A stretch of DNA of 63,770 bases, counting the filler, from Stramenopiles sp. TOSAG23-2 (lineage: Eukaryota), in assembly GCA_900128395.1 (NCBI GenBank). It is 45 parts of 45 records of this genome, joined end to end, with 100 filler letters (N's around TTAATTAATTAA, not from the genome) between each part and the next. Parts side by side here need not be neighbours in the genome. Positions count along the whole stretch, not along the records: positions 2,858 to 4,185 come from LT653163.1; positions 4,286 to 5,613 come from LT653164.1; positions 5,714 to 7,040 come from LT653165.1; positions 7,141 to 8,466 come from LT653166.1; positions 8,567 to 9,892 come from LT653167.1; positions 9,993 to 11,317 come from LT653168.1; positions 11,418 to 12,742 come from LT653169.1; positions 12,843 to 14,167 come from LT653170.1; 37 more parts are not named here. One strand, written 5' to 3'. Under the pieces are notes generated by a model that saw only the letters and a list, made by a program, of their open reading frames with translations, was not told the DNA's origin and ran no database searches. A program made the position numbers and the translations under genes. Shown here in pieces: positions 1 through 63,770 of the stretch. Numbering within the stretch: position 1 is the stretch's first letter; the number at the start of each line of letters is the position of its first letter.

Positions 1-7
1 AAATATA

Positions 8-256
8 ATGTTGTTTTATTATATGGACGACCATCTACGAGTCTTAGCGAGTTCTGTTAGCCATACCGATATTCAATATAAATGCCCTTACTTCCCTCAT
101 CAGTGCACCAGAAGACATCACCGTCACGGAAACAATATGAGAAGTTTAGCAAACACCACCACACATCGCATTATTAATGGATGTTGTGGACAAAGTAATG
201 CACACAGTGGTGTGTTTATCACCATCAATGACGATACACAAAAACTATCTGTATAA
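8..256 (+). CDS. small Cys/His-rich (putative Zn-binding) virus-type protein
   Basis: Pattern YKCP..C..HxHG..HR..CC..ITINDDT, recalled from small dsDNA-virus ORFs; converges tightly on the capsid gene. Confidence 0.5.
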   Translation: MLFYYMDDHLRVLASSVSHTDIQYKCPYFPHQCTRRHHRHGNNMRSLANTTTHRIINGCCGQSNAHSGVFITINDDTQKLSV

Positions 257-287
257 ACTTGTTTTAAATGAAAAAATAAGTTTATAA

Positions 288-1329
288 TTATGCTCCTGAA
301 ACAAACACTTGGTCATCCTTCATACTCAGTTGCCGCTCGCATTCAGCAAAACAATATAAATCGTAAGCTTTGCTTTGTTGGTTAGTTCGTCCTCTTGACA
401 TTCTAATTGTCACAGGTTGGTTTCCAATCGCGGTCCCATTCATAGGTTCGTTACTATTTATATCCTTGCTTAAGTTGAAACCATAATAGTGAGCATTACC
501 ATTTAAAGTATTAAATGCGTGTCCGTGCAATGTGCGATCTGTGGCAAAACACTGACTGATATCCATATTGTATTTTGTTGGTCCGCTCTCAAAAACTTGA
601 CCTTCCCAACTAGTTAAACCAACGGGTGCTTTAAATGGTGTAGGAAATGCTTGAGACAATTCATTCCAAGTTTTACAGTCCAAATTTACAGGTGAAGGGT
701 AAACGGGTTGATTGTTAATTGTAATTTGAACCTCCTCGTCTACAGCTTGAGTTCCTTCACTAACACAATTTCCTGCTAAAGCATTGGATGGACGACCAGT
801 TACAAAGTCAGGTGTTGGCGTTACTGCCGCAAAAATTCGCCTACATACTTGATTGTTCAAACCCAATAAATGCGTGATATCGTCCGCTTGTTTTGTTCCA
901 GCTGTAACCGCTGGATTAATTGNNNNNNNNNNNNNNNNNNNNNNNNNNNNNNNNNNNNNNNNNNNNNNNNNNNNNATTAATTTTCTTAAATGCAGAACCA
1001 ACCTTGACACTTACATTATCAGTAAAGGTAAGTGAAATACCTTTCTTGAGCTCTTCTTCCAAGCGTTCCATTACAGGCTGCTCATCAAGTTTATTATCGA
1101 AATAAATCAAATCGCAAACCATCTTGCACTTGTCAGCTACAATATTGTTACCAGCTGTGAAAGGAGCGTTTCTTACTGGACTAACTCTTTCTCCAGCGAA
1201 ATCCTGTGCAAAATCTAGAACAAGAGCAAACTGACCTAATAGTCCTAAAGGCAATTGGATTTGCGACATCATTGGGAACAAATCTTGAAGATAAATTCTA
1301 AATTCAGGTGTAGTAGCTGCACTTGTTCC
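288..1329 (-). CDS. PLV-type major capsid protein (double jelly-roll), 5' truncated
   Basis: Reads TPEFRIYLQDLFPMMSQIQLPL..KCKMVCDLIYF..QITINNQPVYPSPVN..YYGFNL..LYCFAECERQLSMKD, matching the motif order I recall for PLV MCPs. Both sides of the N gap (923-975) end in ATTAAT, so the ORF-track halves probably join as FKKINPAV. Confidence 0.78.
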
Positions 1330-1429
1330 NNNNNNNNNNNNNNNNNNNNNNNNNNNNNNNNNNNNNNNNNNNNTTAATTAATTAANNNNNNNNNNNNNNN
1401 NNNNNNNNNNNNNNNNNNNNNNNNNNNNN
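1330..1429. other. artificial scaffold linker (44 N + TTAATTAATTAA + 44 N); 44 copies, about every 1.42 kb
   Basis: Identical 100-bp spacer with stops in all six frames; contig lengths fall from about 1328 to about 1310 bp. Confidence 0.99.
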
Positions 1430-1620
1430 AACGGTCCTTGACGTCCATTTTGTTTTGTAATTTCTTGTAATTTATTTTTCAACTCATCAACCATGTTTAA
1501 ATTTTTTTTCACATCTTCGAAATTTTTTTTCATTTCTTCCTTTTTATCCTTATTCGTTTTATCCATCTTCGATAATGTTTCGATATTCATCCATTGAACC
1601 TGTTTTTTTTTTTTCTACGT

Positions 1621-2165
1621 TGTTGTTTGTAATGTATATATACGATATATATCTCTCAAACATTCCATTTTTAGTTGATTTATTCAATGTGATGGACATG
1701 TGATGAAATGCGTAATGGTATTTGCATGTATTACGAACAGTATACAAAGGAGTGTACTTTATTTATGTATTTGATAGGGAAAGATGTGAGATGTGTCTTT
1801 CACCTTAAAAATTGAATAAAAATGCGACTTTTTTTGATTGACAGACGACCTACTTTACACTTTACACGCCTCCTTTGTGAGAGGACATTACACATATATA
1901 TATACATGCATCTAAGATAAATTAGACCAAAAATTAGATTCATTATTATATATATATAACTTGTTACAGTTTTATTCCCCGTTCGTGTTGTTTGTAATGT
2001 ATATATACGATATATATATATCTCTCAAACAATCCATTTTTAGTTGATTTATTCAATGTGATGGACATGTGATGTAATGCGTAATGGTGCATCTAAGATA
2101 AATTAGACCAAAAATTAGATTGATTATTATATATATATAACTTGTTACAGTTTTATTCCCCGTTC
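1621..2165. repeat. mosaic duplication A..B-A-B (A about 100 bp, B about 78 bp)
   Basis: 1621-1719 recurs at about 1987-2088; 1907-1984 recurs at about 2088-2165, with few differences. Confidence 0.85.
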
Positions 2166-3419
2166 TCTTCATATTTTTCATCAACAGAAAGTTTGATATA
2201 ACATTTTTATTTTACCTCCTCGGTAATTTCTTGTTACAGGAATTATTTGACACATTTTGTGGGTTTTTGTGGGATATTAATATTGGCTCAGTCACACTGT
2301 ATTCTTTTGAGAGTACTTCTGGTACGAAAAAATTGTAATGGGTAGGAATAAAAAATGCACATAAGCATACGTTTATATAATATAGATAAAGGATTGATAT
2401 AATAAATAAAAATTATAAACACAGAGAGACGCTTGGCCTGTAGGTTTTGAGCCTCTTATCTTTCTTTTAGTAGAATTAGGGTTTAGAGAGAAACAGTATA
2501 TATGATAACAAAATACAAACTGTACAACAACTCAACTTAACAAAAAAAGTGACAAAACACGCACGATTCCATTTATTATTTAAATAAAACAAAACTTTTT
2601 ACTTGATCTTGCGTATAAAAACCGTACGTTCGTTTATTTAAAATTACAACCACAAAGATAAAATAACACAATCTTTCATTTTTAATTTTTTTTTTGGTTT
2701 TTAGAAAAAACGAGAAACACAAACGACACGAGATGTGGATTACTATGGATTAACACGNNNNNNNNNNNNNNNNNNNNNNNNNNNNNNNNNNNNNNNNNNN
2801 NTTAATTAATTAANNNNNNNNNNNNNNNNNNNNNNNNNNNNNNNNNNNNNNNNNNNNATGATCGTGATGCATTGTATTTTGTTGTTTGTTCGTTGAATAT
2901 AATTAATATTTGAATTACTCTTCTTATTGCATTTAATAGAATATCTCTATATATATCAATGTATATTTATTACGATCAATCAATCGATAGATAGATAGAT
3001 GTCAAATAATGTTTGTACAAGTTGTATGATGTATATGTCAAGGAGTATTCACAGAGGAGGAATTTATATTTCTTATTTTTTAATTAATGTTTTTTTTTTT
3101 TATTATGTGATGGAAGACGATTTATTCAAGTACAACTTATTTTATATATTTACTTGCTGTGTATATGTTCTATCTTAGTCTATGCAAAAACATAACTATC
3201 AATTTCTGAGTACAGTAATTGACATACACATTATTTTGTTGGCAATCGGAATTGGCAATGATGAAACGTTAAAATTAACGATATAATAATAAAAAGTGTG
3301 TTAGTATATGAATATGGTGTACTTGAATGTAATATGTAATAGGAGTGGTATCGTCATGCTAAACCAGTACGTATTGCTGCTAACCCTAATGATAAGATGA
3401 CTGTGGGAATAATCGTGCG

Positions 3420-3650
3420 ATTAGTAGGTACATAGCATTGCTGTAGAACTGTGCTAACGCTTATAGCTCATTGTAATCTGATGTATGATGATGTAATGAT
3501 GATGCAATGATAATCGATTCCAAATTCCTATAATAGTGCGATTAGTTAATTAGTAGGTACATATAGGACATCTAGGTACATAAGTATAGATCTAGAATAG
3601 AGTATAGGTATAGATAGCACGAAATGAAGCCGATTAGTAGGTACATAGCA
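3420..3650 (+). repeat. cluster of dispersed 18-bp motif ATTAGTAGGTACATAGCA
   Basis: Exact copies at 3420-3437 and 3633-3650, partial copy at 3549-3563; related copies in four other contigs. Confidence 0.85.
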
Positions 3651-4571
3651 CATAGCACCAGTATCCAGCAGGTGCAGGTTACCCGACACAATCGTGTTCG
3701 CTCTGGTGATAATGCTATGTGTATATTATCTTCGAATACAATGCTATACAGATGCTATTTTTAAAATCAATAGTGTATCGTTTTAATTGGTGGCAAGCAT
3801 TAAGGTATATATATACGATGGGAACAGCACACTTAAAGAACCGCCGCCCCCTATAACTAGCTGCTAAAACACTTGTTCGTTTTTATGGCCGTTTTATTAG
3901 CAATAAATACATCAATAAATGCATCAATATTGATCAATAAATGTATGTACATCGTTGACAGAGGGAAAAACAAACAAAAGTGTAGAAGAACAAATACCAA
4001 AGAACAGTTGTAAAACAATATATATATATATAAGTCTATCGTAATACATATTCGTTTCATAAATATAGTAGTACATATAGTATATATATAGTTAAAAAAA
4101 AAAAACATAATATAACAAAAAATGGAAGAATTTACATCCGAAAAACAAGATAGGGAAGCACGGATTAAAGCACGTCGTACACGTANNNNNNNNNNNNNNN
4201 NNNNNNNNNNNNNNNNNNNNNNNNNNNNNTTAATTAATTAANNNNNNNNNNNNNNNNNNNNNNNNNNNNNNNNNNNNNNNNNNNNACATATATACTATAT
4301 GTAATATATATCATATAATGTCATATCATAATATGATATCCTATCATATGATTTATCATAGTACACATTTGATATATACGTATTAATATAAAAAATTCTC
4401 TTATTTTTTATAATTTTGAAAGATTTTATTTACTCATAAATATATATAATGTATATGTAAACACTAAAAATGATGAATACTAATAATCAGCATTTCTTGT
4501 TGTGTGTACGAATATATATATAATGTTAACATGGATAATATTTTTTTCTTATTTGAGAAACAATAGGCGTC

Positions 4572-4712
4572 GTCGTCTAGGTCGTCAGGAAGTCGACTCG
4601 TCTATATATTTCACACAATATATTCGATATTTCGGCCTCTATTATCAACTAGTCGTCTGGTCGTCAGGAAGTTGACGACTGGTCTATCTCACACTCGATA
4701 TTTCGGCCTCTA
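4572..4712. repeat. imperfect tandem duplication (GTCGTCT-GGTCGTCAGGAAGT..CGATATTTCGGCCTCTAT)
   Basis: Two copies starting at about 4572 and 4652. Confidence 0.75.
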
Positions 4713-5050
4713 TATTCTCGGTTTTATTTATAAACTCTTCCCAGCTTCGAAATTTTCATCTTTTGCGGTAAAAAATCTCAAAATTTGGTGTATCGACAAA
4801 TGTGTACACACCGTACACAAGGAGAGAATTATTGTAAAACTACGATATAGATTTGAATAATGTGTGGTAGCTAGCCAGGCTAGCTCTAGCTCTAGCTCTA
4901 GCCCTATACCACCTGGTGTATATAATCAATCCTAATGGTATTTATAAGCTAACATCTTTTTTTAATCATCAACATATGACAACTATAACTGTATATTTAA
5001 AAAATAAATGTATTTAATGGTACTAAACGTAATAGACATATTCCCAATTA

Positions 5051-5206
5051 GGTACTGGTTGCCGCGGCGCATCTGGAAATGCGTGTCATATAGAATGTTC
5101 CAATCGTGGAAAATGCGATAATAAAAAAGGTTCATGCGAATGTTATCCTGGATTTTTTGGAGAAGCATGTGAAAATTATGATGTGTTGAATGCAGGAAGG
5201 TTGTGA
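5051..5206 (+). CDS. terminal exon/fragment of EGF-like, mastigoneme-type protein
   Basis: GTGCRGASGNACHIECSNRGKCDNKKGSCECYPGFFGEAC..stop; GNxCHxxCSNRGxCD is typical of stramenopile mastigoneme/SIG-like protein C-termini; possible TAG acceptor at 5049-5051. Confidence 0.65.
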   Translation, partial: GTGCRGASGNACHIECSNRGKCDNKKGSCECYPGFFGEACENYDVLNAGRL

Positions 5207-6847
5207 TTTCAGTGATAGCATAATAAAAAAAATATACGAAGCGTGCGACGACACGTTATTAATAGATATACAGGTATATTATATACGCCGTATGTATTAA
5301 ATATACATCATCATACTTAAACATAAATTGTAAAATACGACTTTTTTATGTACGTTGGTAATATATACATATATATATATGTATATATATTATATGTGTG
5401 ATCTTTGTAGAAGTATATTATAAAATTTACATATATTTGCGATTGAGTATTGAACATACGTTTCGTATTATTTTACCACGGGAAGTAAAATTATTACGAA
5501 TATAGTAACTTAGATTTTAACCATCCATTATATGTATAATAGATTAAGGTGTTTTACTTTTACTGTCGTAGAATATATTAATATTAGATATACTGTAGGA
5601 GGCATTCAAAGGTNNNNNNNNNNNNNNNNNNNNNNNNNNNNNNNNNNNNNNNNNNNNTTAATTAATTAANNNNNNNNNNNNNNNNNNNNNNNNNNNNNNN
5701 NNNNNNNNNNNNNGATTTTTACGAAAATATCCCTGCCTATTGCATGCTATTTGGATTTTGATTATTTACTTGTAATACTATTTCATGCTAAAATATATAT
5801 GGATCCCCATAATATAGTGCCGTCTAATTCGTCGTGCATTTATTTTTTATATACTCTTATTCTCGTAGTCGTCTAGCTACTATTGCTATTTCATTTAGCA
5901 ATAGTATACTAGACGACTATACTTACAACAACAACAAAAAATGAAAAATAATCATCATATTCTATCTCAGATGAAAAGAATACACATGTTATTAAAAAAA
6001 ATCTAGATAAGTCGAATGATGTATCAAATTTAAGTGATAATACCGAAGAGATAAATATCTCGTTAAAAGACGTTGTCGTGGANNNNNNNNNNNNNNNNNN
6101 NNNNNNNNNNNNNNNTCTCGTCAAAAGACGTTGTCGTGGATGTGCAGGTGTGAATTTGAAGTAATGCAAAAGTTTGTTTTATCAACGTATATACGAGCGT
6201 ATATATATATATATACAGTGTATATATTTATTTTTTGAGTTAAGTTATTCATTTGAGAGTATGATAGAAATTATCACGAGTAGAAAATAAAAATTAAAAT
6301 ACGCGCGTACTTTAATATATATAAAAAATTCTCTTACTTAAAATTTAATATATTATATATAAAATGTTCTCTTACTCATATATATGATACGACTCGTAAT
6401 ATTATCAATAATATTTTTATATATATAAAAGAGAATTATTTTTACATATATATNNNNNNNNNNNNNNNNNNNNNNNNNNNNNNNNNNNNNNNNNNNNNNN
6501 NNNNNNNNNNNNNNNNNNNNNNNNNNNNNNNNTTACTCATATATTATATAAATTTCTTTTACTCCCGTTCATTAACATCTTAAATCAAAAATGATTTATA
6601 AAGTTTAGTAAAAATTATTTATGTATATATTATCAAAGGATCTTGGGTGTTATATATATACGAAGCGTTCGATATTAATATTAAAATATATGTGTACGAA
6701 TCATTTAATATTAACGCACGTGGTAATTAAAACAAAATCATTTTTGGTTAAAATCTCTTCTAAAGTTATATTTTACATTCATACTCTCTCGTAAATTAAT
6801 TTTTAAAATCCTCATTTTTGACCACATATCATTCGATTTACCACACA

Positions 6848-7039
6848 TCACGCTACATAAGTTTTATTCAACTTGTCCAACCTTGCTAAATGATTTCGTT
6901 GTTCCATCTTTATTTCAGATAATTTCCTTAACTGGTGGTCGTGATACATTTCCAATGCTTCTATTTGCGCCATGCTAAGTTCCGTGAGGCCAATTCCAAA
7001 AATAGAGGTAAATTTAATATCAAGAGTGCTACTTAGCGG
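6848..7039 (-). CDS. hypothetical protein, 3' fragment
   Basis: Open frame from the contig edge: ..FGIGLTELSMAQIEALEMYHDHQLRKL..stop. Confidence 0.4.
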   Translation of the reverse strand, partial: PLSSTLDIKFTSIFGIGLTELSMAQIEALEMYHDHQLRKLSEIKMEQRNHLARLDKLNKTYVA

Positions 7040-7140
7040 GNNNNNNNNNNNNNNNNNNNNNNNNNNNNNNNNNNNNNNNNNNNNTTAATTAATTAANNNN
7101 NNNNNNNNNNNNNNNNNNNNNNNNNNNNNNNNNNNNNNNN

Positions 7141-8176
7141 AAAACTCCACAAATAATTTCGTTTGAACGAAAATCATTGTTTGTTTATTGTATACAGCAA
7201 ATTCAATAATAACTGCACGTGTTGCACCATCGACCCAATTATTTGAATGTAAATCATTGATTAATTGGATAGCAGCTGCATTTCCCATATTATTTGGCAT
7301 CCTGACAATATAGCCACCTTTCGATGGGTAAGCCAAACGCCATGCTTCATACAATGTTACTCTTGCTTCTTTTTCCTCATCATAATTAAATGCATTTACA
7401 AAATTATTGTAATATGGATCTGATGTTTTATTCCGAACATTTGCAATAATCGTGGCATTGCCAAAAGTTTCTGTTGCAATGTTATTACCTGGTCCTGGTT
7501 TGCCATTTACAGTGTTGTCATTTAACTCTTGATAACATTCTTTCGCAAATTCGTTTTGTAACATTTTTGGTACGTAACATCCGGCCGATCCACTATCCAT
7601 TACACGTATTTGACGCAAACGAACACTACCAACAACAGCGGTTCCATAAAAAAATTCACTACCTTCATCTGGAAACATATTTCCACTAAATGGTCCTTTT
7701 AAAAATTGCCAAAATTCCTCCTCACTTGCAATATCACCAAAGTTTTTGTATACCGCTGCGTCTTCCATTGAAAATTCTTCCTCGATAACCCAATCCCGCA
7801 TAATTTGCACAAAATAATGCGAATCATAGTCTACTCTCCACATAACTGCAAAGACAAAGAACATCATAAATATTAAGAAAATGCACATGTCCCCCAATGG
7901 ACTTCTTTCTTCAATAGACCGTTGAAAATTCATGATTAAATCCATTTTCTTGTCTTCTACTTTCTTACGATTAGAAAGACCACGGTAAATAGCTTGCACC
8001 TTGAGTACGCCATGTCTAAAACTTGGGTTACTCGCGTATTCTGCATTAATACGCTTCACTTCAACTGCATTTAATTCACGTACAATTTGAGTGTCTGTTT
8101 TGCTAAGAGACTTTCTACTTGACGGTGTACCTTTCTCAGCCAGTTCAATATCGTTCTCTGTTGTATTTTCTGCCAT
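7141..8176 (-). CDS. polycystin-2 (PKD2/TRPP)-like channel, N-terminal part with IQ motif
   Basis: S1 helix; TOP-domain motifs FWQFLKGP, GSVRLRQIRV, WVDGATRAVIIEFAVYN; IQ-like VQAIYRGLSNRK. Confidence 0.85.
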
Positions 8177-8272
8177 TTTGTCTTTTATTTATTTGTTGTT
8201 TTCTTACTTGTCCAAAATAAAATATCAATCGTGTTGTACAATATTAAGATATACTTTCTGTCTTCTATATAG

Positions 8273-8303
<31 letters not shown>

Positions 8304-8568
8304 ATGTATATATAATAAAATGTTTTTTACAAATTATTTTTGACTACATCCTTCTTATCATTTTCACTCGCTTCTTCTTGTTCTTTCTTCTTTTGGGCTT
8401 CGAGTTCCAGTCTTTGTCGCTCAGCCTCCTCTTCCTCCTCCTTCTTTCGTCTTTCTTCTTCCTTTGNNNNNNNNNNNNNNNNNNNNNNNNNNNNNNNNNN
8501 NNNNNNNNNNTTAATTAATTAANNNNNNNNNNNNNNNNNNNNNNNNNNNNNNNNNNNNNNNNNNNNAA

Positions 8569-9259
8569 TCAAATGTTGACAACGGGAAAACTATTTTCAT
8601 CCGCACAATTGCTAGTCCTGGATGAGGCTGATGACGCAAGCAAGCGCCAGGTTGGAACAAAGTTGTACAAAAATTTCATGCAAATGATAATGTGGTATTC
8701 GGTGACATTGATCTAAGCTCAAATTCTATACGTACTATTCATGGTGAAAACCAGAATCCGGGTGCAGGTGGATGGCCAACTGTAAGTATTTTAACATATT
8801 CTTTTTTTCATACAATTATTGTATTTTATCAAGCCAGCAAGGTTGCTAACAACAATAAAAAAATCTTCAATGTTCAAATATTATTAGATACGGTATTTCA
8901 ATGAGCAAACAGGATATGGTGGCGCAAGTTATAAAAAAAAGACTGCTAAGCCAATGTGTGAGGAACTCAAGAATATGAAATACATGACTGCTTATGTTGA
9001 AGAGATGAGTGGAACTTCAGCATGTGCTGTATTTCAAGATGGTAATCCAGGATGTAGTGAGAAAGAACTTAAATATATAAATAAAAATTTAGCAAATGAT
9101 AAGGAAGAAAATGAAAAGAAATTACAAAGATTAAATGCTATGGTTAACAATAAAATGAGTGAAAAAGCACGTGAATGGATTCTAAAAAGAATTGGATTAT
9201 TAAATCAATTGATAAGACAAGATGGATTAAATAGCAAAATTAAAGAAGCTGAACTGTAA
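8569..9259 (+). CDS. thioredoxin/PDI-fold selenoprotein with GUGUU motif (PDI_e-like), 5' truncated, 2 exons (8569-8781, 8888-9259)
   Basis: GKTIFIRTIASPG-U-G-U-U-RKQAPGWN (TGA at 8623, 8629, 8632), VVFGDIDL, spliced GGWPT|IRYFN cis-Pro loop, helical C-domain, KDEL-like EAEL end. Confidence 0.85.
8782..8887 (+). other. spliceosomal intron, 106 bp, phase 0
   Basis: GTAAGT donor, GCTAAC branch point, TTAG acceptor; removal restores WPTIRYF and joins two ORF-track fragments. Confidence 0.9.
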
Positions 9260-9347
9260 ACAAGAATATATATATATGTATATCATATCATATGATATAT
9301 ATATATTAAAAGTGAAAAAGAGTATAAATTCGTATTTTATTTCTCCG

Positions 9348-9437
9348 GGTAAATGATTCCACACCTACCAATTGTAATATAATCTATAAAATGTAATTCA
9401 GAAGATTATAATTGAGCATGTGTGTGATGTATTTTAC
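9348..9437 (+). promoter_or_regulatory. weak SECIS-like hairpin candidate in 3' UTR
   Basis: ATGAT at 9353 and TGAT at 9425, AA 12 nt after the core, GTAAA/TTTAC lower stem; helix II pairs poorly and the apical part is too long. Confidence 0.2.
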
Positions 9438-9992
9438 AAATATGATATGCATACCAAGAAGAGAATATTTTTTTGTTCCAACCTAAAGTAAAATATTCCA
9501 GTTCGGTACATTTCATTTTTGTATACCCAAAGAGGGGTATATTTCATTTTAAATTAAACCACGGTGCATATACATTTACACCCAGTTTTAGTACAATGTG
9601 CGAGTAATTTATTATATATTCATAATATAATATAATTTATATATATTTTAATTTATATGAGTAAGAGAAAATTATATTATACGACTTCGTGTGTATAATT
9701 TTAATCTAAAATAATTTCTTTTTTCTTAAATATTTACTTCGTATAATTTATAAAGATTTTATTTACTCTCATTTAAATGTAATCTACTTCGTAACATATA
9801 TTCGTAAGCACTAATCATACGAAATGTTGAATACTATCAATATAGCATATGTATATATATAAATATTTTCATAGAAGTGAAAGAGAAAGATANNNNNNNN
9901 NNNNNNNNNNNNNNNNNNNNNNNNNNNNNNNNNNNNTTAATTAATTAANNNNNNNNNNNNNNNNNNNNNNNNNNNNNNNNNNNNNNNNNNNN

Positions 9993-11317
9993 TCATTATT
10001 ATTTTCCATCACTTGTTTTCTGCTATTTTTTCTACTTTTTGACCCGAGTGTAAAAAATGAAATCGAAGACAAACCCTTCGACATCATACATGCAACGACG
10101 ATAATGATGCCATGGATTGAACGTATTACATGGCTCGCTGATGATATTTGCATATTAAAAAATTTTGATGTCGATTTAGATGAAAATTACCAATTCTCAA
10201 AATTTCCATACAAAGGTGAAAATTTGCTTACCTATCTATATAATAAGATTGTATTGGAATCAACAATTATGTCAGAATCTGAACCGATTCGCTTAACGCT
10301 TATAAAATATTTGTTTCAATATGCATTGATTCCATGGCTTCAAAATGTAAATAAATTGTTTTTCCAAAATAATGCCAGTACAAGAAATATTGAATTGAAC
10401 TATCTTGATGATTTTTTAGTTTCGGCAAAGATACCGCAAGAAGAAAGCAATATAAAATCTGGAATGGGAAAGAATGTTCCTAATATCATTAAAGTTGATA
10501 TAAAGAATTTCAACGACATTCCATGTTTTATTGATTTACAAGCATATAACACTATTTCAAAAGCAGCTAGGTGTATCAAAATAATTCAATCACTAGGAGA
10601 TGACAATAATATTCATTTATCATTTGAGCACATTTACAATTCTAAGTTTGAAATTGATAAGTTGCTCTTCGCTGAAGAACAACTTAAAATATTTGAAGAA
10701 CAACTTGAAGATTGGATTACTAGAAGCGATATTTTACGATTAGAAATCAATGGACGTTTAGATGAAGAAAATATATTTGAAGAATGGAATTTTGATGACG
10801 AAAAACAAGACAAAATAATTATTGATAAAAATGCATTATCGACTGCTGCAAAATTAAAGCAAGCTGCTGAGGAAGATCGGCAAGATGAATTGGAACGAAC
10901 GGTAATAGAAAATGAGAGAAAACGTCAGTTGTTGAACCAAATTGAATTTCAAATTGCAGAAAGAAGGAGACAATTGAATAATATGGAGGCAAAGGAACGG
11001 GAGTTTGATGACTTCTTTATATCCCAATTAGCTTTGAACACGCCGCGCGCATTGGGTGGAGGTGGAGTATTAGATGAGGAAAATGCTTTGAAAGTGGCTG
11101 CCACGAAATTATTATATGAACGTTATGGGCAAAATATCAAACAAGTGCAAAATCGTACAAAATTATTGCGATGGCGCTTGCAGCGTTCTCAAACTTTAGA
11201 ATCTTCTAAAATTGCATTGAAAAACTTATTAGCTGATGATGAAAGAAATCTATCTAAAGCACCGGCACCAAAAGAAGAAATAAATGGCACAAAACAAGTG
11301 ATGGAAAATAATAGTGA
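9993..11317 (+). CDS. gamma-tubulin complex component (Spc97/98 family, GCP6-like), internal fragment
   Basis: GENLLTYLY, LFQYALIPWL, IPCFI..ISKAARCIKII resemble GRIP1 motifs; followed by a coiled-coil insert. Confidence 0.6.
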
Positions 11318-12218
11318 NNNNNNNNNNNNNNNNNNNNNNNNNNNNNNNNNNNNNNNNNNNNTTAATTAATTAANNNNNNNNNNNNNNNNNNNNNNNNNNN
11401 NNNNNNNNNNNNNNNNNGTACCATCAGTTGTGAAGAACTGTTGTTTAATTGGAAGTGTTATTTGTCGTAGGTATAAGTATCAAGTGCTGAACGAAGATAA
11501 TTTAATTAGATAAACTATTGAACAAGTTGTTTTAAGCTGAAATATTGTATGTTGTTGTTTTGTGTTGGAGTAGAGAGAGAGGTATGATTATATGATGTTG
11601 TTGGGGTAGAGAGAGAGGTATGATTATGATGTGGATGGAGTAGAGAGAGAGATGTATGAAGTGGTTGTGGTATATGATTTTATGATAAATACACACACAA
11701 CACTCTCTAGATTTTAGAATAACTCTTTTTATATAAATATCATAATATATTTTTTTTGCATTTAGTATGTATAAATAGGCCTGTAAGGTTCCATCATCTA
11801 TTAGAAAAATTTCAATATGAATATAATGTATTTTACATATTACAATCAAATATACAAAAAATGGCATGGTTTTCTGTACTTATACTTGTATGGATATCAA
11901 TGTAATGATGAAATGATATGGTATTCACATACGCAGCAAGTTTGAATTGATCGTATATTATGTTATTGTTGATTTTTTTTATTCTATCATTGTGGTAATA
12001 ATACCATTTTATATTGAAATACGCTTGGATATGGCAAAGGTACTATATATTGTAAATATCAATCCAAATGTTTCACAATGAATTGGAAAAATTTGGCTTA
12101 GCGCCCCATTCTAATACTTGTTCTACCAGTCGTATACATCATAATTGATCATAAAATGATACCAGATTCATATGCGTTTTTGTTTCAATGATCGTGTGGT
12201 ATGATTTTTTATTTCGTC

Positions 12219-12500
12219 ATCATATTATATTATCAAAAACATCATCATATCATATTATCAATAACATCATCATATGATATAATCAATATCATCATCATAT
12301 CATATTATCAATATCATCATCATATGATATCGAAAAATATATGATCAAGTACATGATTATATCATTATCAAATATCATCATCATATCATGATCAATATCA
12401 TATTGAAAAGTATATGATCAAGTAAATCATTATCAATATCATATTGCAACATATATGATTGATTACATGCTTGTATCATCATCAACATATATGATCAAGT
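12219..12500. repeat. degenerate ATC/ATCATAT low-complexity satellite
   Basis: Repeated CATCATCATAT-CATATTATCAA units. Confidence 0.8.
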
Positions 12501-13449
12501 AATTAATACTATACGATGTATTAAATGATATTTGATATGATTGCTATAATATTTATGTGTATTACCAAGATATTGAACATTTACCAGAGATTTGGTGTTG
12601 TATAATAACATATGTTAAACTTCATAATGTTGTAGGTGTCACATTAAATTATAACAAGAATGTGATTATATATATGAACATACAAATATCTATTGCTATA
12701 GTACCTGATATTAAAGCAAATGTTCAATGGTATTTTAGATAANNNNNNNNNNNNNNNNNNNNNNNNNNNNNNNNNNNNNNNNNNNNTTAATTAATTAANN
12801 NNNNNNNNNNNNNNNNNNNNNNNNNNNNNNNNNNNNNNNNNNTTTTTGTTTTAAAAAAATGGAATTGTTGTTGTTTTTATAATTATGTTATTATCTGGAT
12901 ATGATGTTTGTATTTTCTCTTCTTGTTTGTTGTTTGTACATTTTTATTCTTTTTATAATTGTGTATATATTTATTTTATTTTAATAGTTGCGGCCACAGC
13001 CCACACAGCGTCCGAAAAAAATGGCGAACCTAAACCGGCGAATCCTTGCACCGAACTCTACTACTACTGCCATTGATTTCAATGATGTGTGCGTGTGCAC
13101 ATGTGTTCCAAGAAGCACAAAAGTAAATTTTGAAGTGCCTTCTCTTAATCTTTTTGGACCGAGGGGTATCCTTAATCATATTTCACACCAATCATATATC
13201 ATTTTATATAACTAATATATTTATTAAGGAAAATTAAAAATTAAAATGAAAGCCCAAACGAAAAGACATCTCGTTAGTAACAAAAAGAGGAGAAGTATAT
13301 ATGCACATCACATATACATTTAAAAAAAGTTATATATACACATAACCTATATATACATATATAATGTAAAATCTAACAAACACCAATCAATCAAATAAAG
13401 AGAATCTCCATGATGATTATCCTTTCTTTCTATCTTCTTATCACCATTA

Positions 13450-13947
13450 TTGCTGTTTGCAATGTTAATTAAAGCCGTTCAACCATGCAAAAAAGGATTC
13501 CAATGTCCTGGAGGAAGTGCCATCCCCATACCATGCACTGTTGGCACGTATCAAAATTTAGAAACCTCATCGTCCTGTACTCTATGCCCTCCTGGTACGG
13601 TGACAGAGAAAAATGAATCTGAAAATTGCAACTTGTGTTATCAAGGATTTTTTTCCAATGTTAAGGGAGGAACGACATGCAAACAGTGTGCAGAAGGTCA
13701 ATTTTCTAGAAATGCATCGTTTCAATGTTCCGATTGTGAAGGTGGAAAATATTTAAGTAAAATATTAGTAAAATGCGTTGACTGGTCTGAAAAATATATA
13801 GATGTTGAATCATTAGAATTAGAAAAAGTAGGCAAGAAATTTTATTATTTTGATTTTAAACGTGGAATGATATATGACTTGAATTACCATTTGGTCGGGG
13901 AAATTCGTGGTGATGGTGAGATACATATTAGGCAGCTCCGAGCTTAA
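13450..13947 (+). CDS. Cys-rich GCC2/GCC3 (ephrin-receptor-like) repeat protein fragment, probably chimeric
   Basis: CxxGxxCPGG, CxxGTYQ..CxxCPPG repeats; signal-peptide-like MMIILSFYLL (13410) is out of frame; unrelated tail after about 13765. Confidence 0.6.
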   Translation: MLFAMLIKAVQPCKKGFQCPGGSAIPIPCTVGTYQNLETSSSCTLCPPGTVTEKNESENCNLCYQGFFSNVKGGTTCKQCAEGQFSRNASFQCSDCEGGKYLSKILVKCVDWSEKYIDVESLELEKVGKKFYYFDFKRGMIYDLNYHLVGEIRGDGEIHIRQLRA

Positions 13948-15321
13948 AAAAAATAGGTAAAGTATACGGAAATTGATGATTTTACCTATCATTAAGTACA
14001 ACTTGTACATTTTGTACATTTAGAATTTAGACATTTATTAGCATTTTAATTTAGCTGAAAAAGTGTAAATTATGATATCATACATACTATGATACGTATA
14101 TTCGTATCATATATATTATTTTACGCATAATTTATTGTTTTAATTTACTCATGATAATTCTTACTCTNNNNNNNNNNNNNNNNNNNNNNNNNNNNNNNNN
14201 NNNNNNNNNNNTTAATTAATTAANNNNNNNNNNNNNNNNNNNNNNNNNNNNNNNNNNNNNNNNNNNNAAAAAAAATGAACCCATTATAATACGACGCGGA
14301 CAAAAAAAGGGATATAATTTACAGTTGGTAAATGAATCGCATCAAAATAAGAGATATATCTATAGGACTTGCTCGGTCTTGGTTTTCAACAATTGAAAGG
14401 TCGCGTTCCTTCCCACTCTATCATCGCTTGCCAATTTCATAATTAATTCGCACTCCTTTCGCTTGTATTGAAACAATTGTATTTGAGCACTCTGTTCTTG
14501 GAAATTCATAACTGTCATATCATGGCAACGATGTTTCAGAGAATCGCAATTACAACATCAGTTGCTTTCATTTTTCGTAAAACAGGTAATCCATCATTTC
14601 CTCCGTAGATTTCAAATTATGTGTGTGTTTTTAGAGTACCCTGTGTGTGTACTTAATATATACCTATATACACTGTCGTGTCATAAACTGTCGTGTTAGC
14701 GATTAGGGCTTCGTTAATGTCACTAAAACTGAATAAAAAATTAAAATTTGTCAATAACAGATGAAATTTTTTGATTTTATATTAACAATGCTGTGTGGTA
14801 CGTAAAATTCAACATAACTGCTTTGTAAGTTGCATGTACAACGACATAACAACGTGATTTCTAAAGGAAAAAGAGGGGGGTTTTCTAGCTGGCCAGCTGG
14901 CTAGCAGACAGCCTGGACAGCTGGACAGGGTGCTGGACAGGATAAATATTAGGTACACACGTATTAGATACTGAATACACATACTACACACAAAAACAAA
15001 AAAAATATGCAAATTAAGAAACAACAAAACACGTAAACATACAAGAAGTAAACACACGTACACGTACAAGTAATCAAACACGCGCACGAATACTTTCATC
15101 CTAGACATAGAACACAGAAGCACGGTTCTACTATAATTGTTTGTAATTGTTGACATTTTTGTTGACATTATTTTTTACTGTTTCTTGGAGACAGATAGCG
15201 TAATTGCATTCGTTGTAGCTATAGTAAATTAAAACTAGAAGTGCAACTAATATATAAAAGAAAACGGTATTGAAAAGTTTATCTGTATTGTATTTATTTG
15301 ATTCTACTACTTTTTATAAGA

Positions 15322-15592
15322 ATGGAATACATTAGTGTATTTGTAATATGTTTATTGTCAATATCTATTGTTCGTGGTGAAGAAGATCTAACTTGTAAAG
15401 CTGGTTATGGTATGCCACCAACAGATATTCGTAGATCTGGTTCACAATGTAGTGGTCTATCTAAAATAACAACAGAAGCAGGATGTAAATTAGCAGCTGA
15501 ATATAATAGTAAGAATAATATTGATCAAAATGTAGGATATGGAGGCCGATGGAGTGGGTCGGATATTCCACCTGGATGTTATTATATGGGTG
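15322..15592 (+). CDS. secreted Cys-rich repeat protein, 5' part
   Basis: Signal peptide, CKAGYG, C..ITTEAGC, PPGCY; same family as 45610-46749 and 30279-30460. Confidence 0.7.
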
Positions 15593-15740
15593 NNNNNNNN
15601 NNNNNNNNNNNNNNNNNNNNNNNNNNNNNNNNNNNNTTAATTAATTAANNNNNNNNNNNNNNNNNNNNNNNNNNNNNNNNNNNNNNNNNNNNTATTCTAG
15701 AAACTAAATAATAATGAACTTATATGCCATATGCATACTC

Positions 15741-16943
15741 CTATACTTTTACAAGTTGATACAACGAGATGTTTCCTAAATTATCACCAAAATAAACATT
15801 ATCAGGTTTAATATCATCATGTGTAACTTCAAGAATCTTTAAATGATATTTCGACAAGCAATTATTAAATGTAACATGAGTATCAGACTTTCTATTATCA
15901 GGGGATATATAAATTGGAACATCATCGCCAATACCACCACCACCACTTTTACTATATCCAAAATTGACTTTTTTACGTTTACGTAATATTTTACGCTGTT
16001 TAGGCGATGCATACGATGTACCAATGGACATTCCATCATTGATTTTATTATTATCGTTGTTGTTGTTGTTGTTGTTCGATTCTTTTCCTTCCTCTTTTTC
16101 AATACGATATAAAGTTGCTAACCCATCATCATCAACTGTTTCCCCATATAATCGCATGGATGATGACCGATTATTATTATTATTGTTATTATTGTTACTA
16201 ATATCATTCAATATATCCTCTCCCTCCTCTTCCTCATCATCATCTGATTCGATAAAATCTTCTTCATTTTCCAAACCTAAATATTGTTTTGTTAAATTTA
16301 AATATCTACTTCTGTTTTTATCACTCATATCATGCATACGTTTCCGTGTTCGATCAATCTCACGAACCGTTCGTTCACTGAAACTATCACGTATTTTTTC
16401 CAAGGATTGATCTATTGATAAATCGTTTTTATTACTGACTATACTAGTATTGTTCTTTGTTGGATCGACACTACCTGTTTTGAATGTATCTGGCATGATA
16501 ATATTTTCTTCCCATCGACTTGTTCTATCATCTGCCATGACACGATAATCCATATCTGGATTTGTACGATTCACAGCATTTAAACTTCCTTTGAGATAAT
16601 CTTCAATTACATCCGCTGCACTTTTTGGAAACGGCGACATTAATTTCGTAACAGCGACTCTGGATGGCTGCTCATAACGATATTGTTGACCTGCAGATAT
16701 TCCTCCATTATTTTTTTTGCGTGGAGATAAATAATCAATTGGATTATTAGACGTATTAATTGGTACACGTCTTGGAGATAATGTACCATCTAATGTTGAT
16801 CTATTATTTAAGTCACGATGATGTAACCAATCTATTCTAGCATCAACAGCAACATCATGCAAATGTTCTCGTATTCTATCTCGAACAAATAATTGCCGTC
16901 TATCCCAACGTTGTAAAAAATGCCGTTTTCTTGCTGGATCCAT
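15741..16943 (-). CDS. hypothetical low-complexity protein
   Basis: 400-codon ORF with ATG start in AT-rich DNA, poly-Asn tracts. Confidence 0.65.
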   Translation of the reverse strand: MDPARKRHFLQRWDRRQLFVRDRIREHLHDVAVDARIDWLHHRDLNNRSTLDGTLSPRRVPINTSNNPIDYLSPRKKNNGGISAGQQYRYEQPSRVAVTKLMSPFPKSAADVIEDYLKGSLNAVNRTNPDMDYRVMADDRTSRWEENIIMPDTFKTGSVDPTKNNTSIVSNKNDLSIDQSLEKIRDSFSERTVREIDRTRKRMHDMSDKNRSRYLNLTKQYLGLENEEDFIESDDDEEEEGEDILNDISNNNNNNNNNRSSSMRLYGETVDDDGLATLYRIEKEEGKESNNNNNNNDNNKINDGMSIGTSYASPKQRKILRKRKKVNFGYSKSGGGGIGDDVPIYISPDNRKSDTHVTFNNCLSKYHLKILEVTHDDIKPDNVYFGDNLGNISLYQLVKV

Positions 16944-17280
16944 GTTATGTTTATATTATTATTTATCACTTTTTAACTATAATTAATTATTGATAATTTA
17001 AATTATTATTTTTATTNNNNNNNNNNNNNNNNNNNNNNNNNNNNNNNNNNNNNNNNNNNNTTAATTAATTAANNNNNNNNNNNNNNNNNNNNNNNNNNNN
17101 NNNNNNNNNNNNNNNNTGTATTAAATTTGATACACACGTGCCGGTATATTATTTAAATGTGTTTTTATATATAATACAGGCATATCATATATATATTAAA
17201 AAAATATGATATCATAAACGCGCTCGTATGATATGATATATATTTTTTCCAATACCCGACGCATATTATCATTATATTAT

Positions 17281-17718
17281 TTATTCTGCTGTTGATGCAT
17301 TTGAGTTACTACGTGATTGATTTTTTGAAAATCGTTCATCACCTCCATAGACTCCACCACTTTCACTAAATTCTTTCATAAAATGTGTTTTACAAAGCAA
17401 TCTTAACCCCGACGTAGCAAAATTTGATATTGTTAATTGACCATTACAAGTTTCACATTTAGCGCATTTTTTGTGATATACTTTATCCCCCATACTTATT
17501 TTATCATCATTTGGATAAATCGTTTTATTGCAAGCACCACATTTTAAACTTGCACCACCAAACCTACTTTTTTTTCTAGTCTTTGATTTCTGTTTATCTA
17601 ATTTGATTCTTTCTGCAACACTTAAACGTTTTGGAGCTGCATCATTCGAAGGAAGTTCTGTTGCTTTATCGTCTAGCTCTTTATCGTCCTTCTTTTTCTT
17701 ATCATCCTCAACAGAGGC

Positions 17719-17760
<42 letters not shown>

Positions 17761-18324
17761 TTTAACAGGTTCAGGCTTTTTCTCAACATTAACAGGAGAA
17801 GTTGTTTCATTTTCGCATGTCGGACATGGTTCTGTTACAGCTATTTTTTTTGGTTTAACAGCTGTCTTTTCATTTGAAATTTTTGCTGCTTTCGTAGCTT
17901 GTATCATTTCTTTAACTGATTTTCTGTTGGATGATGCTACGACCTCTTCAGCAGATACAGCTTTTGTCTTGACAGCAGCTTGTGGTGGTGGTGCTGGTGG
18001 CTTTTTAGTAGCAGTCACAACTGGCGTATTTGGTTGGCTTGTCGTAGTAGCAGATGCGCTTGAGTTACTACGTGATTGATTTTTTGAAAATCGTTCATCA
18101 CCTCCATAGACTCCACCACTTTCACTAAATTCTTTCATAAAATGTGTTTTACAAAGCAATCTTAACCCCGATGTAGCAAAATTTGATATTGTTAATTGAC
18201 CATTACAAGTTTCACATTTAGCGCATTTTTTATGATATACTTTATCCCCCATACTTATTTTATCATCATTTGGATAAATCGTTTTACTACAACGACCACA
18301 TTTTAAACTCGTACCGAATTTCAT
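17281..18324 (-). CDS. two-LIM-domain (CRP/MLP-like) protein
   Basis: Two C-x2-C-x17-H-x2-C-x2-C-x2-C-x17-C-x2-H LIM domains joined by a Thr/Pro/Lys linker. Confidence 0.92.
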
Positions 18325-18909
18325 GGTAATGTTATTATACACAAAAGATATGCGTATATATATATATATATAATTATTATAAATTAAATTATTTCCTTTG
18401 TATTAAACAAAGGAAGTGTTTTGTTGATTGAATTAGAAANNNNNNNNNNNNNNNNNNNNNNNNNNNNNNNNNNNNNNNNNNNNTTAATTAATTAANNNNN
18501 NNNNNNNNNNNNNNNNNNNNNNNNNNNNNNNNNNNNNNNGTATACAATAGATAAAATACCATCATTTATCATAGAGGTAACATTCTTATCATCGAATGAA
18601 ATAAGTCTTGTATATCATGTTTTAATATATCTATTGCATTATCACCATAAATACATTCTTTGCATTGTTTTGTTGCTGTTGTTTGATACGTCAATGGTGT
18701 ATACATGAAATATAATATAATCGATTCAAATGTTTTATAATCAACATATGAATAATCAATCAACATATCCTGACCATCTTTTGAATTATTTTTATATATA
18801 AAATAATTTATCACATGAAAGATTAAATATCCATCTTTTCCATTCAGTTTTATTAATTCAGTTTCAATTAATGTTAAAATATTGTTTACTAGAGTTTGAT
18901 TTGTAATAC

Positions 18910-18943
<34 letters not shown>

Positions 18944-19089
18944 ATCATTTCTCTTTGCCATCGTCGTCCTTGTTCTACGTTGTAATGTGTATTCATCATA
19001 TATAAATGCAGTAAATTGATCAATTGTGATTGTAGGCGTTTCCTAGTTTAATAATTCACTTCTACTTTTCGTTTGGTATAGTTTCTTAT

Positions 19090-19372
19090 TCCACTTCTTC
19101 CACTTCTTCGATTCTTAGTTTGTTGCTTCTACTTCTTCCACTTCGCTTGTTTATCAATTTGTTACCTCTTCCACTTCCTCGTTTCCTAGTTTGTTACTTC
19201 TTCTACTTCTTCCACTTCCACTTCGCTTGTTTATCAATTTGTTACCTCTTCCACTTCTTCGATTCTTAGTTTGTTACTTCTACTTCTTCCACTTCCACTT
19301 TCACTTCGCTTGTTTATCACTCTCTATACAACTTGTTTATCACTCTCTATACAACTTGTTTATCACTCTCTA
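19090..19372. repeat. CTTCCA-rich compound tandem repeats and 23-bp CTTGTTTATCACTCTCTATACAA units
   Basis: Directly visible repeated units. Confidence 0.8.
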
Positions 19373-20021
19373 TTCAACAATCATATTCACATATATATCT
19401 CTACCAATCGATTATGAATACCGGATTGTCGTAAGATGTGTCCATATCCTTTGTTTATTGTTGTCCATATGACAAATCCCATACGACATATGGTGCGCTG
19501 GGTGCACTTTACAGGTATGATGTAACAATAGGTATAGCATCATACTAAGCTCCATAAATATATATAAAAATGCAAATTCAATAGCCAACTGTGCGCCCCG
19601 GGATAGAAGCTAATATAGGTGTACTTTGTTATAATCTAAGGAGTATAGGCTAAATATGGAAGGAGTTGTTACATAAAAAGGTACAAATTTTCACTGCCCC
19701 AATGTTGCCAATGATAATCCCATATTAAAGACAAATACAATGCTATTACATGCTAAGTCATAGTATAAATATATATACCAAAAATTTTTCAATTTTCTTA
19801 ATACCTCCGAAACCAAAGTTAGGTCATCCTAATTTTAAAGTATTCACGATATTGGTGTAGTGNNNNNNNNNNNNNNNNNNNNNNNNNNNNNNNNNNNNNN
19901 NNNNNNTTAATTAATTAANNNNNNNNNNNNNNNNNNNNNNNNNNNNNNNNNNNNNNNNNNNNCAAAATAATAATAGTAATATAATAATAATAGTAATAAT
20001 AATAATAATAGTAATATAGAT

Positions 20022-21026
20022 TTGTCACCATCTGAAATAGCATTTATCGAACCAAATTTTAATGGTAAAAAATCTGGTTTATGTGGAATATTTAGAGGAA
20101 TTGGTCCGGATGGAAAAAAAATTGCCGTTTGGTCAGTAGAGAGATTTCAAAAGTTATTAAAAAGCAAATTAAAATTAATTGACAGGAAAAAATTATCAAT
20201 ATCAAAAGCATTGAAAGAAACATTTTATGAATTACATCAAGCTATTGGTATGGAAGAAAAAAAAAAAGATACGAAGAAAAAACGTGGTAGTTGGATAAAT
20301 AGAAATAATAAAAAAAATGATGAACAGGAACCCATGTTTCAATTTAATGATAGTGGCGTAACAGCAACGATTGTTTGGTTATTTAAAAATAAAATTATAT
20401 GTGCAAATGTTGGCGATAGTACTTGTGTTGTTGGTTCTGAATTTTTAACAGAGGAAGACTTAGAAGATGGTATGAAACCAAAAATATTAGCACATTTATT
20501 AAGTGAAAAGCATGATGTGCAAAACAATGAAAAAGAAATTAATCGTATCGAAAAACACGGTGGTGTAGAATTTAGGGAACAAGGTGTTACGTTTGGTGTT
20601 GGCACTAAACGAATATGCTATCCAGGTCAAAATGTACCTGGTTTATTAATCACTCGAATCCTAGGATTTTATGATGGCAAGGAATTAGGATTAATACCCG
20701 AACCATCCATATATCAAATGGATTATGGCCCATCAAAACATAAGAATATTGGTTATAGGGATGATGATGATTTTACAAAAATAAAGACACTAATTATTGC
20801 AACACCTGGACTATGGGATGTGATTGGCCCATTTGAGGCAATTCAAGACATTTTATTGGAATGTAGAGATAGAAAAGAAGCAAATCCTGCACGGTATTTA
20901 TTATCAAAAGCATATAAACGTAGAAGTATTAAAGATATTAGTTGTATTGTATTGAAAATAGGTTGGGGTGGCGGTGGTGAAGATGAGCTGCCACAACAAC
21001 AACAACAACAACTTGATGATTTGTAA
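20022..21026 (+). CDS. PP2C/PPM-fold protein with degenerate catalytic motifs
   Basis: SGVTA, CANVGDS, H..EINRI, ITRILG, GLWDV present; DGHG replaced by RGIG and SDG by TPG. Confidence 0.85.
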   Translation: MSPSEIAFIEPNFNGKKSGLCGIFRGIGPDGKKIAVWSVERFQKLLKSKLKLIDRKKLSISKALKETFYELHQAIGMEEKKKDTKKKRGSWINRNNKKNDEQEPMFQFNDSGVTATIVWLFKNKIICANVGDSTCVVGSEFLTEEDLEDGMKPKILAHLLSEKHDVQNNEKEINRIEKHGGVEFREQGVTFGVGTKRICYPGQNVPGLLITRILGFYDGKELGLIPEPSIYQMDYGPSKHKNIGYRDDDDFTKIKTLIIATPGLWDVIGPFEAIQDILLECRDRKEANPARYLLSKAYKRRSIKDISCIVLKIGWGGGGEDELPQQQQQQLDDL

Positions 21027-21578
21027 TAAAAAAAGTAGTGTGCTGTTGTATTTAATCTGGTAATACATTAATGTAAAATACACTCTCTAGATAGTCTGCG
21101 TCGTCAGTACTATAAAGAGCGCCTATCTTCAATGATTATGTTTGTACTCTAAAATTTATACTTATTTTAATAACAATAATTTTGATTCCAGGAAGAAAGA
21201 AAGAGCAACAAATATTAAAGATCATCCCATCCATATAGGCCTATACATGTGCACATATAAAAATTATAATTACGTAAAATTATATNNNNNNNNNNNNNNN
21301 NNNNNNNNNNNNNNNNNNNNNNNNNNNNNTTAATTAATTAANNNNNNNNNNNNNNNNNNNNNNNNNNNNNNNNNNNNNNNNNNNNCTATAGAATAAGATA
21401 TATATATCTTCTGGTTTTGTTGTTTGTAAAATACACATGATTCCATATTGTGTATGGTAACCATGTGAAATCATATTAACAAGAAATATATCAATATATA
21501 TATATATATGTTTATATTTATTAATTACGACGAGTTTCCGAAAAAATAATATAATTAAAGTGATATATAATATATATC

Positions 21579-22466
21579 ATGTCATTTGTAGCGGAACAAT
21601 TTCGTGAGGAAGCAGAAACATTAATAAAAGATGTTATATTTAATGATAATTATTGGACGGAAGTAACATCAACTTTGCCAGAAAAAGTTACGAAAGGAAG
21701 TGATATCAAAGTATATGAAAATAGTAGCAGCAGCTCAAATGTAGTGCTAAAATTTGTACGTACGATGAATGGCACCGTAAAAGATTTACAGCGTGTTCTT
21801 CAAAGCAAAGATGCACAAAAACAATGGGATAAACAATCAGCAAATAATAAAGATATAGTAAATAATTCACCAGAATTTGCAAATATTAAGTTAACATATA
21901 CAAAATCCAGAGCGCAAGGCCCATTCTCTTCTAGGCATACTGTATTTGGAACACATCTATATGAACGTGAAGATGGAAAATCTGTATCTTTTTCGAAATC
22001 ATTAAATGATTTAGACTGCTCATACATGAAAGAAAACAATGTTGTCATGACAATTAATTTTGGTATATTTATTATCGAACAAATTGACGATAATACTATA
22101 AAAGTGACATTAGGACGTTCATTGAATTTGGATTTAGGATATTTTATACCAATTGGTAGAATACGTTCTAGATTAGCAGTTATTACACCTTACTCAATGC
22201 ATATGATGTCAAAACTTATGAAGGAAGAAGATCTAAGTAGTAATGATAGTAACAATTCAACAAGCAATCCACAAGGGTCTGCTTCCACTGCATTACAAAC
22301 AAACAAAAATGGAAGTGTTGTTCGTAATGAAGATTTGCAACGATTGAAAGATATGATTAAGAAATTACGCTCAAAATTAAAATGGTTAGAGAAATTAGGA
22401 TTTATCTCGTTATCATCTATTGTATTAATATTGATCTATAATTTATTTGTTGGCAGAAGAAGGTGA
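21579..22466 (+). CDS. START-domain lipid-binding protein with C-terminal coiled coil and TM anchor
   Basis: W..K..IKVY, QWDK, GPFSSRH motifs; hydrophobic tail followed by RRR. Confidence 0.75.
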   Translation: MSFVAEQFREEAETLIKDVIFNDNYWTEVTSTLPEKVTKGSDIKVYENSSSSSNVVLKFVRTMNGTVKDLQRVLQSKDAQKQWDKQSANNKDIVNNSPEFANIKLTYTKSRAQGPFSSRHTVFGTHLYEREDGKSVSFSKSLNDLDCSYMKENNVVMTINFGIFIIEQIDDNTIKVTLGRSLNLDLGYFIPIGRIRSRLAVITPYSMHMMSKLMKEEDLSSNDSNNSTSNPQGSASTALQTNKNGSVVRNEDLQRLKDMIKKLRSKLKWLEKLGFISLSSIVLILIYNLFVGRRR

Positions 22467-23160
22467 GATGCAAACACGCGAGAGAGAGAGAGATAATTTT
22501 TTAAATAATATAATTAATACGATATGATGATGTAATGATGAGAAAGAGTACAGAGAGAGAGTATAGATAATTACCGCCGCTTTGTAAAAAAAATACGAGT
22601 TCGTACTTTTTTTTTGTATGATATTAAATATTTACTTTTTATTAGAAATTTATGATTTATAAAATGATGGTTAAAATCTAAGTTATGTCATAATATATAA
22701 TAATTTTANNNNNNNNNNNNNNNNNNNNNNNNNNNNNNNNNNNNNNNNNNNNTTAATTAATTAANNNNNNNNNNNNNNNNNNNNNNNNNNNNNNNNNNNN
22801 NNNNNNNNTGATATGTGTGAGTCTGCGTGTAAATTTTATACTTAAATCAACAACACTACTACTTTTATGTTCCTATCACGTTTTAAAATGGGAATTATTT
22901 ATACTTGATAGTATAATATTATTTTTGTGTTTTGCTAGGTCCAAGTTTTGTTCCAAAATTCCTAGGTTTAGCATACGAATAGCATTAACTTTGGCCCGAA
23001 CGGCACGTTTAACGCTCTACGGCACGTTTTTTACCATATACTGCCATTCATTGTGTTATTTTTAAATATAAGAAACCAGATACTGTATATTATATATTTT
23101 ATATGTACTATAATGGCCATACGACACTCCTCATTCGTGCATTCATTTAATATTTGCTTT

Positions 23161-24130
23161 TTACCAAAACGGACCTTCAATTCTTTGTTCATATTCCTTG
23201 GTCAATATGTCTCTAACTTCATCAACATCTATATCTTGTACGGTCATATCGATATCAACATGATTACTTTTAAAAAATTGTCTAGCACCAGATCCAGCTG
23301 CTGTACCCAAGTCCATGTACATTGTTTCGATTCGAAGGGATGAAAATGCAACCGATGATGCTGATAAAGCAACTGGTATTATTAAGTTTTGACATTGTTC
23401 ACGTTTCGGTAACATTACTTCAAATGGTACATCATACCATAAATCATATGGCTCTAAACCTTTTGTGCTTTCAGGTGGTATGAATGGATCAATAGCATGA
23501 CGAAAAAACCCTTCATTTACAACGTATCTTTTTCCATCTTCTTTATTAAAAATACCATACCTTGCCATAGTGTGCTGATCAAATTCCCAACAGCCCATAG
23601 CAATTGAATTGATTTTCTTTCGTGGATTTGCGACATTGTTTTGTGTCATAATTTTCATACCACGGAGACGATTACTAGATCTTATATACAATTGCGGAGG
23701 CCAGTTATTGTACTTCACAAATTCATCTTTACATAAACCAAAACGCTTTGCATCATTCCGAGTAAATTCTGGCACGGCCATATCATTTGCTAAATAAAAA
23801 AATGACCCTTGAAGATAATACGTATGTTTTTCTATTATTTCTTCGCGCATTGCATGATTTGCTGTTGTCCATCCTCTGTTTATATTTGGTTGGTCACTAT
23901 CAACAGGAGCAGTTCCGCAACAAATAATATATTTCTTTTTTTTTGGCAATATCAAACACTTCTTTTGAATATTCTCCTAAATCGGTAAAGTAACTAAATG
24001 GTGAGCCATTTTTTTTTGGAAATTTATTCAATTTAACAACTTCATTTAATACTCGTTGCAATAAAACAAAATCTTCCCGGTTATAATTTTTTGGTTGTGG
24101 AAATGGAACAAGATTATCTCGATCTGTCAT
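23161..24130 (-). CDS. FAD-dependent oxidoreductase (FAD_oxidored-type), 3' part, one frameshift near 23935-23975
   Basis: VPFPQPKNY, GLCKDEF..NWPPQLYIR..RLRG, FDQH, VPF..MLPK..NLIIPVALSAS..SSLRIE..LGTAAG. Confidence 0.85.
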
Positions 24131-24360
24131 TNNNNNNNNNNNNNNNNNNNNNNNNNNNNNNNNNNNNNNNNNNNNTTAATTAATTAANNNNNNNNNNNNN
24201 NNNNNNNNNNNNNNNNNNNNNNNNNNNNNNNGAACAACAACAACAAAAAGTAGTGACTATTGTTAGAAATACTAATTTGTTTTTATCAACAAGAAGCACA
24301 AACTTGTTTTGTTTTTGAATTGTATTTTATTATTTATTAGTTTTCGTATTATTTACCAAC

Positions 24361-25554
24361 ATGCGAGTTGATTTTTCAAAAATAATCAATTTTTTTCAAA
24401 GCAATGACTTTACAAATATGAAACATACTATTGATGACGTAGAAAATATATTATTACCAATAATGGCAAGTGATTTTTTTCGTTTTTCTCGTCAATTAGT
24501 CTCATCCAATAAGACAAATGAGGAAATATCAAGTATGCTTTTAGCATTTTCAAAATATTTAATGAATATGCGTAATAACGTTGCCTGTGAACATGGATAT
24601 TTATTATTAACAAACATTTTCGATATACTTTTAAATTTCCTAAAAGTTCAAATGGAAATTCTTCATTCGTGCCATCTGATTTAATTAAACTCCCTTCGAA
24701 TTGACATGGTTTACCATGCTCTTCAGTTAGTGAAAGTGCTTGTACTTTTGATGCCCGGCTAGACCGAATAGAATTTAAATCTAAATTAATCAATGTTTCC
24801 ATCTCATAGGATCCTACAGGCCATGGCGGAGGGGGTATTGACCCAGTATTGTCAACTTTTCGCTCTTCATCTGATGTTACTGCTTGCACTCCAACGTTCG
24901 TTGGGTTTACAGTTTCTACATTTATTATCTCTGTCAATAAGTTACTATCATTTTTCGTATTGTTTTTTTTACTTTCTTCATTACTAGCAACTGCAGTCCA
25001 CGAACATTGAATTGCATAATTTTGTAGATCAATAGCTTTTTTCTTTCCATATCTCTGTAGTACATTTGAAGATGCCAATAAACTTTGCACATCTTCCATT
25101 TCATTTATTAAATCTCGATGTATGTATTTGGAAAAATTTAAAATTTCAACAAGGATATTGGCAATTTCTGAATCCTCCATGTCAACGAATTCTAAAAAAC
25201 TTAATAAATATTCAAGGCATTTCAAAAAACCTCTTGGGGAATGTTGAAGACCACCTAATACTAACTTTAAAAAATTTGAAATAGCCATCAATATCATTTT
25301 AATTTCTTTCGAAAAAACTTTTCCCATCGCTATTTTCAATATCTTCATCGTCCATCTTACTATCAGTAATTTGTCTATTTTGTTTCGTAATTGTGGCATT
25401 TTTGATATTGTTTAAATGCAGTACGGAATTCAGTGCCACACCTTCACTAAGTTTCAATAAAACAGTATATCTTTTGCAAAATTTAAGTTGATCAAAAATG
25501 TTTGTTAATAATAAATATCCATGTTCACAGGTAACGTTATTACGCATATTCATT
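24361..25554. CDS. hypothetical helical-repeat protein split by an inversion (+ strand 24361-24625, continuing on - strand from 25554)
   Basis: MNMRNNV[A/T]CEHGYLLLTNIFD is encoded on both strands (about 24560-24625 and 25490-25554). Confidence 0.5.
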
Positions 25555-27473
25555 NNNNNNNNNNNNNNNNNNNNNNNNNNNNNNNNNNNNNNNNNNNNTT
25601 AATTAATTAANNNNNNNNNNNNNNNNNNNNNNNNNNNNNNNNNNNNNNNNNNNNTTTTATTGCATTTTTGGTATCAAATAGAAATTCCAGATTGAGCAGT
25701 CTGAGAAATTAATTTTTTATCAAGAGATAAAATATACAAGCAGCTAGTCTTTATAATTATAATTACAATAAAATCTTTCCAATTAACATTAGCTTAAAAT
25801 TACCATAAAATTGCGCGAAATCCTTAACAGTCATATGATATTATTGTCATTAGTATCGGTATAGCATTGATATGATGTAGATCCAAAAATGACATATTGG
25901 AATGTTAATAAAAATACAGTTTCATAGGTTCAATGTAGTTTCCCCCACTGTATTCATGGTGTCAAACACGATACTTGGTGTAGTCTCTGAAGGTGTGTGG
26001 AGAATTTCCAGATTCCTTATATACATAAAATATGTATAGCGCGTGTTAGGGATATAAAAAAATAATAATAAAAAATAATATTATTATAGGCACATAGCAG
26101 CAGCACTATCATATTATTATCATCAAATAATAATAATAAGTATTAGAATCCCACACAGATTAGCATATAAATAACATTAAGTTCTATTTATATGCTAAAT
26201 AGGTCAACAAATCATGTCTTTTGTGTTTTTGTTACCTAATATGATTACCACCTATATTGTAGCCCTTAAATACAATGTTTGGTTAGCTTAGGATCTTGTT
26301 AGCTTTTACGGAAACTATAGTTGATAGTAAATGATCAATGTTATATAACAATAAACTATCCACATATATTATTTGTATTACTTGTATAGATATATAATGT
26401 TTTATATATACTCTTCACTTTTTAATATAATACTATAATCTCTTTGTTGTTCTTTTTTTCTATGTTCACTTAACTTTACCAGCTTCATGGTGTACCAAAT
26501 CACTGAAAACCACACCACTTTCATTATACACAAAGTTTGTGGGTAAACTACCCGCCTAAAATTGTATAATTAAAAAGGTGCGAGGATTACCAGATTACTA
26601 TGCAGATAAGCTTACGGAACATGTTTACTAAGTTTACTACTAATATTTACCTTTTATTTTACTATAAAAATGTCACTAAAATATGCCATGTAAAACCTTA
26701 AAAAATCCACCTTTTTTTGATATTTACACACATATATATACATTGACATACTAGTACCATATACTAGTATATTTATACATCTACATATATGTATATTTCC
26801 AGAACTTTGAAATTTTGCACAGACAAAGATATTCATTGTTAGACTCCCTCTTTTGAAGCGTCACCTTCGTATGAGTGTGAGGTAAGCCAACTCATCTCTT
26901 ACACTCAAGTGGGCTGTTAGTTTATAAACGGAGACCTAACAAAATAGCAGGTATACATCATTAAGCGTCTCATTTCNNNNNNNNNNNNNNNNNNNNNNNN
27001 NNNNNNNNNNNNNNNNNNNNTTAATTAATTAANNNNNNNNNNNNNNNNNNNNNNNNNNNNNNNNNNNNNNNNNNNNAGTGAAAAGGATGGTGATAAAGCA
27101 TAATAATTAATATACATATTTATATACTATCAACTACAATATCCCTATATATATAAATAAATAAACATAAATAAATACATACACACACACACATTTCACC
27201 ACATCACCACATCACACATAGCACATTATATAGTGTTATAGTTAGAGAAGAAGAGAGAAAGTATATAGTATATATTACACAAAACACAAAAGCACAAAAG
27301 ATAAAGTTTGTCGGTCAAAATAAAAACTATCATTAAAATTAAAAAATAATTGTATTAGTTACGCACTATATTTTAATACACATATGATTAAAAATACAAA
27401 ATACAAAATCGCTCTCAAATCCCAAATCTCAAATCACCATTCCACCCTCTCTTTTTCACACTCTCATTACATC

Positions 27474-27508
<35 letters not shown>

Positions 27509-27546
27509 AAAACTCTCTCTCTCTCTCTCCTCCTCTCTCTCTCTCT
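27474..27546. repeat. (CT)n microsatellite
   Basis: Interrupted CT dinucleotide run. Confidence 0.95.
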
Positions 27547-28497
27547 AAAACTCTCAGTTCTCACTTCTCACATCATTTTCACTTCGCACTCATTTCTCAT
27601 TTCTCATTCTTTTCAACAATCTCCCTAGATCAATCCATCTCCCTAGATCAATCCCACTTCCTATACCCAGCTGTATATGGACCAATTGGTTTTTGACTAC
27701 GTTCACGTGGTGGTGCATTCCATCCACTACGATGTGCACTACGATGATCATATGGTTGAAAATCTTTTGTTGTATTTGGTGCTACTGTTGGTGAAAATAC
27801 ATTNNNNNNNNNNNNNNNNNNNNNNNNNNNNNNNNNNNNNNNNNNNNNNNNNNNNNNNNTACCTAAAATATCTCGACTAAATGTATCTTGTCCACTTCTT
27901 GGACCAACATTTAAACGTGGTGCACCATTTGTATTTTTCCAATTATAATTGTTTTTATTAGCATGACGATAATTATTATTATTCTCATATTTTGTTTGTT
28001 TCGCAAGATCATATACATTGATACCGTTTGATGTCACTGCAATACTAAATTTATTATTATTGGAAATATGATAACCTATCCAATTGCTTATCATTTTTTT
28101 CGTAAATCAAGTGGTCAAATGGGGGCATACTTTGCTGGGAAAATTCCGATAGCATGGGAACAGAAAATTGTTCGATATACAAATGTGATTCGTGAATCGC
28201 TGTTGAAATATGACATTGAACAAAACAATAAGGATCTTTTATTAAATGAAATTTTTAAAATGCATTCCGAGGTGGAAAAATGGGCATTTGAGGTGAATAA
28301 AGGTACCAGTGCCGTAAAAGGATTGATAGCTTCCTCTATGTTTTTACTGGCTGCTATTTTTACCATTTGTACTGGTGTATTGCAATTAAATAAAACTNNN
28401 NNNNNNNNNNNNNNNNNNNNNNNNNNNNNNNNNNNNNNNNNTTAATTAATTAANNNNNNNNNNNNNNNNNNNNNNNNNNNNNNNNNNNNNNNNNNNN

Positions 28498-29766
28498 CGT
28501 ATGATATGTTACATATGCAGTGGTAGTTGTGATATTATTATTGTTATTATTATTACCAATACCTTCATTGTTATCCTTATTATCGCTTGGTGGTGATGAT
28601 ACTGGAGATACTTTTTTTTTCAAACTTTGTAATAATAATGGTATAGATTCAAATTGAAATAATAATTTCGTCGTTTCGTCACTATTTAACCCATTCCATT
28701 CTCCTGTGATTGCCATACGACCATCGATAGATGCACTCAGAAGGCAGTGTTCTACAATAACAGGTCCATATTTAGCAATTTCATATGGACATGATGTATC
28801 ATTACGATTTAAAAGAATTTGTTCGTCACTATTTAACCCATTCCATTCTCCTGTGATTGCCATACGACCATCGATAGATGCACTCAGAAGGCAGTGTTCT
28901 ACAATAACAGGTCCATATTTAGCAATTTCATATGGACATGATGTATCATTACGATTTAAAAGAATTTGTAATAATGAAATTTTCTTCTTATTTTTTTTCT
29001 TTTTCTGTCCACTACCACTACGTTTTTTCGCTCCATTTTTACTTTCTTTACTGTTATTTTTATCATTATCAACTATTTCTTGTGTATTAATAACTTTTGT
29101 TTCTAACTTTAGCTTATTATTATTATCTCCGTTAGTATCGTCATTATTATTAGTACCAAAATAATATGCTTTCATTTTTAATAACCATTTTTGATATTCT
29201 TGTACAAGAGTTTCATTTACGTCCTTTATTGATCGCGAGCTATGGGGTTTCAAATCGTTATTATTGCCAGAAGAGTCTTGAACAACTTTTAAATTATCTA
29301 CAGGATAAATTCCACCAACAACAACCTTTGTTTCTTCATCGTATGTATGCGATCTTAATAAAGCTAATATTTCATATGTATAATCAGTCAATATAATATT
29401 ACCTTTGTCATACATTTCTAATATTAAATGATAACAAGCTTCACCTTTTCCAAATGAAAAATCAACAACTCGATCACTACCTAATTGTTGGCATGAATAT
29501 AATATCCTAGTCCTGATATATTTCCTAAGTTTCATTGAAAACGGCGATGGAGCAGGTGACTTTTCACGTACATATTTTGTCGTATGAAACCGTACACCAC
29601 TTTCCATAATCAAAGTTAATTTAGGACAATCTTTTTTTTGCAATTTAAACAAATATGTTTTCAAATCTATATCATATAAATTAGCAACGCGATATCCAAC
29701 GCCCAGTTGGTTAATGTCCCGTACCGCTGCGACGACGTCTAACAATCCATAATTTCGTTTCGGCAT
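28498..29766 (-). CDS. NEMF: ribosome quality-control factor NEMF/Rqc2, N-terminal NFACT-N region
   Basis: GYRVANLYD, ESGVRFHTT, FSMKLRKYIRTR, QLGSDRVVDFSFG, LILEMYDKGNIILTD; contains a 147-bp exact duplication at 28675-28969. Confidence 0.93.
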
Positions 29767-30278
29767 GGTTGTTACTTGGTATTGATTCTTCAGCTTTATT
29801 ATTATTACTTCTATAGGTNNNNNNNNNNNNNNNNNNNNNNNNNNNNNNNNNNNNNNNNNNNNTTAATTAATTAANNNNNNNNNNNNNNNNNNNNNNNNNN
29901 NNNNNNNNNNNNNNNNNNAATATTTTATTGATTAATTTATAGTAATAATTACGATCCAAAAAACTAAAAAACACCACCACGGGGGCGGCAAAATTGTTAG
30001 AGTTATATTATAGGGTTTCACCGTTTTAACCTCTACACTGAGAGAATTTAAATTTTCTCTGCTCTTCTCGGCTATTGTAGCGTCGTGTGACCGTGATAAA
30101 AGAATGTATTAGTCTTTTCATTAACGCCCATTAAGCAAAATATCAATAACATTTTGTATATTTCTTGTTAAAAATTTTTACAGTAGCTACAAGTACATGT
30201 ACTATTAGTTGCACTATTAATACCAAAATCTCGTTCTTGAACTACAGTATAATACAGTATACAGTATAATTGCAACTA

Positions 30279-30460
30279 TTAACCTGCTTCTGTTGTTATT
30301 TTAGATAGACCACTACATTGTGATGCAGAACCATATGTAAATATCTTTCCATTTAGAACACCTTCACCAGCTTTGCAATTAAGATCATTACCGCTAACAA
30401 CAAACTGCACCATGAATTGTGATATCATTAATAACACCACAATATGTATCAGTTTCAATT
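30279..30460 (-). pseudogene. truncated paralog of the secreted Cys-rich family
   Basis: Signal-like stretch + DLNCKAGEG..SQCSGLSKITTEAG then TAA; about 40 nt identical to 15442-15482. Confidence 0.55.
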
Positions 30461-31338
30461 CACTTTTACTGTTTGATAATTGAATAAATAATTCTTAGTA
30501 AGAAAGTTACTTCGATATTTTTCAAATGTATTATTAACTTGATAGGTTTAATTCGTGTGCAATATAATAATATTATCACTGTTTTGATTTCAATTGTTTA
30601 TAAATTTATATAATGATTTATTCTATATATCTACGTGTACATATATGAATGTGTATTGATGTATATATATTGTGAGGATTATTAATATTCAATAGTGTGT
30701 ACATGCTATTACCTTTTTATCAAAATGGTGATAAAATCGTTTTCTCCGAAATAGTAGGTACATAGCATTACAAATGACTAATCTGCCAAATAAGTCACAC
30801 ACGATCTTCAATCCATTTTTGATATAGCATATAAATAGTATTGAAAAATTCCTCTATAAACAAAATAATGCTTTTCCACAGAAGAGCACAAAAAACCTTA
30901 TTCCTGGCCCTCTTTTTTTTTCACTCGATGAATTCCGGAATTCATCCACCTCGTTTTGAGAGAAGTGAAAAATATAATAAAATCAGCCCTCAGGCCTCAG
31001 GTGAAAAATCAGCCCTCTTTTCTCTTAGTAGCTCATATTTCATCACATCATCCTCGTCGTTCATTTCGTTCATCGCTCGTCGACATGTGAGACATGTATG
31101 AGAAACAGTATATATGATATCATGATACCACTTACATACATGCATGTGAATCTAAGTTACATATATACATGTACTGTATAACAATATTAGCAAAGAATTT
31201 TTCCCAAATTTGAAATTTTTATTTTTGAATGGCAACTANNNNNNNNNNNNNNNNNNNNNNNNNNNNNNNNNNNNNNNNNNNNTTAATTAATTAANNNNNN
31301 NNNNNNNNNNNNNNNNNNNNNNNNNNNNNNNNNNNNNN

Positions 31339-32658
31339 CCACCAAAATCTGGAAATCGCTTTCGTTTAAAACGATCAGCTACTTCAGTAAAAGCTCCTAT
31401 TGATGTATTTATGGTCCATATAATGTTACGTGCAAATACACCATTGCACCACCCGGCAAGACGTCAGCCATTTTTTCAAGTATGGAAAAGTGCAGTAAAA
31501 GGATCATTGCGCTGGACAAGAGTGTTGAAACAATGGGGCTGTAATTACGTTGGTGATTTAAAAAAATGTCCATTGCTTGATATCGGAATGCCACCAAACC
31601 TTTGCTTATTAATTCGTAAAATGTTATGGCATATTGAATCAGTCATTAATTGGATGATCGATATGTGTCNNNNNNNNNNNNNNNNNNNNNNNNNNNNNNN
31701 NNNNNNNNNNNNNNNNNNNNNNNNNNNNNNNNNNNNNNNNNNNNNNNNNNNNNNNNNNNNNNNNNNNNNNNNNNNNNNNAATCCACCGAAAAAAATGATT
31801 GCAGCAGATGGTTGGGATCCCGCGGAGGATCGCCAATTTATGACGGAGGAAGAGCGCTTCAGGCGTCCATTTACAGCACCAGCGATGGTAACCATGCAAA
31901 AAAACGTTATTGATAGAAAAAAATATAAAAAGAAATTAAAAGGAACGTTTCGTCCGAATACATCACCAGCAAGAACGCATATATCTCCTTCTCCAATTAG
32001 GAAAAGAAAGCGGAAGAAGAAAAAGAGAGGGAGAAAGATGCGTAAAGGTATTGCAAGCAATACTAGTAGGAGGAAAAACAAAAACAAACGCTCATTATCT
32101 CCCCCAGCACAATTTGCCTTGGAAGATGATTCAATTATATCTGTATCTGAAGGTATTTTATCAACACCACAACGTGGAGATGGTAGACCAGAAACAAGTC
32201 CATCACGCCCACGTGCATCTAGCTTTCAACAAGATCAACAATATGCATTGCGACCACCAAGACCTGGAACATCGCAAGGATTACATAGACAAGTAACATT
32301 TAATTTAACAAATCAACAAGACAACAATAGTCTGAATATAGGTTCGCGTCCAGGTACTGCCCCAGTGAATATCAACCAAAGGCAACGTAGCTCAAGAAGA
32401 AGAAGTAGCAGTCCAAGTGGCAGCAGGGGTATCATGAAGACGACAAGCAGCAGCAGTAGTAGAACTAATATATCAACGACTGATAGTGCCACTAGTACTA
32501 AATCTCCAAAACGACGTGTACAATCAGCATTGCGGCGTCCACGATCTGGTTACATGGCTCATATGAATGTGATAAACTCTAATCGTCCAGGGACAGCAGG
32601 GTATGATATGACTATGAAACATCAGAATGCATCAAGCATTAGTAATATTGGCAAAACA
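31339..32658 (+). CDS. hypothetical basic disordered protein with repeated RPx(T/S) motifs
   Basis: Long open frame across an internal gap; RPFTAP, RPNTSP, RPETSP, RPGTS, RPGTAP, RPGTAG. Confidence 0.6.
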
Positions 32659-32758
32659 NNNNNNNNNNNNNNNNNNNNNNNNNNNNNNNNNNNNNNNNNN
32701 NNTTAATTAATTAANNNNNNNNNNNNNNNNNNNNNNNNNNNNNNNNNNNNNNNNNNNN

Positions 32759-34078
32759 TCTTTCAATGTCATATTATTATTATTATTACCATTACTACCA
32801 TTCACATCATTGTTATGCCCTGTAATCAATAATTTCACATCCTCAAAACGTCCTTTTTCACATGCGCATACTAATGGCGTGCCTTCTGGAAATTCTTCTT
32901 CATATTTAATCTCTAATTCATTACGTGCTTCTACCCTAGCTTTGCGCGCTTTTTCCTCTTCCTCTTTCTGTTTACGTGCTTCCTCTTCGTTTTGCTGAAG
33001 TATTGCTGTTTTTTCATCTACACGATGCTGTGGCTTTTTGTTAACATTTGATACTGTCACAGTGCCGTCTTTATGTAATATCTTTGGCTTAGCTTTTATA
33101 ATAGATTCAATGCTCGCTTTCCAAAAAGTATGATTACCACCAAACACTGCCGTAAAATTAATATTGCCAATACCTTTTAAATATGCTTTATCTGCTGGGC
33201 AACGTCCAATAATATTACCAATTTCCTTTTTGTATTGAACGTCAATAATGACTTGTATTGGTTTACCATATTCAACAGCCCATTCTAACTCTTTTACACA
33301 CCATGGTCTGGTAAAATACATAGGAGACATGATAACAAGAATGATCTTTGAATTTTTAATACCTTCTTTCATTGCAGCTACATCCTGCTCTTTCATTTTC
33401 ACATCCAACCAACAAGACTTTCCAAGGTCTTTCATGGAATAAAATATATCACGTGCAATATGGTTTGATAAGCTTGCGTGCGAAAAAAAATAATCCCATT
33501 CCCCGGGTTCATTTAAATAATTCACTAAACGTTTTTCTTTCTTTGCCAATAATTCTTTCATCTTTCTTTTTTCCATTTCATTACGACGTTCTTCTGCTTC
33601 TAATTGTTCAATCTCATTTTTTAAACCTGCTGTTGATTTTCGTGGTAATTCTTCTTGGTTCTTTATTTGGCTAAGTTTATACTTTGACGAACCTAAATAT
33701 GTTTTTGTTAATTCAGATATATCTATAGTATCGAATACTGCAGTAAAGCGTTTTGCTGGCGGCTTATTCATGTTTTTTTCGGAATTTAAATTATTTTGTT
33801 TTTTAGAGGAAGGTTTCTCCTCTAGTGATGATTTTTCATTCGAATCTAGTATAGTCTTTATAATTCGTTTAGGTTTTTCTTTAATAATATTATTATCATC
33901 TATTCTGGAGGGTACATGTACCCAATTGTCCTTGGTTAAAACCTTACCATCGATTTCTATATCCCCTGAATCTGAATAGTCATCTGTACGATCTCTTATC
34001 GGCACAACAAGTTCACGCCCTTCATCCTGCTTCTTCAAACTTTCATCATCTTTAAATGTTGTATCGGTAATAGTACTA
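32759..34078 (-). CDS. TIR (TIR_2-type) domain protein with coiled coils and ankyrin repeat, internal fragment
   Basis: WDYFFSH, CWLD, GIKNSK, YFTRPWCVKEL; then GTPLVCACEKGRFEDVKLLI. Confidence 0.88.
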
Positions 34079-34239
34079 NNNNNNNNNNNNNNNNNNNNNN
34101 NNNNNNNNNNNNNNNNNNNNNNTTAATTAATTAANNNNNNNNNNNNNNNNNNNNNNNNNNNNNNNNNNNNNNNNNNNNCATATATATATATATAACGAAG
34201 ATATTTGTTGAGCAATTATTCCTGGACAAGAAAGTGTCA

Positions 34240-34929
34240 ATGAGAATGTTTATATTAATTTTCTCAATGTTGTTTGCTACTTCGGTAGCGTCAACTCCTA
34301 TTCCGTTAACTCAGTGGACAGCTGATGTCGTTCAAACGACAACAGGCGATTTTCCAAATCTCAAGAACGGGACTGAGTCATTTAAGCACTATTATGATTA
34401 TCCTCTCAGAGATCGTTTTAGTTATCCCAATGGAAAGGAACAAGTCTATCGTTTTGATGTTGTTAATCCTCACACCAAATTTGGCAAAGCTTTTCAGTGG
34501 ATGACATCTGATCCTAAAGGAACTTGTTGCTTTGTTTATCTGGAGAATTTACCTCCCGGAGAGCCTCCGCCCGGCGAGCCACAGAAAATGTCTCCAATTG
34601 CTGTTAGCGCTGGTTCAAAAGACTTGGGACCTTTTAACGGTGGTGAACATTTTGAACACAAAATGAATATTGTTGTGTTAAAAGTTACAGAAGACTGGGT
34701 TATTGATGAGAACAGAAAGAATATTATCTTACAGTACAACCAAACTGTTTCAAGTCCGTTAACAAAACCTGTCAGAAATGCCTTCATTCAATCAGACTTT
34801 GCAAACACTATTGTTGGAAACTTGACCAAGGCTGATTTTGCCTACCCTGGTGGGTGCACAAGACAGTGTCACGCACTAGAGAAAGATTTTGCTTTTAAGC
34901 ATCACCATAGGATGGGTAAAATTATATAA
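34240..34929 (+). CDS. secreted ependymin-related (LolA-like fold) protein, putative
   Basis: Signal peptide, QWTA, YYDY..R.RF, CC, C-terminal DFAYPGGC pattern. Confidence 0.5.
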   Translation: MRMFILIFSMLFATSVASTPIPLTQWTADVVQTTTGDFPNLKNGTESFKHYYDYPLRDRFSYPNGKEQVYRFDVVNPHTKFGKAFQWMTSDPKGTCCFVYLENLPPGEPPPGEPQKMSPIAVSAGSKDLGPFNGGEHFEHKMNIVVLKVTEDWVIDENRKNIILQYNQTVSSPLTKPVRNAFIQSDFANTIVGNLTKADFAYPGGCTRQCHALEKDFAFKHHHRMGKII

Positions 34930-35176
34930 TTATTATCTCTTATTATATATAAATGTTTTTATTTACGAAATATATATAAAACCAAATTTTTGTACTTTTT
35001 TACTTTGTACTACTTTCTTCGAAATTTACACTTTTCTCTCCAATAACCAAAATAAATAAACTTCATATATCATACCAATAAATAAACTTCATATCTCGTA
35101 TTTTTTATTTTAATTTCAATTAACATATAGAATTTATGACGTCCTATGCTGGTGGAAGCCAGGGGGGGCAATTTTT

Positions 35177-35470
35177 TTAATAATCATCCAAGTCATCGTC
35201 TTCAATATCATCAGAATCAACATAAAATGGGTCATAATTGATATATTTTTGATCAACCTCAGTAGGAACTTTTCCAGGAAAAGTTAATAATTTATTTATG
35301 TAATCATCTGCAATTGGTCTCGCAACCTCCTCTTCATCATTCCAATATATCCTGGACGTCATTGTTTTACACCATTGTAGAGTACTCTTTCTCTGTTCAA
35401 AATAGACTCCAAGGGCTGATAAACCTGTTGGTGTTAATATTGTCAAATCAGCACCAGCATAGGACGTCAT
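35177..35470 (-). CDS. hypothetical protein with acidic tail
   Basis: 97-codon ORF; its 5' end is duplicated in inverted orientation at about 35108-35155. Confidence 0.4.
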   Translation of the reverse strand: MTSYAGADLTILTPTGLSALGVYFEQRKSTLQWCKTMTSRIYWNDEEEVARPIADDYINKLLTFPGKVPTEVDQKYINYDPFYVDSDDIEDDDLDDY

Positions 35471-36299
35471 AAATTCTATATGTTAATTGAAATTAAAANN
35501 NNNNNNNNNNNNNNNNNNNNNNNNNNNNNNNNNNNNNNNNNNTTAATTAATTAANNNNNNNNNNNNNNNNNNNNNNNNNNNNNNNNNNNNNNNNNNNNAT
35601 TTCATTTTAATTTATTTTCATATAATATTTCCTTAAAAAATAGATATAATGCTGGTGTATATAATTATCCATACTGATTTTTTGAGTGTTTTTAGTTGTC
35701 TCCTTCTGTATAGATTTAGGAGGCAAATTGTTTGAAAAAATAAAAAAAAAAAGATAATAAGTCTAATAATAAAAACAAACTAAAACAAGCCTAAGCCTAT
35801 GCATAAAGCTGTACATTATTAGCACATCACAACATTAAAAACATCAATATAAATAATAATAGAATATCCAAATTTCATTTTAATTTATTTTCATATAATA
35901 TTTCCTTAAAAAATAGATATAATGCTTGTGTATATTATCCATACTGATTTTTTGAGTGTTTTTTGCTGTATCCTTCTGTATAGATTTAGGAGGCAAATTA
36001 CTTATTGTTTGGTGCTTTTTATTTTGTTGAAAAAATAAAAAAGATGATAATTATTTAAATTCTACTAATAAAAATGTAAGTATATACTCATATTATTAAT
36101 AGTATACATTAATTATTTTAATTTATTAGCACATCACAACATTAAAAACATCAATATAAATAATAATAGAATATCCATTCATACACATATATACAAATAG
36201 AAATATATATACATACAGAAAAGTAAAACAGACAAACATCCAACCATACCTCTATTCTAACAATAACAATTGTTTTAATGTCAATCAGTCGTACATAAC

Positions 36300-36917
36300 A
36301 TGACGAGTATAGTAACAGATTTAACGGGTGATGATGATGAAACTGATGAAACTATTATTTGTAAAAGATGTACATTTATAAACTCATCCTTTTTAAATTA
36401 TTGTGAGCTTTGCGAGGCACCACTGAAAAATAATTTTATGTTAAATAATAATAATCAAAGTCCACAAGGCGGCATTACAAGGAAAAAAGAAATACAATCA
36501 GAACAACACGAGAAATCACAGAAACAACAATCGGTGGAAAGTTTACAAAATGAAAATACTGCACTTCGTAAAGAATTGCAAGAGTTGAGAAGACTTCATG
36601 ATGGTAAAAAGCGAAAAAATTTAACGGGTGATGATGATGAAACTGATGAAACTATTATTTGTAAAAGATGTACGTTCATAAACTCATCCTTTTTAAATTA
36701 TTGTGAACTTTGCGAGGCGCCACTGAAAAATAATTTTATGTTAAATAATAATAATCAAAGTCCAGAAGGCAGCATTACAAGGAAAAAAGAAATACAATCA
36801 GAACAACACGTCAAATCACAGAAACAACAATTGGTGGAAAGTTTACAAAATGAAAATACTGTACTTCGTAAAGAATTGCAAGAGTTGAGAAGACTTCATG
36901 ATGGTAAAAAGCGAAAA
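36300..36917 (+). CDS. tandem RanBP2/NZF zinc-finger + coiled-coil repeat protein, 3' truncated
   Basis: CKRCTFIN-x6-CELC twice, in a 300-bp repeat (36321 and 36621). Confidence 0.8.
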
Positions 36918-37017
36918 NNNNNNNNNNNNNNNNNNNNNNNNNNNNNNNNNNNNNNNNNNNNTTAATTAATTAANNNNNNNNNNNNNNNNNNNNNNNNNNN
37001 NNNNNNNNNNNNNNNNN

Positions 37018-38335
37018 ATCTTTTTCATCTTCTGTTATGTTACTAGATTCTTTTGATACTGATTCAGTTATTGTTTCATTACCTTCTTCGTCTATTTCAA
37101 TAGTAGATTCTTTTGTAACTGTTAAATCATTTGAAGCTTCATTAGTAACCACAACTGTTGTAGAACCTTTTATAGCTGATTCTTTTGATACAGCTTCTTC
37201 AAGTTGTATTTCTTGATCGATGGTAGCCTCATTTGTAGTTGGTTCTATTGATACAGGTTCTTCTTGTTGCATTTCTTGATCGATGGTAGCCTCATTTGTA
37301 GCTGATTCTATTGATACAGGTTCTTCTTCTTCCTCTTGTTTCTGTATGTCTTGATCATCATCATCTTTATTTACTTCGATGGTAGACTCATTCGTAGTTG
37401 ATTCTATTGATACAGGTTCTTCTTCCTCCACCTCTTGTTTTTCCTGTGCTTGTATGTCTTTATCATCATCATCTTTATTTACTTCGATGGTAGACTCATT
37501 TGTAGTTGATTCTATTGATACAGGTTCTTCTTTCTCCACCTCTTGTTTTTCTTTTTCTTCTTCTTGTTCTTGTTGTTTTTCCTGTGCTTGTATGTCTTGA
37601 TCATCATCATCTTTATTTACTTCGATGGTAGACTCATTTGTAGTTGATTCTATTGATACAAGTTCTTCTTTCTCCACCTCTTGTGTTTCTTTTTCTTCTT
37701 CCTCTTCTTCCTCTTGTGCTTGTATGTCTTTATCATCATCATCTTTATTTACTTCGATGGTAGACTCTTTTGTAGTTGATTCTATTGATACAGGTTCTTC
37801 TTCCTCCACCTCTCGTTGTTCTTCATCCACTTCTTGTTGTTCTTGTTGTTCTTTTTGTTGTTCTTGTTGTTCTTGTATGTCTTTATCATCATCATCATCT
37901 TTATTTACTTCGATGGTAGACTCATTTGTAGCTGATTCTATTGATACAAGTTCTTCTTTCTCCACCTCTTGTGTTTCTTTTTCTTCTTCCTCTTCTTCCT
38001 CTTGTGCTTGTATGTCTTTATCATCATCATCTTTATTTACTTCGATGGTAGACTCATTTGTAGCTGATTCTATTGATACAGGTTCTTCTTCCTCCACCTC
38101 TCGTTGTTCTTCATCCACTTCTTGTTGTTCTTGTTGTGCTTGTATGTCTTTATCATCATCATCATCTTTATTTACTTCGATGGTAGACTCATTCGTAGCT
38201 GATACTATTGATACAGGTTCTTCTTCCTCCACCTCTTGTTTTTCTTCCTCTACTTTTTCTTCTTCTTCTTGTTGTTCTTGTTGTATGTCTTTATCATCAT
38301 CATCTTTATTTACTTCGATGGTAGACTCATTTGTA
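37018..38335 (-). CDS. highly acidic tandem-repeat protein, internal fragment
   Basis: Repeated EEPVSIES(T/A)TNESTIEVNKDDDDKDIQ units with in-frame length variation. Confidence 0.8.
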
Positions 38336-38636
38336 NNNNNNNNNNNNNNNNNNNNNNNNNNNNNNNNNNNNNNNNNNNNTTAATTAATTAANNNNNNNNN
38401 NNNNNNNNNNNNNNNNNNNNNNNNNNNNNNNNNNNGTATAGGATACTCCTCCCAATTGGAACTTCCGTTTATCTTGTAATAGCATTAAATCCCGTTCAAA
38501 ACCATCGTATTCAATGGAAATCCGTTCAACGGTAGTATATATAATCGTATCCATGGATATATCAGATGTGCAAGCAAAGGATAAAACTGCGAAAGGATAA
38601 AAAGGACACTATATAAATGGATATCTTCTCTTTTAA

Positions 38637-39131
38637 ATGAATTATACCAATGAACATTTTAAAGAGAATGACTGCTGGACTACCCCCAAAAGTGTATGGC
38701 AATCGATTCAGCATCTCATTCCAACGGGTATAACATTATTTGATCCTTTTTACTACGATGGACAATCTGGAAAAGATCTAAAACAGGTGTTTCCAAATAA
38801 CAAAATCATTCATGAGGAAGGAATCGATTTCTTCGATCATTCTGTGGCTTACGATATGATTTTAACCAATCCTCCATTCTCGAAAGCCAAATCCATCTTA
38901 CGGAGGCTCAGACAGGTAGGAAAGCCATTTATGGTATTGCTTCCTACCCCTAGAATTAATACGCAGTACTTCATTGAGTTATTTAGAGACGATGATAATC
39001 TTCAGCTGGTCATCCCATCGAAGAGAATTCATTTTGTGTCGAATGAATTAAATAGAAAGAGCAATGCCAATTTTGATTGCGTATGGATAGCCTATAAATG
39101 TAAATTACCAAGAGATATTCTATTTTTGTGA
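38637..39131 (+). CDS. small DNA N6-adenine methyltransferase
   Basis: DCWTTP, LFDPFYYDGQSG (SAM binding), DFF, ILTNPPF (catalytic), PFMVLLP, RIHF. Confidence 0.88.
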   Translation: MNYTNEHFKENDCWTTPKSVWQSIQHLIPTGITLFDPFYYDGQSGKDLKQVFPNNKIIHEEGIDFFDHSVAYDMILTNPPFSKAKSILRRLRQVGKPFMVLLPTPRINTQYFIELFRDDDNLQLVIPSKRIHFVSNELNRKSNANFDCVWIAYKCKLPRDILFL

Positions 39132-39138
39132 TGTATTT

Positions 39139-39280
39139 GGATCGATAATGATTGATATGTCCAGTGCTGTGTGCCTGCTAATCAGAGATCGAATAAAAGC
39201 CATTGGATGTTTTCACATTTGATCGCTAATAATCGATATTTCCTATGCTGTGTGCCTGTTAATCAGAGATCGAACAAACA
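39139..39280. repeat. 81-bp-period intergenic direct repeat containing the dispersed 18-bp motif on the minus strand
   Basis: TGCTGTGTGCCTGYTAATCAGAGATCGAAYAAA at 39165 and 39246. Confidence 0.85.
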
Positions 39281-39386
39281 GGTATCAAGATATCGATCAT
39301 CTCGAAATTTTGTGATATCACAGTATATATACATGTTCAAGGATATTACAAAATATACACACATAACCCAATATAAAAAACAAAAA

Positions 39387-39752
39387 ATGAAACCAAATAT
39401 GTTTATGCGATACGGTTTTCGGTTTTTCTATAAAGAGAAAGATTTAGAAGCCAGTGCACACAACCCCAATGAGATTCAATTTAATATGGATGTACCCGGA
39501 AAAAGAGGCGCAAAATTTTTCGGTTATGGCACACCAGAAAAGATATATAATACTATTAAAGAATATTATGACAGAAAAATCCCGTTGTCTTTCTATGAAT
39601 TACGGGATAAACATAAACCATGTAATCTCTATGTCGATATCGATTCCTTAGCGGCATCGAAAGAATCCTATGATGAGAATACATTCCTAAAACAGGCCCG
39701 CGACGATTTCAATCGCTTCGGAATCACTGAACCATGGAACATACAACGTAGT
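39387..39752 (+). CDS. archaeo-eukaryotic primase (PrimPol/D5-like) N-terminus, 3' truncated
   Basis: GAKFF..FYEL..PCNLYVDID matches AEP motif I (YE..PC.LY.DxD). Confidence 0.8.
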
Positions 39753-39888
39753 NNNNNNNNNNNNNNNNNNNNNNNNNNNNNNNNNNNNNNNNNNNNTTAA
39801 TTAATTAANNNNNNNNNNNNNNNNNNNNNNNNNNNNNNNNNNNNNNNNNNNNGCACGAATTTTTTATTTTATAATATATAATAATTTT

Positions 39889-41028
39889 TTACTCAGCATC
39901 ATTTGCAACTTTTAATAAGATTTTTCCAATATTTGCATTTGTTTCCATATATTCATGTGACTCTTGTGCTGTTTCTAAATCAAAACTTTTTTTATCTACT
40001 ATAACTTGATAATGTTTGCTTTCAAATAATTTTAATGCATGATTAGCAAATTCTTTTGTTAATTTTTTTTTATATTCCAATGAACGTGAACGTAATGTTG
40101 TTGCTTCCATTTTTAAACGCTTACGAAGCATCAATCCAAGAAATGGACCATCAATCATCGCTCCACCCATTGCTCCATATAAAGTCCAACGACCATCAGT
40201 TGCTAATGCATTTATATTTTGTTTCCAATAGGAACCACCAACACAATCCAATATAGCATTAACACCATTATTTCCATTTTGTGTTAAAATTTCAACATCC
40301 CAATCCGTTTTTTTATAATTTGCACCACCAACTGCACCCAATTCAATACCTTTTGCTATTTTCTCATCCGTACCTGCAGTTACAAATACTTTACATCCAT
40401 GTTCTGTTGCTAATTGTGTAGCTGCTGTTCCTACTCCAGATCCACCAGCATGCACTACCACACTATCATTTGGTTGTACTCCATTCACGAAATGCAACAA
40501 TTGATATGCTGTTAACCAAGTCTCCGGGATACCAGCTGCTACTCGCAATGATACGCCCTCTGGTATTGGCATCAACATATCTTCATCAATTGCTACATAT
40601 TCCGCATAACCACCACCTCCCAATAATGACATAACTTTTGAATCTGTTGGAAATTTTTCTGTCCCATTTCCAACTACCGTGCCTGACATTTCCAATCCTA
40701 AAATATCTGTTTCACCTTTGGGTACAGGATAATTCCCAGCTCGTTGCAATGTATCGGCGCGATTAATTGCTGTATAATGTATTTTAACTAACAATTCCCC
40801 TTTTTTTGCAATAGGTACAGGTCTATTAATCGTGATCAATTTACCTGCTTCTGCAACAACCGCGCGCATAGTTTTCACTGCAGATGCCATATTATTATTA
40901 TTATTTTCTTCTTCCTCGTTACAAGTTTTTTCAATTGAAGAAGAAGCAGTTACTATTGTTGTATGAATGAAATTGGTAATAAAAATAATTCCTAGTACTA
41001 TGATTAAGTATGTTATAGATGATTTCAT
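39889..41028 (-). CDS. NADPH:quinone oxidoreductase, PIG3-like (MDR superfamily)
   Basis: INRADTLQRAGNYP, ILGLEMSG, GGGYAEY, IPETWLTAYQ, HAGGSGVG, NIGKILL. Confidence 0.93.
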   Translation of the reverse strand: MKSSITYLIIVLGIIFITNFIHTTIVTASSSIEKTCNEEEENNNNNMASAVKTMRAVVAEAGKLITINRPVPIAKKGELLVKIHYTAINRADTLQRAGNYPVPKGETDILGLEMSGTVVGNGTEKFPTDSKVMSLLGGGGYAEYVAIDEDMLMPIPEGVSLRVAAGIPETWLTAYQLLHFVNGVQPNDSVVVHAGGSGVGTAATQLATEHGCKVFVTAGTDEKIAKGIELGAVGGANYKKTDWDVEILTQNGNNGVNAILDCVGGSYWKQNINALATDGRWTLYGAMGGAMIDGPFLGLMLRKRLKMEATTLRSRSLEYKKKLTKEFANHALKLFESKHYQVIVDKKSFDLETAQESHEYMETNANIGKILLKVANDAE

Positions 41029-41269
41029 ATGTGTTTTGTATATATATATATATATATTGTCTTTATTAGTTTCAAAGTACTTATAATCACTATATACTTC
41101 TAATATTATTTTCAACAAAAAAAATATATACAATTTTATACCTGTTATGTAGGTGGACTGTGTACGAGCNNNNNNNNNNNNNNNNNNNNNNNNNNNNNNN
41201 NNNNNNNNNNNNNTTAATTAATTAANNNNNNNNNNNNNNNNNNNNNNNNNNNNNNNNNNNNNNNNNNNN

Positions 41270-42584
41270 GCAATGGATTATGCAAAAAGGGTAGGTTTAG
41301 GTGATGTCATATCTTTATTTAATAATTCACAAGATCGAGTTGAGCGAAAATTAGCCTTGGAAGCAAAGGAAAGGGCATTGGCAAAACCAACGCCATGTTC
41401 TTTGGGTTGTGGTTATGTTGGCCGAGCTGATAGAATAAAGTATCACGAGGAAAGACATTGTATAGAAAGATTGGTATATTGTGAAAAAAAATGTGGTGAA
41501 AAAATTAAATTTAAAAATGTCCAAGACCATGAAGAGAACCATTGTGAACTTAGAATTATGGTATGTACTAATGCCTATTTTGGTTGTATGGAAAAAATGG
41601 TTGCTAAAAAGGTTAAATATCATGCAGAAAAATTCTGTAAGAAGCGAACTGTTTATTGCCGATTAGAATGTGGTGAAAAATTACCTTGGGATGTTAGGCC
41701 ATTTCATGAAGAAAATGAATGTCTATTACGCGTAGTATCATGTGAATTAAGTTGCGGCAGGCATGATTTAAGAGTTAAAGACATGATGCATCACTTAAAA
41801 ACTGAATGTCCAAAACGCTTGGTCCCTTGTCGTTATCGTTGTGGTACCATCTGTCGATTTGAAGAGCTTGAAGATCATATGGCGCATACTTGTTTACAAG
41901 AATGTAGGTGGGGTTGTGGAGTTAAATTAGCACCTGAAGATAGACGTAAAATTCACGAAATGTGGATATGTCCCTTACGCATAGTGCAGTGTCATTTAGG
42001 ATGTAATACTATGGGAATACGTGCTCAAGACCTTGAAGAGCACGAAACACAAATTTGCCAAGAAAGGCTTGTTCCATGTTCGTATGGATGTGGTAAAATG
42101 TTAAAAGCAAAACTATTGCACGAGCATTTACATGGTCTTGGAGGAGACAAAGCTGAACATGCTGAGTGTCCGCAAAGACCTCTACATTGTCAACTAGATT
42201 ATATTGATAAACGTTTACGAATATATAAAACAAGCCCACATTGGAACTTGGCATCTGTTGATGATGCAGATAAATACTTTACAGAGCAAGATGCATATTC
42301 TTTTGTTGCTAGGATAACCCATTTTAGGGAAGAAGATGAAAATCATCGTTTCATCAATATGCATAGCGAACGTTTCTGGGCAAAATTAAGCGACTTGAGA
42401 TTCGATATCATTGATGATGGACCATGGAGATGTGGTCAGATGCTTGATGCGGAGCGAAAAGAACATCGTGAATCGGCATGTCCTCGTCGGATGTTAAAAT
42501 GTAGAAACGGCTGCGGTCAATTATTAGAAGCAAAATTCTTGCTGGCCCATGAAAATGAACAGTGCAAAATGAATAAAGTTGTAT
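41270..42584 (+). CDS. TRAF-type zinc-finger array protein, internal fragment
   Basis: More than ten C-x3-CG..H-x3-C-x2-R repeats. Confidence 0.85.
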
Positions 42585-42684
42585 NNNNNNNNNNNNNNNN
42601 NNNNNNNNNNNNNNNNNNNNNNNNNNNNTTAATTAATTAANNNNNNNNNNNNNNNNNNNNNNNNNNNNNNNNNNNNNNNNNNNN

Positions 42685-43999
42685 ATTTTTATTACTATTT
42701 GTTTGAGGAGATGGGATAATTTGATTGTTATGAGGATATATTTCTCCATTCTCAACCAACGTCATTAACATCAATGATTTATCATTCAACGTTATTTGAT
42801 GTTTTAAAATGGCATCTAATAAAACCTCAACTTTGTAAATATATCCAACGCCGAGTGCTTTTAATCGATCGGTAATGCTATTATGAATGACCTTTTTCTT
42901 AATACTATTATTAGTTTTATTGCTTTGTTGACTAGATGACATTTCACCTACTTGACTTGATGCATTGTCATTCTCTAAATCTTCTTTAGTAGCTATCACC
43001 AACAATCGCTTATTATTGACTCTGCTTGAATATGCAACTGGGGATAATGGGGATAAATCAGCCAATGAATTACGAGAGGGCACAGGTACAAAACCATTTC
43101 TTGTCAATGAATTAGGTTTTGGCAATGAATTGAGTAAAACACCACCTGCATTTGCAATGACTCGACGTAAATCTGTACGACCTGGCTTCACACTGGGTGA
43201 AATCCAAACTACGGGGTGTTGAAGCAGCGCGCCTACATTTCTTCTTCGACTAATCGCAGTTGCAATTGAAATTCCATACTTATTTTCAAAATTTTGATCT
43301 TCAGGCTCATATCCGGTTTCATCAACTGCATGTCCTGCAGTCACATTCGCATACAACCATTCCTCACTGACTATGTGTGCCGGTCGGTCACTATGTCGTA
43401 CATCACGATCTAGAACTGGCTTTGCAAGATTTTCTAATAACTCCGGTGTTCGTTCAATATTATGATTTTGAAGAATAATATGAGTAACATTCGAGTTCAT
43501 AGTTTGTGATATTGTGCCATTGAATTTTCGTACGAGGCGGTTGAAATCTACGTCATCATTTTTAATTTTGCCCATTAAATATATTCGTGGGTGTGTGATT
43601 CGGCTGCGTTTATTTTTTTTACGAGATTTGCTAGAACTGGTGCTATTGCTACTACTGACACGATTACGTGATAAGGATAATCGACTACTACTACTACTAC
43701 CACTCTCATTTCTTGGTGATCGTAATACTAAAGGGCGTCGAGGATGTCGATTAACACCGCTGCTTTTGCTGCTGCTACTACTACTACTAACACTGCTACT
43801 GCTGCTACTTCTACTAATAGATTGCTTCTTGCTACTTAAAATCGGATCTTCTGCAATTAAGTTGTTAATTAAAATACTGTTGTGGCGATCGCTAGTGCTG
43901 TTGCTACTACTACTACTAATACTACTATTACTATTACTACTTGCACTGCCGTCATTCTTTTTTTTCTTTTTGCTACTTCGACCAGATTTTTTCTTTTTT
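42685..43999 (-). CDS. tandem BRCT-domain protein (MDC1/PTIP-like) with Ser-rich region
   Basis: VTHII..RT..IVSEEWL; second BRCT VKP..LRRVIANAGG..VEVLLDAIL. Confidence 0.78.
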
Positions 44000-44599
44000 N
44001 NNNNNNNNNNNNNNNNNNNNNNNNNNNNNNNNNNNNNNNNNNNTTAATTAATTAANNNNNNNNNNNNNNNNNNNNNNNNNNNNNNNNNNNNNNNNNNNNG
44101 TAATATCGAGTATAGAATTTAAGCAAAATCCAAATAAATCGAAATTTAAAAGAAATGATTTTTTAATATTAGGAGCACCAGCAGCATTTTGTTTTTTATT
44201 ATGGATTCGACAAAACGATCAAAAGTATATGCAACCAGTCCGTGATGAAAGGAAAAAAAATATGGAAAACAATAGTAATAATAGTGTATAAAGAGCAACA
44301 AAGACCGTCTTTTGAATGGATGAATGATACAGAACAATATGCATCATATATTATATGTATAGTATTTAAGTGTATGATAATAGATTCTTGTACATTACAA
44401 ATAATATTATCATATATATTTTTAAACATTGGGATATTATTAATATAAAAGAATTTTAACGTGTTGGAAATGAAATGTAAAATAATATTGTAAACACATA
44501 TATGAAGATTATTGGATATCACACATACTTTGTACGTGTGTGTGTGTGTATATATATATACAAATATATTACGTTCGTATTATTACAGGCTAATCTCTG

Positions 44600-45340
44600 T
44601 TAACTTTCCGCCAAATTTTGTAAAAAATCTTCACTATAATCACCAACATTAGCCATTGCTGCATAATTACCACGTGGATTTTCTGGAACATCAATTCGTA
44701 TTTCATTACCTTCTTCATCATAATCGATGTTATCATCTTCGTTTTTACTACCACCAACTTCATCCGGGAAATCTTTTTTATATTTAATATAAACTGGGTC
44801 ATACGTGTTCTTTAAAATGGTGTAAGCAATGTTTACAATAATGAACTTCAATATCACTATGTGGCTCAAATCCTGGACACCAACCTTTTTTTTTATTTTT
44901 TCTATCATTCCAGCTTTGTAAATTACAAAGTTTACAAATTGGATGAATCTTATATCTCATACGTCTCACCTCTTCCACTGTTTCTGGGACATCATCTTCT
45001 TCGTCAATTGGTTCTCCGTTTTCATTTACTTTTTTACCAAATTTTGCTTCTAATTTTTTCAAACGTCTTCTATTACGAATACGTTTACGTGTCCACTTTT
45101 GCAAGGCATCAGCGATGTGACCATGCCCTTCAATGCGAGCAAAATCAATCGCACGCTCCGTATGCACATCTTGCAACTCAATATTACTTCCATTTTCATA
45201 TAATAATCTCACTGTTTCCATGAAACCATTTCTTGCTGCCCACATGATAGGAGTTTGACGTAATGTATCTGTTTCTTCGATGAAATCAACATATCCCCCG
45301 TGCTCAATGGCATATCCAACAACAGTGAAATGACTGGTCC
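44600..45340 (-). CDS. ankyrin-repeat protein with Cys/His cluster, 3' part (probable frameshift near 44800)
   Basis: TPIMWAARNGFMETVRLL, AIDFARIEGH; CKLC..WCPGF..CKHCLH. Confidence 0.7.
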
Positions 45341-45609
45341 ATCTATCTATCTATATATACAATCTCCGTATTAAATATATATTAAACATATATATATATA
45401 TATATATTTATTATNNNNNNNNNNNNNNNNNNNNNNNNNNNNNNNNNNNNNNNNNNNNTTAATTAATTAANNNNNNNNNNNNNNNNNNNNNNNNNNNNNN
45501 NNNNNNNNNNNNNNAAAAAGAAAACAAACAAAACACAATAATTTCAGAGAGAAAAAAAAAACAATTGAAAATAAATAAAAATATTTCTTCATATATATAT
45601 TGCAATTTA

Positions 45610-46749
45610 ATGTCAATGGCTGCCATGGGAAGATTAAGTAAACTTTTTTTGATGCTTTTTAATTTAATAATAGTAAGTGTAAAAGGAGAAACGTGTAGTG
45701 CTGGGGAAGGATTAGGTCCTGTTGCTATCCGTACAAGTGGTGAATGTAATACATATATAACGGATGAAGAAGAATGTAAAACACTTGCAACGGCTGCTGG
45801 AAAAATGTATGTAAGGTCAGTTTACTCGTGGGACAAGCCAAAAGGATGTCTGATGTCTAGGGGGGGGAATTATTATTTTAACACATACAACAGACCCAAT
45901 ATTCCCTGTGGCTATCCGAATTACAAATGTGTATGCGCCGAGACATGCACTGTTTGTTCCAAAGGCCATTATTCACCAGGTGGATACAATGTTCTGTGCA
46001 AAAAATGTGAAACTGGAAAATACAACAATCAAACAGGACAAAGTAAATGTAAAATGTGTACAGCAGGAAAAGCAACGTTATATGAAGGAATGAGTTCTTG
46101 TAAAGATGTAAATGTAAAGTGCAGTGCTGGAGAAGAATTGTTTTTAGGGCAGAAATACGACATGGACCCCGATGAGTGGACTCGTAGTGGACTCCCAATC
46201 CTTTCAAGTGATACATGCAAGAAATACATAACAGATGAACAAGAATGCAAAAATATAGCTTATGCTGATAGTACTAGGAAAGGGTATGGGACATATGCCG
46301 GTTCTTATTATCGGCCGCCTGGTTGTTATATTTGGAATAACAAGTATTATCATAACACGTATTATCATAACACACTCAGTACAAATTATTATGATTGTTC
46401 GGTCAAATATAATTGTGTATGTGCTGGCATCACCGAAACATGTACTGCCTGCCAACAAGGCCGTTACTCACTGGGTGGAAAAGGTATCCCATGCGAAACA
46501 TGCCCAACCGACAAACCATATACTAATCGTGATGAAATGCCAGGTGCAACGTCTATTGCTTCGTGTACTTCTAAATTGGTATGTCCTGCAAATTACTACA
46601 AAGTTGACGGCAAAAATCTAAAGCAATGTACAAAATGTCCATTCGATAAGCCGTATACAACTTTTCGTAATGGAAAATACAATAATGCGACGTCGCTTGA
46701 TATGTGCATTGGGGCAATCCCATGCAAACCTGGAGATGGTTTACAATAA
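45610..46749 (+). CDS. secreted Cys-rich repeat protein (GCC2/GCC3-like plus ITDExEC..PxGC modules)
   Basis: Signal peptide; two YITDExEC..PxGC..CVC modules and CxxCxxG repeats. Confidence 0.8.
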   Translation: MSMAAMGRLSKLFLMLFNLIIVSVKGETCSAGEGLGPVAIRTSGECNTYITDEEECKTLATAAGKMYVRSVYSWDKPKGCLMSRGGNYYFNTYNRPNIPCGYPNYKCVCAETCTVCSKGHYSPGGYNVLCKKCETGKYNNQTGQSKCKMCTAGKATLYEGMSSCKDVNVKCSAGEELFLGQKYDMDPDEWTRSGLPILSSDTCKKYITDEQECKNIAYADSTRKGYGTYAGSYYRPPGCYIWNNKYYHNTYYHNTLSTNYYDCSVKYNCVCAGITETCTACQQGRYSLGGKGIPCETCPTDKPYTNRDEMPGATSIASCTSKLVCPANYYKVDGKNLKQCTKCPFDKPYTTFRNGKYNNATSLDMCIGAIPCKPGDGLQ

Positions 46750-47467
46750 TAACAATGATGGGAATTTACAAAATAATAATAATAATAATATTGTACCATA
46801 TGAAATTGTGTTGTCATTATCATACTCAANNNNNNNNNNNNNNNNNNNNNNNNNNNNNNNNNNNNNNNNNNNNTTAATTAATTAANNNNNNNNNNNNNNN
46901 NNNNNNNNNNNNNNNNNNNNNNNNNNNNNATATTATTACATTTTTTTCAAAATCATCTGGGCTGGAATAGCACAGGGATTTAAGAGGATGTGTTGTTGGT
47001 CTTCCAGGGGGAATAGTATCGACATAGCATTAGCTAACTCGAATAGAGGGAACGTAAGGAAAACCAGAAAACCTCTTGGAAAAAAACAGCAAAAAGACGA
47101 CAACATCTTTTTATTGACGACTACATTTGAAAAAAGACAATTTGATATTCTTTCTTTCTTCTTCTTCTTATATCATATACACGAACGGTTCGTATTTTTG
47201 AAACAACAATTTTAATCTCAAATCTCAGTAAGATTAGGGGGCATGGACAGTAGTTCGTGTGTGGTGCAGTAATACAACCCGTGTGCACATGTCACCGTCA
47301 AGAAATTAAAAAAATTAGGAAGGACGTAGTTTAGGTAGAAAAAAATAAAAAACATCTAGAGAGTTAAAACTGTTTTTATATAATAAAAAAAAAGAATTAT
47401 TCTCGTATTTACGCAATATGTTCTCTCCCGTAACTTTTTCAAAAAAACAAAAAGATCTTTTCACTTT

Positions 47468-48243
47468 TCACCGCTTTTTTTTCTTTCCAGTATTTCTATT
47501 GTTATTGTTATTATTATTACGCATAAGAGAAGGGAAATCTTTATTATTTCTACGTAAAGAAAATTTATTACTATTATTTGGATCTGCTTGCCGTGCATGT
47601 AAAATAAATTCATATTCGTTATGAAAAATTAAAAGCAACGTTCGAAAACGATCTTGTAAGAAATATTTTGATAATTTCATTTCCTTTGTCACTGCTGCAT
47701 CACTATTATTATTATTATTATTATTATTATTTTTGCTACTACTAGCATAATTAAAACATTCCAATGCTTCTTTACGTAATTGTTGTTCATTATCATCTAA
47801 TTTTTCATTTTTGTCAAACCAATGTTCATTTATATTGCGTATTGCACGAATTAGATCCTTTAGATTTTTACCATCGTAATAATTATCTTTTCTTGAATCT
47901 AAATATTTTCTTACAGCAGGATGCAAGCTTCCTTTCCAGCCATCCTTATTATTACCAACAATTAGCGGTACATTTTTTAATGAATGTTGGCTGATACGTT
48001 TTCGAAAGATATTATCATTAGAGGACCAACTAGAATTCCAATCGCGAATGTTGTTTATTTGCATTGTATGATTCCAAAAAAATGGATGTTCCAATACCTC
48101 TTTAATTGTTAAACGCTTTTCTGGTTCACGTAATGTCATTCTACCTACAAGATCTAGCGCAATTGGTTGGTCGTTTAAAATATCTAAATGTATTGGATCA
48201 CCATTTTTAATATTATTTTGTTGTTCATAGCTACGTTGAGAGT
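47468..48243 (-). CDS. kinase C-lobe + KEN ribonuclease domain (IRE1/RNase L family), 3' part
   Basis: DLVGRM..PEKRLTIKEVLEHPFFW, WK..L, Y..KDLIRAIRNINEHW, YF..RF..LLL. Confidence 0.85.
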
Positions 48244-48343
48244 NNNNNNNNNNNNNNNNNNNNNNNNNNNNNNNNNNNNNNNNNNNNTTAATTAATTAAN
48301 NNNNNNNNNNNNNNNNNNNNNNNNNNNNNNNNNNNNNNNNNNN

Positions 48344-49657
48344 AAGAGGGTCATAAAGATATAGTTGAATTACTTTTAAATATGAAAAATATTGATGTCA
48401 ATAAACCAAGAAAGACTTATGGAAGAACACCATTATTAATTGCATCGGAAAAAGGCCATAAAGATATAGTTGAATTACTTTTAAATATGAAAAATATTGA
48501 CGTTAATAAAGAAGACGACGAGGATGGACTAACATCATTATTTATTGCATCGGCTGGTGGCCATAAAGATATTTTAGAATTGCTTTTAAAGATGAAAAAT
48601 ATTGATGTTAATAAACCAGCCAAGAATGGACGAACACCATTATTTATTGCATCGGGAAACGGTCATAAAGACGTAGTTGAATTACTTTTAAATATGAAAA
48701 ATATTGATGTTAATAAATCAGACAAGAATGGACGAAAACCATTATGTGTTGCATCGGAAAAGTCATAAAGACGTAGTTGAATTACTTTTAAATATGAAAA
48801 ATATTGATGTTAATAAATCAGACAAGAATGGACGAAAACCATTATGTGTTGCATCGGAAAAAGGCCATAAAGATATAGTTGAATTACTTTTAAATGTGAA
48901 CAATATTGATCTTAATAAATCAGAGAAAAATGGAGGAATACCATTATATATTGCATCTGAAAAAGGCCATAAAGATATAGTTGAATTACTTTTAAATATG
49001 AAAAATATTGATGTCAATAAAGAAGACGACGAGGATGGAGCAACACCATTATTAATTGCATCACAACAAGGTCATAAAGATATAGTTGAATTACTTTTAA
49101 ATATGAACAATATTGATCTTAATAAACCAGCCAAGAATGGAGCAACACCATTGCATGTTGCATTGACAAATGGTCATACAGATATTGCAGAATTACTTTT
49201 AAACATGAAAAGTATTGATGCTAATAAACCAGCCAAGAGTGGAGCAACACCATTATTAATTGCATCGGGAAACGGTCATAAAGACGTAGTTGAATTACTT
49301 TTAAATATGAACAATATTGATGTTAATAAAGCAACTATTAAAGGAACAACACCATTATTAATTGCATCGGAAAAAGGCCATAAAGATATAGTTGAATTAC
49401 TTTTAAATATGAAAAATATTGACGTTAATACACCAGAGAAGAATGCAGCAACACCATTATTAATTGCATCACAACAAGGTCATAATTGCATCGGAAAAAG
49501 GCCATAAAGATATAGTTGAATTACTTTTAAATATGAACAATATTGATGTTAATAAAGCAGAAAAGACTAATGAAAGAACACCATTATATATTGCATCGGA
49601 AGAAGGCCATAAAGATATAGTTGAATTATTTTTAAATATGAAAAATATTGACGTTAA
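48344..49657 (+). CDS. ankyrin-repeat array (about 13 near-identical repeats, 2 frameshifts)
   Basis: TPL.IAS..GHKDIVELLL..NIDVNK repeated; frame breaks near 48762 and 49485. Confidence 0.9.
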
Positions 49658-49902
49658 NNNNNNNNNNNNNNNNNNNNNNNNNNNNNNNNNNNNNNNNNNN
49701 NTTAATTAATTAANNNNNNNNNNNNNNNNNNNNNNNNNNNNNNNNNNNNNNNNNNNNCAGCCAGCTATAATAATAAAATAATAAAAAATAATAATAATAA
49801 TAATAAAATACTTGGTAATAATACGCAAGTATACTATATATATATACATATAGAAAGTATAAGAAGAAAAGTTGGCGTCGTATTTATTACATTATTGTCA
49901 TC

Positions 49903-50718
49903 ATGGGGAATGAAACGTCTTCGGAATATTGTGGGTATCGGGTGTTGTCTGTACAAAAAAATAGCCCTGGATTTGTTGCAGGCCTTGATCCATATTTTGA
50001 TTTTGTAGTAGCGGCTAATAATGTACAACTATTATCGGAGGATAACGCGTTTCTTGATATCATTGCACAAAACTCCGGAAAAGAATTAGAGCTTATTGTT
50101 TACAATTCAAAGCGTGATGAGACTAGAATGTGCACGATCGTCCCACGAAGCGACTGGGGTGGCCAAGGATTGCTTGGCATAACCATCAGGTTTGACTCCT
50201 TTGAAAATGCAAATGAAAATGTAATCCATATCTTGTCTGTTAAACCAGGTTCACCAGCAGATGTTGCAGGTATTAAAGCGGATGATGACTACGTATTAGG
50301 AACAGCAGAAATGGTATTTCATGACATGGAAGAGCTTGCTTTATGCTTCGAAGCCAATGTCAATAACACTATTCCATTATATGTCTATAGTGCATCGACG
50401 GATGCCGTACGTGTCGTAAATATCATACCAAATACAAATTGGGGTGGATATGGTATATTTGGATGTGAAGTTGGTCATGGATATTTACATCGTTTGCCAA
50501 CTAGAAAAAGATCTAGTTCCGAAAACAATAGTACAGTATCTTCAACGTCTATGAATAATAATGATGAGAGCAATAAGCTTGTTATAGGCAATATAGTAAA
50601 AACAACAATGGGTCCTGGTAAATTACTATTTGAAAGGCATGATGGTTTTAAAATAGTTGAATTAAAATGGTGTTTAGCAAACAATCAAAAATCAATTATG
50701 TATACAAAATTACAATAG
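49903..50718 (+). CDS. Golgi reassembly-stacking protein GRASP55/65 homolog
   Basis: MG myristoylation start, GYRVLSV..SPG..AGLDPYFDF, WGGQGLLGITIRF, WGG.G..GCEVGHGYLHRLP. Confidence 0.95.
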   Translation: MGNETSSEYCGYRVLSVQKNSPGFVAGLDPYFDFVVAANNVQLLSEDNAFLDIIAQNSGKELELIVYNSKRDETRMCTIVPRSDWGGQGLLGITIRFDSFENANENVIHILSVKPGSPADVAGIKADDDYVLGTAEMVFHDMEELALCFEANVNNTIPLYVYSASTDAVRVVNIIPNTNWGGYGIFGCEVGHGYLHRLPTRKRSSSENNSTVSSTSMNNNDESNKLVIGNIVKTTMGPGKLLFERHDGFKIVELKWCLANNQKSIMYTKLQ

Positions 50719-53090
50719 ACAACTTCATCAGTAAATAAAATCGCAAAATCATCACGGCAAAAAATATAATCCTGGTATTATGAAACAGTAACTTGTCGTA
50801 GTAGTAGAGATACATGTGGCTCAAATATAAAATGGTTTGGTTGGAGATATATATATACGTGTTCGTCTTATGATTGGTTAAAAATCTTAAGTTTTATTTT
50901 TTTTTAAATATTATATATTTAAAAAAATATTTTATTTATAAAATTTTAAAATACCAGGATAGTGTATATAGTATCATATCATATTATCATATTAATTAAT
51001 GCATTTTTATATTTTACTAGAGGAGGGTCTCCCGTTGGTCGACAGAGGCCTAATTTCATGCTTGATAATGNNNNNNNNNNNNNNNNNNNNNNNNNNNNNN
51101 NNNNNNNNNNNNNNTTAATTAATTAANNNNNNNNNNNNNNNNNNNNNNNNNNNNNNNNNNNNNNNNNNNNTCGAACTAATTATCGTTATTATATTATTAT
51201 TATTTCTCATTTTGTATTTCGATATAACAATTATAATTAATTAATTAATTTCACTATAGTAAATGTTAAAAAAAAAATATTGAGTAAGCAATATTCACTA
51301 TTTTTTTAACACAAACCGTTTTTCAAAGACTTAACAATAAGCGTAAGAATTGTACAAAGCGAGATATCCTCTTAATGTTTACAATTTACATACCCAAACA
51401 CACATACAATTACATACAATATATTGTATATATTATTAATTTATTCATAAAATTAATACGGGATTAAAATGTTAAAATAGATTTATATAGTAGGGTTAAA
51501 ATTGGATCAGAGAGTGTTTGTTAAGCTTATGATGATGCTATCGAAATAATTTTACATGAAATAACCTATTGTTTAACACTGTTTATGATTAAAATAGGAT
51601 TGGTATAACTTCATTTCTGCCATGTGGAAACCGACGTGTGCTTGTTTTTTTGCGGTGTAAATGCCCAAAATGACCATTTTAAACATCAAATTAACAACAA
51701 TATTCCCATAGTTATTAGTTATAAAATACGATGTAACAAATATCCATATTATACCTTCATTAATGTGATAATATTATAAATTATAGTTCATATTAAATAT
51801 CATCCTCATAAATATATTTATTTCATCATGATAAATCCACCACGTCGATCCCTCATGAAAAATCCTTCACTTTTTGACGATGAATCTCGTCCACGTATTT
51901 TCTTGAATGAAATTAGTAGATTTAAAATACTATTACTTCTGTTCGATATGACAATATCCGATAATATATAATATATAAAATGTTCATTACAAAATATTAT
52001 AACACATATTTAGTAATTGTTTTATATTTTTGGTTTGATAATTTTTTCTATTGATCAAAATTCCATTATAAATTATATCATTATTGTCAATTCATTCTTA
52101 TAAAAAGAAAATCATGTAGGAATTAGTAAAAACCAATGCGCCAAATTCCTTCAATTTAAGGATAACGTATTTAGAATATAATACATACCATGTATTCATG
52201 CTATTTTAACAATACTATGGTAATATTATGTTCACATACAATGGTAATAGTATTATTAAAGATGTTTATACTCCTTAATAAAACCAGATTTTGGACATAA
52301 AATATATATATATCTATATACATATACACACTATTGTGTGTGAGTGAGTATCACATACACACGGATAATCATTAAAGATCATCAATACTCAAAGAGAGAA
52401 AAAACAATATTACCATCTATAAATATTAATACAACAATAAAACATGTCTGTTGCTACATTACCATCCAATTTTGAAACACGTANNNNNNNNNNNNNNNNN
52501 NNNNNNNNNNNNNNNNNNNNNNNNNNNTTAATTAATTAANNNNNNNNNNNNNNNNNNNNNNNNNNNNNNNNNNNNNNNNNNNNTATCAATCTCTGAATAT
52601 TCTAAACGTTGTTGTAATGATTTTGGCAATACCATATTTATATTGGTTGTCCTAAATTATGTATATATATATATATCCTCTCGCTATATTTTTAAATCAA
52701 AAAAAGTGGATACTTTTCTTTCCGTGTTGTTTATTTTTATATATACTCTAGACAGATAGATAGATAGATAGGTATACACTGATTTTACTTCTTGTTTCTT
52801 GATTTTTACAAACTGTTTCTCTTCACTAAACTAACGTAGATACATATATATATATTTTTCAGTATATTTTATTGTTTTTTGAATGGTAATAAAATTATAA
52901 CGGCGGCGATGTGTTTTTTGGTTAAGGTTAGGGAGTAGGTATAGGGTTGATATTGTTGAGGAAGGAATATTTATTATAGTGCTGTGGCCTTATATTAAAT
53001 ATTAATAGGTACACAGCACCACAGGATATCAGCAAGAATTAAAATTATTAAAAAATAATATAGTAATTTAGAAGTATCCTCTAAACGTAA

Positions 53091-53112
53091 AATCCGCTTA
53101 TATAAGCGGATT
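53091..53112. repeat. perfect 22-bp palindrome AATCCGCTTATATAAGCGGATT
   Basis: Equals its own reverse complement. Confidence 0.95.
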
Positions 53113-53121
53113 AAGGTAATG

Positions 53122-53347
53122 AAATTTTAAAAAAATATTTAGGAGGGTTCTTTTTGCTCAAATTACACAAAATAACCCTCTATGCACATCTACACATACA
53201 CAGCTTTCCAACCATATACATATCAACCCATTATAAATTTTAAAAAAATATTTAGGAGGGTTCTTTTTGCTCAAATTACACAAAATAACCCTCTATGCAC
53301 ATCTACACATACACAGCTTTCCAACCATATACATATCAACCCATTAT
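53122..53347. repeat. exact 113-bp tandem duplication
   Basis: Copies start at 53122 and 53235. Confidence 0.9.
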
Positions 53348-54330
53348 TCCATGCATGGATGTACATATATGCATGCATATACACATTCATCAATGTATTT
53401 TTAAATTATGCACAACCCCTGCTGTATCCTTGCTATTTAATCTTTTTATCAACGAGCGAAGCGTGTTGGAATTTCGCCCGTTTGCTGTTAAATTAGAGCG
53501 TTTTGGAGCTCAAATTCACACTCTTTGCATCAAATTGGACCAAAACCACGTTGAAATGAAGCTTCAAGTCCATCTATTATTCAAACTATGGATCATAAAC
53601 ATCTGCCGAATCCATATTTTGGGGTGTTTTTCTACCTTTTATTGTATGTTTCTAACGGTTTTTGATGACAACAAATGTGGTTTAGAAGGTCTCTAGTAAT
53701 TTAGACTATATATTTAATACTTAAATATCCCTATATAGTAATTTCTGTGCGTTTGATAAATGTGTGGATACTTCCCTTAAATACACTCTCAAATTTAAAG
53801 TAATTTCTAGAAATTATAAGGTTTGCTTTTCCATTCAACAAAATTTTATAAAATTTATAACTTTTATTTTTTTAATGCTATTTACCTGCTACAAATNNNN
53901 NNNNNNNNNNNNNNNNNNNNNNNNNNNNNNNNNNNNNNNNTTAATTAATTAANNNNNNNNNNNNNNNNNNNNNNNNNNNNNNNNNNNNNNNNNNNNTTTG
54001 ATAGACTATTATTCATTTTATACTTGAAGTATACAATTTAACTCAGCACCTCTAACGTTTTATATTACATCAGGATAAATTATTATTATACCTGTGCCGG
54101 TGTGGTACAAGACATATGCACATATTTTTTCCTTTTTTTTTTTTTTTTTTGTATACATTAGTGCATTATTATTGAAATTATGATGAAATGCACACATATA
54201 TATATTAATATAATAATAATTTATAACGGGCATACCAATTACATTCTTAGATATATACAAAAATAACGATACAGTAACTATATAAGAAATCTATGAACAG
54301 CCGGCTTCTTCAAGGCAATCATCAAGACCA

Positions 54331-54840
54331 ATGGAAAAAAAATCAACTTTGTTACCCTTTATAAATGATCAAAAGACAGAGTCTGATGATGAGCAAACTT
54401 ACAATGCTGATATTGGAATTATAGAAGCCATTTTAGATGGATTTGTACAGGCTTCGAATATGTTGACAGCAACCAACTTATTACCAGTAGAAATAGCTTT
54501 AAGAAAAAATTCTGATAGAAATGTAATACAATTGTTAATAAGTGATACATTTGTAAGAATTGAATGGACTGGTGATATTGGTAAATGCGATTATCAAATT
54601 TTAAAATGGCATGTCCAATACAGTGAATGTGATCGCGTGAATACTAATAAGTCCAAAAAATGGTTAGATGCAACTCCGTCAGGTGGGGAAGTTCCTGGAG
54701 ATTGCTTTTCTATATTAGTAGTCCCGCTTAAAGCAGTTACTAATTATGTTTTTCGGATGCGTGGTTGGGGTGGAGAGACGGGAGATTGGTCGACATTTAG
54801 TGCAAAATCAAAAGTTTATCATAGTAGTAGAAGGTATTAA
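54331..54840 (+). CDS. fibronectin type III domain protein (C-terminal part)
   Basis: IEW..VQY..W..LKAVTNYVFRMRG..GDWSTFS. Confidence 0.7.
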   Translation: MEKKSTLLPFINDQKTESDDEQTYNADIGIIEAILDGFVQASNMLTATNLLPVEIALRKNSDRNVIQLLISDTFVRIEWTGDIGKCDYQILKWHVQYSECDRVNTNKSKKWLDATPSGGEVPGDCFSILVVPLKAVTNYVFRMRGWGGETGDWSTFSAKSKVYHSSRRY

Positions 54841-55408
54841 TAAAAACAAAACGACTTGGGGCGTCTTTAAAAAAATTACTAAATTGTGTAGTACACCAAT
54901 AAATATATTTTAATTATATCTTTGTTAGCTCTCCTGAGCGTCGTGTGTTCCGACTAATATCTTTGGTCCTATAACATCAACCTAAACCCTAATGTTAACA
55001 CGTTTTATATAATCGAAATTTACTACTCAAGAAACCAGAGCTCTCTCTGGTCCGGGTTCAAAATGGAACAGCAATATTATTAATAGCTATACTACTCCTA
55101 TTATTATTCACCTGGTAGAGCTATACGAGGATATAGTATTAATACTGGTATTATAAATACATTAATCTGCTGGCAAAAAAACAACAACAACAACTTATAT
55201 CCTTATTATTATTATTTTATTTAACCATCATTAGTACATTAAAATTTTAGTCTAAAGTATAATAAATACTATATACGAAACCAATTTGCTAATAGAAAAA
55301 ATAAAAACNNNNNNNNNNNNNNNNNNNNNNNNNNNNNNNNNNNNNNNNNNNNTTAATTAATTAANNNNNNNNNNNNNNNNNNNNNNNNNNNNNNNNNNNN
55401 NNNNNNNN

Positions 55409-56394
55409 TGAGAGATACGTCTAACCCGAAGAAAGTAGCCCATCTTCAAGCTATGAATGAATATCCAATTTTACGTGGTACCTTGACCTTGTATCAAGCA
55501 GATTTACTAGTTCCAGGAAGTTATGACAATGCATTCAGAGGTGCTGCTGGTGTTATCCATTCCGGTGCTGCAGTTGGTTTTAATAAGGAAACTCCTCAAG
55601 AAGTGTATGATGGTTGTTTTACGCAGAATGAAGCAGTACTATCAAGTGTAGCAAAAAGTGGGAGTGTAAAACGAATTGTATTTACAAGCAGTTTTGCTGC
55701 GGTAGCACACCCAGCAAAGGCCGGATATGTCTTTACAGAGAAAGATTGGTGCACCGATAATCGAGAGAGAATGATAGAAAAAGGATTATGGGATAATGGT
55801 AATGGGGAAGTAATTAAAAAAAGTAGGGATATTGCGTATGCACTTGCAAAAGCTAGAAGTGAAAAATTATTGTACAAATTAGCTGCTGAAAATGGAACAT
55901 TTGAAGCCATGACAATTAATCCATTACATGTGATCGGTCCTGTTATGTGTGAAAATCATGATCAACCATTTAGCTGGCAAAATCATATACGGTTTATGAT
56001 GAATGGCAAAAATTTTATAATGTTTCCACATGGTCGTATGTTATGGAATTGCGTCGATGTGAGGGATACTGCACGAGCACATAGGTTGTGTTTAGAAAGC
56101 ACCGTTGCAGATAATGGCAGTAGATATATATTAGGTGCAACTGATCGATCTATGGAAATGTTTACTTGGCAATTACAAGGCAAGTTACAATCATTATTTC
56201 CACAATTACCAAACATTGGAGGTGAAGAAATGGAAAATGGCAAACCAACTGGGGAAACATATGATTCACCACGTAGTTATTGTTTATTAGCTAAAGAAGA
56301 ATTAGGTCTTAAAACGTATACGATTGAAGATACATTACGTGATACTGGTTTATCTTATATGACCTTAGGTTTAATTAAAAATGCTAATCTGTGA
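55409..56394 (+). CDS. extended SDR, NAD(P)-dependent epimerase/aldehyde reductase (Gre2/CCR-like), 5' truncated
   Basis: ADLL..GS.D.A..G..GVIH, VFTSSFAAV, YALAK (YxxxK), INP..VIGP, VDVRDTARAH. Confidence 0.92.
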
Positions 56395-56819
56395 TGTTGA
56401 GGGGGGAGAGGCAAAAAATATACTTTAACTTGTTCTACTTGTATTAGAGTAAACATATTTTAACATTTTCACATATAATAGTACTGCCAGGTATAATACA
56501 ACATTACTTAAATATAATATAATACAGTACAATAGCTGTGTTGTGGTATAAAAACCGACTGCAAAAATAAAAAAATAAAAACAAGAGACAAATGATATAG
56601 GTTAATAAAACAATATTTGTATACTACCAAGTATAAACCTCGAGAAATGATGATACAGTGAGTGTTGTTCTTCATCGAGTTGCGAACCATCAAAGCACAG
56701 TGAATAATATATATATATANNNNNNNNNNNNNNNNNNNNNNNNNNNNNNNNNNNNNNNNNNNNTTAATTAATTAANNNNNNNNNNNNNNNNNNNNNNNNN
56801 NNNNNNNNNNNNNNNNNNN

Positions 56820-57698
56820 CGATGAAGATGCGTTATCATCAAGAGTTTATCAAAACTTGCTTAGCGAATATAATATGCTAAATGACGTCAATAAAGCTTT
56901 GGAAAGGGAATTAATAAAGGTACAAGATGATCGCGATAACTGTATTTCCATGTTAAGCAAATTAATTGGTGATGGAAAAACGACAAAAGATTTAATTAGA
57001 TCTCTTGAAAATAGAGTGGAAAAAATAAACGTAAGTAGAAACACATTTTGATTTCAATTTTTGTACCTCTTGAGGAGCCTGTTCTCTCCCTCCTTATCAT
57101 ACATACACGCTAACATTTAGATCTTTTGTCAATTTGAAAATGTCCAGGCCAGTGATATCTCCAATCATGTTACCAAAAAATTATAGATTTAGGTGCAGGC
57201 CATGGTGCGCTGACGAAAATACTCCCAGAAGGCTCCATTGCAGTTGAGATTTTAGAAAATCGCTATAAAAAAGGTAAAACCCGCGCACCTAAGAGTACTT
57301 GGGTAAATCAAGATATTTTTTCAAGTAGCTTTTATGATCAATTTCTAAAAAATTCTATGAATACGTTTGATTACGTTGTAAGCAATCCCGATTTTGAAGT
57401 TGCATTACAAACTATTTTTATATCTTTATTTTTATTGAAAAGGGGGTGCAAAATGTATTTCTTATTGCCATCTGACTTTTTCGAGGCAAGTCCACCTAGA
57501 ACGCGTGTTTACAAAATTTTAAATTGTACAATTGAAAAAGAATATAAACTTGGGCATTTAGCATTTTACGAAGATAACCGCAATGCACAGAAATTGAGCA
57601 CAGATAGTATCTTCGTTTTATCTCACGGAAGAGAAAAAAAATATGAATACACAGTTATGAATTCAAGATTAGCTGGAATGTTACGAACATCATCATAA
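56820..57698 (+). CDS. coiled-coil exon, intron, then N6-adenine DNA methyltransferase-like domain (frameshift at A-run 57175-57180)
   Basis: From 57180: IIDLGAGHGAL (motif I), AVEI, QDIF, FDYVVSNPDF (motif IV variant), FLLPSDFF. Confidence 0.72.
57031..57120 (+). other. spliceosomal intron, 90 bp, phase 0
   Basis: GTAAGT donor, GCTAAC branch point, TTTAG acceptor. Confidence 0.8.
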
Positions 57699-58267
57699 GA
57701 GTGATTTGAAATTTATACCGTGCTTGTGGAGTATTAGTTTGCAGCACGGGAAGTAAAATTATTAATTAATAACTCTTAAAGATTTTAACTATTTCATTTA
57801 ATATATAATATACACTAGTGTGAGATAGATTATTTCAGTTATTGTATTCTTTTGATGCGTGGGAGGATCGTATGGGCGCCTCACGTCGGGTAACTTACGC
57901 AGATTATGTTAAATGTTTAACGATAATCAACTTCGACCGTATCAGACAATATTCCCATTGGCGACGTGAACATTGGGTTGTAATAAAATCTTTAAATTAT
58001 AAATAAGAGAATTCTTTATATTATTTCTCTTACTCACATATATATAAATGAAATAAGAGAATTTTTTATATATATTTAATGATATATATATATATATATA
58101 AATTTCTTTTACTCCCGGAAATATATATCANNNNNNNNNNNNNNNNNNNNNNNNNNNNNNNNNNNNNNNNNNNNTTAATTAATTAANNNNNNNNNNNNNN
58201 NNNNNNNNNNNNNNNNNNNNNNNNNNNNNNATTTAAATCCATCATCCCTCCTTTTTCCTAATTCAAT

Positions 58268-59541
58268 TTACACTGCAAATAAAGTTTTCTTCCTCTGTAG
58301 TTCCTCTTCCTTCTTCTCATTACCATTTTTCTTCAACATTGTTGTTTTCCCAACACGTAATATCATTGGATGCAACAATAATACTTCACCATCTCCGATA
58401 GAATCATCATTTAATACATCGTTTAAATCAATATTACAAGCTCTTGCACCCATTACATTGGCAACGAACGCTGAAAACACGCCAGAATCATAGGTAATAC
58501 CACCAAGCCAATGATTATTATTATTATTTAAATGATTCTGTTTAACTTGCTTGATTAATGTATTTATACGTGTTAAGAATATGTTTCCACTATGTTTTAT
58601 CAATTTGTTACTATTCGTAGTGTTCCGAACTATATTGAATAACAGTTCCGATGCTAATTGTACTTCACCTAAAATTTCTATATGCATATTCATTTCTTCC
58701 ATTTCAAAAATAGGTCGATCAAATAATGATTTTAATGAAGTTACCATACGTGTTTTTGAAGCAAGTGAATTCATATTTATTATCAATTTAGATGCAACAT
58801 TTTCAATTTTTTGTATCAAATATTCGATTAATTTGTTATTTTCGTCGTTGGAATTGTTGTTGTTGTTGTTGTTGGCAATGCTCATTTTGCCTAAATATGC
58901 ATATGCTTGTCGCAATAAAGCCCCATCACAATAATTTACACAATTTAACATCTTACCAATAACGTGTCTCGCTTTATTACGTACATCTTTATCATCATCT
59001 TGTAAGAGGCGTAGACATATTTTCCAATGTTTCAATTGAAAGAAAGAAATAAGATGAGATAATGCACCAATACATCCGTATCGCATGTACATATCTTGTT
59101 CTTCGGTGCTGCATTGATCTAATATATTAATCAATTGTGACATAGCATTGCTTGATGTGATGTTCCCACTCCTTTCTACCTCCATATTGTTATTATCAAA
59201 CAATGTAATAGATTCAACAACTTGACCTAATAATTCAATCGCCTCACCTACAACTCTTGGATTATTTGTTGATATATGTTGTTCGATAATTTTATTCAAG
59301 TATTGGAACAATTTACTACGAAATGTTGCATCGTTACGTTTTAAGTGCAGTTTTAAATTACATAAATCTAATAAACGCAACTCATGGCGCAATATAAATG
59401 ACTCTTTGTCTACTTTTGTTTCATTCCTCAACATATTGTTTAAAATATGAATCGAAATTGCTTTGCAATCGTCATCTAAATTGATATGTATATTATGTTT
59501 CACACGATGCTTGATTTGTTTCAATGCAATAATTGTAGAAT
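58268..59541 (-). CDS. THADA/Trm732-like HEAT-repeat protein, C-terminal part
   Basis: LRLLQDDDKDVRNKA and IFEMEEMNMHIE resemble THADA C-terminal motifs. Confidence 0.6.
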
Positions 59542-59641
59542 NNNNNNNNNNNNNNNNNNNNNNNNNNNNNNNNNNNNNNNNNNNNTTAATTAATTAANNN
59601 NNNNNNNNNNNNNNNNNNNNNNNNNNNNNNNNNNNNNNNNN

Positions 59642-60679
59642 ACTTGTCATTAACTCGCTGCTTGCTTTTGTAATAAGATTTTCACCTTCATAAATTTCTA
59701 CAAAAATTGGATAAGCATTATCATGCGAAAATGAATCAAAATTTAAATCATTCAAAGACTTTAATAATATCGTCTTTGTACCACTTAAAAATTTAAAACT
59801 AACATGGTATGGCAAGAAATTGTTTGTGTTTCTTATATCACTCATAGTAACTTTATTTGTATTTCCTTTTGATGTCTTGGAACATAGCTTGATTATAAAT
59901 AAGACTATGGAGCCAGAAATTAAACAAGCGAAACCAACTGGTAACATGGTAAACATTTCAATATGAACATCTTGTTTTGAAATTTCTTTAATGATTAAAT
60001 TAGTGGATGTGCCAAGTAATGTGCACATACCACCAAGGAGAGACACATAACTCAAGGGAAGTAAAAACACTGTCTTTGGAAATTTATTATCACTTGCAAA
60101 CTTCAGTATAATGGGAACACAAATCAATACTACGGCTGTATTCGACAAAAAAGCAGAGAGAATCGATATTGTTGCTAACATCCGTATAAAACTTGCATTC
60201 ATTGAACCAGACCTTCCTAGTAATACACCTAAAATTGCTTCAATAGTGCCGAATTCATCCAGTATATTTGCGATGGGTTGAATCACTGCGACTGCCATTA
60301 AGCCGGGAGATGCCAATCCCTTTAACGAATCTTTTGCGCTAATCAAATTAAAAAACAGGAAAAAAGAGGTTAATACTAGAAACACATTGGAAGTTTCAAA
60401 TTCTAAAACAAGTGCAATCAAAGCTACCATGGAACCCCACAAAACCAACCACGACTGGTAGTTATAAACATTGTCATAAATGGAACAAAGCCAACAAATA
60501 AGACAAGCGATTCCAAGAATAGTTGAAAGCAAAAGAAAAAAATTTGCGGTATAGTTTACAACCAATCCCTTTTCTTTTGCAAAATTGGATCCCCGCACTG
60601 GTACAGAAGTTTCTTCCTTCTTCGCCAGGTCTGCATTTTGCGAAAGCAACGGTTCACTTAAAGTACTTTCAATTTTCAT
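59642..60679 (-). CDS. SLC13/DASS-type sodium:sulfate/carboxylate symporter, 5' part
   Basis: Multiple TM helices; SAFLSNTAVV and LLPLSY..LGGMCTLLGTSTNLI. Confidence 0.88.
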
Positions 60680-61051
60680 TTTGTAGTAGCGAAAAATAGT
60701 GTCGGTGTTATATGTTTGTTGTGGTCATATATAATATATACTACAATCAATTAATTTAAATTAGAGAAATTAATACACAAAAATGTTTGCGAGACTCAAT
60801 ATAGTATTTATATTTATCAGAAAGGCGTTTATATACTATACAACAATCAACTGGTGGTCTATTGGCTATTAGTATCGATATATATATATGTGGTAAGCTA
60901 TTATAAAACGGCCAACAAGCCACATTAACATAGAGCCGCTCCGTTTTATGTNNNNNNNNNNNNNNNNNNNNNNNNNNNNNNNNNNNNNNNNNNNNTTAAT
61001 TAATTAANNNNNNNNNNNNNNNNNNNNNNNNNNNNNNNNNNNNNNNNNNNN

Positions 61052-61275
61052 GTGCACATTTATGTGTTACATATCGACAAACACTCGATGGCGTGAAAGA
61101 ACGTTTTATTGATGATTTGAAAAAATGTGTGAAATTAGTATTAGAAGACGATAAAGGCAAAAATGTTGTCCCAGAAGATGGAAAAGCGCCTATTTATGGT
61201 ACAATTGCTAGTTTACCACCAGGACCAGTAAATGATTTAATCTGTACTTATATGGATGTTGTATTGGAAGTTTAA
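61052..61275 (+). CDS. sphingosine-1-phosphate lyase, C-terminal fragment
   Basis: HLCVT..FIDDLKKCV..APIYGTIASLP..YMD. Confidence 0.75.
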
Positions 61276-61773
61276 AAATTGTACGTTCGTATTATATTTA
61301 AATGTACACATCATGTGTATATATTACAATTTAATACATTATATATATATATATGATATATGTACATAAAATGGCGCGTGTGTGTGTGTTTGTGTTGAAG
61401 GGAGAGAGATAGTGTGTGAGAGTGTGGTGTCAGATTGAGTAAGATGAATAGAAATATTATGATACACAAAATTTTATACAAAATCGAATACTTCTTCTCG
61501 TATTAGTATGATAATATTGTACTATTAATAATCACATACCGTAAGGTAAATATTACGAAGTATTATATATGATACGTACATGTTGATGAGAGTAGTAGGA
61601 AAGAAAGGTTTTATCATATTATTATGTGAGTAATGCCATAAATTAAAAAATATAATATTATAATATATATGATATATTATATGTATATGTGTTGTCGTAA
61701 ATTTTAAAAAAACATACTTTCGGTAAAAATATATTTTCTACGAACTCTTCGTAAATCTCATCAATTATTCAAA

Positions 61774-62361
61774 TTAAATTTCGCCCTTTTCTAGTTTCGT
61801 CTTTAATGCTATATTTTCATCTTTTAATTCTTTATTTTTTTGTACTGCTATTTGTAAATTCATAACTAATTGGGTTTTAAATTTTTCTAATTGCATTTTA
61901 AGCATTTCTTCATTTTCAAGTGAATCATTTAATTCATCTTGAATTTCACCCATTTGTTGAATGGTAACTTGATTGGCAAATTTCAATCGATTTATTGTAG
62001 CATCTTTTTCTTTTAATTCCAATTTTTTATCATTTAATTGATTTAGTAGAGTTGTATAATGTGAGCTTTCATTATTTTCGCCATCTTCAACGGTTGATGT
62101 TCCAATCGTATTATATATTGGTAATGCCTCAATACCTTTATCACTTGTTGTTATTGATGTAGATAGCTTTTTTATTTGTTGAAATTGAAAAACAGTTTGA
62201 ATTCCAATATCATTATTGTTTGTTAATATTTCATTGTTTTTCACTTTTTTTGCCCCTCCTTCTTCTTCTTCCAAATTTTCATCGAAATAAGTTTGTGTTT
62301 CAGTTGTTGTTGTTTTTTTCATTAAAAGTTCTTCATTCTTCTTCTTTTTATTATTATTAAA
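61774..62361 (-). CDS. coiled-coil protein, 3' part
   Basis: Heptad-rich open frame running to a stop. Confidence 0.6.
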   Translation of the reverse strand, partial: FNNNKKKKNEELLMKKTTTTETQTYFDENLEEEEGGAKKVKNNEILTNNNDIGIQTVFQFQQIKKLSTSITTSDKGIEALPIYNTIGTSTVEDGENNESSHYTTLLNQLNDKKLELKEKDATINRLKFANQVTIQQMGEIQDELNDSLENEEMLKMQLEKFKTQLVMNLQIAVQKNKELKDENIALKTKLEKGEI

Positions 62362-62504
62362 NNNNNNNNNNNNNNNNNNNNNNNNNNNNNNNNNNNNNNN
62401 NNNNNTTAATTAATTAANNNNNNNNNNNNNNNNNNNNNNNNNNNNNNNNNNNNNNNNNNNNTACGTACAATTCGTATTATACAAACACTGTGCCAAAAGT
62501 ATTT

Positions 62505-63770
62505 TCAAATTTCTTCGTATATCAAAACACTCGTTTCTGCTAATGCAACCAATTGTGGCATGATTGGAATTACACGTAAGTCTTCCATTTCATACCATTG
62601 TTTCTTCTCACCTTCATGTTGTACATGCACCTTGTAGTATCCAATGTTATGCCCGCCACTATCATCTTCACCAATTTTTACACCATCTGGAATCGTATGT
62701 ATAATGCTAGCAATTAAATTATATTTTTTTCCAAGAAAATGGAAATCTTTTAATGGAAATTNNNNNNNNNNNNNNNNNNNNNNNNNNNNNNNNNNNNNNN
62801 NNNNNNNNNNNNNNNNNNNNNNNNNNNNNNNNNNNNNNNNNNNNNNNNNNNNNNNNNNNNNNNNNNNNNNNNNCCAACGTGTTGTTTTTTTCAACAAAAA
62901 AATTATTTTTTGAAAATCGTTTGATATTTAATATTAAATATTTTGGCGCTTTTATTACATGATATGATTTTAAATGTACTGTTCCATTACTTAAATGGAT
63001 ATTTTCTGTATGTATATAATTGGTATTGTTTTCAGAAGATGACGATGTTGAATTCATTGAAGCATTATTATTTGTCAAGTTATATTTCACCAACAACGAT
63101 TTCAAAGTTACTTGTGTACGCATTCCTCGTTTACCATCCGCTAATAATGTTTCTTGTTTTGGAAGATCTAAGCTTAAGCGAAAAAATGGACTTGTCGTAT
63201 TGGAAACCATTTCATTTGTAGTTTTATCTCTTATTTTGACAATAATTTTTCCTTGGAAAGTATTTCTTATAATTTCATTTTTATTGCATTTTTTATATAA
63301 TTTGCGATCCTGATACGGTCTGTACAAATTCATGTGGATCTACAGAATTTTTCAATCTTCTAGGATTATACATACGCCTTAATAAGCTGCCAAAACTATT
63401 AACAATTGGATGATCGCATTTTTCATAATTTACTTCTTTCCCCTTCAAAAAAAATGTACGTATTGGTCTCACTCGGGAAATTGCTTGTACAATGACATTA
63501 ATATAATCCGTACGCTTTAAATTGTTTAAACCTATATATCCAGGGAGGTAAAATTTACCGTGCATATCCCTACATGGCACATCATTTTTTGGTAACTTTT
63601 CAATGTTAACGTCGTCAAAGCTTGGTTGTAATGCATATTGTATATCCTGTAAAGTTGTATCTTTAACTTCATAATTTTCTGGTAAACAATAAATTTTTGC
63701 AGTTTCTAAATTCATAAAAAGACAATGTTCACCTTCCACCGCGTGTATATATGCAGGTGACTGTTTGGAG
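62505..63770 (-). CDS. USP39: U4/U6.U5 tri-snRNP protein USP39/Sad1 (pseudo-deubiquitinase), frameshift near 63320 and internal gap
   Basis: FMNLET.KIYCLPENYEV, YLPGYIGLNNLKRTDYINV (Cys-to-Asp as in USP39), RFSKNNFFVEKN, WYEMEDLRV..IMPQ. Confidence 0.92.

What the first reader, a model, noticed from the sequence alone, without database searches (positions are those of the whole stretch)
1..1329. Polinton-like virus capsid gene among protist contigs
Seen: a minus-strand ORF with DLFP..QLPL, KMVCDLIY, INNQPVYP and C-terminal FAECER motifs, and a convergent small Cys/His ORF. Knowledge: this motif order matches PLV double-jelly-roll capsids, and PLVs are often endogenous in protists. Inference: a divergent PLV either integrated in, or co-sorted with, a probably uncultured stramenopile, giving a possible virus-host link.
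Basis: partly seen in the sequence, partly recalled or inferred. Interest (0 to 1): 0.7.

Follow-up and report, generated by a model that had tools for sequence, protein, structure and literature searches.

The report
Fragment of a three-capsid polinton-like virus
The first short scaffold of this window carries two thirds of a capsid gene from a known group of small marine DNA viruses (Trimcap polinton-like viruses), but nothing here shows whether the virus is integrated in the protist or merely travelled with the cell.

Summary
Window 1-1329 is one 1.3-kb scaffold of 45 joined by N/TTAATTAATTAA linkers. Its minus strand encodes the C-terminal 326 residues of a ~482-aa protein, and the 53-N gap inside it is spurious. 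A convergent 82-aa Cys/His ORF is conserved next to the same gene elsewhere.

A 94-100 % identical full-length homologue folds confidently as a double jelly-roll major capsid protein. In homologous contigs this gene is the last of a row of divergent capsid genes: the gene just upstream also folds as a double jelly-roll, and a third upstream gene is weakly capsid-like. More distant IMG/VR relatives (10-30 kb contigs, one with inverted terminal repeats) add an A32-like ATPase and several DNA methyltransferases.

This is the published "Trimcap" polinton-like virus group, already reported from unclassified stramenopile assemblies. dN/dS of about 0.08 indicates a functional virus lineage.

The host link is unresolved. 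Identical pieces lie in two small runs of one coded organism, but no contig reaches host DNA, and a related contig is an amplification-type chimera. It is a known kind, of low novelty.

The parts
288..1329 (-). 3' two thirds of a double jelly-roll major capsid protein gene (the third capsid gene, 'MCPc', of a Trimcap-type polinton-like virus). Codons lie at 976-1329 and 291-920, with the stop at 288-290. This is residues 157-482 of a 482-aa protein; the 5' end is cut by the scaffold end.
   Evidence: Translations. Homologues 94-100 % identical: P0004 and L001. AF2 model of P0004: pLDDT 87.5, pTM 0.86. Foldseek matches to SGIV, PBCV-1, Sputnik and mavirus capsid proteins at E 1e-14 to 1e-18. 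dN/dS 0.084 and 0.075 over 326 codons.
923..975 (.). Spurious scaffold gap of 53 N. The flanks overlap by 7 nt (915-921 = 976-982, 'attaatt'); base 922 is an unmatched end base.
   Evidence: A contig of run X3 joins 914 to 976 with 7 shared letters. blastn places 1-921 on L001 2136-1199 and 976-1329 on L001 1205-852. Homologues read ...SAFKKINPAVTAG... without a break.
8..256 (+). Convergent small Cys/His-rich ORF of 82 aa (CPYFPHQC ... HRHGNN ... THRIINGCC). It is a conserved neighbour of the capsid gene. Its function is unknown; a zinc-binding role is my guess.
   Evidence: 78 % identity to L002 2461-2706(-) in the same position and about 91 % to L001. Distant copies at 30-34 % in L044 and L046 (E 3e-7 and 1e-6), with weaker pattern matches in L028, L062 and L024. 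No Pfam or PHROG family.
257..287 (.). 31-bp AT-rich spacer between the two convergent stop codons.
   Evidence: Sequence.
38637..39131 (+). On a different scaffold of the window (38436-39752): a Dam-like N6-adenine DNA methyltransferase that resembles methyltransferases of Trimcap-like virus contigs. It is probably a second piece of a polinton-like virus in the same assembly.
   Evidence: Pfam Dam 3e-9. 30-42 % identity over about 157-199 aa to 14 IMG/VR loci, E 1e-20 to 2e-36, for example L010, L017, L020 and L028 11635-12201 directly after the capsid gene.

Best explanation
Scaffold 1-1329 is a fragment of the structural module of a Trimcap-type polinton-like virus, a dsDNA virus of protists with a genome of about 25-30 kb.

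The minus-strand gene encodes one of that group's divergent double jelly-roll major capsid proteins. By gene order in relatives it is the last of the row. Such proteins form pseudo-hexameric trimers that tile an icosahedral shell. In this group the three paralogues probably build mixed (heterotrimeric) capsomers, and the genome is packaged by an A32-like ATPase. The small convergent Cys/His gene is a conserved accessory gene of unknown role.

Shown here: the ORF, its family, the fold, the synteny, purifying selection, and its presence in two small runs of one organism label. Inferred: capsid assembly, the heterotrimer (taken from the 2026 preprint's modelling of group B), and any host relation.

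The physical state of the DNA is not resolved. It may be integrated, replicating or latent in the cell, or ingested or adsorbed. I rate non-integrated states together as somewhat more likely than integration.
For: Fold:
- The AF2 model of P0004 (100 % identical to the window over 976-1329 and 94 % over 291-920) has pLDDT 87.5.
- Its best PDB and BFVD matches are all double jelly-roll capsid proteins, at E 1e-13 to 5e-20.
- The family profile hits PBCV-1 MCPv4 at E 0.011.
- Pfam Capsid_N matches 6 of 32 members.
- The nearest ESM Atlas cluster is viral (92 %), mostly Preplasmiviricota.

Synteny:
- In L004 and L002 the gene directly upstream (440 aa) also folds as a double jelly-roll (pLDDT 71.6; Foldseek E 3.5e-14 to EhV-201, PBCV-1 and mavirus capsid proteins).
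- A third upstream protein is weakly capsid-like: hhalign E 7e-5 with probability 62 %, Capsid_N in 2 of 30 members, and an Atlas NCLDV-capsid cluster at 0.96.
- The second capsid gene is found in 105 of 108 related loci and the first in 85 of 108.
- A 265-aa P-loop protein is found in 52 loci, and Pox_A32 matches 4 of 30 of its members, best E 2.5e-5.
- L002 also carries a DUF5906/SF3 helicase at 2e-16.
- One related 28.6-kb record has inverted terminal repeats.

Literature:
- The Trimcap group is defined by three capsid genes (PMC7805220, passage).
- It was found in unclassified stramenopile assemblies (PMC10120064, passage).
- It is about 10 % of IMG/VR PLV genomes and is associated with MAST hosts (bioRxiv 10.64898/2026.06.19.733378, section 7 read).

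Selection and occurrence:
- dN/dS is 0.084 and 0.075.
- Pieces with no differences from the window lie in runs X1 and X2, which are two samples of one study and one organism label. They overlap each other over 402-560.
Against: - The window itself holds only this one capsid gene fragment. The three-gene arrangement is seen in relatives (55-92 % identical protein), not in this assembly, whose genome is not held.
- The window fragments alone match no Pfam, PHROG or PDB entry.
- The closest IMG/VR capsid genes are only 32-34 % identical, and I could not score the gene against the published Trimcap A1-A3 profiles.
- No penton protein was identified.
- The ATPase and third-capsid assignments rest on weak profile matches. 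A six-frame Pox_A32 search of 4 whole records found 0 of 4.
- X1 and X2 may be the very runs the scaffold was assembled from, so their identity to the window is not independent support.
Confidence: 0.85

Rival explanations
1. The fragment is part of an endogenous copy (provirus) integrated in the nuclear genome of the protist, inherited by its cells.
For: - Bellas et al. 2023 treat Trimcap capsid genes in unclassified stramenopile assemblies as endogenous elements (passage). The 2026 preprint repeats the MAST association.
- The same variant occurs in two separately sequenced samples of one organism label, while environmental relatives differ by 4-16 % in DNA.
- A second PLV-like scaffold lies in the same window.
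Against: - No contig of X1 or X2 runs from the virus into other DNA; their pieces are 153-285 bp.
- The 1.3-kb scaffold is viral end to end.
- No tyrosine recombinase or rve integrase was found in 4 of 4 related 28-29 kb records. This is weak, because the same kind of search also missed the ATPase.
- One related record has terminal inverted repeats like a free linear genome.
- Strong purifying selection fits a circulating virus at least as well.
- The X1/X2 overlap is only 159 nt.
Confidence: 0.3
2. The DNA comes from virions or replicating genomes that were in or on the sorted cell (an infection, ingested particles or adsorbed particles), or from cross-well carry-over. In that case the link to the protist is ecological at most.
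For: - Close relatives (84-96 % DNA identity) are common in marine metagenomes and in oligo-dT metatranscriptome contigs of many studies.
- GC is 38.3 %, equal to relatives from unrelated metagenomes (37.1-37.2 %). It is second highest of the 45 scaffolds, whose others average 31.3 % with SD 3.3.
- A cluster member, P0012, fuses this capsid gene to an ATP-grasp (CPSase_L_D2, 1.5e-11) fragment, an amplification-type chimera. This shows that such assemblies mix molecules.
Against: - The same variant lies in two samples of one organism label, and next to none of its words lie in one run of another label in that study. That run is tiny, so this is weak.
- The GC difference is only z = 2.1, and coding-rich host scaffolds reach 36-40 %.
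Confidence: 0.55
3. The gene is a capsid paralogue of a giant virus (Nucleocytoviricota) or of a virophage, not of a polinton-like virus.
For: - The best structural matches include iridovirus, chlorovirus, pithovirus, Sputnik and mavirus capsid proteins.
- Weak Capsid_N matches.
- Giant viruses also carry several capsid paralogues (preprint).
Against: - All 108 related loci lie on contigs of 30 kb or less, and one 28.6-kb record has terminal repeats.
- None of the 32 family members matched Capsid_NCLDV or the Sputnik capsid Pfam families at E <= 1.
- The gene set around the capsid genes (small ATPase, methyltransferases, SF3 helicase) is that of PLVs.
- Structural E-values do not separate these groups.
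Confidence: 0.05

Closest known systems
Trimcap (tri-major capsid) group A polinton-like viruses (Bellas & Sommaruga 2021, PMC7805220; 2026 preprint 10.64898/2026.06.19.733378; also called 'group X')
   Same: - A row of highly divergent double jelly-roll capsid genes in the close relatives L004 and L002 and in 105 of 108 related loci.
- An A32-like ATPase and several methyltransferases in related contigs.
- Marine origin, contigs of 10-30 kb, and a reported link to unclassified or MAST stramenopiles.
   Different: - Only a 326-residue fragment of one capsid gene is in the window.
- Its sub-lineage (P0004, P0005, P0006, P0019; SH-aLRT 100 in a quick tree) is 32-34 % identical to the nearest IMG/VR capsid genes found.
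- Downstream genes in L002 (a 717-aa ORF and an SF3 helicase) differ from the methyltransferase plus ~2000-aa ORF seen in IMG/VR relatives.
- It was not scored against the published A1-A3 profiles.
Virophage capsid proteins (Sputnik V20, PDB 3j26; mavirus, PDB 6g45)
   Same: Double jelly-roll fold; Foldseek E 1e-15 and 3.5e-14, TM about 0.5-0.58.
   Different: - Sequence identity is about 11 %.
- No Sputnik_MCP Pfam match.
- Relatives carry several capsid genes, not one.
- No cysteine protease or integrase was seen in the ORFs and records tested.
Giant-virus capsid proteins (PBCV-1 Vp54 and MCPv4, SGIV MCP)
   Same: Best structural matches (E 8e-18 to 1e-15). The only sequence-profile hit in the PDB is 8h2i MCPv4 at E 0.011. 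Giant viruses also have multiple capsid paralogues.
   Different: Genome scale is 30 kb or less, against hundreds of kb. No Capsid_NCLDV Pfam match.

Membership tests
Double jelly-roll major capsid proteins (kingdom Bamfordvirae) | Two consecutive eight-stranded jelly-roll domains in one chain | tested here: met
   The AF2 model of the 94-100 % identical full-length homologue has pLDDT 87.5 and pTM 0.86. At least 280 PDB chains match at E <= 1e-3, and all 26 rows listed are viral capsid entries. The window fragment covers the end of the first domain and the whole second domain.
Polinton-like viruses (Aquintoviricetes) | A32-like (FtsK/HerA) packaging ATPase in the same genome | tested here: inconclusive
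   A 265-aa P-loop protein lies in 52 of 108 related loci. Its consensus has Walker A GKS and Walker B DD. Pox_A32 matches 4 of 30 members, best E 2.5e-5. It is absent from the short close relatives L001-L004 and cannot be tested in the window's own assembly.
Polinton-like viruses (Aquintoviricetes) | Minor capsid (penton) protein with a single jelly-roll | not tested
The C-terminus of the 717-aa L002 ORF weakly resembles a 437-aa ORF of L028 (E 8.5e-5); neither was folded.
Polinton-like viruses (Aquintoviricetes) | Small dsDNA genome (about 15-40 kb) without the pPolB plus rve integrase pair of Polintons | tested here: met
   This holds for relatives only. Their contigs are 2.4-29.6 kb, and one 28.6-kb record has terminal inverted repeats. 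rve was found in 0 of 4 records and tyrosine recombinase in 0 of 4. pPolB was not searched.
Trimcap group | Three distinct, highly divergent major capsid protein genes in one genome | tested here: inconclusive
   - Two are shown to be double jelly-rolls: this family and its upstream neighbour.
- The third is supported only weakly.
- The arrangement is present in L004 (55 % identical capsid protein) and in part in L002 (92 %).
- The window's scaffold ends before the upstream genes.
Endogenous viral element | A junction between viral and host chromosomal DNA | tested here: not met
   The scaffold aligns to viral relatives over 1-921 and 976-1329. No contig of X1 or X2 runs on into unlike sequence. 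Contigs only; raw read pairs were not available.
Virophages (Maveriviricetes) | Sputnik/mavirus-type capsid protein family and a cysteine protease | tested here: not met
   No Sputnik_MCP_1st or MCP_V20_C match in the 32 members. No peptidase family was found in the 26 neighbouring ORFs scanned.

The most novel reading that the evidence does not exclude
An intact Trimcap polinton-like virus, still kept under selection, is a heritable resident (integrated or persistent) of an uncultured marine stramenopile lineage, with the same clone present in separately sorted cells. It would then be a candidate inducible provirus, possibly acting like a virophage against giant viruses of that host. This would give a first concrete host for the commonest marine PLV group.
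Probability: 0.25. Interest if true: 0.5.

Novelty: new member of a known kind. Interest (0 to 1): 0.22.

Why it matters
[quoted passage not shown] A capsid fragment found with single cells of an uncultured protist is a lead to a host, but this association is already in print at group level. The present data cannot separate integration from infection, ingestion or carry-over.

The practical gains are small:
- The scaffold gap can be closed.
- The gene can be annotated as a Trimcap-type major capsid protein.
- A second scaffold (38436-39752) can be flagged as probably viral.

Tried and rejected
- **Window fragments against libraries:** Pfam, PHROGs and PDB sequences gave nothing usable. Pfam on the three closest full-length homologues also gave nothing.
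- **PDB profile searches:** A1 gave none. A6, A7 and A8 gave only chance-level P-loop or unrelated hits.
- **IMG/VR scans:** P0003, P0004 and alignment A1 found no relative. These scans depend on patterns, so absence is not shown.
- **Own genome:** not held, so the assembly could not be searched for the ATPase, the penton or a recombinase.
- **Run holders:** X9 (oligo-dT RNA) holds only 88-95 % relatives, so transcription of this copy is not shown. Parts of the scaffold without cover in X1 and X2 mean nothing.
- **ORF 39156-39752 as a primase related to the L002 helicase protein:** no real similarity and no match in the 108 loci.
- **Profile comparison of the second capsid family with this one:** not significant (probability 4 %). 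Their kinship rests on fold only.
- **Six-frame Pox_A32 search of 4 records:** 0 of 4, although the ATPase family is there. Pfam-level negatives for integrases are therefore weak. L016's record was not held.
- **Yutin et al. 2015 (PMC4642659):** term searches for the SP03/SPO3 genome or for several capsid genes found no passage.
- **Earlier notes of this scan:** by place and by sequence, nothing.
- **Tree:** the careful tree did not finish, so only the quick tree is reported. 57 of 112 rows were dropped as >= 80 % identical to a kept row.
- **Supplements:** these are closed. Table S4 of PMC10120064 may list this very record.

Full report
**What the window is.** The 63,770-base window is not one molecule. 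It is 45 scaffolds of 1309-1329 bp, sorted by length and joined by N44-TTAATTAATTAA-N44 linkers. The finding covers exactly the first scaffold (1-1329). The other scaffolds are AT-rich (mean GC 31.3 %, SD 3.3) and carry eukaryote-like ORFs with poly-Asn runs, ankyrin and LIM-like repeats and similar features. No whole genome is held for the window.

**The observation.**
- The minus strand is open from 1329 down to 976 (118 aa, cut by the scaffold end) and from 920 down to 291 (210 aa, stop at 288-290).
They coincide with the best conserved columns of the protein family.
- The 53-N gap between the two pieces is an artefact. Bases 915-921 and 976-982 are the same 7 nt. A marine metagenome contig (run X3, record 12) joins 914 to 976. 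blastn places the two flanks on overlapping coordinates of L001. Full-length homologues read straight through...SAFKKINPAVTAG....
- The scaffold therefore encodes residues 157-482 of a 482-aa protein.
- The convergent 82-aa Cys/His ORF (8-256, +) is real in the sense that matters. The same ORF sits in the same convergent position after the same gene in L001 (about 91 % identical) and L002 (78 %). Distant copies lie on two IMG/VR contigs.

**What the protein is.**
- The fragments alone match nothing in Pfam, PHROGs or PDB sequences.
- A word-indexed search for longer proteins found full-length homologues of 482-490 aa at 94, 81 and 50 % identity.
- An exhaustive HMMER search found 55 representative clusters at E <= 1e-3, of which 19 are at <= 1e-10, mostly 470-550 aa.
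- With a 32-sequence alignment, AlphaFold2 models P0004 at pLDDT 87.5 and pTM 0.86 as two beta-sandwich domains.
- Foldseek's best PDB matches are the capsid proteins of Singapore grouper iridovirus, PBCV-1, Sputnik, mavirus, faustovirus and EhV-201, at E 8e-18 to 6e-13.
- The BFVD list is likewise capsid proteins of pithoviruses, virophages, adintovirus and others.
- Sequence-level support is weak but consistent. The family profile hits PBCV-1 MCPv4 at E 0.011. Capsid_N matches 6 of 32 members, best E 9.6e-4. The nearest ESM Atlas cluster is 92 % viral, mainly Preplasmiviricota.
- The protein is a double jelly-roll major capsid protein.

**Which virus.**
- One metagenome scan returned four contigs with close relatives.
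- L002 (7.5 kb, capsid protein 92 % identical) reads in this order: a 305+ aa ORF, the capsid gene, the small Cys/His ORF (convergent), a 717-aa ORF, and a 773+ aa protein with a DUF5906/SF3-helicase domain at 2e-16.
- L004 (55 % identical) reads: the end of a long ORF, a 440-aa ORF, then the capsid gene.
- The 440-aa protein was modelled from 33 homologues (pLDDT 71.6, pTM 0.75). It is itself a double jelly-roll; the best matches are EhV-201, PBCV-1, SGIV, mavirus and Sputnik capsid proteins at E 3.5e-14 to 8e-13. It has no significant profile similarity to the first family.
- The long ORF further upstream (543 aa in L028) is probably a third one. hhalign against the capsid family gives E 7e-5 with probability 62 %. 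Capsid_N matches 2 of 30 members. An NCLDV-capsid cluster appears among its Atlas neighbours.
- IMG/VR scans with two sub-alignments gave 104 further loci on contigs of 4-30 kb. All 108 loci match P0004.
- Of the 108 loci, 105 have the second capsid gene (mostly directly upstream), 85 have the first, and 52 have a 265-aa P-loop protein.
- That P-loop protein matches Pox_A32 in 4 of 30 members.
- Several DNA methyltransferases are present. A conserved ORF of about 2000 aa with no known family follows the capsid genes in 47 loci.
- One 28.6-kb record has inverted terminal repeats.

**Match to the literature.** A row of three very different capsid genes is the defining trait of the Trimcap group.
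- Bellas & Sommaruga 2021 (passage read): all 39 members encode three distinct MCP genes.
- Their 2026 preprint (section 7 read): Trimcap A is about 10 % of the PLV genomes retrieved from IMG/VR. It is associated with MAST stramenopiles through endogenous elements, and a heterotrimeric capsomer was modelled for group B.
- Bellas et al. [quoted passage not shown]
- In a quick tree, the window's lineage (P0004, P0005, P0006, P0019) is a well supported clade. It sits inside a 16-row group that includes IMG/VR Trimcap-like contigs.

**State of the gene.** Against L001 and L002 the 326 codons show dS 0.44 and 0.72 and dN 0.037 and 0.054, giving dN/dS of 0.084 and 0.075 with no stop or frameshift. 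This lineage is or was recently under selection as a working capsid gene. That fits a circulating virus, and it fits a recently integrated one as well.

**Host link.**
- Words of the scaffold are held best by two very small runs (17-21 million letters) of one coded organism and one study (X1 0.54, X2 0.35). Marine metagenomes and oligo-dT metatranscriptomes hold them at shares of 0.24 or less.
- When laid, X1 and X2 contigs are identical to the window, and to each other over 402-560. X3 and X9 hold relatives at 88-99 %.
- These runs may be the source of the assembly, so identity to the window is not independent. That two samples carry the same variant is a mild sign of a real association.
- No contig leaves the virus for other DNA.
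- The scaffold's GC (38.3 %) equals that of relatives from unrelated samples (37.1-37.2 %) and is only 2.1 SD above the other scaffolds, so composition decides nothing.
- One member of the 90 % cluster, P0012, joins this capsid gene to an ATP-grasp fragment. P0013 also carries a foreign-looking start that I could not assign. Junctions in such amplified data cannot be trusted singly.
- No integrase was found in four related 28-29 kb records, but the same approach also missed the ATPase.
- A second scaffold of the window (38436-39752) encodes a Dam-like methyltransferase. It is 30-42 % identical to methyltransferases on 14 of the Trimcap-like loci. More than one piece of such a virus is therefore in the assembly.

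**Verdict.** The thing is a fragment of a known, abundant group whose association with unclassified stramenopile assemblies is already published. Whether it is integrated remains open. Supplementary tables that might list this very record could not be read.

Noticed in passing
window 1-63770: The window is a chain of 45 unrelated short scaffolds (1309-1329 bp, sorted by length) joined by N44-TTAATTAATTAA-N44 linkers. Neighbourhood in the window therefore carries no genomic meaning.
   Followed up: yes
window 38436-39752: The scaffold carries a Dam-like N6-adenine methyltransferase (38637-39131) that resembles methyltransferases of Trimcap-like virus contigs. A following open ORF (39156-39752) has no family and no match in the 108 loci. 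The scaffold is probably viral too.
   Followed up: partly
proteins P0012 and P0013 (members of the 90 % cluster of P0004): P0012 is a chimeric gene call: residues 1-35 are an ATP-grasp (CPSase_L_D2) fragment fused in frame to the capsid protein. P0013 has an unrelated 24-residue start. They look like amplification chimeras in other assemblies holding this virus.
   Followed up: partly
L028 12346-18297, L016 11565-18656, L023 12237-18245, L018 8498-13717: A conserved giant ORF (1739-2363 aa) lies just downstream of the capsid genes in IMG/VR Trimcap-like contigs. It is found in 47 of 108 loci. The one copy scanned (L028) has no Pfam family, and it has a Gly/Gln/Arg-rich tail. Function unknown.
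   Followed up: no
window 8-256; L001 1863-2126; L002 2461-2706; L044 19157-19432; L046 12985-13260: A small protein family shares the pattern Y-x-CP-x(2-4)-C ... H-x-HG ... R-x(2)-H-R/C ... I-x-I-x-D-x-T. It is conserved next to or near the capsid genes and matches no known family.
   Followed up: partly
window 976-1329 versus 1-921: DNA identity to L001 is 96.3 % on one side of the false gap and 87.1 % on the other. Both sides are held without differences by run X1. This suggests recombination between virus variants rather than a mixed assembly.
   Followed up: partly
window 28498-29818, 17117-18439, 36279-36965: Several host-like scaffolds contain internal near-exact tandem duplications of 45-110 residues in their ORFs (for example LLNRNDTSCPYEIAKYGPVIVEH... 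occurs twice). These are either real repeats or assembly or amplification artefacts.
   Followed up: no
window 31339-32658: This scaffold has the highest GC of the 45 (40.4 %). It holds an internal 110-N gap and a Ser/Arg/Pro-rich ORF spanning the whole scaffold.
   Followed up: no

Follow-up and report, generated by a model that had tools for sequence, protein, structure and literature searches.

An 18-bp motif recurs through the 32.8-Mb assembly of Stramenopiles sp. TOSAG23-2, its copies numbering from hundreds up to some two thousand. The motif is real and, with a probability of roughly 0.6 as judged from sequence, is a site putatively bound by an abundant protein of the host, a general regulatory factor of this stramenopile lineage. 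Both half-sites would be contacted from the same side of the helix, either by a single protein whose two DNA-binding modules lie in tandem or by a dimer arranged head to tail, and the bound factor would hold the region nucleosome-free to serve the promoters nearby. TA-flanked MITEs, a Tc1 derivative and virus-like inserts would have captured the site, it is proposed because it supplies them with a promoter or open chromatin, and would carry on seeding fresh sites into intergenes. With 22 bits and copies in the hundreds, the site could serve as bait for its binding protein and as a promoter marker for uncultured stramenopile assemblies. Its presence in at least six unrelated repeat families offers a natural setting in which to ask why host-factor sites are borne by mobile DNA.

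Frequency and architecture of the site

The window analysed, 63,770 nucleotides with filler, joins 45 short contigs of the assembly. The eight copies listed in a first-pass annotation (starting at 3420, 3549, 3633, 26082, 30750, 39165, 39246 and 53001; Table 1) were all recovered by direct matching at the same positions and strands, on five separate contigs of ~1.3 kb and outside convincing ORFs as had been described. A PWM scan added sites at 26943, 30693, 47012, 53420 and 53876. At up to three mismatches the window holds 11 matches, against a mean of 0.69 (maximum 3) across 100 shuffles. Genome-wide, the annotated pattern has 36 exact copies (0 in the control) and 694 at up to two mismatches (29 in the control); the wider form WTARYAKRNACAYAGCA, of which the annotated GG form is a minority subclass, has 506 exact copies against 5, far above background. 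A primer or adapter origin, which the annotation had allowed for, is excluded by mid-contig positions, occurrence on either strand and diverse flanks.

The site is 18 bp long, non-palindromic and sharply edged in information content (~22 bits). Its two 5-bp half-sites are 11 bp apart, the 6-bp spacer between them is constrained, and the direct-repeat correlation is 0.63 at offset 11 and at most 0.13 at every other offset. The Sap1 site of fission yeast likewise has direct-repeat half-sites. Its length and information content (22 bits) and its copy number (506 vs 5) are those of a general regulatory factor site. The earlier impression that nearly all variation consists of transitions at four positions came from a small sample, since 257 transitions and 271 transversions were counted across 133 distinct sites. 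Likewise GGA(N0-2)TATC does follow three copies but is not a general tail (0.62 bits at position 19, at most 0.24 beyond). Among 121 sites, 69 flank families were distinguished, and enriched words near sites are mostly fragments of the motif itself. TTAGGG telomere-like boxes occur at 0.22 per kb with and without sites alike. A structured non-coding RNA was rejected: Rfam gave no match for the site regions, and four of five folded no better than shuffles, the fifth being an inverted site pair.

Table 1. Motif sites and associated features in the window.
Feature	Position	Strand	Basis
Full 18-bp site, divergent promoter	3420..3437	+	pattern match
Degenerate site, second half-site decayed, 15.6 bits, 3 mismatches	3549..3566	+	pattern + PWM
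Full 18-bp site	3633..3650	+	pattern + PWM
Family E dispersed ~110-bp repeat, two variant sites in tandem	3680..3795	-	
Partial site (3' 13 bp match), contig without ORF	26082..26099	+	
Site, 19.8 bits, absent from first-pass list	26943..26960	+	
Site, 18.3 bits, tail-to-tail with 30750 site	30693..30710	-	
Full site	30750..30767	+	
Dam-like N6-adenine methyltransferase gene	38637..39131	+	
Site within 81-bp tandem duplication, 196 bp upstream of primase-like start	39165..39182	-	
Site in second copy of 81-bp duplication, 115 bp upstream of primase-like start	39246..39263	-	
Putative PrimPol-type primase gene, 5' fragment	39378..39752	+	sequence motif
Weak site, 16.3 bits, downstream of minus-strand gene	47012..47029	+	PWM
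Full site in single-copy DNA	53001..53018	+	
Site, 18.7 bits, in low-copy repeat (3 other places)	53420..53437	-	
Site, 16.3 bits, contig end	53876..53893	-	

The contig with the 3420 site duplicates an interval between two divergent genes (G000 C629:23.6 kb), and the family E repeat accounts for most of the 50 matches obtained. A 107-bp stretch beginning at the first base of the 30750 site has one other occurrence (81%), and the 53001 site has a decayed inverted partner at 52980-52996.

Position relative to genes and conservation in a relative

Within 396 kb of 72% ORF coverage, 39 sites are intergenic and one lies in an ORF. Sites were found in 19 of 139 intergenes: 14/45 divergent, 4/49 tandem and 1/45 convergent (Fisher p = 3e-4), and in the subset of five contigs chosen regardless of sites 7/27, 0/18 and 0/26, respectively (p = 0.01). 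Divergent intergenes with a site are longer (median 1360 vs 849 bp), and part of the divergent bias is attributable to such length or is an outcome of insertions. Relative to the nearest start codon, 71 of 135 sites have the same orientation and 64 the opposite, at a median distance of 459 bp and with 13 inside 200 bp; start codons are typically 200-1000 bp from sites, which are often clustered. The sites stand upstream of unrelated genes in either orientation, as those of a general regulatory factor do, with a divergent bias partly confounded by length. By eye, no function is shared among the neighbouring genes. A ribosomal regulon was considered and rejected, two of three L7Ae-family loci having weak or distant upstream sites and RPL7a none. 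The nine contigs inspected for co-location with tRNA genes contain none.

Spacing of about one cluster per 25-30 kb, together with intergenic and orientation-free placement, is also what might be seen if the motif marked replication origins in an ARS-consensus-like or Sap1-like manner, elements then carrying it for early replication or fork movement. Among the first nine contigs, genes that point away from sites had the higher GC skew at fourfold sites (permutation p 0.01-0.25 by threshold), but the difference was gone in an independent set of low power (0.122 for 73 genes vs 0.125 for 34), and the AT-skew flip at sites is accounted for by divergent genes. We regard an origin function as decidedly unlikely, despite the enrichment of Sap1 sites at S. 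japonicus origins described in the available part of one account (PMC3446301). An AAA_16 search for ORC returned long ATPase frames and no usable ORC candidate.

Several sites lie in single-copy DNA, namely in the RPS10/RPS8 promoter, at C654:6237 and at window position 53001. In a relative (L126; GC 46%) whose RPS8 and RPS10 are 78% and 71% identical to those of this genome, the sole match of at least 8 bits falls in the corresponding RPS10/RPS8 intergene; its score was reached by 13 of 5000 resamples, and alignment of the intergenes places it on this genome's own site. One other of 80 RPS8 loci likewise reached 15 bits. The site thus appears to be conserved in the orthologous promoter of a distant relative, at one locus (n = 1). 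The earlier proposal of a conserved non-coding cis site, putatively bound by a protein, is supported. Contigs of three other runs span two of the sites and are without the two extra copies in tandem. In one run the RNA contigs stop at about 6219 and 6916 of L025 and so do not cover the site region; as contig ends cannot mark starts, they are given no weight.

Mobile elements, virus-like inserts and the candidate reader

Six repeat families carrying the motif show no mutual similarity once it is masked, and 65 families were counted among 180 sites, the four largest holding 80. Sites in repeats are a large share of the total and may be passengers. The suggestion that the site belongs to one mobile element gives way to several unrelated small inverted-repeat families, and that of a terminal signal to a motif that is not at the terminus. 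In IR-DR elements the outer direct repeat lies at the tip.

A rival reading makes the motif the internal binding site (DR) of a Tc1/IS630-type transposase clade, the single-copy sites being either worn MITE relics or sites that a domesticated transposase now recognises. Families A and B, both inverted-repeat elements with TA on either side, have sites in their arms; in family A conservation of the site is roughly double that of the remaining arm (13/594 vs 177/4259 changes, in copies that are not independent). On C720, 14 site-like matches lie upstream of an intact DD34E transposase gene. A single Tc1 derivative (L124) has perfect 240-bp TIRs around a truncated transposase, with two to three direct repeats, two of them motif-bearing in each arm, and resembles the IR-DR Tc1 elements Bari3, Minos, S and Sleeping Beauty as they are presented in the available text of PMC4120734. 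Unlike in those elements, its repeats begin 60 bp inside the arm and outvary it (21/252 in the site vs 55/1650 in the rest of the arm for the Tc1 family), and the motif also occurs in unrelated elements and host promoters. Being the most variable part of that arm, the site is unlike a transposase's own. The IR-DR layout was seen in this one element only and the motif is spread over six unrelated families and single-copy DNA; family tips differ, as does motif orientation, and the first 35 bp of three families contain no match of at least 8 bits. Four of seven transposase loci are without a nearby site and six without TIRs, and a decayed relic would not be expected to persist in a relative at 78% RPS8 identity. 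Binding by such a transposase is accordingly a doubtful reading of the motif. A search with a transposase representative found a large, diverged family and gave no indication for or against domestication.

The first-pass annotation had favoured a PLV-like or mobile-element signal spread into host DNA. That direction is mostly reversed, most sites being in host intergenes, although mobile elements do carry the motif. Homologues of the methyltransferase on its 'viral-type' contig also sit among host genes (on C1346, with no site, and C688, with two weak sites), and Pfam, PHROGs, PDB and the protein collection gave no match for the primase-like fragment, putatively of PrimPol type by its motif. 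Were the motif a signal for the termini, packaging or integration of a PLV-like virus, this would fit the two sites upstream of that fragment; elsewhere, two lie 650-900 bp past an integrated capsid-gene block on C739 and one directly after a capsid fragment on C7841, the capsid family being of double-jelly-roll type from Atlas features of a homologue. Such a signal is, however, very improbable. The assembly has only five capsid matches against hundreds of sites, the capsid contig of the window (1-1329) has no site by PWM scan, and the similarity to the C1346 methyltransferase ends just ahead of the sites. In IMG/VR, 21 of 27 matches of three patterns fall inside ORFs and look like chance, with no enrichment or specificity for viral genomes. 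No relatives of the capsid were found in IMG/VR; 28 unnamed protein relatives were found. The viral link is incidental and the signal is most likely a host rather than a viral one; the motif is no evidence for a new viral element.

If a host regulatory factor binds the motif, its reader might be a general chromatin factor confined to the lineage, which could itself be a domesticated Tc1 transposase. It would organise promoters (perhaps origins) and have been recruited separately by several independent transposon families and integrated viruses as an expression or insertion cofactor. This more specific proposal is tentative and rather unlikely in all its parts; if true, heterotrophic stramenopiles would have a first general regulatory factor system, one that parallels Sap1 and CENP-B independently. 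No fitting array was found among 22 C2H2 finger matches. A frame of five to six fingers on C630, situated between two outward-facing sites, was rejected and treated as an insert, as it has no start codon before the fingers and no close paralogue, and its helices do not fit the site under the recognition code. The motif also resembles the RFX X-box; the RFX domain (PF02257) gave 0 matches in this incomplete assembly, where the control matched nowhere either.

Related regulatory systems

The sites of Rap1/Abf1/Reb1, ZNF143/Staf, CTCF, CENP-B (the CENP-B box) and SETMAR are 13-20 bp long, information-rich and present in hundreds to thousands of copies, and several of them prefer bidirectional promoters or spread via repeats. 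The present motif is likened to them in these features, and we know of none of them from stramenopiles. To our knowledge, almost nothing has been described of the cis-regulatory codes that uncultured marine stramenopiles use. Published promoter-motif work among stramenopiles was found for oomycetes only, and the literature searched held no description of this motif, whose letters are poorly searchable, with figure logos and bioRxiv supplements outside reach.

Sap1 of fission yeast is, in the available parts of two papers, a factor that generally excludes nucleosomes, whose site is conserved in the Tf1/2 LTRs and which has a role in targeting insertion (PMC5371812, PMC3446301). The factor proposed here would work in a similar way, and as with Sap1 one host site is found in both promoters and mobile elements; the present motif differs in lineage and in its carriers, which are DNA transposons and virus-like inserts rather than LTRs. 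E2F sites of Brassicaceae, as far as the available text describes them, are likewise host-factor sites that MITEs have taken up and multiplied, elements accounting for a good part of the genome-wide count (PMC7329337). E2F is, however, a conserved factor already known, and its site is short, whereas the motif here is 18 bp, lineage-specific and found in six or more unrelated repeat families.

Within stramenopiles, the PhRiboBox is a 12-bp element that, according to the available part of its description, is present in 68 of 85 Phytophthora ribosomal-protein promoters at a median distance of 64 nt to the start codon (PMC4696810). It too is a promoter motif that occurs in either orientation at ribosomal-protein genes and is positionally conserved in orthologues. 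Identity of the two was rejected on position and on a mismatch of the matrices (best column r 0.45, reached by 18.5% of shuffles); the present motif sits ~460 bp away and also occurs at genes other than ribosomal ones.

Sequence form and abundance of the motif

The motif is real and previously unnoted. All of the copies of this 18-bp sequence listed in the first-pass annotation are present in the window, where 11 matches with up to three mismatches were counted against 0.69 expected. Genome-wide, the GG form in which it was described gave 36 exact matches and 694 with up to two mismatches, compared with 0 and 29 for the reversed control. The matrix built from the fetched loci, AWTARYAKRNACAYAGCA, has sharp edges and an information content of about 22 bits, and the exact pattern WTARYAKRNACAYAGCA was matched 506 times (5 in the control). 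Since T occupies position 8 in most of the first 100 WTARYAKRNACAYAGCA matches listed, the GG form represents a subclass. Variation had been described as almost exclusively transitional, which is contradicted by the 271 transversions and 257 transitions over 133 distinct sites. No description of the motif was found in the literature (for PMC11267843, by a search of its text for selected terms) and no Rfam family matched it; identity with PhRiboBox was rejected, there being no match between the two.

In 240 kb picked regardless of sites, a set that includes C615, a contig with a site already listed in the two-mismatch search, 15 matches of at least 13 bits were found compared with 2 in each control, and 6 of at least 15 bits compared with 1. 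Extrapolated to the whole genome, this gives some 700-1,800 sites. The source assembly comprises 32.8 Mb in 9,146 contigs, 45 of which, about 1.3 kb each and separated by N spacers, form the window. Site counts are somewhat inflated by duplicates, window 2858-4185 repeating part of C629. A six-gene block is present twice on C628, probably as an assembly artefact. If longer entries from fish and plants (55-58% identity) are set aside, the named eukaryotes ranking nearest by RPS8 are stramenopiles, with 62-68% identity (Bicosoecida, Phytophthora, Placidida, Nannochloropsis), so that the host is most likely a deep-branching stramenopile.

The site is non-palindromic (best palindrome score 0.41) and has a direct-repeat structure, with a correlation of 0.63 between columns 11 apart and at most 0.13 at other offsets; among intergenic half-site pairs a 6-bp spacer is commonest (52, compared with 18-34 for other spacers). 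Eleven base pairs make one helical turn, and both half-sites would therefore face the same side of the helix. Clustered sites may follow one another in tandem or stand head-to-head or tail-to-tail, and their spacing is not fixed.

Genomic placement, conservation and proposed role

Across nine long contigs (396 kb), four chosen because they bear sites and five unselected, 39 matches were intergenic and 1 lay in an ORF, with ORFs, called mechanically without intron models, covering 72%. Sites occurred in 14/45 divergent, 4/49 tandem and 1/45 convergent intergenes (7/27, 0/18 and 0/26 in the unselected contigs). Site-bearing divergent intergenes are longer than the others (1360 vs 849 bp), so the bias is weaker once length is considered, with p about 0.03 as estimated from intergene lengths. 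Of 135 sites beside a gene start, 71 are oriented with the gene and 64 against it; their median distance of 459 bp, with only 13 closer than 200 bp, marks the motif as an upstream element rather than a core promoter. Among the adjoining genes are those for RPS10, RPS8 and Tudor-SN, as well as genes for kinases, hydrolases and ankyrin proteins.

The sites between the divergent ribosomal-protein genes RPS10 and RPS8, C654:6237 and window 53001 lie in DNA that is single-copy by own-genome search, which can miss repeats. The RPS10/RPS8 pair is kept head-to-head in a relative whose GC content differs strongly (46%); this relative is represented by metagenome contig L126, whose RPS8 and RPS10 are 78% and 71% identical to those of the host. 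The sole L126 match of at least 8 bits falls in this intergene at 15.5 bits, a score reached in 13 of 5,000 resamples, and alignment of the otherwise unalignable intergenes puts it onto the host site. Against this, the conservation concerns one locus only, and 15 bits were reached at 2 of 80 RPS8 loci. In contigs of three other runs, segment 6595-6815 of RPS10/RPS8, with two extra tandem copies, is replaced by 35-37 bases and both remaining sites are spanned; site copy number thus varies and the site pair persists.

The best explanation, at a probability of about 0.6, is that a host protein binds the site and clears nucleosomes upstream of genes, small transposons amplifying the site. Such a protein, with two tandem modules, would bind the direct repeat and, once bound, clear nucleosomes; the transposons would have captured the site before amplifying it. 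Beside the observed distribution, structure and carriers of the site and its one case of conservation, we infer the binding protein, the chromatin effect and a benefit to the elements. The same role is proposed here as for Sap1 of fission yeast, described as nucleosome-clearing, with its site also in LTR elements (PMC5371812, PMC3446301). Site capture by small transposons would likewise resemble that of E2F sites, reported to be captured and amplified by MITEs in Brassicaceae (PMC7329337). A replication origin was hinted at by skew in a first set, but the hint failed to replicate, and we accordingly hold that function to be quite improbable. The mechanism would be ordinary unless the site turns out to be read by an origin factor or by a transposase that has been domesticated.

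Mobile and virus-like carriers

Six repeat families carry sites (families A-E and a Tc1 derivative), and zero similarity is left between them after the motif is masked. Before the ends of family A copies the bases CC-TA recur almost without exception, which suggests that the target preference is palindromic, as in IS630; read from copy ends, families A and B both appear to be TA-flanked. A MITE family of about 320 bp (25 matches) shares the ends of the Tc1 derivative. In family A the site varies less than its arm (0.022 vs 0.042), in the Tc1 family it varies more (0.083 vs 0.033). The densest site cluster seen, 14 matches in two tandem arrays facing outward, precedes an intact DD34E transposase gene on C720, with no TIRs in view there; this transposase is a candidate for domestication or self-regulation. 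That the motif is itself a Tc1 transposase site, or is read by a domesticated transposase, seems unlikely. A divergent intergene on C630 has two sites that face outward, and between them is inserted a frame encoding 5-6 C2H2 fingers but lacking a start codon.

Coordinates and character of the features discussed
Feature	Location	Character
RPS10/RPS8 pair of the relative	L126:20-1702	
Doubled six-gene block	C628, 23.6-36 kb and 40.2-52.7 kb (L025-L030)	16.6 kb apart
Family A	e.g. L094:1503-1920	foldback element of ~420 bp with 51 matches; its site faces outward, 74 bp from the tip
Tc1/IS630-type element, young	C1522:8025-9134 = L124:1045-2154	perfect 240-bp TIRs, TA-flanked; two inward-facing sites per arm; truncated transposase
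Family B		~300-bp inverted-repeat element; six sites
Families C, D, E		further dispersed site-bearing repeats
DD34E transposase gene and site cluster	L078:7399-8532 and 8833-10265	
C2H2 frame	L234:1038-2001	
Methyltransferase contig	window 38436-39752	Dam-like methyltransferase; two sites in 81-bp duplication; primase-like fragment
Dam-like methyltransferase gene	window 38637-39131	
Its homologues	L261:3060-3554; L262:1455-1769	
Second small methyltransferase gene	window 57156-57698	RrnaAD/MTS matches; NPDF motif
Capsid fragment	window 291-920, in 288-1329	
Integrated virus-like block, C739	L070:2532-8589	double-jelly-roll-type capsid (489 aa), two orphan genes (422 and 747 aa) and, after these, tandem duplications
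TIR-like domain gene	window 32707-34038	then start of ankyrin region (read by eye)

The first-pass annotation had inferred a signal of a PLV-like or other mobile element. The capsid fragment in the window has 38% identity to a protein grouped by Atlas with double-jelly-roll capsids and 53% to the C739 copy, with which it shares a family of five matches in the assembly; no site was found on its contig. Three patterns matched 27 loci in IMG/VR, 21 of them inside ORFs, and the loci inspected belong to unrelated viruses. The motif is not a general viral signal, and its being a viral signal of any kind is very improbable. Two sites lie beyond the last gene of the C739 block, the capsid of which has 28 unnamed relatives, none in IMG/VR; that virus-like inserts use the host site would be the simpler reading. 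The Dam-like methyltransferase homologues stand as lone inserts surrounded by host genes; one is intact, the other degraded, and there is no site at one and two weak sites at the other of the two loci. Database support was not found for the primase-like fragment. The second small methyltransferase gene lies on a different contig.
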